From the NCBI RefSeq assembly GCF_963853765.1, contig NC_088855.1, positions 36,766,001-36,830,000 of the forward strand: 64,000 bases of DNA, in the 5' to 3' direction. The translations under genes were made by a program, and so were the position numbers. The DNA is from Magallana gigas. Taxonomy: Eukaryota. The notes under the pieces are model-generated. The model did not search any database, was not told where the DNA came from, and saw nothing but the letters and a program-made list of their open reading frames with translations. This document shows, piece after piece, positions 1 to 64,000 of this stretch (within the stretch, counting starts at the first letter, position 1; each line of letters opens with the position of its first letter).

Positions 1-34
1 GAGAGACAGAAACAGAGGCCAAAGAGTGCAGGAG
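1..34 (+). CDS. Probable end of an internal exon of the left flanking gene (ERQKQRPKSAG)
   Basis: Open purine-rich frame ending GGAG|GTTTGT in phase 1, matching the phase-1 acceptor at 2073. QRPKSAG resembles QRRKSAG in the downstream exon. Only 34 nt are visible. Confidence 0.4.
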
Positions 35-88
35 GTTTGTTGATTAGCTGGTCGAGAATACGAAGTGCATTAATGCCTGTATTTATCA

Positions 89-289
89 TACTGTACACAG
101 GGAAATATTATCCCCATTTATTTTGCATCTCATTTAGCCGCGTTGTCAGCGGGAGAATTTAAGACTGGGCGAATTACACTGTCTCAAACCATCTCTCTTT
201 AAATACAACCATATCTGGGCGAATTCAAAACGTTTGCAAGTGAAGAAGGGCAAAAATAATGTGGGGTGTAAATAAACCTGAATACAGTA
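89..289. mobile_element. MITE-like non-autonomous DNA element (TACTGTATACAG-type TIR), copy 1
   Basis: Begins TACTGTACACAGG and ends CCTGAATACAGTA. The interior (aagactggg...ctgtctcaaa...atctctctttaaa) is homologous to the copy at 63336-63539. Confidence 0.7.
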
Positions 290-2072
290 CATGTATCTGG
301 ATTGCTATTGGATGCTTGGATCACCCATTTAATATTTTTGGATGCTATTCAATGAGTTTTAGACAGTGCTACTGTAATTAGGATATATAAATGTGCCAAA
401 CAAATTTAATTATCAGACAGAGGGTATATAAAAAAATTAACCGTAGATACAGTAAAACTTGGTTATATCGCAATTCTAGTGACCATTTGATTTACTTTTG
501 CTTTATCTGTAATTTGTTAGTACTGTACGTGTAACAAATTTTTAATAATAAACAAAGCAAATTCGTTTTATACATGTTTTCTTCTACATAACCACCATTT
601 ATGTTTATTAAGGCATTAATATTTCAAAAGTACATTTTAGGAAACTGAAACTAATCTAATTGGTTACTGAAAAATAAATTTATTTATACTATTATATCAA
701 TTAGTATTTCTAACTTCAACAATTTTAAACCATTCATTAAAAACGATGAAAATTTTTATATTTTATACCTATACGAAGCTCAAAATCAGCATTGCTACAA
801 CTGTAAATCCATTATAACCAAGTTTGTTTTTAACCATAAAATTTCACAAGGATTAGTGAAGAAGACTGCCGGGGACTTTGCAAAACTTTGCTACATAAGA
901 TATTTCGCTATATTTGTGTTTGTACTAAACTGTATAATGTTTATTCAACTTTTGAGTCATTTTACCCAAAAGCACTGACACAGAGAATACAGGTCATGTC
1001 CTTATCATTTTCTCATTGGGATTTACCTGGTAAACAATGAAAATAAATTTGGATTTTCCAGTTATAAAATTGAGTTAATCAGTATATTAGCTTTATAGTC
1101 ATAAGAGGAAGCAATAGATGTTCTTTAATGACCTGTATTATAGAGAGGCCCATGGAATGACTCTAACTTGATAAGGAAATTCATCTAAAAGTGGTTAATA
1201 TGACATTTTATAAATTTGATTCAAGATCCATCATTATACATTCATATCAAGGGTCTGAAGCCCTCTTTAGCAATTGCCAATGCAATTTTGCTCTCCTGCC
1301 TTCTTATTCGTAAGATTCTGCCTTGTTTTTTAATAAAACATTTCTCATAAAAACAAAGTTAAAAGTTTATTAAAATTTTATGAACATACATTTTATGAAT
1401 ATGTGTACCAGGTCCAAAGTTGATGAGCATTTCGTTAATTTATATTTCATGAATAGTCCAAAGTTTATTAGAATACATAACTTTGAACTGGAACTCAAAT
1501 AAGCACTTAATGTAATTGAGAACTCTTATACTTTTATCACTCAGAGAATTCATTCTATAACTGTTAACATGAATTAATAATCATGTTTTTCTACAGATTC
1601 AAAAATTCATTATATCTGCAGGTATCCTTAGTCTGTTATTCAGTGGGCCAACTGATTATTGCATCAAAACTGTTATTGTAAAGAAATTCTATTCTACAAT
1701 CTATAGTTAATGTGAATCTACATGTATTTACTTTCTTTATGATGATGAATTGAATAAGTATATAATTGGCTTCACATGAATTGCTTATATCTATTCTTTC
1801 AACAAAATAAAATTGAATCATCACTGGAACATTTTCCCAAAATGTATGATTATTTTAGGTAAAATGGGTCTTTATTTTATTGACAAGAAAAGACTATTAA
1901 ACAGGATGTGCAAGTTATATATAAGTCAAGTAATACATGTATCTATCTAAATTTGGTTTTTTTGGTCAGATACTGTATGGACTTGTATCACAGTATCAGT
2001 ATGTTTGAATATTTATCTAAAGCAAACATTAGGGAATGTTTCATTCTTTTGCTTATATTTTTTTCCCAACAG

Positions 2073-2488
2073 TATTCCTCACTCAGAAGCACGAGAGACA
2101 GTTAAAGTATGATACAACAAGACCTGTGTCAGGAAAACCCTCAGAGAAAAAGAACAACCAGAGAAGGAAGTCTGCAGGTCCTAAACTAGCAGGGGGCCAG
2201 CTACAGAGAGAACAGGAGTATCTAAACCAAGGTCCTGTAGATGCAGCAGACAGCAAAGAGGAAGGGTCTCCTAGCAACACTCCTACTCAGCAATATGAGG
2301 AGGAGGAGTCAGATGAGGACCAGCAGCCAATCAGAATCAAGATGAAGGCACACCCAAAACGTCCACAGCATGTGGACAAATTTTGTAATGATCTGCAGGA
2401 AATGGAGGAGATGGAAAATGAATTCAAGAAAAACACGATAGCTCTGCAAAAGAAACTGGGCATTGGTGATACGGGGATGGTTTTTTAG
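2073..2488 (+). CDS. Terminal coding exon of an unidentified gene; charged low-complexity region followed by a short predicted helix/coiled coil (DLQEMEEMENEFKKNTIALQKKLGI)
   Basis: Polypyrimidine tract and CAG acceptor at 2070-2072 (ttttttcccaacag). Open frame to TAG at 2486-2488, with higher GC than the flanks. Family not recognised. Confidence 0.7.
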
Positions 2489-3297
2489 TTTCAAGACTGA
2501 CAATAACCTAGTAGTCCTTTAAATGTACTGCCATTAATAACTAAACTGCTGAAATGTTGTAAATAACCTTTTTATTTGTGTATTTGTTGTTTTGTGATAG
2601 ATTGTTCAGTATGATTTTTCTATTCCCAATGCAGGACAGCTGCTATAATAGTTTTGTACGGTGTAATGAAACTTTTCATTGAAAAAATCTTTAAAATGTG
2701 TAAATTATAGTACTATAGTTGACTAATAATAGCATTGTTAAATATTGACCAGCTTTGTTATGTGGGTTGTTTTAAAATGGTGTACATACATGTAAGAGTC
2801 CAATGTGTAACATAGTACATGTAGTTGATTGAATATTTCGTCCATTCCAATTCTGGTACATGTATATTAAATTCTTCCTGTTTAAATTGATTTTATTGTG
2901 TTAACTGTGACTTTTACAAGATACAACAAACTAATTGTTGAACTGAGTGTTATATTCTAATCTTAGAAATAAAAAACAAAAACTTGATTAATGAACATTT
3001 TGGTTTATTATACAAGTATTTCGCCATCATAACATTTAGTCCTATAAAAAAGCTGAGTATATACGTAAGTTGTATTTTTGTAGAACATTTAAAGAAATGA
3101 CAATCAAGTTTTTCATTCTCATGCTTCAATAATAACGCAAGTGTGCATTTAAATTCATCAAAACATTTATAAACATTTTGATTGGTTGTCCTGGCCAAAA
3201 AAATGCGCACACGAATACACATGAATGATTTTGTTGTGTAATAACCTGTTTCAGTATGCTTGTACCCTTATTCTTCTGATGAGGTCTATACAATCAG

Positions 3298-4759
3298 TCA
3301 AGGAGCTGGATTGAACAGCATTTGATCCGATGGTACAATGTGTAGGGTTAGGTTCAAACAGGCAAACAGTGGATGCGGGTTTCCTTCATAACTGAAGATC
3401 TTCAGTACGATTATGTAGGCCCCCTGTATGAAATAGATTATCAAAGTGTGTATAGAAATATGACATTAAATATTTAGCATATATAGATATATATAGATAT
3501 ATTAGTTTTTCATTTTTAATGATGGAATTTAAGACTTTCCTTAATTTTATTAGCTTAAAAAGTACATAAATGAACAGAAACTCGCACAAAAAAAAAAGTC
3601 TTTTCATTTATTGCATGAAATTTTTAAATGAATTAAAAAAACTTACGACTGGCAATCTGTTCAAATCGCTGTATTTGTATTGAAACTTATGATTATCTGT
3701 TAAAGAGAAAACGGGTTTCATACTATTGTCAGTTGCATGAGAAATATATAGACTGCTTGTAAATATTAAAGTGAGACGTCAGAAAAGGACATTCAGACAT
3801 ATTTACGTCATTTTAAAAGATATATGAAGAATTAAATGATCGTCTTATACTAGTAAAATATGTACTTAAGAAAAATGGGAGAAAAGTAAGAAAAAAAAAC
3901 ACCAAAAAAAACAAAAACGAGACAGCGCCAACAATTGACATACTAAGTATGGTTTTAAAGAACAATATGCACGTATCTAAGATGTTTTAACATAAAGACT
4001 AAGTTGCTTTGTCATAAACTGACGTAGGACTAAGAGGTCATTATCATAGTTTACAGGTTTACAGATACTTTTGTGATTTACTACCTCCTTTCTTCAAAGG
4101 ACATTGTATAAGCGGTGTCACTTTACTGATATCATTGCAAGCGATCTCTTGAACCACAGAGAAAATAGGATCAGAGCTGCCCTCCATGTACACATCTACA
4201 TTGGCTTGACCCTTTCCGAAGTCTATGGCTGTTTAAGAAAAAAAACCCCGATTTATCAACATGATTATTGCAAGTAGACTTAAAACATAGAATTAACATA
4301 CGCACGCACGCAAGCCCCCCCCCCCCCCCCCAACTCATTTGCATGAAATATATCTTACGATTTGTGATGTCGAAATATAACTGGATAGACTTATCCGGGT
4401 CAATAACTTTCGGTCTCCATGAAACATTCAAATGGGCTCCATCTGGTCCTAAGAAGAAAAAAAATACGATAACAAGCAATTCAGATATAATGATAAATGC
4501 AGTCAATATATTATTGCTCACCACAAACAACGGCTGTTCCCGTATTGTTATCAACTTTAAACTTGTTCTGAAAGCTAGCAGCATTGTATGCGTCCGAAGG
4601 CAGCGAAGACCCAATGGATCTCTGTTCCTCGCTACTTTTCCCGCCAGATCGAATGGTCTCCTTGACTGAGCGTCCACTCCTACTACCGTTCCCCTGGGTG
4701 AACGAGAGAGCGACGAAGACAATGATGGAAGCCAATAACTGTACTATCAGACTGTTCAT
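3298..4759 (-). CDS. ML-1: secreted MD-2-related lipid-recognition (ML) domain protein, LY96/LY86-like, 215 aa
   Basis: Exons 4759-4522, 4448-4359, 4228-4085, 3696-3647, 3423-3298 (238+90+144+50+126 nt), all GT-AG. Signal peptide MNSLIVQLLASIIVFVALSFT. Domain: C|GPDGAHLNVSWRPKVIDPDKSIQLYFDITN|PIDFGKGQANVDVYMEGSSDPIFSVVQEIACNDISKVTPLIQCPLKKG|DNHKFQYKYSDLNRLPV|GAYIIVLKIFSYEGNPHPLFACLNLTLHIVPSDQMLFNPAP*. Confidence 0.9.
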
Positions 4760-6136
4760 TGTGAAGTCAAGCAAACCTATGTAATGGAGGAATATAACTC
4801 TTCATAACGACTTATGAATAAATCCTAATATCAGTTTGACTTCCTGGTGTTGACACTTGATTATAAATGCGCGTTCATGTTTTCTAGAACTTTATTTTGG
4901 GGTCAGTTTAATTTTAAAGTTCATTCAAGAAAACCAGTATACTTTAGTTAAAAGAGGTATGGGATAGGAGTGTGTAAAACTTTTATTCGTGTTGAAAAAA
5001 CATGAAATCTGATGCTTTCATTTTAATTTAATAAAAACCCACCCTGTTTGGGTAAAAAATAGTCCTTGTGTTGTATTTATGTTACAGGAGAGGGATGGAC
5101 ATGCACTTGTCATAACGCATTGTCAACCCCAAAATTAGCATAATACAAAATCAACCATTAATAAAAGACAACGATCTGTAAGTCTCAGTTGCCTATAAAA
5201 GAAACCACGAAAGAAACCCAGATAATTGTTACACATGTATAATCCCATTTTGAGAGGGGACAATACTTCCTCGTTTTGGGTTTTTTTTGGTATGTCATTT
5301 TTCCGCAAGCTCCTCTGTAAACTGTTAAAAATGAATAGAAATGTTTCAATCTGCAGAAAGGAAAATACCTGTATGTACAAAACAATGCATGTCACCAAAG
5401 AAAAACAAATCAAGGAAATACATGGAGGAGGACTGCGTTAACAACTGTCAGCTTTAGGAAGAGTTTACAAATTGACCGAAACCAATCAGGAAAAAAAAAC
5501 CCAATTATTATATTCATCTGCCTGGAAATTGAGAAAATGAAGTTGGAAAACAAAAACCAAACAAAATAAAAAACCATTAACAACACCAACAACAACAACA
5601 CCACAGCTATGCAAAATAAACTTGACTTTGGTGGCATTGGCTTCAATGTCTTGCTGGCAAAAGCCTCTTTGAAATGTACTATTTTTGTACGGAACAACTG
5701 AAATACTGTAAGGTTTGTGTTAGTTTATTGTATTCTCTCATATATATTTTGTGTCATCGATTACACGGTCAGCCTGAAGTGATCTTCAACCGGCCAAAGG
5801 ACTTACAAGCACTTATTTGTTGTACAAGTATATATGCATTATTCTTAAGAGAAAACGACAGTGTTAGTCACGTGTTTAAACACTTGTATTGTTATCCTCA
5901 CAACAAGTGGCACTTCATACGTACAAGTTCTCAAGCATTTTCTACATGTACATGTATATCTAGTGTTACATAATTGTCTGTAAGTCCACATCTACAGGAT
6001 TTTGTTAAAATTTCATTCCTAATCCTTAATATTATGAAAAAACAATTTAATTCAAAAATTGGTTGCGTTTAAAGTCTTTAGTAAGTTTCATTTATCTTCA
6101 TCTTATAGTACTGATGATTTATTTATAGTGATCTCT

Positions 6137-6202
6137 TCAAACTTTGATACTCGAACAGGCAAACAGTGGAATGTGGAGCATTTGTTCAATGGTGTAAGAT
6201 CC
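6137..6202 (-). pseudogene. Orphan, internally shortened ML exon-5 copy
   Basis: AG|GGA TCT TAC ACC ATT...CCA CTG TTT GCC TGT...TGA translates GSYTIEQMLHIPLFACSSIKV*. It matches both ends of the family's exon 5. No convincing exons 1-4 nearby. Confidence 0.75.
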
Positions 6203-7070
6203 CTCTGCGAAAACTCTTTGATTTAAATATACATTCCTTAATTTCATGAATTGTTTAAATGTTGACGACTTTTTCTATGGAGAACGTAAATCTGACAAAT
6301 ACTGATGGTTGTTAACTTTTTCTATTTTCAAGACCATTAAATAAACGAACGGATATATCAACTTAACGGAACTGATACTTTATTATAACTATAACATTCA
6401 GTGCCACTTGAAAGTTGTTTAATTATAAGTGCGTGTATGTTAATCATTAAGGAGCCAATCGTCTCCGAAAGATGTACTACAGCGACTAACCCGGATCTGG
6501 ATTGATGGAACAAATATAGTGCATGATAGGAAAATGATTTTGCATTGTATATTACTGCATATATCTGCTGTAAGTTTCTTAACAATGACGTATTTCATGT
6601 GGAAGTAAACAAATGAAACACTATCATTTTCATCATTTTAGAGACTTCTATGGTTAATTAATAGGTAAAAAGTACTCAAAATTGCAAAATAAGACATAGG
6701 CTACTAGCATTTGAACTATGTACACATCTTTATGTATCTGATGAACGATGTCACTGAATGTCAAATAAACATATTTGTTTTTTCATTGCATTGTAATGGG
6801 AGAGTCCATGGTGGAGTCGGTTAACCTGTTGTGATGCACAATATGTATTATTATACTTTCATGTTAAATACTGAAATCTGATTGGTTTAGACGCAGTTGA
6901 TATTCCGTTCTATTACCCTCAGCGTTAGCAACACACTTGGCAATGGGTAACACAACGAATTGTTACATGCGCGTAAATGATGCGCGTACGGTTCGCCGTA
7001 AAAATTCAAGTCATTCCTATAGAAAAGCAGTTTAGTTTTCTTTAAAATTATGACATTCAGTATAATAAAA

Positions 7071-7211
7071 TAAATAGTGCCTGTTTGGGAGGATAACAGT
7101 CGAAATCGACACCCCTCGAAAACCATTGTCAACCTCCGCTTCGCGTCGGTTGACAATAGTTTTCTGGGGGTGTCAATTTCGACTGTTACCTTCCCAAACA
7201 GGCACTATTTA
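7071..7211. mobile_element. ~140 bp near-perfect palindromic (foldback) repeat element
   Basis: Arms taaatagtgcctgtttgggaggataacagtcgaaatcgacacccc...aaccattgtcaacc and ggttgacaatagtttt...ggggtgtcaatttcgactgttaccttcccaaacaggcactattta, around a loop tccgcttcgcgtc. Confidence 0.8.
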
Positions 7212-7552
7212 TATAATGGCACGCATAAATTTAAACATACAACAAATCATTAAAATCATTATATTTTATTAAAAGATTATTTAATAACAACAAAGAAAAC
7301 CAACACAGATATAGACGTTTATCACACGTTTCATCATTATAACAATATGAAAAATGTCATTTCACACAGCCTATAGAACTTTATCTTCTAAAACTATCAT
7401 ATTCCTGTTTATCATTATCCATATTTTTTTCCGACTCGATCTTAATTAGTATAATTATCTATCGTTAACATCAGGAAATGTGTTAGAGCATAACTGATGG
7501 GGGAAATAATTGAATATTTCTGATGATGGAATGGCAAGGTCCACGTGTTTTT

Positions 7553-9091
7553 CTAAACAAGCTGTACCGTGAAGTTCAAACAGGCAAAGAGTGGATGTGG
7601 GTTTCCTTCGTAGCTAAAGATCTTAAGTGCGATGGTGTACGTTCCCTGTACAAAAATATCAAAATTTTGATTGTCACAAAATCATTAACTATATATCAAT
7701 ATGTTTCACCGATTCAGGTTTACTTCAGTCAACGTTTTTTTAATAAGATTGAAGAATTAAAGGATTAAAACAATATGGAGCATTTACCTAATTGCATCAT
7801 GTGATTGCATTAATCAAATATTTAATCTATTTTGTTTGACTCTCTACAAAAAATAAAGTTAAAAAAAATAAAGATGTAAAGAACTTACAGGTTTAAGCGC
7901 TTTTAATTTGTTGTACTCGAGAGAATGTACAAGTCTATCTGTTAAATAAAAAAAAACACCATATAATGTATAAAAGACTAAAACTAGTATTAATCTCTGA
8001 TTCAATATACATGTATAACATTGAGCGATGTTTTAAAAATTAATTCAATTAAGCAAAATAATGCAAGTTAATTTAATTTACTTACTTCCCTTTTTTAGAG
8101 GGCATTTAACAAATGGGGCCACTTGAGCAATTTGACTGCATGACATGTCTTGATCCAAGGAGAACATCGGGTCACTGCTACCCTTTTGATATAACTCTAA
8201 GTGAACCTGGCCCTTGTCGAAGTCGATGGCTGATAACAGAAAGAAAAATGTAATTAGTTTTCAATTTTTGGAAAAACATTCAATTTTAAAAGATGAAAAG
8301 CATAAGTGAGAGATATCTTACGATAAGTGATGTCAAAATCAACCTTGACGGACTTCTGGGAGTCGACGACCTTCGGTTCCCATGTGATGTTAAAGTGAGC
8401 TCCCTCTGGTCCTGCAAAGTCGGGTTTGAAAACTTATGTATCCCCATTCTTTTTTTAAATAAAGATTTTCGGCATACTCTTATTGTATTTTTGATGATAT
8501 CATACGTTTTAGAATTGTTTGCACAAAATTGACACTGCAAAGAGATCTGATCATTAACTAGAATAAACCTTTGCGTTATTTCATACAAATTTTGAAATAT
8601 TGTAAAAAGTTATCAAAAACTTACTGATTAAAGGAACATTTACAAGCTTTACGACTTCTGAGCAGTGTAAAAGCACATCGTTTTTGAATTAAGCAATTTA
8701 TGAGTAGAATGGTCCACCTACTAGTAATTAACCACCTACCACAAACAACGGCTTTTCCAGGATCGTTGTCGGTTTGGTCTAACCACCGTAAGCCGGAGAG
8801 CGGCAACATTGTTTTCATCTTTCTCAAGCTAGCAGCATTGGATGCCTTTGTCAACAGCGAAGATAACGAGGTCCAAGAGTTACTATTGTCTTCTGGGATT
8901 TCAAAACTAGCAGTATCTTCTTGTCCCTCCTCTCCTCTTCTCCAGCCAAATCGGATGATCTCCCTGATATTTATTTGTTTGTTGACCACGGCATATTTTG
9001 GGAGTCCCCTCCCCTCTCCATCCTCTTGGGAGAATGCAAGACTGACGAAGACAACGACGCAAACCAAAAACTGTGCAGCTAGAGTCTTCAT
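7553..9091 (-). CDS. ML-2: secreted ML-domain protein, LY96/LY86-like, 242 aa
   Basis: Exons 9091-8740, 8411-8322, 8229-8086, 7938-7889, 7645-7553 (352+90+144+50+93 nt). Domain: C|GPEGAHFNITWEPKVVDSQKSVKVDFDITY|PIDFDKGQVHLELYQKGSSDPMFSLDQDMSCSQIAQVAPFVKCPLKKG|NRLVHSLEYNKLKALKP|GTYTIALKIFSYEGNPHPLFACLNFTVQLV*. Confidence 0.9.
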
Positions 9092-9139
9092 GATCAATTC
9101 CTGTAGGTGAGAATTGAACTGTAACTACAAATCATCAAA

Positions 9140-9142
<3 letters not shown>

Positions 9143-9171
<29 letters not shown>
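9143..9171. repeat. (TA)n microsatellite
   Basis: Direct read. Confidence 0.95.
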
Positions 9172-10467
9172 CTAGTTGTAGTTATGATCACTTTAAAAGA
9201 TTTAATTGCTTTATCTTTTAAAGTACAAGTATCTCATTACGAAGATAAACAATGTATAGAATATAAAGGGAAAACCCTCTGATGTACTTTAGTTATCTCT
9301 TAATGAGCACATTTATGAATTTTAAAGCAGTATTATTTTCCTGGATCTAATAATCAATATACGATTTAACGAGGAAGAAATGACGGTTTTTCCTATATTT
9401 TCGACCATTTAAAGTCCCCTTCAACTTTGTACATTGGAATGATTTGTCTCTTTAATGCTATCTTCTATCCAGGTTTTGAACTGATAATTTTTTGTTTTGC
9501 TCGTCTGGAATAAAATTTCATAACAATTGGTTCCTACACATGCAATGCTTTAAACGAATTCTTCAAAGAGCCATTCTATTCCATCACGATACTTTAAAAG
9601 GATTGCTTTCGACACATAGTTAATGGAGAACATTACGTAATTTTAAACACCACAAAGCTTTAATATAGATCTGTTTACATGTGGGAAAAAAAAAATAAAA
9701 TAAAATGCCAAAAAACTTTATCAAATTTAGTGTCGTTTTCCGATATCTATAATGATTGAGCAATGATGAACAATTGATTCAACAACTTTAAGAACGCAAA
9801 CCTGCTTACACGAGTAATCATTTTTATGAAAGTAAAAGTTGATTATCAATGATGATATAAGAATGGCGGTTGTTATGAAACATGAAATAAAATTAATAAG
9901 CGACACTCGTCTATACCGTTATGATTGAAAAACTAGTTATTGGCAGTAAGAGACCTGTAAAACAATCGACAGATTATTGCTATTGCTTCATGCTTTTGAT
10001 TGTTCCTTGAAGATTTTGGTCAATTGCAGATGTAACATTCCAAAATCATAGCTTTTTATTCAAATTATAATGCTACTAGGTCAACAATGCTTGAAAAGCA
10101 TTAAAAACCTAAGATTTACGAATACCTTTTAATCGAAATATTTCTTTCCGCGGACAACTGAACCAATCAAGTTTTGCGAAACAAAGTTATCGTGTCGTAA
10201 AGTCGGTATATAATCAAATAACGTTCTATCAGTTATTAAAAATCTTAACACCTTAACTTTTTATATATACCAACCGTAGATTGTTATGGTAGGTATTGCG
10301 CAAAGTGTTTTAAAAACGTGCTCTGAGATACCGGTATTCAATTATCATACAAAATTCCATTTATATTATTATGAATACACGAGTTCTTGCTAAGTTATCT
10401 ATCCAAAACATGTTGATATTGAAAACAAAATCAGGTGTTAATTCAATATTGACGCCCTGTCAGACTC

Positions 10468-10470
<3 letters not shown>

Positions 10471-10549
<79 letters not shown>
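10471..10549. repeat. (GA)n microsatellite at the start of the putative 5' UTR intron of ML-2
   Basis: Direct read; ends ~14 nt from the minus-strand donor AAG|GTAAGA at 10564/10563. Confidence 0.95.
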
Positions 10550-10551
<2 letters not shown>

Positions 10552-10563
10552 GTTAGATCTTAC

Positions 10564-10681
10564 CTTGGATTGACCGAAGTGAAATTGACAATGAACTGGT
10601 TTTTTTAACGCCCCATCCAAGTACTTCCTGGTTAAGGTCAGACGACACGTTCCTCAATTTTTTTTTTACAGCCATTTAAAT
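10564..10681 (-). promoter_or_regulatory. Putative core promoter and non-coding first exon of ML-2
   Basis: Minus strand reads ATTTAAATG (10681-10673), ACCAGGAAGT (10632-10623), then donor AAG|GTAAGA. An acceptor CTACAG|GAATTGATCATG sits just before the ATG. Same layout as upstream of ML-3 and ML-4. Confidence 0.6.
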
Positions 10682-13150
10682 TTTCGATTCACTGACAAAG
10701 CACAACTACCACAAAAGATATGTTTTTAATGAAGAGAGATTAAAATGTTGATAAAGTCAGGTATACGATTTAGGCGTAGGTGCATCTACTAAAGGAGAGG
10801 GCTCAAATAGGCAGACTGTCTGCTGCCCAATCCTATTATGTAATATTTTTTACATAATAAAATATAAAAAAAAATCTACTGAGTGAAGCGCACAGTTCCA
10901 AAGTTGTTTTTGCCATATCTATTAATCGTATTATATTTTTTATTTGAAGGTCACTCCAGCCCCAACCCAGAATATTCAAATTTGAAGTGATCATTTTAAT
11001 CACTGAGATTATACTCACACATTATTATAACACGCGACAACAACCTTCAAATTCAGATTTTGAGTATAGAAAAGAAAAACACAGACAATTCAGCTTTGAG
11101 CCTAAACTTCTTTCCAGTATTTTCAATATTTTTTAACGTTACCTTTCTGTGACAGGAAATTGTAACAGCATACGGAAAACTTAGCTAGTCTAAAATAACG
11201 GACATGGATGAGACACAGATAAAAATGAAATATTTTTATGATTAATGTTACAAAGTCCTTAGGAAAGTCACATCGTGTTTTGTAGAGATTGATCGAGTAA
11301 TTTTAGAATGAACTGTAATGATGACACACTGCATTTCAATACAGACTTTAAGGAATGTCAAATTATCTTTTCAGTCAACTAAATTCCATTCAGTAGCTCC
11401 TGTTGTATTGAAATTTGTGTTGTAGTTTATTTTAATTGTACATTGTATCGACTTGTGGAGAATGCAAATTGCTATATAGCATCCAGATGGAAAACATGTG
11501 GCACATTTGTCATAGTTATTTGACCAGCACCTGATAGGTCATTGGAAAGAATCCCATTAATTTCGGTTTACCTTAGTAGTTCATCTCCGATGGGTTAAGC
11601 ACTGAAGAAACAGAGCCTCAACTTTGACCACTTGTAGTTCATAATTGACCTGACTTAGCGTTCTTTTTCTTTCTTTAATATGGAGTTGCCCCCCTCCCCG
11701 GCCCCCATTTTTTAGGAACATGCTATGAAATTGAATTGAAATTAAGAACTTTAACAGGGAAGTTGATGTTATTGGCCCCCTCCGGACTAGAATTGTCATG
11801 ATAAAGAGTTGCCCCCCCCTTTTTTGTTTTTGCTTGTCAAGATTTTTTGTCCCATCCCACTTCTAAAAATGTATTTGAGTAACAATGAGGTATTTGCCTC
11901 ATTTGAACTAAGTACACTTCGGCCATATTTATCAAGATTATTTTTCTGTTGTCCCAACCCAAACCATTGAAAAAATCAATTTTAAAACTGTTCTCTTACA
12001 AATTACAATAAACGGTATAATCAAAGACGGTTTCAGTTATCTAAAAGATAAAGTTTGATTTTAAACATATATGACTTTGTTACAATCATGTTTATTTACT
12101 AATGACTTTTTAAATTTCATTGACCTGTTAAGCAAGCATTATGAAAGATGATTTAGTAATTTTCTGCAAGTCCAGTAAATTGCAGACTGTTCGTAAATAC
12201 TAAATTTGTCTGGTATTTTAAAGAAACCTTCCACTTTTTCAGGACTAACGGATTATTTTAATCTTAACAGAGCACAATTTACCCATTTTTGAGTAAAGGT
12301 TCAGAATAATCAAGTATAAAAATGAGCTGGGTATTTAGAATTCTATTTCAAGAAATAAAAACCCAGTAACGCCATCATAATGTAGTACATGTACATGACA
12401 AGTTCAAGTTTATTCAAACCTTGACCAGCAATGGGGGAGCAAAGTTTTTAAAGAAAAACAAAATAAAAAATCTCCAAAGGATAAACTGTACAATGTGTGA
12501 AATCAATGTTAAAAAATGTTAATGTAGCGGTTTTAATGGTTTTTTAAAACCATAAATACGACGGTAAGAAATAAAATGGGCTAAAAGTGGGCAAGATTTT
12601 CCGTAGAGAGCTTTTTAAAAAAAAATGCAAAAACAAACAACCAAATGACAATGTAGTTCTTGAAAATATATTTAGTCTTTACACAATTTCTTCGTAACAG
12701 AAAATAAAATTAGCACCAACGTTTATAACACGTTAAATGTCATTTTCTTACAATTTTTATTCACATTAACATTTAAGAAAATGGTTGTTCATGTACACAT
12801 GAATTTCATTCTTTTTTTTACATAGCACCAATGAACGCGTTGAGAAGGAAACACAGTATTCCAAATCAGATGAAAATAATGGTTTTCGAAAGAAGATAAC
12901 GTCACAAAGCAATACAAATAGACTGGTTTGGTATGCTTCAACATAGCTTTGCGAGAAAAAATACATTGAATGCTTAAACATGTTTTATAAAAATGTCAAC
13001 CAGTTTCATTATTTCCCCATTGTCATTATTCACAGTCTCTACTGATATATGTATGAATTGAATCATATCAAACATAGATTTACACCTATTTATCAAAAGG
13101 CTACATACGTACACGTAACAACAAAAATAAGTCAGAAGATGTCAGCCTAT

Positions 13151-14549
13151 TTACAAATGGCCAACTATTTCTGATGACGGATTGACAAACACACGTTTTG
13201 AAGGAACAATCTGCAGAGTTATGTTTAAACAGGCGAACAATGGAGGTGGATTTTTTTCATAACTGAAGATTTTTGCCACAACAGTGTAAGATCCCTGTAA
13301 GAAAAATGATTATAAGATTATAAATTAGTATGCCGGTCAAACATAATGAACTATGTTACAAATGATTACAGAATGCATGTGTAGTGCTTTTATCAATTTG
13401 TGTTCATAATTATTGAAATCATTAACTAATTTCAGAATCCAAATTCATAAAAGCTTGACCTCTTAAACCATATTTTGAAAAAGCGAGAAAACTCAAATCA
13501 TGTGAAAACCACATTTATAAATGAACCTACCTCGGGTACCCTATTCAAATCACTGTATCGGAAAGAATAAACATGTCTGTCTGTAAAATATAATTTTTGG
13601 ATAATAATGCAAATAACATAAATGAAACAAATACACCAATTTGTGCTTTATGATAAAGATATCAATACTTCATTCAATACCTCCTTTTTTTAACGGACAT
13701 CCTATAAAGGGGGCTACGTGATTGAGGTCATTGCAACCCACGTCTTGGTCCAGGGAGAAAATTGGGTCAGGACTACCTTCCATATAGACGTCTAAGTGGG
13801 CTAGACCCTTGTTGAAGTCGATAGCTATTTAGCAGAATGACATAATTAATCATTCTTAGCTTTTTTTGCATAAGATTACTAGCATATTCTATACATGGAA
13901 AAAATCTTACGATTGGTGACGTCGAAGTAAATCATGACAGACTTTTGTGGATCAATGACCTTTGGAACCCATGAAATGTTTAGATGAGCACCTTTTGGTC
14001 CTGTAAAGATAGATTAAACCTTATGTAATATTCTGGTATTTTTATATGCAAAGATCATATTTAACTATAAAATCCAAACAATTCATGACAACCATTCAAC
14101 AAAATTAGGACATATTATAAGAATTTCAAGAATTGTGGATATTGAAAAGAAGTCTCTGTAGATGGTCCTTCAAATAACTGTTGTTACCTACCACAAACAC
14201 TGGCTGTTCCTGTGTTGTTTTCTGCTTTATCTAACCACTGCAAGCCGGACAATGGCAGCATGCCTTTCAGGTTTTTCAAATTAGCGGCATTATGGGCCTT
14301 CGTCATTAGCGAAGACAGCGAAGTAAGCGAAGAATCAAATACTCCATTGTTCTCTGGGACTTCAATTTTCGCATTCTCTCCTTTCACATCCCCTCCTCTC
14401 CCTCCAAATCGGATGATCTCCTTGATATTTATTTGTTTGTCGATCACAACATAGTTTGTGTCTGATCTTGTTTTTCCGTCCTCTTGTGAAAACGAAAGAC
14501 TGACGAAAGAAATGATTGACAGCAACACTTGTACCTTTAATCTAGTCAT
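13151..14549 (-). CDS. ML-3: secreted ML-domain protein, LY96/LY86-like, 261 aa
   Basis: Exons 14549-14192, 14000-13911, 13824-13681, 13580-13531, 13294-13151 (358+90+144+50+144 nt). Domain: C|GPKGAHLNISWVPKVIDPQKSVMIYFDVTN|PIDFNKGLAHLDVYMEGSPDPIFSLDQDVGCNDLNHVAPFIGCPLKKG|DRHVYSFRYSDLNRVPE|GSYTVVAKIFSYEKNPPPLFACLNITLQIVPSKRVFVNPSSEIVGHL*. Confidence 0.9.
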
Positions 14550-15435
14550 TGTTTACACCTACAAACAAACATAATAATGAAATAACACTTTCTAACAATT
14601 TCACAGAATTTGCCATTTCTAAATTTGGATACTAGTACTAGAAAAACATTGAAATAGTGAGCTTTAAAGTCAATAAATTAGGTTTCTTTTTTTTAATTTG
14701 GACTGTTGGTGACAAACCCCATCTTTGAAACAATATTTCTCATTGATATACGCGATTTTTGGGTTTAAAATGTAGTTTTCTTTATATCTTTACTTTGGTA
14801 TTTGTTATTACGTGTAATGGACCCATTTTTAGCAGATGGATAAAACTCTCATATTCATGTTATATGACGTTTTGATATATCTTCATGTTAATTAGATAAA
14901 TTGTTTAGGTTGCAAATTAGACCCCATATAGCTAAGCGTTCCCTGTTCATTACTAGACTGAAATATTCAATAAATTGACCAAAAAAGTAGGATCAAATTT
15001 GTTTAAGATTTTAATATAAGGTACTGTTTCTCCAAATTTTAAAGACACCATTAAAATATGCAATAATTGTGAGGATATTGGGTCATATGCCAACATGCCA
15101 ACATTAGCATGCTAATAGCGTTGTCAATGAGGTTATTTATATGAATCGGAATTGAATTAAACACTTTATTTTAATTTTGAATAAAGATATTTAAGAATTG
15201 AAAAGTCCATATTGACAAATTGATATATCTGACCCTAGATAGCTTGGAATCTCTCTGCAGGTCATTATGACTAGATCTTATGAAATACAGTGAATACATG
15301 GCTATGTTGACAACATCTCGGTGTGACATTTCTAACAACGCGGGACAGGTCTGCTTATCTACAGCTCTCCCTATTTAAATATAAACCTATATTGTGGTAT
15401 AAACAAAATACAAGATATCCTTAAGAAAGATCCCC

Positions 15436-15438
<3 letters not shown>

Positions 15439-15485
<47 letters not shown>
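15439..15485. repeat. (GA)n microsatellite at the start of the putative 5' UTR intron of ML-3
   Basis: Direct read; 25 nt from the donor AAG|GTAAGG at 15511/15510. Confidence 0.95.
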
Positions 15486-15489
<4 letters not shown>

Positions 15490-15510
15490 CATTTTGATAT
15501 ATCACCTTAC

Positions 15511-15648
15511 CTTTGATCGCAATTATGTAAAAAAAAATGTAACACTTGGGTAGATCTTCTAACTTCCTGACCCAGAGAGTAAAACTTCCTGGTTTGAACC
15601 GGGGGTTATTTTGGAAACCCCGATTATCATGGCACAGCTATTTAAATA
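15511..15648 (-). promoter_or_regulatory. Putative core promoter and non-coding first exon of ML-3
   Basis: TATTTAAATA (15648-15639), ACCAGGAAGT (15593-15584), a second TCAGGAAGT (15570-15562), then donor AAG|GTAAGG. Confidence 0.65.
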
Positions 15649-16499
15649 CCCGGGTCACCAGTGTCATGCACATGTTAATGTTGTATGGGTTGATGAATAT
15701 CATTAAAAATTGAACAATATCTCTTTAATAATGTTTAAAAGGTTGTTGACTTTTCGCCTACCAACCAAATTGGTGTATAACATGTTTTGCTTTGTTAAAT
15801 AAATTCACAAGTTAACTAACATTGCTTTTGAAAATATATACATGTATATGCAAACGTGTGCAAACTATGTCATACAATACTGAACTCCATGCATCATTTA
15901 AAAATTCTGAGCGATTTAAGTTTAGCTATTTAGGGTATTTTATGAACCAGGGCTTTCCAAACGTTAACATGCTAACATTAAAATATACAACACCTGTGGA
16001 AAACCCAGAACATGTTTGGCAATAAACAAATAAACCCTTATATTTTATCGGTGAGTCGCTAAATATAGCCTTACACGGAAATATAATACCCTTCGCTAAA
16101 TTAAGTGCCACATTTACTCTCTGGGGTTGATTTTTAAAACAATTTTAATGAAATAGAACAATTTAGCATAACAATAATTCAGTGTGAAATTGTTTTTCAA
16201 AGTGGTAAACTTAGGGATTTTTTTTGTTATTTAAAAAAACCGTCAGAATTGAATCAACAATTCATATTTTGATATTTTTTGTTAATTCTCAAGTTTGATA
16301 CAATATGAAAGAAATAAAACACCATTTAATTACTTTTCACCAGTTCTCTTATTTAAACAACTATTTATATATACATTAGAGCTATTGGCCAAAGATAACT
16401 TAAGATGAGGTCAGGTAACATCATATCTATCTAAAGTGTTCTTAAAAGCCGTTGAACAACTTTCCCTACAAAATTCTCAAACACTTCTGATCGCATTTA

Positions 16500-16630
16500 G
16501 TAATGAATCCAGGATTTGTTAAAAGGGGTCGGGAGTCTGGGACCGTCTTGGGGCGCTCAGTAGGTCCAGGCCTCCAGGGCCCTGTTGGGGGCCAAGGGAC
16601 GAAGCCCGTGGAAGCTCCCTTGATTTTTTT
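16500..16630. repeat. Short GC-rich interspersed repeat fragment
   Basis: GC island (ggggtcggg...ggtccagg...gggggccaagggacgaagcccgtggaagctcc) in AT-rich intergenic DNA. Resembles repeats I associate with bivalves; family not established. Confidence 0.4.
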
Positions 16631-17029
16631 AGGGGAATAAAACCCCCCTTAGAGTAATTCTGGCTATACTTGACATATAAGATCTATAAATAGCAACAAA
16701 AAAAGAAAGAAAAGAAACTTGACTCTCGTTGGCTTCACAGGTTTTTAATATCACAAAAGGGGCCACTTCATTCTATATTTGCCAGTGGTATTGCAGCTGA
16801 CCAGTGTTGCATCTGCGATTTGTTTTAGTTCTAGTATATATTTGTTTCAGAAGGAACATCAAAGTCCAGTGTTCGCTTAATTCAAAGAACTGGGGCATGT
16901 CTTTAACCTTAAACTTCATACAACATTATTTGTATAAATTCTAGCAATGCTCTTCCTCTACGTTATTTCTTTTGCAAAAAGGCAAAAAAAAAGATACGTC
17001 AACTTTTTCAATTATTAACTCTCAGAGTT

Positions 17030-18400
17030 ATATGATTGGTCTCACGGCCTAAATTGAGTCAATGTGTCCGTCGTCTGTCCGTCTGTAAACTTTTACATGT
17101 TTAACCTCTTCTCTACCACTCGGGCATATCCTATTGACGACCACCTTGTACATTTGAGAATAAAAAATGTAAACGTTTCTTAAACTGGTCTGTTTCTGTC
17201 CAAAATGTCCAAAACTTTTATCAAAAGATAAAAAAGAAAGACAATATGGCGTTTTACAAATTGTTTCGTATGAAAGTTATGCTTACAAGAACAAAACAAC
17301 GCATTTTTAATCATCTATAACTGCGCAGCTAAACTTCAAGACCTAAAAATAAGAAATAATTTGAGATATTTTTTATTAAAGACATTTTTTGGACCCATAT
17401 CCCACTTTTACAAAGAATTTACCTTTATAACTGAATTGATAAAAACTTGGGACTGGTATAGAGATTTCTGTCATAATTAATACAGATTGTTTTAAATTGA
17501 CATTTTATTTTTTAAAGGAAATTTAACGTCAATGTGCCTCCATAGACACAGGAGTTCTAAGTATAGACTGTTTTTTTTATTGTTCTAAAACATGCCGAAT
17601 GTTAACAAAATGGTACCCTATTTTGAGGCAAAGAAAAGTTTTCATGTGCAAGGTTCAGCCTTTTTCTTAACAAAAGGTCGTAGAAAGGACACCAATAAAC
17701 CCCATTCATATTTTTAAGATTTTAAAATCTTCCAAATAAGTCTAACAGCTGTTTTGAGTTATCAAGATGGCGTTGTTCTGTTCTTGTATGGTTGATTTGC
17801 ATATAAAACAACATGCAAAACCTCATATTGCTCTTTGAAAAATCTTTTGGCAACAGTTTTGTTCAGTTTCTGACTAAAAAAAAGCCAGTCCAGAAAATGT
17901 TTACATTTCTATCCTCAGATATACATGTACAAGATAAACGCGCATCCGCATTAAAGAAATCATACTTACGGAATGAATCTTTTTTGCAAGAACCACTGCA
18001 TTAGAACTATCATCATTTTCGACAAAGCTTCCTTGTCAATTGTAAATTGAACAAGTTTTTCACTGCTTAAGAAATAGAGGGAAACTCTTTAAAAACATCC
18101 TCTTAAGAATTGCAATGATACAATTCATGATACATGTAATACTATGTTATACTGATAAAGTATAAAATCAAAATTCTTCATACCCACACATCAAAATTGA
18201 ATCCCCAGGGGTTCAAAATACATCATATCATGGACATATTTAGGAAAAGTATTTCAAAGTCGTCTAAAAATTGCAATGCTACAATATGTGATATTGGAAA
18301 ATGTTATTATACAAGCATCCTGATAGTGTTGAATCAATATCGGCAAAATCTTTAAAAATATTCTTCTTTGATATGTGAGTAAAATATGTCAGTGTAGCTA
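17030..18400. mobile_element. Degenerate Helitron/Helentron-derived (HINE-like) repeat with internal satellite-like units
   Basis: tgtccgtcgtctgtccgtctgtaaactttt motif near 17065, and a ~160 bp period further on (aattgcaatg-tacaat at 18108 and 18269). Boundaries are approximate. Confidence 0.4.
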
Positions 18401-18446
18401 CAATTGGCCAAATATTTCTGATGATGAACTGGAAATCACGTTTGGA

Positions 18447-19738
18447 TTAGACGACGTGTAAGGTGAAGTTCAAGCAGGCAAACAGATAGTGTTGGTTTCC
18501 TTCATAACTAACGATTTTTGCCACAATAACGTAATATCCCTGAAAAAAAAAATTACAAGACGTTTAATTCATAATTTTATATGGATTAAAAATATTCTAA
18601 ACCATGAAGCATATTTATGTGCTAAGGATAAATTGCTTATTTTTATAAAAAAGATATTTATTTAGATAAATGCTGGAGAAAATGGATTAATAACCATAAA
18701 AGAACTTACACCAGGTATTTTTTCTAAACTGTGGTAATGACGAGAAACAGAAAGTTTTTCTGTAAACAAATTTTTTTGCACAATTAATTTTAAAGGCAAT
18801 ACTACACGTAAAACAAACAAATGTACAAGTCAGAGCGAAATTTTAAAAAAAAGTATTGCTTTATTTAATACCTCCTTTTTTCAATGGACATGATGTAAAG
18901 GGGTCAACACTTTTGATATCAGTGCAAGCGAAGTCTGCAGCCAATGAAAAAATTGGGTTTGGACTACCATCAATATAGACATCTAAGTGGACTTGACCAT
19001 AGTTGAAGTCAATAGCTGTTGAGCATATAACGTGATTATAAAATACTTATATTTCAAGCATATGTATTGCTTATCATTATAGATCAAAATTGAAGATATC
19101 TTACGATTAGTGATATCGATGAAAATCCTGACGGATTTGTTTGTATCAATCACCTTTGGTACCCATGAAATATTTAGATGAGCACCATTTGGTCCTGTAA
19201 AGATAACAAGTTAAACCTGATGTAAAATTCTTGTATTCTTATGCCTAGATCATATGAAACTATAAAACACCAAACAATTCAAGACAATCATTCAACAAAA
19301 TAAAGACATTTTATTAGAATTTCAAGAACTGTGGATATAAACACATAATTTTAAAATAAAGATTTCTCTATAGAGTGGTCCAGCAAAATACTGTTGTTAC
19401 CTACCACAAACGATGGCTGTCCCTGTGTTGTTTTTTGCTTTAACCAACCCCTTCAAGCCAGACAACGGCACCATATTTTTCGAACTAGTAGCACTGTGGG
19501 CATCTGCCAGCAGTGGAGACAGCAAAGATTCTGACAAATCTTTGTCTGCTGAGACTTTATTCTTGGTTGTCTCTCTTTTCACCTCAACTTTTTTCCCACC
19601 AAATCGGATTATCTCTTTGATATTGAATTGCTTGTCAGCATAGTTTGAGCGTCCCCTTTCTTGTCTGTTCCCTTGGGAGAATGAGAAACTGACGATTACA
19701 GTGGTGGAAACCAACAGTTGTATGGTTAAACTAGTCAT
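18447..19738 (-). CDS. ML-4: secreted ML-domain protein, LY96/LY86-like, 236 aa
   Basis: Exons 19738-19405, 19194-19105, 19015-18872, 18759-18710, 18539-18447 (334+90+144+50+93 nt). Domain: C|GPNGAHLNISWVPKVIDTNKSVRIFIDITN|PIDFNYGQVHLDVYIDGSPNPIFSLAADFACTDIKSVDPFTSCPLKKG|EKLSVSRHYHSLEKIPG|GYYVIVAKIVSYEGNQHYLFACLNFTLHVV*. Confidence 0.9.
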
Positions 19739-21298
19739 CACAAGTACTGAAAACAAGAACAAATAAAATGTTAAAAAAATAGATTTTCAAGTTTGAAAGT
19801 CATTGACACATTGAACTTAAAGTCAAACAATTTATGTTTTCAAATAATACATTTATAAGCATTTGAAAATCACGTTTAGGGCCAGATAGAAAAATATTAT
19901 TTTCCTCTGTTTCGTTTGATTTAATTTGCAAAAATTCTATGCTGGCATTAAGTATAAAGATGTATATATTGATAGGTCATATCCAATCAAACTTGTTTTG
20001 GCTTTTTTTATTCAAGACAGACATAGCTATTTTAATGTAAATAGTGATGCATCACGCATTAGAATCACTTCTTTTTTGTTCTAAGAAATCAATTATTTTG
20101 ACGTTTTGGTACTTTGTTTTAGTAGTATAACTTTTAGGAATATGGATTATTAAGATTATTGCGTTCTTAGGACACTGTATATTAAGTTTTCTATTCATTT
20201 TTGTATAAAAATACCTATTTCAAAAGAGTTAGATAGTGAATATTTTAAAAACTTACAGTTCATTTATTACATGTAATTAAAACATAATTAACATTTGCAT
20301 ATGCAGTACAAAAATAACGGATCAAAGGATCATATTCATGACGACCTATATTGACGTTAGCGTAAAACAGAAGTTTCTTATAATGTTTGTAAAAAGAGTA
20401 AAGTTGAAAGAAAAATCAATAGAATATGGCAAAACTTATTTTTTCTGTAGATAAAATCGGTATAAAATTTAGATTTTAAACGATTGAGATGAATCATCCC
20501 AAATCCCCTTTTTTGGAATATTAATACTTAGAGAAGAGTGACATATCTAGGACCTTCCATGGGATAAAACTAAGCTAAATATTTGTATATCGCATGCCAA
20601 TGTATGACAATGTTATATGTAACATTATAAGATATTTTTGGATAACAGAACAACTGCATTTCTTTATATTTACATCTACAAAGTATTATTCCCTCTATTT
20701 CTTACGGAAACCTATAGTTAATTCATAGCTCTATATAAACAGCCAGACTGAAATCTACACGCCCCGTTTATCAATTGGTCGAAATCTACAGCTGCTGAAA
20801 CTAATAAGAAACTGACAGGACATATATAGACACGCCCTGTTTATCGATTAGTCCAAACCTACAGCGACCTAGAAAAAATCACAAACTGCACAAAATAATC
20901 ATGACGATGTCAGACTCAAAGTCTCACAGGAGACGATTTGGCTGTTTCTTTTAGCTAACGTACTTACGTACATTGAGAGTAATTTAGTGAATTTTACTTA
21001 CTTTTCATAATCAATTTATCAATTAGCTAAAAGAAATATGTTAATTAATGTAAACAATAAAATGCTTTCTTTGATGATTCATTCGGGTTATGTAGGTAGC
21101 GACCAATGCAGAAAAAATTTACATAACGCAGGTTATGTATTTTTTCTGCAATATCGCTACCTTCATATCCCGAATGAATCACCAAAGAAAGCATTTTATT
21201 GTTTAAATAAAACAGTACATGCACATCTTTTTAAATCACCTTATCTGAAAAAAAGCCGATGATACTGAGAAATATACAACCAAAACGCACAATATCAA

Positions 21299-21302
<4 letters not shown>

Positions 21303-21362
<60 letters not shown>
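21303..21362. repeat. (GA)n microsatellite at the start of the putative 5' UTR intron of ML-4
   Basis: Direct read; ~17 nt from the donor AAG|GTAGGA at 21380/21379. Confidence 0.95.
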
Positions 21363-21365
<3 letters not shown>

Positions 21366-21379
21366 CTACTTTTTCCTAC

Positions 21380-21500
21380 CTTTGGTTGTGATAATGCAAT
21401 GAAACTGGGGTAGATCTTTTGAGGTACTCGATGTAGATGGTTTTTAACTTCCTGGTAAGTTTCGGTGTCATCCGTGCATAATGTCAAGGCTATTTAAATA
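21380..21500 (-). promoter_or_regulatory. Putative core promoter and non-coding first exon of ML-4
   Basis: TATTTAAATA (21500-21491), ACCAGGAAGT (21456-21447), donor AAG|GTAGGA; homologous to 15511-15648. Confidence 0.65.
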
Positions 21501-22744
21501 CCTGACTTCAATACATTGTTTATTAGAAAGTTGAAAGAAAACTCAAATATTGTACTGATTTAACCGACATTCAGTTACCGCAGTAACCGTCATACAACCA
21601 TACAAGCAACATGGCGACGACCGAATAACGAAATCGAGAAAAAAAAAACCACGCCATTATTAGTTTTTTCATCAAAACGGTTCAACGCTCCAAAACATGT
21701 TGACTTTGAAAATCTTTTAGCGACATAGCAATATATCAACAATTAACTTTTATACCAGTATTTTGAGAAAATTATACAGTAACGCATACTTCTTAATTTA
21801 AGGGATAATATAGTTTACCCCCCAAAACAAACAAAGATATTTGTGCAATGTTTTATGAAACTAAACGGTTCGAAACCTGATTCATAACACTTCAATGCAT
21901 TCATTCAAAATTGTTTAGGATAATTTGTCTGCACCGCTTGGTGTGTCATAGGACCGACGACATCCAAAAATAAGCATTCAATGCATATATTTATATTTTC
22001 AAACTGATGTCTATTTGTATGAAATACTGTGTATATCGCCGCTGTGAAGCCATTACTTGCGCTCTTAGTCAAAGATATGAAACGTACATGGAACAGTCAT
22101 ATTAACATGTTATTTAGTTAGCTTCCGCGGCAAAAAATATAGTGCCAGACACTGTGTGGAGAAAAATCTTTTTTATTAAGGAGTAGATATAACGTTATGA
22201 ATGTATTTTCCTTGAATGTCTAGGGATTACATACATGTATCGCCGTTAGACAGCAATAGAAATAAAAAGTTTGTTTTGCTCCAGTTTCAAAACTATTCTT
22301 ATTGTGATTTGAAATTTGTCTGTCGTGTCGCTGATGAGCCAACTAAAGATCAATAAATGATATTAAGATTATCAAAATTTATTCTCTTTAATTATAAAAA
22401 GATATACAAGAATCAATATAACATGTATCCAGATTTTGTTTTTCTGTAATCGGATGCAAAAGTGTTTTTTACCTGTAAATGTTGGTATTGGTATTTTTAG
22501 AATGAAGTCCCGGTCTCAAAAAATTCAATTGATGGGTGAATTACAAAGTTAAACACGAAGATTTTACTTTTTGAAAGTATTTTGCAAATATTTTGCAAAT
22601 GAGCATTCAATTTGCTGAGCTGCATAACTTGAATCAGGAGAAATTATCAATTTTGTAACAAATTATGTAATAATCTTGTACTCGAATTGTAGGATTAGCA
22701 ATCAACTACATTCAGGATAAAAATCAAGAAAATTGTCACGTTTG

Positions 22745-24545
22745 TTACAAATGATCAAATTCATATTGTCCTTGGATTGGTGGTTTGGCAAGCATTTGAT
22801 CTGTTTCTTTTACCCTCAGGGTGAAGTTCAGACAGGCAAACAGCGCATGAGGGTTTGTATCATAACTGATGATCTTCAACACTATAGTATAAGCCCCCTG
22901 TACAAATAGAAGTATAACATAAGTATAAGTTATCATAATAATCAAGTATCATCGAACTATACATTTTATTTCACTAGTTTTTCCCTTTTCTTATTCAACA
23001 CACTGATTTAAAAATACCGGTAATCATCAAGAGTAAAAATAAACTTACGACAGGTACTCGACTTAAATCGCTGTAACTGAATGGTACTTTAATTCTATCT
23101 GGAAAAAGAGGAAACTTGTACAAAATAATGACAATGCCATACAGAAAACCATTAACGTCCATTGCATTAACAAATAATTTTGATTATTTAAGATTAAAGG
23201 ATAAGAACCGAGTTAAAATTTAAGTATGAAAACAAAATGCAACATTTTATGTCAATCTGCATAGTAAAGCATAAAAAAACCAAATAAACAAACAAAAAAA
23301 GGAAACAAACACCCACCCCCCCCCCCAAAAAAAAAACCCCGAAACAATTGACATGCATAATATTTGCTATAGAAAATAAATGTAAACGAAAACAAACTCT
23401 AAGACACTTGAAATTCATTTGTTTTATTTGCTCAAATCAGATTTAAAATTAATTTGAATTGTCCTTAAGCAAAAAATGCCGGGTTGAATACCCAGGCAAA
23501 TCTTATGAAATACAAAAAAAACCCAACTCCTTTCACTTTTTTTTTGTCGTGAAGCTACCTATAATACGGATTTTTTCTGATTACTTTTCCTTTTAACATT
23601 AAGAGCTTCAGAAGTATGGTATAATTAGAATAAATAAAGTCGTTCCAAATTAAAGTCTATAAAAGTCTATCAAGAATAACTTCAAATATCATAACATTCA
23701 ACTTAAATACTAGTTGTTTTAGTACGTACTTCCTTTTTTCAGAGGACATGTAATAAGTTTAGTCATCTGATGAATGTCATTACATGCGATGTCTTGGTCA
23801 ACGGAGAAAACTGGGTCAGGGCTATCCTCCAGATACACATCAATGTGACCTTGACCGTGGCCGAAATCAATAGCTATTTAAACAAATAAACGATAATAAT
23901 TTTTTAAAAATTCTTATTATTGCTAAAAAAAAATTGAACATTTATAAAGCCCTCTTACGATTGATGATGTCCAAATAAAATTTGATCGCCTTTTCTCTAT
24001 CGACGAGTTTTGGTGTCCATGAAACGTTCAAGTGGGCTCCCGGTGGTCCTGTCAAAGAAATTTTTGACATTTTCTAAGTTAGTTATTATTTAAACTTTAA
24101 ACGACAACTTTTAAAAAATAAAATTTTTCCTGAAAACCATATTAAGATTTTTAAAGATTATTGAAAAATAAACTATTGATAAAGAATTGCATGTTCTTAA
24201 ACTTAGTTGCCTACCACAAACGATGGCAGTTCCTGTGTCCGATAGCTCTAGGCCAGACAATGGCAACATATTTTTCATCTTCCTCAAATTAATAGCATTG
24301 GATACCCTCGTTAAAAGAGAAGTCAGTGATGATCCGGATTCCGCATTATCCTTGGGACTATCAAATTCTGAGACCTCTCCATTTGCATCGCCCCTTCTAC
24401 CAAATCTTATGATTTCCTTAACATTGATTTTCTTGTCGACCAGGACATAGTTTGGGCGTCCACGTCCCTCCCCGTCCTCCTGAGAGAACGAGAGACTGAT
24501 GAAGACAATGATGGATGCCAAGCACTGTATTGCCAGACTTTTCAT
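22745..24545 (-). CDS. ML-5: secreted ML-domain protein, LY96/LY86-like, 255 aa
   Basis: Exons 24545-24215, 24048-23959, 23873-23730, 23098-23049, 22897-22745 (331+90+144+50+153 nt). Domain: C|GPPGAHLNVSWTPKLVDREKAIKFYLDIIN|PIDFGHGQGHIDVYLEDSPDPVFSVDQDIACNDIHQMTKLITCPLKKG|NRIKVPFSYSDLSRVPV|GAYTIVLKIISYDTNPHALFACLNFTLRVKETDQMLAKPPIQGQYEFDHL*. Confidence 0.9.
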
Positions 24546-25137
24546 TGCCACTTCACTGCAAACACACATTTAAAATGAATTTCCAGCTCTAGGGACACTA
24601 TGATTTATCTTATTTGTTTTCTTCCTGGTGCGAACACGTATTAAACGCATGCAATTCAATTGATTTTCATTAAAATAATTTCCCTAAATATGTTAAAAAT
24701 GTTTCTAGGGTCAAAAATACAAAGTCTGTCATTAAGTTTCATTAAATTTCAACAAGTGCATTGAAAAATATTTTTAAAAAATCATTTCAGAGAATACAGC
24801 GTTTAGAAATTAACTTACACTGTACTAACAAATACCATGGTTTCTTTTTATCTTATCAAACTTTTACATTCAAGTCTTCTTAACAATTGGTTCACATTAT
24901 TTTTCACATATTAAATCATTGTTCATAATATAATAGGCGACTTTTATAATACAGGAGAGAGAAAGACAGCCGAGCAGATGACGTTTTATTCGGTATACAT
25001 GTCTAAGCAATGTCTTTCAAACCCCATATATCTCCGCATTTTATCAACTATATTTGTTTTTCAAATAAACATATTCAAGGAGTATTCCTTTAAACGCTTT
25101 TAAGCTATATCTAGATATCTTAGATAATTAACTGGTA

Positions 25138-25361
25138 TACTGTGGAATCATTTAATTTCGGGGGGGGGGGGCAATTTTCGTGGATATTGAGTTTTTTGCA
25201 TAATCGTGGGGATGTAATCGTGGATGCGTCACTTTTTAGTTTCAGGTGGTAAACTAACTCTTTTATAATTAATTTTTATTGAGGACGTAAATTCGTGGGC
25301 GAGAGTTACCCACGAATACCACGAAAATTGAGCCACTACGAATTTTAAAGATTCCACAGTA
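25138..25361. mobile_element. MITE with TACTGTGGAATC...GATTCCACAGTA terminal inverted repeats
   Basis: Perfect 12 bp TIR including terminal TA, subterminal ttcgtgg/ccacgaa inverted motifs, no coding capacity. Confidence 0.8.
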
Positions 25362-28061
25362 ACGGTGATCTAAAACGTCTTTTATATATCTTTTTGAGGA
25401 AATGAAGACGTCTAAAGTTACTTCAGTGTACTTTAAATTGTGATTTATTAAACGTAAAATAAGGAAATTCAAAGTAATTATTTCCTTGATTATCGCTCAA
25501 TTTCCGTAAAACAGCAATGTAAGTTGGTGTGATTGATACCATAGCGTCAGGATCATGAAGTTTCTCTAGATTAAAGTCCCAATTCATTTATAAAATGAAT
25601 ACTTATAATCAAATACACTTGAAATGTATAGCTAGCAACGTAATATAAAGACGCATTATAATAGCATTCTAGTTTTTTGATGTACAAATTTTGCCTTCAG
25701 TCTAAGATTCTCTCAGGATCCTTGGGCCTAGTTAAGAGAGGAAAACCTAAATAAATAATTACACACAGTCATATAGCAATATCCATACCAAAGAAAAAAA
25801 CGAGATAAAGAAGTATTTTTGCAAAAAAGGGTCAAGATACAATGTAAGGTGTGTGTACTTTTGTAAAGTTTAAAGAATAAACAATTTCTGTCCCTCTAAA
25901 AACATGATAAAAACTTCTTAAACATAGAGTAGAGCTAAATAGCGTCTAATCAATTTCTGATATTATTTTGAATTTGGCTATACAATGTAACCATAATTCT
26001 TCATACCTCATAGAGATCGGTCATGGTCGCTTAACTTTAATAATTTGATCTGCAACATTAGTTATATGTCGACCAGAGTGTCTTTTTATTTTGAATGAAA
26101 ACAAATACTGTTCTTATGACCCACGGTACCACATTGATACCTCTAATGCTTAACTGTTAATCTTAGAAAAGTATAACAAAGACAAAGGTTTGAAAAGATA
26201 ATTTATTTCGATAATAACGTGGAAATATTGTGGTTACGGCAGATATCATTAAGTACAAATCAAATATCAGGTCAAATCAGATATCATCGTGGACATTAGA
26301 CCGCCAAACAAAGAGCATTTTCCAAAAAGATATACATTTACAACACTACATATACACAATCAATAATATAGCTCAAAGTTCAAACAACATACAAGTTCAA
26401 AATTCACGTTTAGCAAACAACAAATTCAAGTTTACCATGTAGAGAGAATTAACCATGGAAGGTGCAAAGGTCAAAGCTTGGTTTTATTTGCAAACAGATT
26501 ATTACTTTTATATCAGAATGCTACACCAGTATAGGAGAATAACAGCAGTACCGTCTGAGAGCTTTGATACACTGAACAACAGCTGTTTTCGGCAATAATG
26601 TTATAAAGGCCCCAAATTTCACCAACCTTATTTAAGGAGTGGCTGAATGAAATTGAGGCTAAGGGGAATAGCTACAACGTTAGGTTAACTACGTTTGCGG
26701 GTCTAAATATTGACATGCAATAGATTGAGGGTAATGTAGCACACTTTTTTTCTCGATAAAAACCTCCTATCAAAACAGAATTGGATGTGATAATGTAGTT
26801 ACTAATATGACCTCTATCAAATGTTTTTAGGCACTTATTAAATAATTTTGAATTTCAGTATCATATTCAAGAGTACCAAAAAATTACAATCAACATCAGT
26901 GGACCTACAATGACCTACTATTTCTCACTATCAAAATAGTGTTGTACGGATGTCAAGGGCGTTGCTTCGTGGTATTGATGTTTGTATGTTGGTCTTTGGA
27001 AATATAGTGAGGAATAAAAGATATGTTAATCGAGAAAACCATACCGCAGCTTAATTACTGAGCAATGGAGTATCATTTGATTGAGAACATTTGAAATCAC
27101 ATGTAATAAATTCTAAATAAATTTTGATTTTCAATTATTTGATTTATATTACACTCAGTTGACTGAGGATGCAAAATATAAACAAAAGTTATTTACTTTG
27201 AATACAAAATAAATTATCCCGCTCTCCGAGTTTGAATGGATTATATTCTAGTACTTCAAAACAATTCTCGATTGATGTTTTGGAATACATTATGTTGCCG
27301 ACTTTATTGTGAACTGAGATTGCAATATATGTCAGTAAAGAAACGATCCTTTAACATAAATAAGACATTCACTGCTTAAACAGGTAGTTAATAATATTCT
27401 TTCATATATTTTAACCAATTTAGAGTCATAATGCATTTAGTTGAGTCTTTGCATGTCACTCTAAAAAGTGTCATTGAAGAAACTTCCGGAAAAATATTTT
27501 AAGTGTATTTCGATACAAAATACAAACACATGTAGCGTATCAGTCATAATATAAAATACAATGATATTTCTGTCAAGGTAACTGATTTTCCTAGCACAAG
27601 CCCAAACTCAAAAAAATATAAGCCCTCTAAGATCATATGTGTTATGCTATCATTTTATATTTAAAGTCATCATACCAACTTGCCTTTGTAATATTTTAAC
27701 CCATATACTTATTTATGTTTAAACTCAATTGTTCAATATATAAAATAAAGCTACATGTAGGCTCCTCTCTAACCTACAGAAGTAAAAGCATGACCACATT
27801 TGATAGTTTATGGATATTTGGTAGATACTTTAGTTTTTCTGGCAATAAGGGAAACAATAGACATGGTAATCGTCAGAAGAATTTGTATTGAATTGCTTAC
27901 ATTTTTCTCTATTAATAGGACCCCGTTCTGACCTTTGACGCCAAACAAACTGAAATCTATCGTATATGATAAGACATATTTATTTATAAAAGCCTTTATT
28001 TTCTGACTTTTCAATATATATTTAAGCATTGAATCATTATTTTCTGAAAGATATGGTCTCA

Positions 28062-28337
28062 TAAGGCCTAAAAAAATTTAGTGTGTTTAGGGTTACACTG
28101 ATGAAAAAAATTAGGTTAGGTAGGTGGGAATTTTTTTTTATTTTATCTATTTTTTTTTGCCTGAATCCTAAGAATGTTTGTTTGTTTCATATTTAAAAAC
28201 GTATTTTTTTTTTTTATTGAAAATAAGGTAAAATTCACAGTCGGATAAAATCAGGCATCTAAAAATGGTAGGATCGGGCCATTTTTGTAGGTTAGGTCGG
28301 GTTACCCGAAACACACAACTTTTTTTTTTAGGCCTAA
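28062..28337. mobile_element. MITE with AGGCCTAAAAAAA...TTTTTTTAGGCCT terminal inverted repeats
   Basis: taaggcctaaaaaaattt at 28062 and tttttttttaggcctaa ending at 28337; internal ggttaggt repeats. Confidence 0.7.
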
Positions 28338-28527
28338 CTGCAACGGTGTGTGCTTACAAATTGAATAACGCGCGCTAGACTAGTACTAAACACCCCAATC
28401 ACCACCATTCTATTGGCTGTGTTCCATTAGAATAGAGAACAGACATACACTCTTAAAAGCAAAAATGAATGCACTGTCAAACATTGATCTCTTGAATTAG
28501 TATTATAACCCATTTGAAAATAATTTT

Positions 28528-28546
28528 ACACACACACACACACACA

Positions 28547-28596
<50 letters not shown>
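28528..28596. repeat. Compound (CA)n(CT)n microsatellite
   Basis: Direct read. Confidence 0.95.
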
Positions 28597-28599
<3 letters not shown>

Positions 28600-28904
28600 G
28601 TATACATGTATTTTAAAGTACAATAGTTTGGATTAATAGAAAATACAAGATTCATGTATTTTTTCTATTCTTATCTGAACACTTTTATATCTTAGATTTT
28701 CACACCCGACAGGATGCAGTTAAAAGATGAAACCTGTGAAACTTTGATGATCATAAATACAACAGCAATCTTGTACAAGTCATTAAATTTGAACCTGATA
28801 ATGAACATGAACCTGTCAATATGTTTAAGCATGTTTTATTTATGAAACATTTATAAAAACTCTTTATTTAGCTTTTAAATTACTTTTTAAATACTTACTG
28901 ACTT

Positions 28905-29067
28905 TTAACAAAGTAATGGTAATGGTAATGCATAACTTTACTTATGTAATGGTAATGTAATGCATTACTTAAAAAAGATTAAATAATGGTAATGGTAATT
29001 CAATGCCCTAATTCATGAAGTAATGGTAATGCAATGCATTACTTTACAATGTAATTCGCCCCAAGCC

Positions 29068-29068
<1 letters not shown>
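28905..29068. repeat. GTAATG-rich repeat fragment, probably one end of a non-autonomous DNA element
   Basis: Repeated gtaatggtaatg / gtaatgcattac units ending gtaattcgccccaagcc. The partner end was not found. Confidence 0.5.

Positions 29069-29149
<81 letters not shown>
29069..29149. repeat. (TA)n microsatellite
   Basis: Direct read. Confidence 0.95.
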
Positions 29150-29151
<2 letters not shown>

Positions 29152-29399
29152 CAACAATCATGTAGTTCTTTGATTTTGCCGTCGGTTACTTATCCAAATA
29201 GGGATTTGTTTAAATGGAAGGCCAAATTATTATAAAAGTTATACTGTTTGGTTAAAAAATATATAATAGAATATTACTTCTAATACATGTTAATGAAAGC
29301 AAAACGATTTCTTCCAAAATATTTATTATCTCGGTGAAAAAAAAGAGGCTGCTAGATTTACAGTATCTGGTTTGTAAGAACAGTTTGACGCTGTCTTAA

Positions 29400-31119
29400 T
29401 TACGGTGCTGATTCCAAAAACATGTATGTTGATGGTCTAACCTCTAAGGTAACATTCAGACACACAAACAGCGCTTGGGTGTTTTGTAAATAACTGTACA
29501 CATTCAACACAATAGTGAAAGATCCCTGGAAGTAGAAAGTCGTATTTTACTAAAAATAATTATTTAGCATTAAATATGTTAATGAATACTTTTTTTTTTT
29601 AGAATTTTTGTATTAACCTCAAAATGAAATTTTATCAATTACCAAAGTGAATTCTTTGCTCTTTATGACACATTAACGAGTTTTATATACACCTTTTCTA
29701 TAGAATTCTCTATTTTTTCATTTGCAGAGGCTTTAAAGTATGTAAAAACAAAATCTTTATTAACAACTCGAACATTTACATGGGGGCTAAATACAGATAT
29801 GTCCACCGACAAAAACTTACGACTGGTAATGCTTGTAACTGGTTGAAATGCAAAGGAATTCTAGAAAACTTATCTGCAAATCAAAAGTTAAATTTTTCAT
29901 CGAACAAAAATGTTGATTAAATAACAGTATTGTAAAATTCACATTGTAATGAAGGCAATGAATACAAAAAACAAATTTCAAACCTCCTTTTTTTAGAGGG
30001 CACAGAATGGGATACAATTTAATAAAGTCATCACAAGCGATTTCTTGATCCATTGAAAAAAGTCTGTCAGGGCTACCTTTCAAATACACATCAACATGGG
30101 CCTTACCCTCGGTAAAGTTCGTAGCTGTGTAACAAAAAAAATTGTTCTTTTTAAAAAAAACGTTGTTTAAAAAAATATCAATGAGAAATATCAAAATATT
30201 GTTGTAAATAAGCCTTACGAGCAATGAAGTCGACATGAATCTGGACGAACCTTTCCGGGTCGATTATTTTTGGTTTCCATGTTACGTTAAATTCAGCACC
30301 TTCTGGTCCTTGAATTAAATTTAAATGTTGAAATAATTGTTATTTTTAAAGAGAATATTTATCTTTCAATAAGATCTTTTCTAAATTAGCTTACTCATGC
30401 GCTAAGGCCCATTAATATTATATACGAAGTTAGTTTTTCTTGTCTCTGCATAAAATCTATTGAATTCTTGATTTTAACACATAAATTGTTAAATTTGTTG
30501 GTAATACATAATCTTAGTAATAAATCATACTCAAAAGTCAACAACTCAACCATTTATCAATAGTTAGACAAAAACACATATCTTGGTCAAGTAATAATGC
30601 AAACAAACATTGATTCAATCCTCATTTCCCACTGATATTAAGGACATATCCTTTTTTAACGGAAACAGGCTTTTAAAAAAAAGGTGAAATAATTATGCAT
30701 TCTAATTATATAACGCTTCCTCTTTTCCATTTACAATGATTGTAAATGCTAAAAGAAAAATTGAAGGCACCACAAACAATAGCTCGTCCCGTGTTATTGT
30801 CTGTTTCTTTATTAATTGGTGTCGGCAACAACATTTTTGTCTTCCCCAAACTAGCATCAGTTGACGCCTTTATCGGCAAAAATAGCATAGATGCAAGTGA
30901 TCTGTATTTCTGGTGAACTTCTCCCTGCGCATCGCCTGCCCTCTCGCCATATCGGATGATCTCCTTGATACTGACTGGTTTGTTCACGATACTTTTTGGT
31001 CTTTTTCGCTCTGTTGCGTCCTGTTGGGAAAGCGAGAGACTGACAGACACAAGAAGGAGAAGTTTTATGGGCAGTCTTGTCTTTATCAAAGTCTGCAAGC
31101 AAAATTGAACGAAAATCAT
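29400..31119 (-). CDS. ML-6: secreted ML-domain protein, LY96/LY86-like, ~252 aa (start codon uncertain)
   Basis: Exons 31119-30771, 30308-30219, 30124-29984, 29873-29821, 29525-29400 (349+90+141+53+126 nt). Domain: C|GPEGAEFNVTWKPKIIDPERFVQIHVDFIA|PTNFTEGKAHVDVYLKGSPDRLFSMDQEIACDDFIKLYPILCPLKKG|DKFSRIPLHFNQLQALPV|GSFTIVLNVYSYLQNTQALFVCLNVTLEVRPSTYMFLESAP*. The first donor, GTGCCT, is weak. Confidence 0.85.
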
Positions 31120-31865
31120 ACTTTTTTCCCTATTTTGACTTCCTGTTCTAAAAACTAAGCACTAAAAATTTCGTTGTAAAACGTGATACTTTGTTCTTTT
31201 TGAAAAAGAATCATTTAGCCTTGTATGTTCCCCCCCCAAAAAAAAAACTTGGGGGGGGGGGGAGAATATACCCTTACCCATAGTTAAAATATTTCTGAAA
31301 TTTTTTAAATATCCTGAGGAAGAGTTTTTTTCTCTACCTTGGAAATTCTCATTTTCCTTTGAGATTTTGATTTCTAAAGATAAAGATCTCACCTATCAGG
31401 TAAAATACACAGGTTATCATATACTCTACAGGCAATGGTCTATTACATTAAATTTAAAAATGTTTTTGAAAGCTGCACCTTAATTAGACGCCACCATGAT
31501 TCTGATATATTTATTCGACACAGTGTTTTAATCGTTTCATGTATGGATGTACATGTAATGACTCAGCAGACTATCTGAGATGATAGGATACAACGTTTTC
31601 TATGTGTCTAAATTAAGTATTTGAGTTATTTACTGTAGCCAGTGTTTTCTGTGCACAGACTGACGGGTTGATTTTATATTAAAGGGAACACAGGAAAATT
31701 CAAAATATATAAAATATTTGGTATCGTAGCAATAAGATTCGAGACTCCACAAAATGGCGGTTTGTATTGGTCTGCTAAGCTTTAAAGCCATAGAAAATGA
31801 TAGCTAGGTGTCTAAAAGAAATCTTTGAGTATTATAAAGAATGACATAATTTTGGCTATGCCTCG

Positions 31866-31868
<3 letters not shown>

Positions 31869-31924
<56 letters not shown>
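31869..31924. repeat. (GA)n microsatellite at the start of the putative 5' UTR intron of ML-6
   Basis: Direct read; 30 nt from a donor ATG|GTAAGA at 31955/31954, with ACCAGGAAGA at 32051-32042. Confidence 0.95.
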
Positions 31925-31928
<4 letters not shown>

Positions 31929-33644
31929 ATGTTCAACCAAGAAAAATATCTTACCATTCTTGCAAAGGTAGCCTGCTCTTTTACAGAAAAAATGATTTAA
32001 CTGAAGGAAAAGAGAAGAAAGCTTATTTTGATTTTTAAAAATCTTCCTGGTTCGTATCTGTTTCGCATGATTGCGTTTCAAGGTTTAGAAACATTAATAC
32101 TTTGAAAAGAATTTAGAGTGAAGGAATGCAAAGAATCCTTGGCATCCACTAGAATTTATATGAAAACAGATATTTAATTGCAATGTATTAAAATAATATG
32201 TTTTATTGCTGTCATATTCAATATGACTTTTACACTTTATCAATGCAAAATTAAGTGGCAAGTTACATGGGACTTTTTTAAATAAATGTGTATTATATAT
32301 ATGATATCAGATTTGATATATTTTTGTTATTCATAATGGACTTGCTTTACTGAAGCAATTTCATTTAAATCAATTATTTTTTCTCTTTCAATGCAGACTG
32401 ACCACTGCAGTGATCATTGCATTAACCATGCTGTAAGTGATCCGCTTGATATTCAGTTCCAGCAAGCATGTACTGACCACCAACATGATGTTGGTTGCGA
32501 CCGCTGCCAATTACTTCCAAAAGCAGTTTTAAATTTGAAGGAAATCCTGAGCAATCTCGCAGGTAATTTGCTATTAATGAATAATTCTTATCAATTTGAT
32601 AAGATTTGAAAGTGAAACATGGCACTGAGTGTATACTAAAAATATTGAATTTTTTTCGATTGAGTTTGATTTTAAAATAATGATTAATTTGACAGATCTT
32701 TCCCCCAACACCAGAGAAGAATTGTTTATGGATATTGATGCAGCGGTAACAAAGATTCTTCAATGGAAAAGCCACATTTTTAGAACTATCAATCAGGATA
32801 CTGCTAGGACACACACACTGAAAGATCTCCAGCCTGGTGATATTTTTATTATTATGGACTGGGCCAAGAAATTCTTACCGATTACATTTAGAGAAAAACA
32901 GAGCACTGGTATGGCCAGAAGGGCATAAATTGGCATGTGTCTGTGTGCATTTACAAGGATGAAAACTCAAATTTAAAGGTGGGATTACTGAGAACAATTT
33001 AATGTGGTAATTCTATGGCTATAGGATCTCTCATGATTTTTGATGGATTAAATGATATTGTTTGACAATAAGTTGTATTTTTACTTTCCATGCAACCTTG
33101 CCAATGGGTTAATAAGCATGCACACACAATCAGTTCAATCTGAATAAAAGTCATGTACAATGTACATTTGCAAATCAATATAAAATGATTTACAATGTAG
33201 TGATGCATTATGAAATCATGCATGCAGCATAAAAATATACATTGTTATATAAAGAATTTTAGGTCTTCTAAATTTTTTAATGCATTACAAACTCATGTTA
33301 AGTTTTTTTGTTTTTTAGCATAGAACATTCGCTCACATGTTGGATGGAGTGCGTCAAGACTGGTTAGCGGTTGCCTGTCTTTGGAAGACACCCTTCATCA
33401 TGTGAAACTGCAACTTCCCAATACAACAAGGGCATTTATTCGGAGTGATAATGCCGGGTGCTACCACTGCGGCAATCTATGGCTTGCCATACCAGGCATC
33501 AGTAGGCGCACTGGTAAATAATCTTTATTTATCCTCCAAGTTATATATTAAAAATATATATGCATTTGTAACCTAATAACTGACACAGCAAATGGATTAA
33601 GTATAGTAAATGCTTTGTAGATGAATTAATTTTATGAGTAAGAC

Positions 33645-33648
<4 letters not shown>

Positions 33649-33723
<75 letters not shown>
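33649..33723. repeat. (GA)n microsatellite within a transposase intron
   Basis: Direct read. Confidence 0.95.
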
Positions 33724-33726
<3 letters not shown>

Positions 33727-33774
33727 TTATTGAAGCAAGGCAGGCAGTCAAAAGTTTACTTTCTTTACCATGAA

Positions 33775-33777
<3 letters not shown>

Positions 33778-33846
<69 letters not shown>
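33778..33846. repeat. (TA)n microsatellite within a transposase intron
   Basis: Direct read; ends ~12 nt before the TTTCAG acceptor at 33858. Confidence 0.95.
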
Positions 33847-33850
<4 letters not shown>

Positions 33851-35885
33851 CATTTCAGGAGTGTTCATAGACAGTGAGGCCCAAAGTGGGAAGTCCTACT
33901 GTGATGCTAAAATTGCCCACATGAGAGGGAAGTTTAGCAAAGTTGTCGCATCAGGATATAACATCCTTACAGCAGCCAACATGAAGTCTGCCATAGACCT
34001 GTATGAAGGAACAACTGGATGTCAAGCAGCACATGTTAAGCTCCAGGGATGTCCTCCTTCTATAGCCAAGTGCCCAATAAAGGGCATAACCAAGATTTCA
34101 AATGTCAAGTTTGAACCAAAGCATCTAACAACTTGGAGGGCCTTCAATATTGGCATAGGCAAGCAGTTGCCTATTGAACATGAAAACAATGTAAGTGTAT
34201 GTGCAGCACTAAGCACACAGATTGTTTTATTACAGTACACTGAAATGTTTATAACGACATCAAGCTTTAGAAGTCAAACCAGTTCAACTACTCTTACAGT
34301 TTTAATTAATGCAATTCAACCGTTAAGGAAATCTTTCAAATACATGACTAACCACTGCATGTTTTAATTATAGGACCTGGCAGAATTAGAAATTATATCT
34401 GATTTTGTTTTGAAATCTGGATCAGTTGGGCACATTCAAAATCCCAAAGAGAGCAATGATGTTGCTGATTCTTCAGATGATCATGCTGATCAGTGTCCTG
34501 AATTGTCCTGAAGCAGGATGTACCCAGATCTTCACAAGATACAGCGACATGCAAAACTATTGCTTAATCGGCAGTCACACTTACCAGCTCATATGACGAT
34601 ATAAAAATGAGATGGATGGATGCATGTTGTACACTATTAGAAGATACTCTGAAATACTCTAAAACCGGAGAAGGAGTCACTGAGCAAGTGTGTGTGCAGT
34701 CTGATATGGATTGGGCTTTGAAAAAAGAGAAAAAAAGTGCTAGATTCTCAGATGACTTGAAATCATATCGTAGTGACATATTCTTCCAAGGAGAGAGTGG
34801 TGGAGCAAAGGTACATCCATCAGTTGTCGCTAAAAACATGAGAGTTGCTAAAAATGAAAATGGAGAAAAAAGATTCAGTGCAAATCAATATTTGGCTGTT
34901 GGTCAAATCTCATCTTTTTTTCAAGACTTTCTGAATTAAAAAAACACATCCTCCACAGATATCAGTGATGATGATTTGGATGCAGTTCTTTTGAACATTG
35001 CTAAGGCCGAAACAGCTGCAGAATTTCAGTAGGATGGACATAATTGACTGAGATAGAAACAGTACTCATTTTGTGACAAGGACTGAAATTGTTTGATACA
35101 TATATGTATATAACTTATGAAAAGTGTTTTTAATGTGACAATATCTGTAGATTTTAAAAGAAAGCTGGTTGGTTACCATTACTCATCAGCTCTTAGTAAC
35201 CTTTAATTTTTAGATATGACCTGCTAAGCTATATACTGTTAATTGGTAAAGAAATATCATTAAATTTCAGCTGGTGAACGTCAGTATTTTTTTATATCTT
35301 TATAAAGAGCTCTTCCCTTTAAGAATACCAGTGAATACTATCTTACAATGACCTCAACCATCCAGCCCTGTTAATTCATTCTTGTTTTATGATAACATGG
35401 TATCATTTCAATTAAATTGATGTACAAGATTATGTGTAATGGGATGAGGGGTGAGCAAAACTCCATTTTTAACGAATAATCAACATGAACAGTCTCTTCA
35501 GCTATTGGGTACGATAATAAGTACAATTATTGTCTGATAATGATTGCATGGGTTGAGCAATACAATACTGGGTAGTAATTTAAATACAATGTACAGTAAA
35601 ATTAATGCATAATTGATACTTTGTCCAAAAACCATGCTGATATATTGAACCCCATGTATTTTCATATGAATATCATCCTCATAGTTCCTACTTGCTTAAA
35701 TTCTCCTGAAGAACAATTAAATATGGAAGCTCAATTTAATTTGTTTTTCATATTTTCTTTAGATTAAATAGCTCAATCACAGGTATAATGATATAATTGA
35801 ATTCATGTCAAACAAAAAATATACATAGGTTATTAAAAAAATACTGTGCCTAATGGATTAGATAAGTTTTTCTCCTTAATTATTA

Positions 35886-35910
35886 TTATTAGGTTAGTTA
35901 CTGACTCACT

Positions 35911-35946
<36 letters not shown>

Positions 35947-35964
35947 GGAGGCGAAGCCGAGCCG

Positions 35965-35997
<33 letters not shown>

Positions 35998-36062
35998 AGT
36001 GAGTCAGTAACGGAAATATATTGGTTGATCAATTTCATAGATGGCGAGGCGAAGCCGAGCCG

Positions 36063-36095
<33 letters not shown>

Positions 36096-36120
36096 AGTGA
36101 GTCAGTAACTAACCTAATAA
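35886..36120. mobile_element. Palindromic element with a tandemly duplicated ~99 bp hairpin unit
   Basis: Outer ends ttattaggttagttactgactcact / agtgagtcagtaactaacctaataa. Inside, two units of ggaaatatattgggttgatcaatctcatagatgg-gaggcgaagccgag-ccgtctatgagattgatcaacccaatatatttcc. Confidence 0.8.
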
Positions 36121-48818: not shown

Positions 48819-50137
48819 TTATGATGTAGCAATGTGGAGGGTGAAGTTCACACAGGCAACCAGTGGTGGATTTGCCTCAAAACTGAAGATTTTCAAAACA
48901 ATGGTATACGATCCCTGTAAGAAATACATTATCAAAATTTATCTGCATTCGAATTTAGAGAGATAATGATGGGTAAAATAATATATAGTTCTGGTATGTG
49001 GATATTTCACAAAAAATTTACCACAGGTAGGTCGTCTAACTTGCTGTATTGAATCGCAAATCTGATTGGCGCTATAAAAAAGTGTACAAAATATTATCTT
49101 TTGTATTTGTCACACATATATCAATTTTGAGATATTTTGATTTATTTTCAATCTTAATTTACATACCTCCTTTTTTTAAAGGGCACATTATTAAAGGGTC
49201 CAGTTGTTTAAAGAAACTACAAGATGTTTCTCGATCCACGGAATACATTGGGTAAGAGCTACCTTTTAGATATACATCAAGAATCCCATGACCTTTGTCG
49301 AAGTATGTTGCTGTCATGCAAAACAAATTACATGTAATTATACAAAGACAAAAACTGTAAAGAAGAAAAATTATTTTTTCTGTTAAATACATAGATAAAT
49401 TAGGCTTTCATAAAGGCGATTTTATGAAACAATTTTCATAACATCTCTTCTTGAAACGATCAAAGATTCTTGTCATAGATCGAGATATAACGATTACTTG
49501 TTTAATAATTACACTAAAAGGAATTTCGACTATATAACTCAGTCATATTGCTTTTGCTTACGACTGATGATGTCAAAGTATATTCTAACACACTTATACG
49601 GGTCAATCACTTTGGGTCTCCACGTAATGTTCAGATGAGCACCTTTTGGTCCTTTAAAAAAAAAATCATTTTAAATATTAACGAAATAAAAATGTAATTA
49701 AGAATAAAGGTAAAAGATATATAAGGCATTGAGTAAAATTGATTTTGAGCAAGTGTGTTTGTAAATAAAGTAAATGTTCATTCTATTTTATTACCACAAA
49801 CAATGACTGTTCCCGTATTGTTATCAGCTTCATCTGACAACTGCAGTCCCACCAGCGACAGCTTATTTTTCAGAAATTTTAACTTTGCGTCAGTTGATGT
49901 CTTTGCAAACAGAAAAGACTTGGAAGACCATAAGGATTCGTTGTTCTGTATGATCTCAAAATCCTCAATGTTTTTATTCTGTGATTCGACCCTTTTTCTA
50001 TCGATGAAAATTTTGTAATTGAATTTCTTGCTGACCGTGGCATAGCGTTGGGAATTCCGTCTTGCTCCATCCTCATGAGAGACAGACTGACTGATGAAAA
50101 CAACGACGAATGCCAGTTGTACCGATAGATTCATCAT
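48819..50137 (-). CDS. ML-8: secreted ML-domain protein, LY96/LY86-like, 240 aa (5-Cys subfamily, closest paralog of ML-7)
   Basis: Exons 50137-49795, 49651-49562, 49310-49167, 49071-49022, 48914-48819 (343+90+144+50+96 nt). Domain: C|GPKGAHLNITWRPKVIDPYKCVRIYFDIIS|PTYFDKGHGILDVYLKGSSYPMYSVDRETSCSFFKQLDPLIMCPLKKG|APIRFAIQYSKLDDLPV|GSYTIVLKIFSFEANPPLVACVNFTLHIATS*. Confidence 0.9.
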
Positions 50138-53100
50138 TAAGAGACTGCAACCAAGAAAAAGCAACATTACCCTTTAGATTTTTAACTTATATTTTGACCT
50201 CTTGTTAAGCACACTTGCGATTGGAAGATACTATTTCCTGTGTATCTTACAATCTTACATTTACACGCTATCTACCAAGAAAAACCAATTTTCCTTTTTC
50301 AAAACGGTTTTTAAATCGGGATTTTCTCTTCAAGTAGTTTCAAACACAAATGTACGTATGTTTAAATTATAGAAAAAAGGTTCCCTTGTTCTTGTTATTC
50401 ATAGAATTAAAGTGATATGACTTTTAAGGAAAGCTGAAACAAAATTAAACAATGTAGTGCGTTAAATTGGTGCAATACCGTCATTGTCATGTTAATTAAA
50501 TTTGATTTTGGTTGTGCATTTAAATACGGGGTGCCTGACACAAAACGGAAAAAAAAGTTTCCTCATAAAACAAAATAAGGAAGTGCATCAGACATTATCA
50601 AATTTTATTTCTAAAACGGACTTTATAATAATTTTCCTTTACGTGTCCGTTTAATGAGTTGAAATTATTATATGTATTCATATATCATGGCTGAAAACCA
50701 CTGCCATTGCAACCAAAGCAGCTAAATTCTAATCCCCCCTCTCCCAACAGGACTAAGTGGTGAAACGTTGGTTGTTGATTCATCCGTGGATGTCACCTGT
50801 TTACCAAAAGTTTTATTCACAGTAATCTTTTTCAGCTGAAGAGATAGATAAAGTTATCTGTGCGATAAGATGTGTTACCCAATATCTTGCAACGCGTAAT
50901 GTAGCAAGTTGTCTGTGTCAGTGTTGTGATATTGGCATTTGACAGGAAATATTTTTTTTTAATATGCCGATAAAGTTCCTAAGGCCGCTGAAAAATATTG
51001 AATCAAGAGGATCACACTTCTGCTTCTTTTTTAGATTACAAAAGAATACCACCCTGTCTGATTAGCTTCGAGCTGAAATAAGGTCATAAAAGTACAAGTA
51101 ATTGCAATATTACAATATTTTATAGTTCCTCAACTGCTACAAAGGTACATGTACCAGTTAAGAATACTTTTTTAAGAATAAAGATCTCTTCTAGTTTTTA
51201 AAATGCAAAAACTAATTCACTTAGTTAATGTTGGAAGAAAAAATAATTAATGACATTTTCCTAAATTCAATTAAATAAGGCGAAAGAAAGGTATACATGT
51301 TCTAAAAGTTGTAGAAAGAAAATTAGCTTGATAAGCACTCTATTTTATAGCTTTCCAAGAGCAACATATATGATTCAGAGATTCTGAAGCTAAAAAAATA
51401 AGCAAGTTAACTATCAAATCAATCAAATTAAAGAAATACTGGCATTTTAAGAGATTAACATGACTTTAATCGAATTTTGCTGAGTTGGAACACCTTTCAA
51501 AAAAATGAAATATAATTAAGTATCTGAATCAATATGTGAATGAAGGTTGCCTGCTTATTTACAAAATCCATATATATTTGAGGGATGATAAAATAACATT
51601 TTTTTAACGTTACAAGTTGTAGGGTAAATTTTAAACAATTAAACAGTTGAAGATTTTTTCACAAGATTTGCAACACAATGGTGTAATTTTCCTATGCAAG
51701 TGATGCGTTTAAACTATTAATCAGTTCAAATATATCATTAACTAACTATGAGAGATATTGTTTTAGACAACAGTTAAGTCTGCCATACAATTTCAAGACG
51801 AGATACAATTTTAAGAAAATTTAAAAACTTTTTACGCGTTTTATGGCTTTTTATTCTCACAATTTTATCAATAAAAGGAAAGAAAGGATTTAAACTGTGA
51901 AATCCTGTTCCGGTCGAACAATTTAAAATATAAAATTCCCTTATTTGTTAATCGTGTTTGTATTTAAATTTAGATATTTAACGCACGTAAATTAAAGATA
52001 ACACTTATGTAGCACATGTGAATTGATGACACCCGTATGGTAATTTCCTGTAGTAAAGGTTGATCGCTAAAAAGGTGTTAAAATTATGATAGCTTTTGGT
52101 TCTGCTTTGCTTTCATTGCAATTGACAATAATTCCGATTATTTTGAGTTTAATAAATTCAAAACTTGAAGGCATATGTGGTATTTTTTTCCTGATTACCT
52201 GTAAAAATTTTCATTACTTATGAAAAGATTTCTCAAAACTTACCTAAGAATTACATATTTGAAGTCACCCTCGTTACAGCTATATCATATGCCAAATATT
52301 TGTTTCCGCACATAAAAATTTATGTTTTGAAAACCCTCATTTAAAGTTGGCCACATGATATCATCAACAACATTGATAGATTCAAGAGGACAAGATACAA
52401 GCATGACAAGGAAATGTTTAAGCCATATCACATGTACTGCAAAACCAAGTTATGCAAAAAAAAAATACAAGTTAAATGTCATGGCGTCATATCACCTTTA
52501 ATACACTATATTGAATTGAGATTATTTGATTATGTCTATTTAACTGCGTACGAAATGGCTATGGATATTGCATCAGACTACTGACCCACAGGCCTCGAGT
52601 TCAAAAATAGCAGGAGCTTTTGTTAACTTTACATTCGAATATTTTAAATATTGTAAATAATGGGGTTTTTTCAAACCCGAAATTACTATTTCAGAGTTTT
52701 TTTTTTTCAAAACGTACATCTAATAAAAATAGCCAATAACCAATATACCCATTATTCAAGGTCATGGTCAGGTACATGTTAATGGCAGGTGCCTACAAAT
52801 ATATGAAATTCAAGATATAAATCATTAGCTTTGTTTGAGAGGATAAACCCGGGTTAAATTTTTTGGTAAACAATATGGAAAATCACGTTTAAATCTGTCA
52901 TTATATATTAAATATGAAGGGAATGTAAGTAACAAATCACTGAGTTTTGTCAATTTTTTTTACTAATGAAATATATCTAGAATGCACCCAGTCTCTCCAA
53001 AAAACGACATTAATCAAGTTTTTACTTCCTTTTAAAATTGATGGCAAAGGAAAAATAGGTATCGGGATTAATTTTCCCATGATTTGATATAGAATGTAAA

Positions 53101-54169
53101 AAACTGTTTTATTTTCTACTTAATTTCTTTAAAGCCGTAAAAATATTTATTAAATCAATTATAATAGACCAATAATAAATCAGAGCACTTTTGAATTCAT
53201 TCACGTTTATTTGATAACATTTGATTGCTTAAATCAACGCTGAATCCTTAGTAATTTTTTACTAAATATTTAGCGTTGATTTGAGCAATCGAACGTTATC
53301 ATTCGTGTAAGTATAAATACTTAATTCGAAGAAATACCTCTTCCATCCGCAAATTTTATGAACACTATAATGGCTGTAAGGTTGATGAATGCCAATGAAA
53401 TGGATTTATTATTCATTCTATCAGACTGTCTATTTATCATGAAAGATGTTAAAGTTATGCTATAAAGTCCTATGCTTTACCCCATGCATAATTTAATTCA
53501 ATGTTTTATATGGGTCATATTCATATGAAAGCTTAATAGCATTAACATTATGTTTAAGTCGTATATAGGATTTGAAAAAGGGGCAGGTTACTCTTCTCAA
53601 AACATCAGCAGCAAGAAACTTCAGTTTTGTGACTTCTAACAGTTTGGTAAAATTGATAAATTGAAAATTGTGGAAATAATTTTAATTTAACAAACCATAA
53701 CCAACATGTTAGCTTATTCTGAATATTCATAATCACAATCGATTACCAGTTCGTAAATAATAATATGGACAAAGAACAAGATTGCATACTTTATTTGGTA
53801 TCAAGTATATAAAATGTTTTTAGGACTATGCAGGGATTGTCTTTATTACATAATGTAAAACGAAAGCACAAACCACATGAATCTAGGATTAGATAAAAGT
53901 TATTTATTCTCTGTTTTCTATCAAACAGAAATAAATTCCTCAAAACTACAACATGTAAGGTTTTATAAAAACAAAAGTTGCAATAAATTCTAATTTCATA
54001 GATGACATTTTTATTACTAATGAAAAGGCACATTCCTTGTTTATACAAAGCATAGACATATAACGAATATGTCTATGTACAAAGTAAATAACAATTTACA
54101 TCAAATTAATAATGTTTATTAATTGAGTATAAATTACAGACAGGATTTTCTTACGAGCATGTTGGCTTA

Positions 54170-54171
<2 letters not shown>

Positions 54172-54249
<78 letters not shown>
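54172..54249. repeat. (TA)n microsatellite
   Basis: Direct read. Confidence 0.95.
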
Positions 54250-54251
<2 letters not shown>

Positions 54252-54441
54252 GGTACGGTACATTAATTTTAATCTGAGAAAGAAAACATTAGGTCTAGAG
54301 TTATGTTAAGTGAAGCATTATTTCAGGAGAGCATGCCATTCGAGTTTCGGTAAATGTACATGTAGTAGTATAGCTGACTATAATTGCTTAAGCTAGGAGC
54401 TACATGTGGTATAGTGCTAACAAAATAAAGTCTAGGAATGA

Positions 54442-56169
54442 TCAAACAATATCTTCTGAAGTCTTAGAAATGATTTGAGGTGTTTGAGTGGCGGACATAT
54501 GCTTTGATGATTCAATCTGTAGACTAAAGTTCAAACAAGCAAACAGTGGTGGAGGTTTAGCAGCGTAACTGAAGATCTTCAACAAAACGATATAAGACCC
54601 CTGTATAAAAAAATCGATAAATGAGAACGTCTAATGGTTTCATGATACTCGTGAATCAGCATTAATTCAAATTCCAAAGAACTCGTATACAAGGATATAT
54701 CAAACTCTATTGCATTGGTTTAAATTTCAACTGCAGAACTTGTAAACAGCTATGACTTCCTCAGAAAACTATATCTTATATGAATTGTCACATCAACGAA
54801 TGTTAAAAATATTGTTGCAATAAAAACAGTATTATTTTGTGTGCATACAATCTAAATAATAATTCATTTAGAAATTTTAGCATTGAATTCTCTGTTGGTT
54901 CTCTTTGTGTCTTTTACTGTGAACAAGAACCACAACAAACTTTTTGCTTTTAGTTTTAGAGCATTATGAAACACTAAGGTAAAACCAGTCTATTGCACCA
55001 AAATCCTTCGTTATTACAGGACAGTGCTTGGTGAAAGCTACATGCAAAAATAACATTTACATGTACATACTAGAGAAAAAATACTTACAGCAGGTTGTAA
55101 TTGTGTTTCGCTGTACTTAAACGATATGCGGAAACCATCTGTAAAAATAAAAGAGATGGAGAGAATGTTAGTTTATACGTTAAAATAAATGACGAATGAA
55201 AATATGTTTTAAAACACGATAAAACAACTGCATAAAGCTTAATAGAAATAAGACTCAGTTTCCGTACTCCCTCTTTTTATAGGACATCTTATAAGTGGGA
55301 CCCAATTATTGATGTCAGTGCAGGTTATCCCTTCATCAATAGAGAAAACTGGGTTGGGTATACCCTTTCTATAGACATCTATGCGAGCGAGACCCTCCTT
55401 AAAATCGATGGCTGTTGAGCAAAAAAAAATATTGATAGTTTCGTTTGATCATTCATATTTCTTTGAATAATGCAATATGTGATTTCGAATACGTCTTACG
55501 ATAAACAAGATCCAGGTATATCTGGACTGATTTTTCGGTACTGATGACTTTTGGTTTCCATGTTATGTTCAGATGAGCACCTTCTGGTCCTTTGAAAAAA
55601 CAGAAAATTGATAATATTAATTAACTGCCTTTATTTTACTGAAAATAAAACTTTAAGTTTCAAAACTCCTTGAATATTTGAACTATTAGTTGTAGACACA
55701 AAAATCGTTTATATACAAGCTTTATTAAATACAAATCCTGAAATATAAGTACCTGGCAGCATATAAGTATGTTTCAAAACGGTTGTCCAATATTCAATGA
55801 AGAAACGTGCATCATTATAAAAAAAAGTAAAAGATATTTACCACAAACAAATGCTGTTCCTGTGCTGTTATCAGTATTATTGAACCACTGTAAACCTTTT
55901 GATTGGAACATATCATTATTCAATTTAAAGGCATTGGATATTTTCGTTAAAAAAGAAGACAGCTGAGATTTATTGGATTCCTTTTCCTCAGCATTCTCTC
56001 TCACTGTTACACTTTTTGTCTCGCCTATTCGTATAATCTCTTCGACATTGATTTTTTTGTCGAATAGAAGATAGTTTGTGTGTCCTTTTACTTCTTTGTC
56101 CTTTTGTGAGAAGGAGATACTGCTGAAAACAGCTATAGATGCCAACAGTTGTACAGCTAGGATTTTCAT
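54442..56169 (-). CDS. ML-9: secreted ML-domain protein, LY96/LY86-like, 256 aa
   Basis: Exons 56169-55842, 55589-55500, 55411-55268, 55138-55089, 54600-54442 (328+90+144+50+159 nt). Domain: C|GPEGAHLNITWKPKVISTEKSVQIYLDLVY|PIDFKEGLARIDVYRKGIPNPVFSIDEGITCTDINNWVPLIRCPIKRG|NGFRISFKYSETQLQPA|GSYIVLLKIFSYAAKPPPLFACLNFSLQIESSKHMSATQTPQIISKTSEDIV*. Confidence 0.9.
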
Positions 56170-56559
56170 TGTCACGGTCGTTGTCTAAGAGTAAGAAAAA
56201 CAAATAAAGCAACTTAAATAACATTGTTACTTCCTGGATTACCGGTAGCAAGGTTAATAAATCTATATTTTACGACAATGTTTTAAATGAAGTATGCTTA
56301 TTTTTTTTTAGGGAAATTGCTACCTTCTTTTTATTTTGATAATTTTTTTTTCTTCAAAATATCTGAATCTCCTGCTTTTTTCGTCTTTGGAGTCTTGATT
56401 AGTGGCATATTACTACATTTGTTTTAGATTACAATAAGATACGAGTGTCCATGAAACTAATGGTAATCAAAGTACTGAAGAACTGACGGGAGTTGATTTT
56501 GTCGATGTTTATTTATTTTAAAATCAATGATATGTTATTTTGCATAAGTACATGTACAC

Positions 56560-56966
56560 TACCGATCAGACCCAATCTAACACCAGAGTAAACCCCAACT
56601 AAACCCCGGGTTTAATTTCTGGGTTTACTTTGGTTTTACTTTTTGAAAATTTGGGTCCACTCGGGGTTTACTTTGGGTTTACTCGAGAATTGCTTTTGGA
56701 GTCAACTATACGCACTGAAGTGTAAAGCTGACCTGTATTTTATCTTATCATCCTACTGCCTGTGATTCCTGCCCCTTGTATATATTCAGAATACACATGT
56801 AGCGTCTGTTTTCAGGGTATACTTCTGATCGGGGTTTACTCTCTGTGTCCACTCTGGGTTTACTTGGGGTTTACTCTGGGTTTACTCTGGGTCCACTCTA
56901 GTAAACCCAGAGTAAACCCAGGGTTTAGTTGGGGTTTACTTTCTGTTAGGTTGGGTCTGATCGGTA
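56560..56966. mobile_element. MITE with ~45 bp imperfect TIRs and multiple internal GGGTTTACT repeats
   Basis: Left taccgatcagacccaatctaac...gagtaaaccccaactaaaccc; right gggtttagttggggtttact...gttaggttgggtctgatcggta; TA at both ends. Confidence 0.8.
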
Positions 56967-58117
56967 CTGTAGTTTCTTAGAATTTGAATTACGCACATTT
57001 TTATAATATGAATTTTTGGACTTTTTCGACAAGAATGTCGAGAAACCCCCATATGAATCATGTTAAATAATATTTAAAGATAAAATTGATATAATCAAAC
57101 TATGTATCAGAAATAGAAATATTTCTCGAAAACGCTCGGCTGACATCGTAAATCTCCGACAAGGATTTACGGAGACAGCCGATGTTCGAGTTGAACGAGA
57201 CTATATTGAACTCTGCCGTAGGAATACATACGACTACAAAAAATATTTAAATTGTTCGCACCATTTAAAATCTGACTATTTTCAAGGTATTTATAAATCA
57301 GTTTCCTTGAAAAACAATGCTTTAGAATACATTACATCGAATTTATCAATTATTTTCAAGAACGAAGTCTTGTCAGCAGCAATGATTTGTGCTGAGGTCC
57401 AAACACTGTTTCACTTTCGGTTTGTCTGAGTAATTGCATAGGAGAGTTGATTAAAATCAACTCCCAAAAACGGCAATTTAACAATACTAACGACACAGAA
57501 ATCAAATTTTGAACAAGATGCAAAAAGAAACTAAATTTATTATAAACAAAAACATTATGACGAGTATATCTTTTTAAAAAGGATCTATTTTAAAACTTTT
57601 ACTCATTATAGAAAAATTAATACATTTTATTTTCAATACCAAATATATATACTAGTATTGATTATAATTAAATGTGATGCATATGAACTTTAACTGAATT
57701 CCAATATCAATCCAGTTTACGATCTTTAAAGTTGTGAAAAGCTGATCACCGTGATAAGTATAAAAGTAAGTAAGCGATAACACTCTTATATTAGTTGAAT
57801 AAAACAGGATTGACCATATGTATGCAAATTAATAAACAAATTAACTGTGCATTACATGCTGATAAAAAGTTGGAAAAAAGAGAGAGAGAAAAGGAAAGGA
57901 ATTCAAATGACTTCAGACTAACCTTTTTCTTCGTTATGGTTTTCCACAGGGTACTGTTTTTAAAAATGCTAACAAAAGTGTGTGTGTGTGGGGGGGGGGG
58001 GGATGAGTAGTACTTATAAGAGATTTACAACTTCCTAGTTCATTTCGATGATTGTTTGCACCATCTGAGGCATCAGTGGTGCATTGAAGAGGTTTCCTCT
58101 TTAGTACTTTTCTATTT

Positions 58118-58420
58118 TCAGTGTATTTTGTGTAAAAATGAAGTGGCAATATTTTGTTCAGTGGTAGAGCTTGTTACAGCTTTAAACGCCTTTTCTATCA
58201 ATAAAAATAGTGATAAAAGCAAACGGAATAAGTTTTCCTTTGGAACAGCGCACTCCTCCACATCTTCTAATGTTTCCAGTCTTTTGACGACATATCGGAT
58301 GATCTCCGTAATGCTTTTCAATCACGGCATATTTTGACAGTGTCTTTCCTCTCCTTCTTCTCGGAAAAATGGGACAATAACAATAAAGACAAAAACAGTA
58401 TAAACGAAAATAAAGTTATA
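58118..58420 (-). pseudogene. Orphan, frameshifted ML exon-1 relic
   Basis: Minus strand reads hydrophobic codons then ...GAAGGAGAGGAAAGA...AAATATGCCGTG...GGAGATCATCCGATAT, matching ML-2 exon 1 (EDGEGRG.PKYAVV...EIIRFG). Frameshifts present, no ATG at the family position, and no exons 2-5 found between it and ML-9. Boundaries approximate. Confidence 0.7.
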
Positions 58421-59722
58421 TAGGTATGTTTTTAATGGCTTTAAAACAAGTATGAACAATTATCTCAACTTTTGTGACTTATTTCGTTATTACAAATTCG
58501 ATGTAAAATTATTGGAGAGTTTCGAGTTTGGTGGGGGGGGGGGGGGGGAGGGGGGGGGGGGTTGGAGCTTTTTTATAACATATTTCCCTTGTAAAAGTAG
58601 TCAGAAAGTGTGTAATTTACTTTGTGAAAAGTCAACATAAAGAAACAACATTTTCCAAACACAAATATTCAAATGAAGGTGAAAAACAAGAATTCTATCA
58701 TTAATTACGAAAAAACGTCTTCCAAAGATGAAACAATACCTCCTGCTTAGTCGCTGCTTTAAATTAACCATTGAACCAAATAGACGTGACAGCTATCACT
58801 TTATGCAAGTTTACATTGAAAAAAAAGCAACAACATTTTCGATAATATTCGGAGTTCTTTTAAACAAACATTACAAAACGGGATAACATTTTATTAATAT
58901 AATCTAAACGATACCCTTTATGCTGTGTGTTGAAATAAATATGAAGGTTACAATAAATACAACATTTGTTATTATAAATATTCGTCACATAAGAGCAACT
59001 TTTTTTATCAGGAATAAATCAAGATTGAATAAAGAATGTGACATGCAATGAATGTCAAGGGAATTTGCCCAGTTGGCAGAATTGTTACCTTTCTTCTTCT
59101 TCTTCTTCTTTTTCTTCTTATGAAAAACGTTTTCTGCTGTTTGGTAGGTAAAGTTTTGTTAATTACAAGCGTTAACCTACTTCACGCGAGACAAGCCACC
59201 AAACGGTGGACTGTGTTCGTCCTGATCAAGGAGATTTTTAACATCACAGCTATAGTCATTTCAGACTTTGATGTTTCGATTGTTGTTTTTTACCTTTATT
59301 ATTAAGAAGACAATAATATGATTTCGAGAATGAAGGACACATTGTGTTTGTTTTCATTCAGTCATTCTTTATTCCTTTTAGGCTTTACAACACATCAGTA
59401 TTGACATAGATATAATATAGATTCCATACATATAAACAGATGAACAAGAGCTAGAATGGACAAAATGCCTTAATTAGTTAAGGTAACATAATATCATTTC
59501 GCAATATTAATCTACACTTTTATTATATATATTCTTTCAAATTCTGTTCATACCTTTTGAATTTTCTGAGTTTAAAAGTTGCACAAGTTTGATCATTGAA
59601 GGCCTTTTCCAAAAATAATGTTTGATATATTTTTTCCATTATCTATGTCATGGGAATTTAAAATGTGAGATTGTATAATTAAGATATGCAAATAGAAATT
59701 GGATTAGCAACATATGTTTTGT

Positions 59723-61458
59723 CTATACATATTGGAACGTAAAGTTCAAACACGAGAACAGTAATGGGGGATTTTCAGCATAGCTAAATATCTTCATCAC
59801 CAAAATTTGTTCTTTTACCTATAAAAAAAAAATGTTCAACATTTACCAATCCCAATTCATATTTAAGAATTTGATAACGCTGTGACATCTGTTTCCAATA
59901 ACTAGTGATACCAAATTTTTTTTCGATAAAATCAACATTAGACAAAAAGAGGGGGGATGAAAAAAAATGGCGTTGGAAATTAAAACTGAAAGTGCGCAGA
60001 ATACAGAAAAATCCTCGGCAAACAGGAATAAGCGTCAATGTCTAACAGGTCACTCTAGTAAAATAAGATCATTGAAAAGTTTATCTCCACATATGAGAAA
60101 TTAATTTCTTAAGGAAGAAATACTGCAAACAATGACTTTTGATAGAATATCTTCTTTCAGGAATTTATCTCTCATTGATATCATTGATTTGCCTGGGCAA
60201 TGATAAAAGAAACCCAATAGATCAAAAGAGGTAGTAACAGGCTACCTACGTATGATCTGAAAAGGAACTTACGAGTGGTGGCTGTCGTAATGGGAAATCA
60301 GTATAAGAATATTGGATTCTTTCTGTAAACGAAGAAATTATTCGTATAAAGCAAAGTCATCGTTGTAAAAATAAGGGCTAGTAACCCAAATTATTAAAAA
60401 TGAAAGATCTTTAAAAAGAATTAACAATTTCTTTACTCACCTCCTTTTTCCAAAGGACATTTTTGTTGCATCTTTGGGACTTTTAGGATGTCACTGCAAG
60501 TTATATCTTCGTCCAATGAGAAAATTGGGGTATTTCCTAAGTAAAATTCCACGTACATCCGACCCTTGTTGAAGTCAGTAGCTGTTTTAAAGAAGAATTA
60601 ATATAATAACTAAATGATAAATGAGTCGTTCTTTTATATTTTTCCTCCACAAATACAACATTGTATAACTATTTATCTTACGACTGATCATGTCTACAGA
60701 AAACGTGACCGGTTTTCCAAATTCGATTATTTTGGGTATCCACGTGACGTTCAGGTGAGCTCCTTTTGGTCCTAATGAGGAAAAATCCATTTATGAGCAT
60801 ATTTTTTTTAATTTATGTTTTATTTCACTTATAATTAAGGGGTGTAGGAAACCCTCGTTTTGAAACAAAACTGTCTTTCGAAATAAACTACAAATATATC
60901 TTTTTTCTCTTGTTTTATACAAAGGAACTTCAGTTGGTTACGAATGTAAATTTTGTTATACATTTTGCACCTTAATAAGTTCTGAAATCTAAAAAAGTCC
61001 ATTTTCAATATTTTAAAACAGTGGTAAAACTTTGTACTCTCATCCATATAAAGATCTCAGAGTATTCCATACGACCTTAATTTCAGTCTTACTGTGTGTC
61101 TTAAAGGTATTCTTTACAAGTATAAAGATGGAACGGTCCATAGAACTATCATCGTACCACAAACCACAGCAGTTCCTGTGTTATTGTCGGCATTATCATC
61201 TCCCAAGGTAACAGCTTCGGAAGCGTTCGCCAGCAGCTGAGACAGTAAATATCCGAGGTTTTTCTTTTCATGGGGAGCTTCCATCTCTCCATGTGACTCG
61301 TCTCTTATTCCGCCAAATCGGATGATCTCCTTGATACTGATTTTCTTGTCGAAAACAACATAGGTTGGGTGGTCCCTGCCTTCTCCGTCCTCTTTGGAGA
61401 ACGAAAGACTAATGAAGACAATGATGGAAGCCAAAAACTGTACAGCCAAGCTTTTCAT
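59723..61458 (-). CDS. ML-10: secreted ML-domain protein, LY96/LY86-like, 225 aa (most divergent domain)
   Basis: Exons 61458-61158, 60771-60682, 60581-60441, 60322-60273, 59818-59723 (301+90+141+50+96 nt). Domain: C|GPKGAHLNVTWIPKIIEFGKPVTFSVDMIS|PTDFNKGRMYVEFYLGNTPIFSLDEDITCSDILKVPKMQQKCPLEKG|ERIQYSYTDFPLRQPPL|VKEQILVMKIFSYAENPPLLFSCLNFTFQYV*. Confidence 0.88.
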
Positions 61459-62165
61459 GATAAAAATCTGTTTGAAAAAAAAAACACCCACAAAGTCATC
61501 AGAAACAGTTTGAGATTTTAACTCAATTCGTCATCTTTGTATGTAAATGTGAGCAAAGGTGTGAAACCGGTGTAATACAGTTTTATGCAACCTTGGGGTG
61601 AAAACATTGATTTTAATCCTACTAGGTTTCCATTAATATTTTTATAAAAGCTGAAACGTGTGGAGACACCCTACTGTTGGGGAAAACTACTGTATAGAAG
61701 CTTTTCCCCCCAGGGGGAACGACTATTACATAGCAGGTTTTCCGGGGAAAAGCTACTATGGAGGAAAAACTGCTCTTAAACACCGACCCTAGACATTTCA
61801 TTATTATCATAACTCGGTTTGTTCACTAAAAAGAAAAAAATATTACTGAACGGTCAACAAATTAACCCTCAAATGTACATGTGGACATGATTTCTATAGA
61901 CGTAAAATATTTAATAAAGAAACATTCTTAATATATTAGCTTAGTGAAAGATTTTAATATTTGTTATCATGTCTGGTTAAGTGGCTCTATACTACTTAAT
62001 GTGGCCATAAAAAGGAGTTTCGAAAAAGTAATGCATATATAGTACTATACCGTTACGGTAGCAAACCAAAACTATGAGTTCGTGAAGTGTATACTTGCAA
62101 AAAATAGTTATGATTAAACCCCCATACAGTATTTTCATTTTTTTTTTTTTTGCTGTTGTTCTTAC

Positions 62166-62254
62166 CTTTTAGAGTAACTGGTGTACGTACATGTATAATT
62201 TCGATTTGATATAAACTCCTGGGAAATCTAGTATATGGAATGTAACTTCCTGGT
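62166..62254 (-). promoter_or_regulatory. Putative non-coding first exon of ML-10
   Basis: ACCAGGAAGT (62254-62245) and donor AAG|GTAAGA at 62166/62165; acceptor TTCAAACAG|ATTTTTATCATG before the ATG. Confidence 0.55.
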
Positions 62255-63335
62255 TATTTCATCGATTCCATGCATCAATGCATTGCGACCCCACATAGGA
62301 CTACCTGAAACTTAGCGTCTTATTTTTCAGTTATAATTGGTCCATGCTATCATCTTTATACCAAATGAAGTTACATTCTAGTCACAGCTGACATCTTAAG
62401 ACATTTAAACATTTGTTAGTTAACTGATTTTATTCAGCACCATATTCGGTTACTTCAACAACTTCATCTTTAATTGAAAAAAACCCTTAAAATGACCAAA
62501 AGCCTGCATGAGATATAAATAAATAACATTGTCATCCAAAGGAATAATATACTGTAATCTCATGGAGGCTCTGTAGTCAACAATTTCCGCCTAAAATCCA
62601 CCTTATTTTTTTTAGATAAGAATATATAGCTATTATCCCTTATTTAGTAATGAAAAATTCTAAATATTCAAAATTAAACAATAGAATATTTCTCCTTCAT
62701 TTTTTTACAGAGCTTTTTCTTCTCAAAGACATTAATTAATATAGTCTAAAAAGGGACCAGACCATCAAGCCATTAATTTCATTTGCACCTTAAAATTCAA
62801 TGAACAAGAAAATCATAAAACAGTCTTGGTTTTGAAAGTTTTATGCACCATATTATGATTTGATTTTTTTAACATACATTAACATTGACATGCTAAGAAT
62901 ATAAATACATGTACTGGATTGTTTAGATACAATGGAAGAAAAAAAAAAGCTTTATCATAGGAGAAGCATGCTGCATAATCTAATTACCTGAAATCAACTA
63001 TTTTTCTGATTCATATAAATACATTCTCAGATAAATTAACAATCAAGAAGAGAAAATTTATCAATACCGTCCTACAATCAAATAACACATAAAAAGCTGT
63101 ACAGTATAACATATTTTAAGTTGGAAGACTTAATTTTTAAAAAATCAAAGGAAAATGTAGTTTCTTCACTAACAGTGAACAAAATGCATGATTTTTGTGT
63201 CGCCTTTGCACAAGTTGTATTTTTACACAAAATCTGCAGTAACATACTCAACCTCTAAATGTTCAAAGCATTTGAGCTGTCTCCCAACATGGGTAAGATA
63301 AACAATTACCACTGACTTTTTATCAAGAAATGATA

Positions 63336-63539
63336 TACTGTATACAGTGAGATATTCACCTCAGTTTTATTTTTGCCCCATTTGCCCTCATTATCAGAAG
63401 GCATATTAAGACTGGACTAATTCCAATGCCTCAAATAATCTGTCTTTAAACACAACTATGTTTGGGTGAATAGGGCAAAACCATTGGAAAGTATAAAGGA
63501 TGAAAATTACACAGGGCAAAAATAACCCTGTATACAGTA
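63336..63539. mobile_element. MITE-like element (TACTGTATACAG...CTGTATACAGTA), copy 2
   Basis: 12 bp TIR; interior homologous to 89-289. Confidence 0.75.
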
Positions 63540-63840
63540 ATGATGGATGAAGCACCCTTAAAAGCCAAGGGAAATAAAATTACAGTACATGTAGGATTTC
63601 CTGCTACTGAAAAGTTTGACGACCATAATTTCTGAATACAACCTACCAATAATGAATACTAAATTGTATATATTTTTACTCTGTTTCATACATGCATGCA
63701 CATTATAAATCGTTCTTGGTTACACACATATACATGTTCATGTATACAGATAACAAGTTCAGCATTTACTAACATTAAACACTTGTGTGGGCAAAAATAC
63801 CCAAATTAATGCATGGTTCTAATAATAAAAATGTCAAAAC

Positions 63841-63999
63841 TTAGTTAAAGAAGAATAATTTCATCTGATAACACGTAATGAGGAGTACTAGCAAAATAGG
63901 AATGTATCCCAAGAGTAGTCCCCCTTGATGCATAGCTGTGCTGTCAGAAGCTGCGGTCCAAGATCGGATGTCTAATCTGGTTGCCTGTCCGTTGTGCAC
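63841..63999 (-). CDS. Possible last coding exon of the right flanking gene, with a hydrophobic C-terminus (TM or GPI-signal-like)
   Basis: Frame open from the window edge: VHNGQATRLDIRSWTAASDSTAMHQGGLLLGYIPILLVLLITCYQMKLFFFN*. GC higher than neighbouring DNA; truncated by the window. Confidence 0.45.
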   Translation of the reverse strand: MHNGQATRLDIRSWTAASDSTAMHQGGLLLGYIPILLVLLITCYQMKLFFFN

Positions 64000-64000
64000 A

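What the first reader, a model, noticed from the sequence alone, without database searches (positions are those of the whole stretch)
3298..61458. Ten intact, head-to-tail MD-2-like lipid-recognition genes: a diversified invertebrate lipid-sensor array
Seen: ten same-strand genes with identical five-exon architecture, open frames, signal peptides and four invariant Cys (VCG, xC, CPLKKG, FACLN). Two N-glycosylation sequons are kept in 10/10 copies (exon 2 N-x-S/T; exon 5 CxN-x-T/S), while much of the rest has diverged. The ORF track shows only fragments of this. Established: ML beta-cup domains bind lipids such as lipid A, sterols and glycolipids; vertebrate MD-2 and MD-1 are single-copy partners of TLR4 and RP105; oysters have greatly expanded TLR families. 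Inference: this is a repertoire of lipid/LPS co-receptors with different specificities that could pair with the expanded TLRs. I cannot check whether the array is already published.
Basis: partly seen in the sequence, partly recalled or inferred. Interest (0 to 1): 0.85.

Follow-up and report, generated by a model that had tools for sequence, protein, structure and literature searches.

The report
Oyster tandem array of ML-domain genes
Ten neighbouring, intact and transcribed Pacific-oyster genes encode secreted lipid-binding proteins of the ML (NPC2/MD-2/Der p 2) fold, but they are already annotated, are no closer to MD-2 than to other ML proteins, and have no demonstrated link to Toll-like receptors.

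Summary
Window 3298-61458 carries exactly ten same-strand (minus) genes. Each has five exons, GT/AG introns, an open frame, four invariant cysteines and two N-glycosylation sequons kept in 10/10 copies.

They are ML-domain proteins. Spliced products pass the Pfam PF02221 cut-off. An AlphaFold model of the domain (pLDDT >90) matches only ML structures at the top: yeast NPC2 Z 12.7, GM2A 10.9, MD-1 10.4, Der p 2 10.1, MD-2 9.3-9.7.

Nine copies have spliced-transcript evidence; the tenth (ML7) has indirect evidence. ML2 is LOC109617045/G35227, a published haemocyte-cluster marker in two single-cell studies.

The genome is Magallana (Crassostrea) gigas. The five full-length RefSeq proteins recovered (ML1, ML2, ML4, ML5, ML8) match my models at 100%; the ML3 entry matches only its first 197 residues. 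[quoted passage not shown]

The specific reading, an MD-2-like repertoire of TLR co-receptors, is untested. By sequence MD-2 is the weaker match and by fold it ranks below yeast NPC2, GM2A and MD-1. A disordered extension of about 50-90 residues precedes the domain, which MD-2 lacks.

Best reading: a Magallana-lineage expansion of a mollusc-wide ML subfamily of secreted lipid carriers or sensors, kept under purifying selection. Interest is modest.

The parts
3298..4759 (-). ML1 (215 aa). Exons 4759-4522, 4448-4359, 4228-4085, 3696-3647, 3423-3298.
   Evidence: Model. 100% identical to RefSeq XP_011448693.2, LOC105343149. Spliced transcript cluster P0085, 96.7% over the full length.
7553..9091 (-). 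ML2 (242 aa). Exons 9091-8740, 8411-8322, 8229-8086, 7938-7889, 7645-7553.
   Evidence: Model. 100% identical to XP_019928834.2, LOC109617045. Spliced P0005 passes PF02221 at 28.2 bits. The MLDP qPCR primers of PMC12064177 match exactly, and the reverse primer spans the exon 1/2 junction.
13151..14549 (-). ML3 (261 aa). Exons 14549-14192, 14000-13911, 13824-13681, 13580-13531, 13294-13151.
   Evidence: Model. Spliced transcript cluster P0074 (261 aa, 98.1%, 171 member sequences). RefSeq XP_065935596.1 agrees only for residues 1-197.
18447..19738 (-). ML4 (236 aa). Exons 19738-19405, 19194-19105, 19015-18872, 18759-18710, 18539-18447.
   Evidence: Model. 100% identical to XP_034318115.1, LOC117686692. 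Spliced P0082, 98.7%.
22745..24545 (-). ML5 (255 aa; 263 aa if the upstream in-frame ATG at 24569 is used). Exons 24545-24215, 24048-23959, 23873-23730, 23098-23049, 22897-22745.
   Evidence: Model. 100% identical to XP_034318114.1, LOC105343150. Spliced P0009 seen on 27 contigs. RNA runs hold about 0.5 of the locus words. The AF2 model was built on P0009.
29400..31119 (-). ML6 (251 aa). Exons 31119-30771, 30308-30219, 30124-29984, 29873-29824, 29525-29400.
   Evidence: Model. Fragment P0031 (82 aa, 98.8%) spans the exon 3/4/5 junctions. UniProt fusion models contain it at over 99%. Very divergent alleles exist.
37955..39352 (-). ML7 (240 aa). Exons 39352-39013, 38808-38719, 38462-38319, 38221-38172, 38053-37955.
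   Evidence: Model. Transcription evidence is indirect only. RNA-seq run X9 holds 0.51 of the locus words against an exonic share of 0.52, while DNA runs hold 0.94-0.96.
48819..50134 (-). ML8 (239 aa; 240 aa with the ATG one codon upstream). Exons 50134-49795, 49651-49562, 49310-49167, 49071-49022, 48914-48819.
   Evidence: Model. 100% identical to XP_011448700.2, LOC105343154 (P0017).
54442..56169 (-). ML9 (256 aa). Exons 56169-55842, 55589-55500, 55411-55268, 55138-55089, 54600-54442.
   Evidence: Model. A 1000-nt RNA contig in run X4 skips exactly introns 1-3 with CT..AC ends on the + strand. Run X7 confirms introns 1 and 2. Intron 4 lay outside the stretch laid.
59723..61458 (-). ML10 (225 aa). 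Exons 61458-61158, 60771-60682, 60581-60441, 60322-60273, 59818-59723.
   Evidence: Model. A 954-nt RNA contig in run X4 skips exactly introns 2-4. Run X7 and raw reads of X22 confirm two of them.

Best explanation
The window holds a tandem array of ten paralogous genes in Magallana (Crassostrea) gigas. All are intact and nine are shown to be spliced and transcribed.

Each gene encodes three parts:
- a signal peptide;
- a charged, fast-evolving extension predicted to be disordered, about 50-90 residues long, with a short conserved I-(K/R)-E-I-I-R-F-G-like core;
- a C-terminal ML domain of about 135 residues. This is the beta-sandwich lipid-binding fold of NPC2, Der p 2, GM2A, MD-1 and MD-2, here with two predicted disulfides and two conserved N-glycan sites.

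Shown: gene structures, ML-domain membership, ML fold, transcription, purifying selection, haemocyte expression of ML2, and restriction of the ten-copy clade to the Magallana lineage in the sequences sampled.

Inferred: the proteins are secreted into haemolymph or a secretory compartment and each holds a hydrophobic ligand in the sandwich cavity. Sequence divergence would give the paralogs different ligand preferences. They would then act as soluble lipid carriers or sensors, plausibly for microbial lipids such as LPS/lipid A or for sterols, in or around haemocytes.

They belong to a mollusc-wide ML subfamily (Mytilus, pectinids, Pinctada, Haliotis). They are not orthologues of vertebrate MD-2.
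For: Gene models and invariant features.

Identity with RefSeq M. gigas proteins and UniProt names.

ML-domain membership: PF02221 at 25.7-39.5 bits against a 22.7 cut-off in six spliced proteins, and 36 of 37 family members match.

Fold: AF2 model with pLDDT 90-98 over residues about 113-245. The top 27 PDB matches are all ML proteins, Z 8.3-12.7, then a drop to 6.7. Foldseek agrees.

Transcription:
- spliced full-length or junction-spanning products for ML1-6 and ML8;
- exact intron joints for ML9 and ML10 in RNA contigs and reads;
- word share equal to the exon share for ML7.

Haemocyte expression of ML2: marker MLDP/G35227 of cluster 4 in PMC12064177, with primers matching ML2 exactly. LOC109617045 is also a marker of a lysozyme-positive haemocyte cluster in PMC13509791.

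Constraint: dN/dS of the ML domain is 0.12-0.34 between paralogs and 0.14-0.48 between orthologues.

Age and lineage:
- dS between paralogs is mostly above 1, and only exons align between most copies;
- ML1-10 form one clade (95/89) that excludes the C. virginica, Ostrea and Saccostrea sequences.

Relatives in other molluscs.
Against: - No ligand, localisation or secretion has been shown for any copy.
- The signal peptide was not checked with a dedicated predictor.
- Expression context is known only for ML2. In PMC12064177 its cluster is interpreted as immature, blast-like haemocytes rather than effector cells.
- The tissues of the RNA runs that hold ML5, ML7, ML9 and ML10 are unknown.
- The tree may under-sample paralogs of other oyster genera, because homologues came from a word-based search. 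'Magallana-specific' is therefore provisional.
- The N-terminal extension has no confident structure (pLDDT about 50) and no assigned role.
Confidence: 0.6

Rival explanations
1. The ten proteins are MD-2-like co-receptors. Each binds a different microbial lipid and docks on one of the many oyster Toll-like receptors to trigger signalling.
For: - The ML fold is shared with MD-2 and MD-1.
- The profile hits MD-1 at 6.6e-5.
- ML2 is expressed in haemocytes.
- Arthropod ML proteins that bind LPS and act with Toll receptors are reported in abstracts PMC9832027 and PMC8915966 (abstracts only, not read in full).
Against: - There is no specific affinity to MD-2. The profile E-value is 0.12 and Z is 9.3-9.7, against 12.7 for yeast NPC2.
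- The N-terminal extension is absent from MD-2 and MD-1.
- There are only four conserved Cys. From my own knowledge, MD-2 has seven.
- No TLR gene lies in the window. The only interleaved gene is a C1q-domain gene.
- No interaction was tested.
Confidence: 0.12
2. They are NPC2-like carriers for sterols and other host or dietary lipids, working in lysosomal, digestive or haemolymph transport with no role in pathogen sensing. The expansion would reflect nutritional lipid handling, as proposed for NPC2 expansions in other invertebrates.
For: - The best structural match is yeast NPC2, at Z 12.7 and rmsd 2.4-2.6 over 126-128 residues.
- The best sequence match among solved structures is ant NPC2.
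- PG/PI-transfer proteins and NPC2 top the Swiss-Prot fold search.
- NPC2-like expansions with non-sterol roles are described in a fluke, PMC6979364 (abstract).
Against: - The genome has other, more canonical PF02221 loci with stronger exon-level scores on contigs 6, 8 and 4. These are better candidates for the housekeeping NPC2.
- The array proteins keep only two of the three NPC2 disulfide pairs.
- ML2 is a haemocyte-subset marker that is co-listed with lysozyme.
Confidence: 0.22
3. The functional product is partly the N-terminal extension. It would be a propeptide, or a precursor of small peptides, released by cleavage, with the ML domain acting as carrier or chaperone.
For: - A conserved core is embedded in an otherwise fast-evolving, charged, disordered extension.
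- R-F-G followed by basic residues in ML5 (RFGRR) and ML4 (RFGGKK) resembles an amidation and cleavage signal.
- An ML8 variant lacks about 45 residues of the extension.
Against: - The basic residues after R-F-G are not conserved across the ten copies.
- Dibasic sites are few and not aligned.
- Relatives in other molluscs have a much shorter extension.
- There is no peptide evidence.
Confidence: 0.05
4. The array is decaying duplicated DNA, and most copies are non-functional.
For: None found.
Against: - All ten frames are open and all 40 introns have canonical splice sites.
- Nine copies have spliced transcripts.
- dN/dS is well below 1 in the ML domain, although dS is above 1 between most copies.
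Confidence: 0.01

Closest known systems
NPC2 / fungal NPC2 (phosphatidylglycerol/phosphatidylinositol transfer protein), e.g. PDB 6r4m, 6r4n, 3wea, 5kwy
   Same: - Same Pfam family (PF02221) and same beta-sandwich fold.
- Best structural match: Z 12.6-12.7, rmsd 2.4-2.6.
- Best sequence match among solved chains is ant NPC2 at 4.9e-5.
- Secreted or lumenal, with a conserved C-P-x-K-K-G loop cysteine pair and a C-terminal Cys.
   Different: - Only four conserved Cys (two predicted disulfides) rather than six.
- A disordered extension of about 50-90 residues precedes the domain.
- Ten tandem paralogs rather than one housekeeping gene.
- About 12-16% identity.
- Sterol binding is untested.
MD-2 (LY96) and MD-1 (LY86), partners of TLR4 and RP105
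   Same: ML fold. MD-1 scores Z 10.0-10.4 and MD-2 Z 9.1-9.7. The family profile hits MD-1 at 6.6e-5. Both are secreted glycoproteins of immune cells.
   Different: - Not closer to these than to NPC2, GM2A or Der p 2.
- MD-2 is hit only at E 0.12 by sequence.
- The N-terminal extension is absent in MD-1 and MD-2.
- The cysteine pattern differs.
- No evidence of TLR binding or lipid A binding.
Invertebrate ML-protein expansions (15 ML-domain proteins in Aplysia, PMC9334734; NPC2-like genes in Clonorchis, PMC6979364; arthropod ML/NPC2 proteins such as shrimp PvML1, PMC9832027)
   Same: Multi-copy, lineage-specific families of small secreted ML proteins in invertebrates. Some are reported to bind LPS and to affect antimicrobial responses.
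   Different: - This is a distinct mollusc-wide subfamily (Mytilus, pectinids, Pinctada, Haliotis).
- In oysters it has gained a long N-terminal extension.
- In the Magallana lineage it forms a ten-gene head-to-tail array.
- None of its members has been studied functionally, as far as I could find.
Mite group 2 allergens (Der p 2, Der f 2) and GM2 activator protein
   Same: Same fold: Der p 2 Z 10.1 and GM2A Z 10.5-10.9. Same superfamily of lipid binders.
   Different: Low identity (10-16%). No N-terminal extension. Different cysteine count. GM2A is larger and lysosomal.

Membership tests
ML domain family (Pfam PF02221, E1_DerP2_DerF2) | Profile HMM score above the curated gathering cut-off (22.7 bits) | tested here: met
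   P0005 (=ML2) 28.2 bits, P0009 (=ML5) 27.2 bits, orthologues 25.7-39.5 bits. 36 of 37 subfamily members match. Exon-by-exon six-frame search of the genome did not pick up the array; only spliced products score.
ML domain family (Pfam PF02221, E1_DerP2_DerF2) | Immunoglobulin-like beta-sandwich fold superposable on solved ML proteins | tested here: met
   AF2 pLDDT is 90-98 over the domain. The top 27 PDB entries are all ML proteins at Z 8.3-12.7, and the next unrelated fold scores 6.7. Foldseek probability is 1.00.
ML domain family (Pfam PF02221, E1_DerP2_DerF2) | Conserved cysteines forming the N-to-C-terminal disulfide and the loop disulfide next to C-P-x-K-K-G | tested here: inconclusive
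   Four Cys are invariant in 10/10 copies at the expected places. Three of them align with NPC2 cysteines in the profile alignment.
ML domain family (Pfam PF02221, E1_DerP2_DerF2) | Binds a lipid in the sandwich cavity | not testable with these tools
   Needs recombinant protein and lipid-binding assays.
MD-2/MD-1 subfamily (TLR4/RP105 co-receptors) | Closer in sequence to MD-2/MD-1 than to other ML subfamilies | tested here: not met
   Profile against PDB sequences: ant NPC2 4.9e-5, MD-1 6.6e-5 to 4e-3, yeast NPC2 6.6e-4, MD-2 0.12.
MD-2/MD-1 subfamily (TLR4/RP105 co-receptors) | Closer in structure to MD-2/MD-1 than to other ML subfamilies | tested here: not met
   Yeast NPC2 Z 12.7, GM2A 10.9, MD-1 10.4, Der p 2 10.1, MD-2 9.3-9.7.
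MD-2/MD-1 subfamily (TLR4/RP105 co-receptors) | Mature protein is essentially the ML domain alone (about 140 residues after the signal peptide) | tested here: not met
   A 48-88-residue extension lies between the signal peptide and the domain in all ten copies. It is predicted to be disordered.
MD-2/MD-1 subfamily (TLR4/RP105 co-receptors) | Forms a complex with a TLR-family ectodomain and presents lipid A | not tested
   No candidate TLR partner is indicated by the locus. The complex-prediction job was not spent, because the report does not claim binding.
NPC2 (sterol transporter) orthologue | Six conserved cysteines (three disulfides) and a single-copy housekeeping gene | tested here: not met
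   Only four invariant Cys and ten tandem copies. Other PF02221 loci with stronger exon scores lie on contigs 6, 8 and 4.

The most novel reading that the evidence does not exclude
The ten paralogs would form a diversified set of soluble, haemocyte-derived lipid sensors, each with its own ligand specificity. They would hand microbial lipids to members of the expanded oyster TLR or other receptor families. The disordered N-terminal extension would act as a regulatory or cleavable module. The very divergent ML6 alleles would point to balancing or diversifying selection by pathogens.
Probability: 0.12. Interest if true: 0.7.

Novelty: new member of a known kind. Interest (0 to 1): 0.3.

Why it matters
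How molluscs sense LPS and other microbial lipids is unsettled. The Aplysia survey (PMC9334734) found an LBP and 15 ML-domain proteins but no CD14 orthologue. A compact, well-defined set of ten expressed ML genes, one already a haemocyte-subset marker, is a tractable entry point: express each domain, profile its lipid ligands, and test receptor partners.

The result also has practical value for annotation:
- It gives exact, transcript-supported models for all ten genes.
- It shows that several database entries (K1RHT2 at 843 aa, A0A8W8MVB3 at 700 aa, XP_019928835.1 at 491 aa) are fusions of neighbouring copies.
- It shows that qPCR or scRNA-seq markers for 'MLDP' need paralog-specific design.

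As biology it is an ordinary kind of finding. Lineage-specific expansions of ML/NPC2-type genes are common in invertebrates, and these genes are already annotated as ML-domain proteins.

Tried and rejected
- **Pfam over the whole genome.** A six-frame PF02221 search did not detect the array, because the domain is split over four short exons. It found only six exon hits elsewhere. This is a sensitivity limit, not evidence against membership.
- **Single-sequence PDB search.** phmmer of ML5 against PDB sequences found nothing. A family profile was needed.
- **Getting full-length proteins.** Spliced proteins could not be passed by reference. I therefore recovered identical or near-identical database proteins by querying with the ML2 exon-1 open frame plus its intron read-through and then with a family alignment.
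- **Pervasive positive selection.** Pairwise dN/dS is below 1 nearly everywhere. The single value near 1 (ML4 against P0080, ML domain, dS 0.06) rests on few changes.
- **Recent gene conversion.** Non-coding parts do not align between copies, except ML7/ML8 and partly ML3/ML4.
- **High RNA depth at 56285-57484.** This is nested interspersed repeats, not part of the genes.
- **RNA families.** Rfam found nothing in the window.
- **Literature.** Searches by LOC numbers, UniProt accessions and domain names found no study of the array.
- **Complex prediction with a TLR.** Not run. No specific partner is indicated and the report makes no binding claim.
- **Site-level analysis.** Cavity volume, disulfide distances and mapping of variable sites onto the cavity could not be done, because model coordinates are not exposed to scripts.

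Full report
**1. What is in the sequence**

A motif scan of the six frames and a tblastn with the first hand-built copy found ten related genes. All are on the minus strand between 3298 and 61458. I then fixed every exon boundary by frame, length and splice signal.

- All ten genes have five exons, all 40 introns are GT..AG, and all frames are open. The products are 215-261 residues long.
- Exon 2 is 90 nt and exon 4 is 50 nt in every copy. Exon 3 is 144 nt (141 in ML6 and ML10). Exons 1 and 5 vary in length.
A third sequon just before the first cysteine is present in 8/10.
- Pairwise identity is 37-59%, and 75% for ML7/ML8.
- A profile search of the whole 564-Mb assembly puts all 40 exon matches inside the window. 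The array is complete at ten copies and the subfamily has no other members in this genome.
- One unrelated gene, a C1q-domain gene, sits between ML7 and ML8.

**2. Which organism, and is it already annotated**

The models are 100% identical to RefSeq proteins of Magallana (Crassostrea) gigas:

| Copy | RefSeq protein | Locus |
|---|---|---|
| ML1 | XP_011448693.2 | LOC105343149 |
| ML2 | XP_019928834.2 | LOC109617045 |
| ML4 | XP_034318115.1 | LOC117686692 |
| ML5 | XP_034318114.1 | LOC105343150 |
| ML8 | XP_011448700.2 | LOC105343154 |

- RefSeq calls them 'uncharacterized protein'. [quoted passage not shown]
- Collinear orthologues exist in C. angulata (LOC128190369 to LOC128190383).
- Several older entries are fusions of adjacent copies: K1RHT2 (843 aa), A0A8W8MVB3 (700 aa) and XP_019928835.1 (491 aa).
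- The RefSeq model for ML3 (209 aa) departs from mine after residue 197. A cluster of 171 transcript-derived sequences supports the 261-aa form.

**3. Are they ML-domain proteins**

Yes.

- Six spliced proteins of the family pass the PF02221 cut-off, at 25.7-39.5 bits against 22.7. 36 of 37 subfamily members match.
- An AlphaFold2 model of ML5, built on a 37-sequence alignment, has pLDDT 90-98 across residues about 113-245.
- Its top 27 PDB neighbours are all ML proteins: yeast NPC2 Z 12.7, GM2 activator 10.9, MD-1 10.4, Der p 2 10.1, ant NPC2 10.0, MD-2 9.3-9.7, human NPC2 9.5. The next, unrelated fold scores 6.7. Foldseek against PDB and Swiss-Prot models agrees.
- A family profile against PDB sequences hits ant NPC2 (4.9e-5) and MD-1 (6.6e-5) about equally, and MD-2 only at 0.12.

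The fold and family are therefore confirmed. 'MD-2-like' in the narrow sense is not: the proteins are roughly equidistant from all ML subfamilies and slightly nearest to NPC2-type members.

**4. The N-terminal extension**

Between the signal peptide and the domain lie 48-88 residues.

- They are hydrophilic, charged and poorly conserved, apart from a short I-(K/R)-E-I-I-R-F-G-like core and an M-L-P-L-S-G-L-like stretch.
- The model gives them pLDDT of about 50.
- They evolve faster than the domain: dN/dS is 0.19-0.85 against 0.14-0.48 between orthologues.
- Relatives in Mytilus, scallops, Pinctada and Haliotis are 174-213 residues long. They have a much shorter extension that still carries a similar x-(K/R)-E-(F/Y) core.
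- MD-2, MD-1, NPC2 and Der p 2 have nothing comparable.

The function of the extension is unknown.

**5. Transcription**

- Full-length or junction-spanning spliced products from public RNA assemblies exist for ML1 (P0085), ML2 (P0005), ML3 (P0074), ML4 (P0082), ML5 (P0009), ML6 (P0031) and ML8 (P0017).
- I laid RNA-seq contigs and reads on 55085-61070. One contig skips exactly introns 1-3 of ML9 and another skips introns 2-4 of ML10, at my predicted boundaries. A second run and raw reads support them.
- For ML7 the evidence is indirect. An RNA run holds 0.51 of the locus words, matching the exonic share of 0.52, while DNA runs hold about 0.95.

The refutation criterion 'most copies not transcribed' is not met.

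**6. Expression context**

- In the C. gigas haemocyte single-cell study PMC12064177, the marker 'MLDP' (G35227, 'ML domain-containing protein') defines transcriptomic cluster 4. The authors interpret this cluster as immature, blast-like cells.
- Its qPCR primers match ML2 with no mismatch, and the reverse primer spans the ML2 exon 1/2 junction.
- Independently, LOC109617045 (ML2) is listed as a marker of a lysozyme-positive haemocyte cluster in PMC13509791.
- Nothing comparable is known for the other nine copies.

**7. Evolution**

- Between paralogs, dS is mostly above 1 and the ML domain has dN/dS of 0.12-0.34.
- Introns and flanks no longer align, except for ML7/ML8 and partly ML3/ML4. The duplications are old and there is no sign of recent homogenisation.
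- In a maximum-likelihood tree the ten copies form one clade (support 95/89). It excludes the sequences recovered from C. virginica, Ostrea edulis and two Saccostrea species. Several paralogs have their own orthologues at 72-93% identity in other transcriptomes.
- This suggests expansion in the Magallana lineage. The caveat is that the homologue search was word-based and may have missed paralogs in other genera.
- ML6 stands out. Another C. gigas entry (XP_011448699.1) is only 79% identical to it, and the positional orthologue in C. angulata only 75%, whereas the other copies are 97-99% identical between these taxa.

**8. Interpretation**

The supported picture is a family of secreted, glycosylated ML-fold lipid binders, kept by selection and expressed. 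At least one member is made by a haemocyte subset.

- A role in binding microbial or host lipids in haemolymph is the most economical mechanism. It rests on homology, not on data for these proteins.
- An NPC2-like lipid-transport role is the main rival.
- The pseudogene reading is excluded.

**9. Novelty and score**

- Multi-copy ML/NPC2-type families are well known in invertebrates: 15 ML-domain proteins in Aplysia (PMC9334734) and an NPC2-like expansion in a fluke (PMC6979364, abstract).
- The oyster genes are already in RefSeq and UniProt with the ML annotation.
- What I did not find in the searchable literature is a description of the ten-gene array, its oyster-specific long extension, or any functional work.

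I rate it a new member of a known kind, with modest interest (0.3).

Noticed in passing
window 42678-43106 (-), probably with 45027-45380 (-) as first exon: A C1q-domain gene (PF00386, E 1.3e-20) sits inside the array between ML7 and ML8 on the same strand. The upstream open frame has a signal-peptide-like start and no Pfam match.
   Followed up: partly
window 56465-57470: Nested interspersed repeats: an element of about 420 bp with terminal inverted repeats, inserted into another repeat of about 590 bp. The first look found more than 4,700 candidate copies in the genome. This explains the very high two-strand RNA depth between ML9 and ML10.
   Followed up: yes
window 29400-31119 (ML6): ML6 has very divergent forms in public data. 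It is 79% identical to C. gigas XP_011448699.1 (LOC105343152) and 75% to the positional orthologue in C. angulata (LOC128190371). The other copies are 97-99% identical between the two taxa. Possible explanations are divergent haplotypes under balancing selection or a presence/absence paralog.
   Followed up: partly
window 49795-50134 (ML8 exon 1): Public proteins of 197-198 aa (XP_011448700.1 and transcript-derived P0192) equal ML8 but lack about 45 residues of the N-terminal extension. This could be an allele with a deletion or an alternative splice inside exon 1.
   Followed up: no
window 24380-24410 (ML5) and 19580-19610 (ML4), exon 1: The conserved core ends in R-F-G followed by basic residues in some copies (ML5 RFGRR, ML4 RFGGKK). 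This resembles an RFamide-type cleavage and amidation signal, but it is not conserved across the ten genes.
   Followed up: partly
window 38719-38808 (ML7) and 49562-49651 (ML8), exon 2: ML7 and ML8 share an extra, fifth cysteine in the ML domain (P-Y-K-C-V-R). It is unpaired by count and absent from the other eight copies.
   Followed up: no
database entries K1RHT2, A0A8W8MVB3, XP_019928835.1, A0A8W8MZ03, XP_065935596.1: Several public gene models fuse two to four neighbouring array members (843, 700, 491 and 377 aa). The RefSeq model for ML3 (209 aa) diverges after residue 197 from the 261-aa form supported by transcripts.
   Followed up: yes
window 33861-34939 (+) and 35911-36109: Two open frames of 168 and 110 aa with no Pfam match lie in the ML6-ML7 spacer. 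Next to them is a 98-bp unit repeated twice, and the unit is itself palindromic. This may be a transposon remnant.
   Followed up: partly
genome contig 6 at about 12.47 Mb, contig 8 at 22.37 Mb, contig 4 at 12.86 Mb (outside the window): Other, more canonical PF02221 exon hits, including a cluster of four on contig 6. These are likely the NPC2-type ML genes of this genome.
   Followed up: no

What the first reader, a model, noticed from the sequence alone, without database searches (positions are those of the whole stretch)
3298..61458. All four intron positions match vertebrate LY96 (MD-2), pointing to the MD-1/MD-2 lineage rather than NPC2
Seen: phases 1,1,1,0. Intron 1 falls one base after the first Cys codon; exon 2 is exactly 90 nt in 10/10 copies; intron 3 follows K/R-G; exon 4 is 50-53 nt; exon 5 starts G-x-Y/F in 9/10. 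Recalled, not looked up: human LY96 coding exons are 112/90/129/53/99 nt with the same phases, exon 1 ending just after Cys37, exon 3 ending ALKG, exon 5 starting GKY. Exon 2 aligns without gaps (ISINVNP vs LNITWKP). The four Cys map to MD-2 C37-C148 and C95-C105; the C25-C51 pair is absent. The CxNxT sequon resembles MD-1 VACANAT. MD-1/MD-2 are usually treated as vertebrate-restricted and invertebrate ML proteins as NPC2-like. Inference: this gene architecture predates the protostome-deuterostome split.
Basis: partly seen in the sequence, partly recalled or inferred. Interest (0 to 1): 0.85.

Follow-up and report, generated by a model that had tools for sequence, protein, structure and literature searches.

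The report
Oyster ML genes with MD-1-type introns
Ten neighbouring Pacific oyster genes encode secreted lipid-binding (ML-domain) proteins whose four introns sit exactly where those of mouse MD-1 (Ly86) sit, but three of the four are also in ordinary NPC2-type genes, so only one intron hints at kinship with the vertebrate LPS co-receptor family.

Summary
The window (Magallana/Crassostrea gigas, chromosome piece C3) holds ten intact, minus-strand, five-exon genes with intron phases 1,1,1,0. Exon 2 is 90 nt in all ten, exon 3 is 144 or 141 nt, and exon 4 is 50 or 53 nt. RNA reads and assembled transcripts reproduce the splice junctions.

The proteins have a signal peptide, a long disordered N-terminal stretch and an ML domain (Pfam PF02221; AlphaFold pLDDT 93).

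I mapped the real gene of Mus caroli Ly86 (MD-1). Its coding exons are 136/87/129/53/84 nt, phases 1,1,1,0, and all four introns fall in the same alignment columns as the oyster genes. Mussel, abalone, chiton and two annelid relatives have the same structure.

Introns 1, 2 and 4 also occur, same place and phase, in the oyster's own NPC2-like genes and in mammalian NPC2. Intron 1 also occurs in mite Der f 2. Only intron 3, after C-x-x-K-K-G, is shared with MD-1 and absent from NPC2.

Profile comparisons place the family equally near MD-1 and NPC2. A decisive multi-clade tree could not be built, and LY96 exons 3-5 were not verified. The scan had already noted the variable N-terminal extension on this window.

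The parts
3298..4759 (-). g1, 215 aa ML-domain gene
   Evidence: Exons 4759-4522, 4448-4359, 4228-4085, 3696-3647, 3423-3298. GT-AG throughout, phases 1,1,1,0.
7553..9091 (-). g2, 242 aa
   Evidence: Exons 9091-8740, 8411-8322, 8229-8086, 7938-7889, 7645-7553. The transcript protein P0002 has the same splicing and 98% identity. Pfam PF02221 scores 28 bits.
13151..14549 (-). g3, 261 aa
   Evidence: Exons 14549-14192, 14000-13911, 13824-13681, 13580-13531, 13294-13151. All four introns are seen as joints in RNA runs X7, X8, X9 and X24.
18447..19738 (-). g4, 236 aa
   Evidence: Exons 19738-19405, 19194-19105, 19015-18872, 18759-18710, 18539-18447. The transcript protein P0015 is near-identical over the ML-domain region printed.
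22745..24545 (-). g5, 255 aa
   Evidence: Exons 24545-24215 (an upstream in-frame ATG lies at 24569), 24048-23959, 23873-23730, 23098-23049, 22897-22745.
29400..31119 (-). g6, 252 aa
   Evidence: Exons 31119-30771, 30308-30219, 30124-29984 (141 nt), 29873-29821 (53 nt), 29525-29400. P0032 is an exact part of it.
37955..39352 (-). g7, 240 aa
   Evidence: Exons 39352-39013, 38808-38719, 38462-38319, 38221-38172, 38053-37955.
48819..50167 (-). g8, 250 aa (annotated form 240 aa from the Met at about 50137) = LOC105343154
   Evidence: Exons 50167-49795, 49651-49562, 49310-49167, 49071-49022, 48914-48819. P0020 is an exact substring. AlphaFold model of its ML domain has pLDDT 92.9.
54442..56169 (-). 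g9, 256 aa
   Evidence: Exons 56169-55842, 55589-55500, 55411-55268, 55138-55089, 54600-54442.
59723..61458 (-). g10, 225 aa, most divergent copy
   Evidence: Exons 61458-61158, 60771-60682, 60581-60441 (141 nt), 60322-60273, 59818-59723. Exon 5 starts VKEQ rather than G-x-Y. No transcript confirms this last exon.

Best explanation
The window holds the whole Pacific-oyster complement, ten old tandem paralogues, of a mollusc-plus-annelid subfamily of secreted ML-domain (MD-2-related lipid-recognition) proteins.

Each protein has three parts: a signal peptide, a 60-100 aa variable and disordered N-terminal stretch, and a beta-cup ML domain with two disulfides. The domain most likely holds a lipid in its hydrophobic cavity outside the cell.

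The five-exon gene consists of the ancestral three-intron ML scaffold, also kept by NPC2 genes of oyster and mammals, plus one further phase-1 intron right after the C-x-x-K-K-G motif. That extra intron is otherwise seen only in vertebrate MD-1 (measured here) and, by recollection, MD-2.

The most economical reading is that this spiralian family and the vertebrate MD-1/MD-2 pair descend from one bilaterian ML gene that already carried the fourth intron. They would then be each other's nearest relatives within the ML superfamily.

By analogy the oyster proteins would act as soluble binders of microbial or host lipids, possibly handing them to LRR or Toll-like receptors.

Shown here: gene models, expression, ML fold, intron coincidences.
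Inferred: secretion, lipid ligand, receptor partnership, sister relation to MD-1/MD-2.
For: - Gene models and splicing; transcripts.
- ML domain: Pfam 28-39 bits against a cut-off of 22.7. The AlphaFold model has pLDDT 92.9, and Foldseek hits are all ML proteins.
- Ly86 exon map 136/87/129/53/84, phases 1,1,1,0, with all four introns in the same alignment columns as the oyster genes.
- The same architecture in Mytilus, Owenia, Capitella, Liolophura and Haliotis.
- Intron 3 is absent from six oyster NPC2-like loci (exon 3 reads through; spliced models for four of them, npcD's exon-2 donor doubtful) and from mammalian NPC2, whose exon 3 runs c.191-363.
- The best single-sequence PDB hit is MD-1, with shared KKGE, P-x-G-x-Y and AC-x-N-x-T motifs.
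- Among structural hits the highest sequence identity is to MD-1, at 21-23%.
- hhalign to LY86 gives probability 96%, E 1.2e-9, 25% identity.
- The second-nearest ESM-Atlas cluster is 'Lymphocyte antigen 96'.
- The array is maintained by selection: ML-domain dN/dS is about 0.25 with dS about 1.5.
- A C1q-domain exon lies inside the array.
- Insect ML proteins pair with Toll receptors (PMC11536157).
Against: - Three of the four introns are also in NPC2-type genes, so only one character is specific.
- Profile scores do not favour MD-1. The family HMM gives median 25.3 bits to LY86 and 25.3 to oyster NPC2-like proteins. hhalign is slightly better to NPC2-like (8e-12). The PDB profile search ranks NPC2 (31 bits) just above MD-1 (30) and finds no MD-2.
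- TM-scores of the model are higher to NPC2, Der p 2 and PG/PI-TP (0.63-0.74) than to MD-1/MD-2 (0.5-0.66).
- The MD-specific N-terminal disulfide is missing.
- Among the roughly 30 of the 95 representative hits whose source organism could be looked up, no ecdysozoan or deuterostome appears.
- LY96 exons 3-5 were not verified.
- No ligand, partner or tissue data were obtained.
Confidence: 0.5

Rival explanations
1. Intron 3 belonged to the ancestral bilaterian (or older) ML gene and was lost once in the NPC2 stem. On this reading the spiralian family is an independent, slowly evolving ML lineage that simply kept the full ancestral architecture. It has no closer kinship to MD-1/MD-2 than NPC2 has.
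For: - The family sits midway between LY86 and NPC2-like in every profile test, while LY86 and NPC2-like barely recognise each other: about 0 bits, hhalign E 0.18. That pattern suits a conservative lineage.
- It carries only the two disulfides common to all ML proteins.
- Intron loss is common.
Against: It needs the loss to predate the oyster-mammal split in NPC2. It does not by itself explain the MD-1-like C-terminal motifs or the highest pairwise identity to MD-1.
Confidence: 0.25
2. The family is a spiralian offshoot of NPC2-type genes, a secreted sterol or lipid carrier. It lost the C-x4-C hairpin disulfide and gained an intron that by coincidence lies at the MD-1/MD-2 site.
For: - hhalign is slightly stronger to the oyster's own NPC2-like genes: E 8e-12, score 67.
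- The top PDB profile hits are NPC2.
- The model superposes better on NPC2, Der p 2 and PG/PI-TP.
- The identified members are all molluscs or annelids.
Against: - It requires a gain at exactly the same nucleotide and phase as in Ly86, anchored by an invariant Cys and the KKG motif.
- Identity to NPC2-like proteins is only 14%, against 25% to LY86.
- Exon 2 is 84-96 nt as in MD genes (87-90 nt), not 105-108 nt as in NPC2.
Confidence: 0.15
3. Intron 3 was gained independently in vertebrate MD-1/MD-2 and in the spiralian family, at a favoured proto-splice site created by the conserved AAR-AAR-GGN-G codons. On this reading the coincidence says nothing about relationship.
For: The site lies in a motif conserved across ML proteins (CPLVKG in Der f 2, CPIQKD in NPC2). 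The exon side ends in ..GGAG in the one junction read here (g1), close to a splice-site consensus.
Against: - Exact parallel gains are rare. With about 400 possible slots the chance per gain is well under 2%, even if gains are restricted to proto-splice sites.
- NPC2 and Der f 2 carry a similar motif yet have no intron there.
Confidence: 0.1

Closest known systems
MD-1 (LY86), partner of RP105/CD180
   Same: - ML fold.
- Five coding exons with phases 1,1,1,0 and all four introns in identical alignment columns; exon 4 is 53 nt in Ly86 against 50-53 nt here.
- Shared motifs KKG|E, P-x-G-x-Y and AC-x-N-x-T.
- hhalign E 1.2e-9 with 25% identity.
   Different: - No counterpart of the LY86 C33-C58 disulfide.
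- A 60-100 aa disordered N-terminal extension.
- The predicted cup is more closed: TM 0.5-0.55.
- No known LRR partner.
- Ten tandem copies rather than one gene.
MD-2 (LY96), TLR4 co-receptor
   Same: - Exon 2 of 90 nt flanked by phase-1 introns, the first one base after the Cys that pairs with the C-terminal Cys (PMC9755862).
- The second-nearest ESM-Atlas cluster.
- Foldseek hits 2e56, 2z64 and 5ijb.
   Different: - No sequence-profile hit to MD-2 chains at E<10.
- LY96 exons 3-5 were not checked here.
- The C25-C51 disulfide is absent.
- LPS binding is untested.
NPC2 (vertebrate NPC2 and the oyster's own NPC2-like genes on C6, C8 and C4)
   Same: - ML fold.
- Introns 1, 2 and 4 at the same positions and phases.
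- hhalign E 8e-12.
- The best PDB profile hits.
   Different: - NPC2 genes have no intron after CP-x-x-x-G/D; exon 3 is 170-176 nt in one piece.
- NPC2 exon 2 is 105-108 nt and carries a C-x4-C disulfide that is lacking here.
- Only 14% identity.
- No N-terminal extension in NPC2.
Mite group-2 allergens (Der p 2 / Der f 2) and insect ML proteins (for example SlML-11 with Toll5)
   Same: - ML fold and the CPL-x-KG motif.
- Der f 2 keeps the phase-1 intron after the first Cys (PMC6079044).
- Insect ML proteins give a precedent for ML-Toll partnerships in protostomes (PMC11536157).
   Different: - Der f 2 has a single intron.
- Profile scores to the family are weak: 15-17 bits.
- Three disulfides.

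Membership tests
ML domain superfamily (Pfam PF02221, E1_DerP2_DerF2) | Significant match to the family profile | tested here: met
   P0002, P0007 and P0008 score 28.2-39.5 bits against a cut-off of 22.7. Single exons alone give no hit.
ML domain superfamily (Pfam PF02221, E1_DerP2_DerF2) | Beta-cup (Ig-like sandwich) fold shared with NPC2, MD-1/2, GM2A and Der p 2 | tested here: met
   AlphaFold model with pLDDT 92.9 and seven strands. The Foldseek top 27 PDB hits are all ML proteins, E down to 6e-6. Swiss-Prot models agree.
ML domain superfamily (Pfam PF02221, E1_DerP2_DerF2) | First Cys pairs with the C-terminal Cys, plus a middle Cys pair | tested here: inconclusive
   Four Cys are invariant or nearly so, at the expected columns. 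The bonds themselves were not measured in the model.
MD-1/MD-2 (LY86/LY96) subfamily | Five coding exons, phases 1,1,1,0, with a phase-1 intron straight after C-x-x-(K/R)-K-G and a 50-53 nt exon 4 | tested here: met
   Mus caroli Ly86 was mapped exactly. The introns fall in the same columns as the window genes. For LY96 only exons 1-2 are backed, by the literature.
MD-1/MD-2 (LY86/LY96) subfamily | Additional N-terminal disulfide (LY86 C33-C58; MD-2 C25-C51, the latter from general knowledge) | tested here: not met
   There is no Cys at those columns in any of the ten genes, nor in the family consensus.
MD-1/MD-2 (LY86/LY96) subfamily | Closer in sequence to MD-1/MD-2 than to other ML groups | tested here: inconclusive
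   LY86 and NPC2-like tie at median 25.3 bits each. hhalign gives 1.2e-9 against 8e-12. No MD-2 hit. Pairwise identity is highest to MD-1.
MD-1/MD-2 (LY86/LY96) subfamily | Forms a complex with a TLR4/RP105-type LRR receptor and binds lipid A or phospholipid | not testable with these tools
   No partner candidate was established and no complex job was sent.
MD-1/MD-2 (LY86/LY96) subfamily | Groups with LY86/LY96 in a superfamily phylogeny | not testable with these tools
   Only three clades could be fetched (the family, mammalian LY86 and oyster NPC2-like). An unrooted three-clade tree carries no information.
NPC2 subfamily | Uninterrupted exon from the strand after intron 2 through the Cys pair to Y-P-x (170-176 nt), phases 1,1,0 | tested here: not met
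   The window genes split this stretch with intron 3. Oyster npcA, npcB and npcE and cat/human NPC2 do not.
NPC2 subfamily | C-x4-C hairpin disulfide in exon 2 (three disulfides in all) | tested here: not met
   Exon 2 of 8 of the ten genes has no Cys; g7 and g8 carry a single, non-homologous Cys (PYKCVR). The oyster NPC2-like genes have C-x4-C there.

The most novel reading that the evidence does not exclude
Molluscs and annelids keep a direct protostome counterpart of the vertebrate MD-1/MD-2 co-receptor lineage, marked by a shared fourth intron. The MD-type ML gene would then predate the protostome-deuterostome split. In oysters, which have greatly expanded TLR and C1q repertoires, it was expanded to ten secreted paralogues. 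These could serve as lipid- or LPS-presenting partners of Toll-like receptors.
Probability: 0.4. Interest if true: 0.7.

Novelty: new variant of a known kind. Interest (0 to 1): 0.5.

Why it matters
MD-2 and MD-1 are the lipid-sensing halves of TLR4 and RP105. Their origin is placed within vertebrates: extensive BLAST searches found no ly96 gene or Md-2 protein in cartilaginous or jawless fishes (bioRxiv 10.1101/817528).

A conserved, expressed protostome family that shares a rare genomic character with MD-1 offers a concrete candidate for the pre-vertebrate ancestor of that lineage. It can be tested directly: lipid or LPS binding, pairing with oyster TLRs, and response to Vibrio or OsHV-1 infection.

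The result also corrects the argument. The three-intron ML scaffold is ancient and shared with NPC2, so intron counts alone must not be used to call invertebrate ML genes 'MD-2-like'.

Tried and rejected
- **Pfam on single exon peptides** gave nothing. The six-frame PF02221 scan of the genome did not detect the window genes. The ML assignment needed full-length transcript proteins, reached through an open frame that runs on from exon 1 of g2.
- **Single-sequence and narrow-profile PDB searches** were not significant. Only the 64-sequence family profile reached NPC2 and MD-1.
- **The LY86 profile against the oyster genome** found nothing. This is uninformative because the exons are short.
- **LY96 exons 3-5:** a literature search found no exon table. 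The original MD-2s paper (PMC3057206) is not held.
- **To reach LY86** I added to a query alignment a 59-aa mouse MD-1 fragment that one search had printed. The human LY86 hit (P0173) was left out of all analyses.
- **Gene models:** Bradybaena P0040 is not on record for a gene look-up. Models for oyster npcC and npcF failed, and npcD has a doubtful exon-2 donor. Only npcA, npcB and npcE are used as evidence.
- **The P0052 transcript tail** for a g10-like copy is not encoded in the window.
- **No complex prediction** was sent, because no receptor partner is supported.
- **The full-length AlphaFold model** left residues 1-110 below pLDDT 50, so it offers no mechanism for the N-terminal extension.
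- **Rfam** found nothing in the window.

Full report
**What is in the window**

Repeat analysis and reading of the first copy showed a roughly 5-kb unit repeated on the minus strand. Using copy 1 as a guide, I enumerated splice sites for every exon and assembled ten complete gene models.

- All ten models are open, and all 40 introns are GT-AG.
- Phases are 1,1,1,0 throughout.
- Exon 2 is 90 nt in all ten. Exon 3 is 144 nt (141 in g6 and g10). Exon 4 is 50 nt (53 in g6).
- Intron 1 lies one base after the Cys of a conserved ..NNTGTA(V/I)VC motif.
- Intron 3 follows (K/Q/E)(K/R)G plus one base.
- Exon 5 begins G-x-Y/F in nine copies.

Independent evidence supports the models.
- A transcript-derived protein (P0002) is spliced exactly as g2 was modelled.
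- P0020, annotated by NCBI as uncharacterized LOC105343154 of Magallana (Crassostrea) gigas, is an exact substring of g8. This also identifies the genome.
- RNA reads and contigs of four runs show the four introns of g3 as joints, base for base.
- A family profile finds matches in this 564-Mb genome only inside the window: ten exon-3 hits, a lower bound.
- The paralogues are old and kept by selection. In the ML domain dS is about 1.5 and dN/dS about 0.25. The N-terminal part has dN/dS of 0.5-1.

**What the proteins are**

- Full-length relatives match Pfam PF02221 (ML domain) at 28-39 bits against a cut-off of 22.7.
- An AlphaFold model of the g8 ML domain, built on a 64-sequence alignment, reaches pLDDT 92.9.
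- Foldseek returns only ML proteins at the top: yeast and human NPC2, MD-1, Der p 2/Der f 2, MD-2 and GM2A.
- The first 110 residues of the full-length g8 product P0020 (signal peptide plus a variable stretch) are not modelled, with pLDDT below 50; most paralogues, though not g7/g8, carry a conserved ..INIKEIIRFG.. core there.
- An exhaustive profile search found 95 representative relatives. Those with names are bivalves, gastropods, a chiton and annelids, mostly labelled 'uncharacterized' or 'MD-2-related lipid-recognition domain-containing'. One hit is labelled as an apicomplexan parasite of polychaetes, presumably host RNA.

**Testing the intron claim with real data**

I obtained mammalian LY86 proteins by adding to the query a short mouse MD-1 fragment that a PDB search had printed. 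I then fetched the Mus caroli Ly86 locus and mapped the protein exactly.

- Ly86 coding exons are 136/87/129/53/84 nt, phases 1,1,1,0.
- The junctions are YQSC|(D), GIIL|(R), CGRKKG|(E) and DVPQ|GEY.

The same mapping on other spiralians gave these exon sizes:

| Species | Coding exons (nt) |
|---|---|
| Mytilus | 187/90/147/50/87 |
| Owenia | 145/84/141/53/132 |
| Capitella | 130/96/144/59/84 |
| Liolophura (chiton) | 148/87/147/50/87 |
| Haliotis | 217/84/141/50/84 |

All have phases 1,1,1,0.

In one MAFFT alignment, the four introns of the oyster genes, of Mytilus, Owenia and Capitella, and of mouse Ly86 fall in identical columns.

For LY96 the literature confirms that skipping exon 2 removes 30 aa and alters junction residue D38 (PMC9755862). 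Exons 3-5 of LY96 could not be verified.

**Is the pattern specific to MD-1/MD-2?**

No. The oyster genome has canonical NPC2-like genes on C6, C8 and C4. I built models for npcA, npcB and npcE.

- Their exons 2 and 3 are 105-108 and 170-176 nt, with phases 1,1,0.
- The first intron lies one base after the first Cys.
- The second lies in the same column as window intron 2.
- The third, phase 0 between Y-P-x and the next strand, lies in the same column as window intron 4.

Mammalian NPC2 agrees.
- IVS1 is at c.82, with aberrant insertions between residues 28 and 29 (PMC4232374).
- IVS2 is at c.190 (PMC7404201).
- Cat exon 4 starts at c.364 (PMC10252137).
- A further, NPC2-specific intron lies at c.441, named in the hits (PMC3792693, not read here).
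- Placed on the HMM alignment printed, c.190 and c.363/364 fall on the columns of window introns 2 and 4.

Der f 2 keeps only a phase-1 intron in codon 9, just after Cys8 (PMC6079044).

So introns 1, 2 and 4 are the old ML scaffold. Only intron 3 is shared by the spiralian family and MD-1 and absent from every NPC2-type gene examined. It splits NPC2's single 170-176 nt exon into 141-147 plus 50-59 nt.

**Other tests of affinity are neutral or mixed**

| Comparison | Result |
|---|---|
| Family profile vs PDB | NPC2 30-31 bits; MD-1 22-30 bits; no MD-2 |
| Family HMM vs 57 LY86 proteins | median 25.3 bits |
| Family HMM vs oyster NPC2-like | median 25.3 bits |
| LY86 and NPC2-like HMMs vs each other | about 0 bits |
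| hhalign, family vs LY86 | E 1.2e-9, 25% identity |
| hhalign, family vs NPC2-like | E 8e-12, 14% identity |
| hhalign, LY86 vs NPC2-like | E 0.18 |

- The family is thus a bridge between the two groups.
- In favour of MD-1: the best single-sequence PDB hit, the highest identity among structural hits, the shared KKG|E, P-x-G-x-Y and AC-x-N-x-T motifs, exon 2 of 84-96 nt rather than 105-108, and an ESM-Atlas neighbour named LY96.
- Against: higher TM-scores to NPC2-type structures, absence of the MD-specific disulfide, and no identified member outside molluscs and annelids.
- A real phylogenetic test needs at least a fourth ML clade, which could not be fetched.

**Verdict**

- The inference that the ML gene scaffold predates the protostome-deuterostome split is sound, but that scaffold belongs to NPC2 too.
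- The specific claim of MD-1/MD-2 kinship rests on one shared intron plus modest sequence signals. I put it at about 0.4-0.5.
- Function is inferred: secreted lipid-binding proteins, plausibly in immune recognition. The grounds are the tandem expansion, a C1q-domain gene inside the array and the precedent of insect ML-Toll pairs.

Noticed in passing
window 42681-43106 (-): An open frame inside the gap between g7 and g8 matches the C1q domain (Pfam PF00386, 74 bits, E 1e-20). It is probably an exon of a C1q-domain-containing gene, a family greatly expanded in oyster immunity, sitting in the middle of the ML array.
   Followed up: partly
window 10469-10549, 15430-15485, 21300-21360, 31860-31925, 33640-33680 and others: Long (GA)n microsatellites recur 0.7-1.5 kb upstream of several copies (g2, g3, g4, g6), so they seem to be part of the duplicated unit. 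Long (TA)n runs lie at about 29070-29150, 33770-33850 and 54170-54250.
   Followed up: no
exon 1 of all ten genes, for example window 8740-9091 and 14192-14549 (-): Exon 1 encodes 60-100 variable residues between the signal peptide and the ML domain. They include a conserved ..(K/Q)INIKEIIRFG.. core and an LPLSGL motif. AlphaFold gives pLDDT below 50 for residues 1-110, and dN/dS here is 0.5-1. This may be a propeptide or a disordered tail. Relatives in other molluscs and annelids have much shorter extensions.
   Followed up: partly
window 8621-9091 (-) and Logan proteins P0001, P0003-P0006: Several assembled transcripts read through the exon-1 donor into intron 1 (products of 121-169 aa ending in intron-encoded residues). 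Intron-1-retaining or unspliced RNAs of g2/g3-like copies are therefore common in public RNA data.
   Followed up: no
window 35899-36094: Two tandem 98-nt units, each internally palindromic (arms ..GGAAATATATTGGGTTGATCAATCTCATAGA..). They look like a small MITE-like element. A 264-nt direct repeat lies at 39817-40516.
   Followed up: no
own genome G000:C6:12468000-12480000 (L001, L003, L005, L006, L011, L014): A separate cluster holds four NPC2-like genes. One of them (npcC) has an in-frame stop in exon 3 and lacks the middle Cys pair, so it may be a pseudogene or a divergent copy. The C4 gene (npcF) also lacks the middle Cys pair.
   Followed up: partly
L016 (Haliotis asinina gene for P0026): Intron 1 is placed one codon further downstream (..TSCG|(G)..) than in all other family members. 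This is either a one-codon slide or an ambiguous junction in a GG repeat.
   Followed up: no

What the first reader, a model, noticed from the sequence alone, without database searches (positions are those of the whole stretch)
8740..9091. Long hypervariable N-terminal extension in exon 1 with a conserved K.I.I(K/R)EIIRFG core
Seen: the first domain Cys lies at residue 79-119 (ML-1 79, ML-2 117, ML-3 119, ML-4 111, ML-5 110, ML-6 116, ML-7 113, ML-8 114, ML-9 109, ML-10 100), versus 37 in human MD-2. The segment is indel-rich but keeps three islands: a YxxxxKxIxIxEIIRFG motif, an amphipathic-looking LSSLLTKASNA stretch, and DNNTGTAVVC. ML-7/8 have lost the EIIRFG motif. Established: canonical ML proteins place the domain directly after the signal peptide. 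Inference: a removable pro-peptide that gates the lipid pocket, an oligomerisation or membrane-binding arm, or a separately released peptide. Coordinates shown are for ML-2.
Basis: partly seen in the sequence, partly recalled or inferred. Interest (0 to 1): 0.7.

Follow-up and report, generated by a model that had tools for sequence, protein, structure and literature searches.

The report
Oyster-only disordered arm on ML proteins
Ten neighbouring Pacific-oyster genes for small lipid-binding (ML/MD-2-like) proteins all carry, between the secretion signal and the lipid-binding domain, an extra 50-90-residue flexible segment that exists only in oysters, is kept by selection and matches nothing known, so it is real and functional, but what it does is still unknown.

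Summary
Window 8740-9091 (minus strand) is the coding part of exon 1 of ML-2, which is Crassostrea/Magallana gigas LOC109617045. It is one of ten intact five-exon ML-domain genes in a tandem array. I reproduced all ten first-cysteine positions exactly (79-119).

- **Splicing:** a spliced transcript contig and RefSeq/UniProt models keep the whole extension.
- **Known domain:** it matches no Pfam family, PDB sequence or the ML domain itself.
- **Neutral evolution:** it is under purifying selection. dN/dS is 0.44 against 0.37 for the domain over six ortholog pairs.

Between oyster genera the extension is as conserved as the domain. The Y.VVDK.IN.[KR]EIIRFGG island is the best-conserved part of the protein (67-90% identity).

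- "Hypervariable" applies only to the acidic linker and the indels.
- DNNTGTAVVC is the first strand of the ML domain, not part of the extension.
- The LSSLL stretch is not amphipathic.
- A further island, KNMLPLSG[LI]Q, exists.

A profile of the extension hits 19 of 1.84 billion representative proteins, all oyster-family members. In this genome it hits only these ten loci. AlphaFold gives no fold (pLDDT below 50).

Best reading: an Ostreidae-specific disordered arm with conserved short motifs. Whether it stays attached or is cleaved off is unresolved.

The parts
9029..9091 (-). ML-2 signal peptide, residues 1-21 (MKTLAAQFLVCVVVFVSLAFS, then Q)
   Evidence: Basic n-region, hydrophobic core and small residues at -3/-1, read directly from the sequence. 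The same layout is seen in all 10 paralogs.
8996..9028 (-). Acidic, Gly-rich start of the mature precursor, residues 22-32 (QEDGEGRGLPK)
   Evidence: Alignments A1 and A3. Moderately conserved.
8933..8995 (-). Island 1, residues 33-53: Y.VV[DN]K.IN[IV][KR]EIIRFG plus a basic cluster
   Evidence: The best-conserved part of the whole protein between genera, at 67-90% identity. AlphaFold on the extension alone gives a weak helix at residues 42-48. The segment also has a high beta-type hydrophobic moment.
8873..8932 (-). Acidic, indel-prone variable linker, residues 54-73
   Evidence: Lowest column conservation, 0.40. Only 21-32% identical between C. gigas ML-2 and the other genera.
8828..8872 (-). 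Island 2, residues 74-88: S[LS]L...SNAA, helix-prone but not amphipathic
   Evidence: Weak AlphaFold helix at residues 75-93, pLDDT about 52. Hydrophobic moment 0.07-0.32, not above shuffles.
8783..8827 (-). Island 3, residues 89-103: [RK]K.KNMLPLSG[LI]Q
   Evidence: 53-87% identical between genera. Visible in alignment A3.
8759..8782 (-). Junction, residues 104-111. It carries the NNT sequon in most paralogs; ML-2 has lost it (NDP).
8740..8758 (-). Start of the ML domain in exon 1: first beta-strand and Cys117, plus the first base of the split Gly codon
   Evidence: DSSP strand at residues 114-116. Invariant G-x-x-x-x-C-G-P in A5. GT donor at 8739-8738.
8322..8411 (-). ML-2 exon 2
   Evidence: Transcript contig L001 maps here. 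Gene model.
8086..8229 (-). ML-2 exon 3
7889..7938 (-). ML-2 exon 4 (50 nt)
7553..7645 (-). ML-2 exon 5 coding part. The 3' UTR runs on to about 7340.
4522..4759 (-). ML-1 exon 1. Shortest extension, first Cys at 79.
14192..14549 (-). ML-3 exon 1 (first Cys at 119)
19405..19738 (-). ML-4 exon 1 (first Cys at 111)
24215..24545 (-). ML-5 exon 1 (first Cys at 110)
30771..31119 (-). ML-6 exon 1 (first Cys at 116)
39013..39352 (-). ML-7 exon 1 (first Cys at 113; EIIRFG lost)
49795..50137 (-). ML-8 exon 1 (first Cys at 114; EIIRFG lost)
   Evidence: Identical to XP_011448700.2.
55842..56169 (-). ML-9 exon 1 (first Cys at 109)
61158..61458 (-). ML-10 exon 1 (first Cys at 100)

Best explanation
**What it is (shown).** In each of the ten tandem oyster ML genes, exon 1 encodes three things in order: a signal peptide, an Ostreidae-specific region of 50-90 residues, and the first strand of the ML lipid-binding domain. 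The middle region is translated and selectively constrained. It has no detectable relative and no predicted fold.

**Its layout (shown).** Three conserved short motifs are separated by an acidic linker that tolerates insertions and deletions:
- Y.VVDK.IN[IV][KR]EIIRFGG followed by basic residues;
- S.L...SNAA;
- [RK]K.KNMLPLSG[LI]Q.

**How it most likely works (inferred).** The region is a flexible N-terminal arm on the secreted precursor. Its conserved motifs fold only when they bind a conserved partner. That partner could be a receptor, a granule-sorting or processing factor, or a microbial or membrane surface. In this way the arm would target or regulate the attached ML domain. Charge and length have diversified between paralogs, with net charge running from -6 to +8. 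Some paralogs may also be clipped at the basic cluster after RFGG.
For: **Translated and retained.**
- The spliced 1133-nt transcript contig L001 maps to 9277-8740 / 8411-8322 / 8229-8086 / 7938-7889 / 7645-7340, with an unbroken 242-codon frame.
- UniProt A0A8W8MVD2 and XP_019928834.2 match my model.
- Spliced full-length products are on record for the ML-1, 3, 4, 5 and 8 types.

**Constrained.**
- Pooled dN/dS of the extension is 0.44 (0.31-0.62) against 0.37 (0.29-0.48) for the ML domain, at dS of about 0.22.
- dS is the same in both parts, so there is no sign of an overlapping DNA element.
- Between genera island 1 is 67-90% identical, more than the domain.

**Orphan and lineage-restricted.**
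- No Pfam match and no PDB sequence match at E up to 10.
- hhalign against the ML domain gives probability 0.2%.
- A profile search of 1.84 billion representative proteins gives 19 hits, all members of this oyster family. The named ones are Crassostrea, Saccostrea and Ostrea.
- There are exactly ten hits in the 564-Mb genome, all in this window.

**Disordered.**
- AlphaFold2 gives pLDDT below 50 and no secondary structure for residues 1-111, while the ML domain reaches 70-79.
- On its own the extension gives pTM 0.16 and only two weak helices, both at the islands.
- About 29% of its residues are charged.

**Expression.** LOC109617045 is listed as a marker gene of a lysozyme-type haemocyte cluster in PMC13509791, Table 1.
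Against: - No partner is known, and no protein-level data were available on the mature N-terminus.
- The alignment is shallow (21 sequences), so a fold or an intramolecular docking mode could have been missed.
- ML-7 and ML-8 have lost EIIRFG, and ML-1 has lost much of the arm, yet all three stay intact. The motifs are therefore not indispensable to every paralog.
- Sub-region dN/dS values are too noisy to show that the islands are more constrained than the linker within Crassostrea.
- Basic clusters after RFGG and at RK.K are compatible with proteolytic removal instead.
Confidence: 0.45

Rival explanations
1. The extension is a removable pro-peptide. It keeps the ML pocket closed, or guides folding and sorting, and is cut off by proprotein convertases or granule/lysosomal proteases before the protein acts.
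For: - All 21 aligned sequences have at least one basic residue just after the RFG position, and 11 of 21 have a dibasic pair there.
- A second basic cluster, RK.K, precedes MLPLSG.
- From my own knowledge, not tested here: GM2 activator and some fungal ML proteins carry short N-terminal pro-segments.
- A disordered region would be accessible to proteases.
Against: - The dibasic pair is not conserved even between orthologs. C. gigas ML-3 has GRGG where its ortholog has GRRG, and Ostrea has GREG.
- No basic or otherwise conserved cleavage motif lies at the junction with the domain (residues 104-111).
- Cutting after RFGG would remove only about 30 residues.
- No predictor docks the arm into the pocket, but that is not evidence against it.
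Confidence: 0.25
2. The extension is an oligomerisation arm. Its helix-prone islands pair between molecules, or between paralogs, to build multimers of ML domains.
For: Two helix-prone conserved segments. Ten co-located paralogs could form mixed assemblies.
Against: - There is no heptad or amphipathic pattern. The hydrophobic moment is not above shuffles.
- The helices have low confidence.
- No test of self-association was run.
Confidence: 0.1
3. The extension is a source of separately released bioactive peptides, either an RFamide-like peptide from ...EIIRFG plus basic residues or a cationic antimicrobial fragment.
For: - ML-5 reads KK-INVKEIIRFG-RR, which looks like a dibasic-flanked, Gly-amidated RF peptide.
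- ML-2 is expressed in an 'antimicrobial' haemocyte cluster.
Against: - The RF-Gly-dibasic context is present in only a minority of paralogs.
- It breaks within the ML-5 lineage itself: RFSRRS in P0087 and RFG-RGG in P0086.
- The upstream dibasic site is KQ or KH in many sequences.
- ML-7 and ML-8 lack RF altogether.
- The helix-prone segment is not amphipathic.
Confidence: 0.07
4. The extension is a neutral spacer or an annotation artefact, such as an unrecognised intron or junk coding sequence.
For: The region is rich in indels, low in complexity and has no predicted structure.
Against: - It is retained in spliced transcripts.
- Its dN/dS interval excludes 1.
- Its motifs are conserved across Crassostrea, Saccostrea and Ostrea.
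- All ten reading frames are open and all indels are in frame.
Confidence: 0.03

Closest known systems
ML (MD-2-related lipid-recognition) family, Pfam PF02221: NPC2, Der p 2 / Der f 2, MD-1, MD-2, GM2 activator
   Same: The C-terminal 130 residues match PF02221 above its gathering cut-off. They fold as the same beta-sandwich: the top Foldseek hits are MD-1, Der f 2, GM2A, NPC2 and MD-2, with target TM-scores of 0.52-0.69. The proteins are secreted, have four invariant cysteines, and carry the CPLKKG motif that aligns to Der f 2 CPLVKG.
   Different: Canonical members start the domain within about 10-20 residues of the signal-peptide cut. A canonical ML gene in this same genome has Pfam profile position 16 at residue 19. 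In the array genes that position falls at residue 122-125. The inserted region has no counterpart in any known ML protein.
Short N-terminal pro-segments of GM2 activator protein and fungal PG/PI-transfer (NPC2-like) proteins (recalled from memory, not tested here)
   Same: A segment lies between the signal peptide and the ML fold, and it is not part of the fold.
   Different: Those pro-segments are roughly 8-20 residues long and are known to be removed. This one is 50-90 residues long, has conserved internal motifs, and its processing is unknown.
Intrinsically disordered regions carrying short linear motifs (the general class)
   Same: Conserved islands of 10-20 residues sit in a low-confidence, charged, indel-tolerant context. 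The islands show weak helix propensity.
   Different: Most well-studied examples are intracellular. Here the region is on a secreted, disulfide-bonded lipid-binding protein, and no partner is known.

Membership tests
ML domain family (PF02221) | Match to the Pfam profile above the curated gathering score | tested here: met
   P0002 scores 28.2 bits, P0007 36.5 and P0008 39.5, against a cut-off of 22.7. The matches cover residues ~122-243 only.
ML domain family (PF02221) | Immunoglobulin-like beta-sandwich fold shared with NPC2, Der p 2 and MD-2 | tested here: met
   The AlphaFold2 domain has pLDDT 70-79. Foldseek against the PDB gives MD-1, Der f 2, GM2A, NPC2 and MD-2 at E from 3.5e-7 to 1e-5.
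ML domain family (PF02221) | Conserved cysteines, with the first-strand Cys paired to a last-strand Cys plus an internal pair | tested here: inconclusive
   Four invariant Cys are present, at 117, 178, 190 and 234 of ML-2. Their pairing was not checked in the model coordinates.
ML domain family (PF02221) | Domain follows the signal peptide directly | tested here: not met
   The first domain Cys is at 79-119 in the array genes. The in-genome control gene has the domain start at residue ~19. This is a typical feature of the family rather than a strictly defining one.
ML domain family (PF02221) | Binds a lipid or sterol in the sandwich cavity | not testable with these tools
   Needs a biochemical assay.
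RFamide-type neuropeptide precursor | RF-Gly followed by a dibasic site, and a cleavage site upstream, conserved across copies | tested here: not met
   Only ML-5 has RFG-RR with KK upstream. Its close relatives read RFSRRS and RFG-RGG, and most paralogs have GG, GW, GE or GI after RF.
Proprotein-convertase-processed pro-peptide | Conserved dibasic or R-x-[KR]-R site at a fixed position | tested here: inconclusive
   A basic residue is always present after RFG(G), but a dibasic pair occurs in only 11 of 21 sequences and varies between orthologs.
Amphipathic-helix membrane-binding arm | High helical hydrophobic moment relative to composition | tested here: not met
   The hydrophobic moment of residues 75-93 is 0.07-0.32. 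Composition-matched shuffles reach or exceed it 6-93% of the time, over half of them in 18 of 21 sequences.

The most novel reading that the evidence does not exclude
Island 1 (Y.VVDK.IN.[KR]EIIRFGG plus basic residues) is a new oyster-specific docking motif. It would tether the ML lipid-binding domain to a cell-surface or granule receptor, for example one of the greatly expanded oyster TLR-type receptors, or directly to microbial lipid surfaces. Each paralog would then be a self-contained, MD-2-like co-receptor with a built-in adaptor arm. The tandem array would diversify arm charge and length to widen the range of ligands or receptors recognised.
Probability: 0.12. Interest if true: 0.7.

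Novelty: new variant of a known kind. Interest (0 to 1): 0.35.

Why it matters
ML proteins such as MD-2, MD-1 and NPC2 are compact single-domain lipid sensors and carriers. This family adds a lineage-specific, selectively maintained disordered arm with motifs better conserved than the domain itself. That would be a new way to couple lipid recognition to a partner or compartment.

The setting adds to the interest. Oyster innate immunity relies on expanded gene families, and at least one member of this array marks a haemocyte subtype.

The genes are already in public annotation as 'uncharacterized' or 'ML domain-containing'. The advance here is to describe the arm and show that it is constrained, not to discover a gene. 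Practical value is modest until the mature N-terminus and a binding partner are known.

Tried and rejected
- **Read laying.** Splicing evidence therefore rests on the Logan transcript contig L001 and on database protein models, not on raw reads.
- **Complex prediction.** I tested the extension against the ML domain as two chains. The result was no verdict (score 0.00). This is not evidence for or against binding.
- **The protein-atlas search on residues 22-116.** No usable hit.
- **Self-derivation of the extension.** hhalign of the extension against the ML domain gave probability 0.2%, so the arm is not a degenerate copy of part of the domain.
- **Known-domain searches.** PDB sequence search with the extension profile gave nothing at E up to 10. 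Pfam on all 21 extensions gave only single chance hits.
- **Nearest extension-less relatives.** The search for homologous proteins with the ML domain alone found only oyster family members. The closest relatives outside oysters could not be identified with the searches left.
- **dN/dS among the ten paralogs.** Saturated (dS above 1). I replaced it with ortholog pairs.
- **dN/dS by sub-region.** Too noisy to separate the islands from the linker.
- **Paper searches.** Searches by accession, LOC number and motif string found no description of the extension. The only hit was a marker-gene table entry.
- **RFamide idea.** Considered and rejected; see the rival explanations.
- **Earlier scan notes.** They concern neighbouring genes (PDCD6, ADCK5, SLC7A9-like) and did not bear on this finding.

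Full report
**What is at the coordinates.**
The window is AT-rich eukaryotic DNA. The reported interval, read on the minus strand, is an open frame. It starts at the ATG at 9091 and ends one base after a Cys codon (8743-8741), directly before a GT donor. tblastn with this 117-residue peptide finds ten copies in the window, all on the minus strand and spaced about 5-11 kb apart.

I located the remaining exons in three ways: conserved tblastx blocks, tblastn with ML-2 exon peptides, and a phase-aware search for the small 50-nt exon 4. All ten genes have five exons with intron phases 1,1,1,0, canonical GT/AG sites and intact frames. The proteins are 215-261 residues long.

**Identity and expression.**
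A database search returned a 242-residue product 98% identical to my ML-2 model. A member of its cluster, UniProt A0A8W8MVD2, matches the model over its full length. RefSeq calls the gene 'uncharacterized protein LOC109617045' of Crassostrea (Magallana) gigas. ML-8 is LOC105343154.

The product is carried on a 1133-nt Logan contig, L001. It aligns to the window as 9277-8740 / 8411-8322 / 8229-8086 / 7938-7889 / 7645-7340. This is a spliced transcript that contains the whole of exon 1. The extension is therefore not spliced out.

A profile of the extension hits only these ten loci in the 564-Mb assembly, so the intronless contig cannot be a retrogene. LOC109617045 appears as a marker gene of a lysozyme-type haemocyte cluster in a single-cell study (PMC13509791, Table 1). 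I worked beside those places afterwards.

**What the protein is.**
Only residues ~122-243 match Pfam, as the ML domain PF02221 above its gathering score. AlphaFold2 with a 21-sequence alignment folds that part at pLDDT 70-79. Foldseek finds MD-1, Der f 2, GM2 activator, NPC2 and MD-2 as the best structural matches.

The first strand of the domain is TGTA.VC (DSSP strand at residues 114-116). The extension proper in ML-2 is residues 22 to about 104-111.

As an in-genome control I used a canonical ML gene on another chromosome. It has Pfam profile position 16 at residue 19, straight after its signal peptide. In the array genes that position lies at residue 122-125.

**Is the extension anything known?**
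No.
- Pfam gives nothing beyond single chance hits, both for ML-2 and for all 21 extensions.
- A profile search of all PDB sequences gives no hit at E up to 10.
- Profile-profile comparison with the family's own ML domain gives probability 0.2%.
- The ESM Atlas feature search gives nothing usable.
- An HMM of the ten extensions, searched against 1.84 billion representative proteins, returns 19 hits. All are members of this same family, and many are exon-1 read-through ORFs from assemblies.

The named relatives come from Crassostrea gigas and angulata, C. virginica, Saccostrea echinata, S. cucullata and Ostrea edulis. The element is therefore restricted to true oysters (Ostreidae), at HMMER sensitivity.

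**Is it constrained?**
Yes. Paralog comparisons are saturated, with dS above 1. I therefore fetched transcript contigs of six orthologs from congeneric samples. A tree confirmed the pairings.

Pooled over 462 extension codons and 829 domain codons, at dS of about 0.22, dN/dS is 0.44 (bootstrap 0.31-0.62) for the extension and 0.37 (0.29-0.48) for the domain. dS is equal in the two parts.

Between genera the extension as a whole is 49-59% identical, against 53-62% for the domain. Island 1 (residues 33-53, Y.VVDK.IN[IV][KR]EIIRFGG plus basic residues) is 67-90% identical, which makes it the best-conserved stretch of the protein. The acidic linker (residues 54-73) drops to 21-32% between C. gigas ML-2 and the other genera.

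'Hypervariable' is thus true only of the linker and of indels between old paralogs. ML-7 and ML-8 have indeed lost EIIRFG, and ML-1 carries two deletions.

**Structure and chemistry.**
AlphaFold2 gives pLDDT below 50 and no secondary structure for residues 1-111 in all five full-length models. Folded alone, the extension has pTM 0.16 and only two weak helices, at residues 42-48 and 75-93, which are the islands.

About 29% of the residues are charged. Net charge ranges from -6 (ML-10) to +8 (ML-4). The LSSLL..SNAA..RKMK segment is not amphipathic as a helix. Its hydrophobic moment is 0.07-0.32, and 6-93% of shuffles of the same residues reach or exceed it, more than half of them in 18 of 21 sequences.

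A basic residue always follows RFG(G), but a dibasic pair occurs in only 11 of 21 sequences and flips between orthologs. The RF-Gly-dibasic arrangement that would give an RFamide peptide is present cleanly only in ML-5 and is broken in its closest relatives.

**Interpretation.**
The shown facts are these: the segment is translated, lineage-restricted, selectively maintained and has no predicted fold, and it consists of conserved short motifs joined by an indel-tolerant acidic linker. These are the properties of a disordered region that carries short linear motifs.

I therefore favour a flexible arm on the secreted precursor, whose motifs engage a conserved partner or surface and so target or regulate the ML domain (0.45). 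The alternatives are a pro-peptide removed by proteolysis (0.25), an oligomerisation arm (0.10), a source of released peptides (0.07) and a neutral spacer or artefact (0.03). The choice among the first three cannot be made from sequence. It needs the mature N-terminus from proteomics and a comparison of full-length with arm-deleted protein.

**Novelty and score.**
The genes are already annotated, as 'uncharacterized' or 'ML domain-containing'. I found no paper that describes the extension. It is a new variant of a known kind: an ML protein with an orphan, conserved N-terminal arm. It is interesting for mollusc immunity but not a surprise of wide reach. Interest 0.35.

Noticed in passing
window 42678-43106 (-): An ORF encoding a complete C1q domain (Pfam PF00386, E 1.3e-20) sits inside the ML array, between ML-7 and ML-8. 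It belongs to a second expanded oyster immune-type family embedded in the cluster.
   Followed up: partly
window 3298-3330, 13151-13204, 22745-22810, 29400-29438, 54442-54513 (-), the 3' ends of ML-1, 3, 5, 6 and 9: Half of the paralogs carry a C-terminal tail of 10-20 residues after the last ML strand (PS....NP...). Saccostrea, Ostrea and C. virginica relatives end in ...PQ[VI]I[VH]. ML-2, 4, 7, 8 and 10 stop at the strand. This is a second non-domain appendage that might be a sorting or processing signal.
   Followed up: no
window 51611-51685, 6140-6202, 44887-44988 (-): Weak matches resembling ML exon 5 lie in intergenic DNA, and the first has an in-frame stop. They are probably relics of decayed copies.
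   Followed up: no
window 7070-7212, 21045-21211, 35886-36120: Near-perfect palindromes of 143-237 bp (86-88% arm identity), MITE-like, lie in the spacers. The third overlaps a 98-bp tandem repeat at 35911-36109.
   Followed up: no
window 10471-10549, 15438-15485, 21303-21362, 31869-31924, 40926-41001: Pure (GA)n/(AG)n microsatellites recur 0.75-1.6 kb upstream of the start codons of ML-2, 3, 4, 6 and 7, although the spacers are otherwise unalignable. They may be part of the duplicated unit or a promoter-proximal feature.
   Followed up: no
L008 7235-8165 (G000:C6, about 12.469-12.470 Mb); also G000:C8, about 22.37 Mb: Canonical ML genes elsewhere in the genome start the domain straight after the signal peptide. 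The one I inspected seems to lack the first-strand cysteine and keeps the GC..SPC pair instead.
   Followed up: partly
window 9092-9110 (-), upstream of the ML-2 ATG: RefSeq isoform X1 and UniProt A0A8W8MVD2 begin MELIMKTL, which implies an alternative upstream 5' exon that adds four residues. The transcript contig L001 instead runs unspliced from 9277.
   Followed up: no
window 2036-2488 (+): An ORF of 150 residues, rich in acidic and lysine residues, has no Pfam match and lies downstream of ML-1.
   Followed up: no
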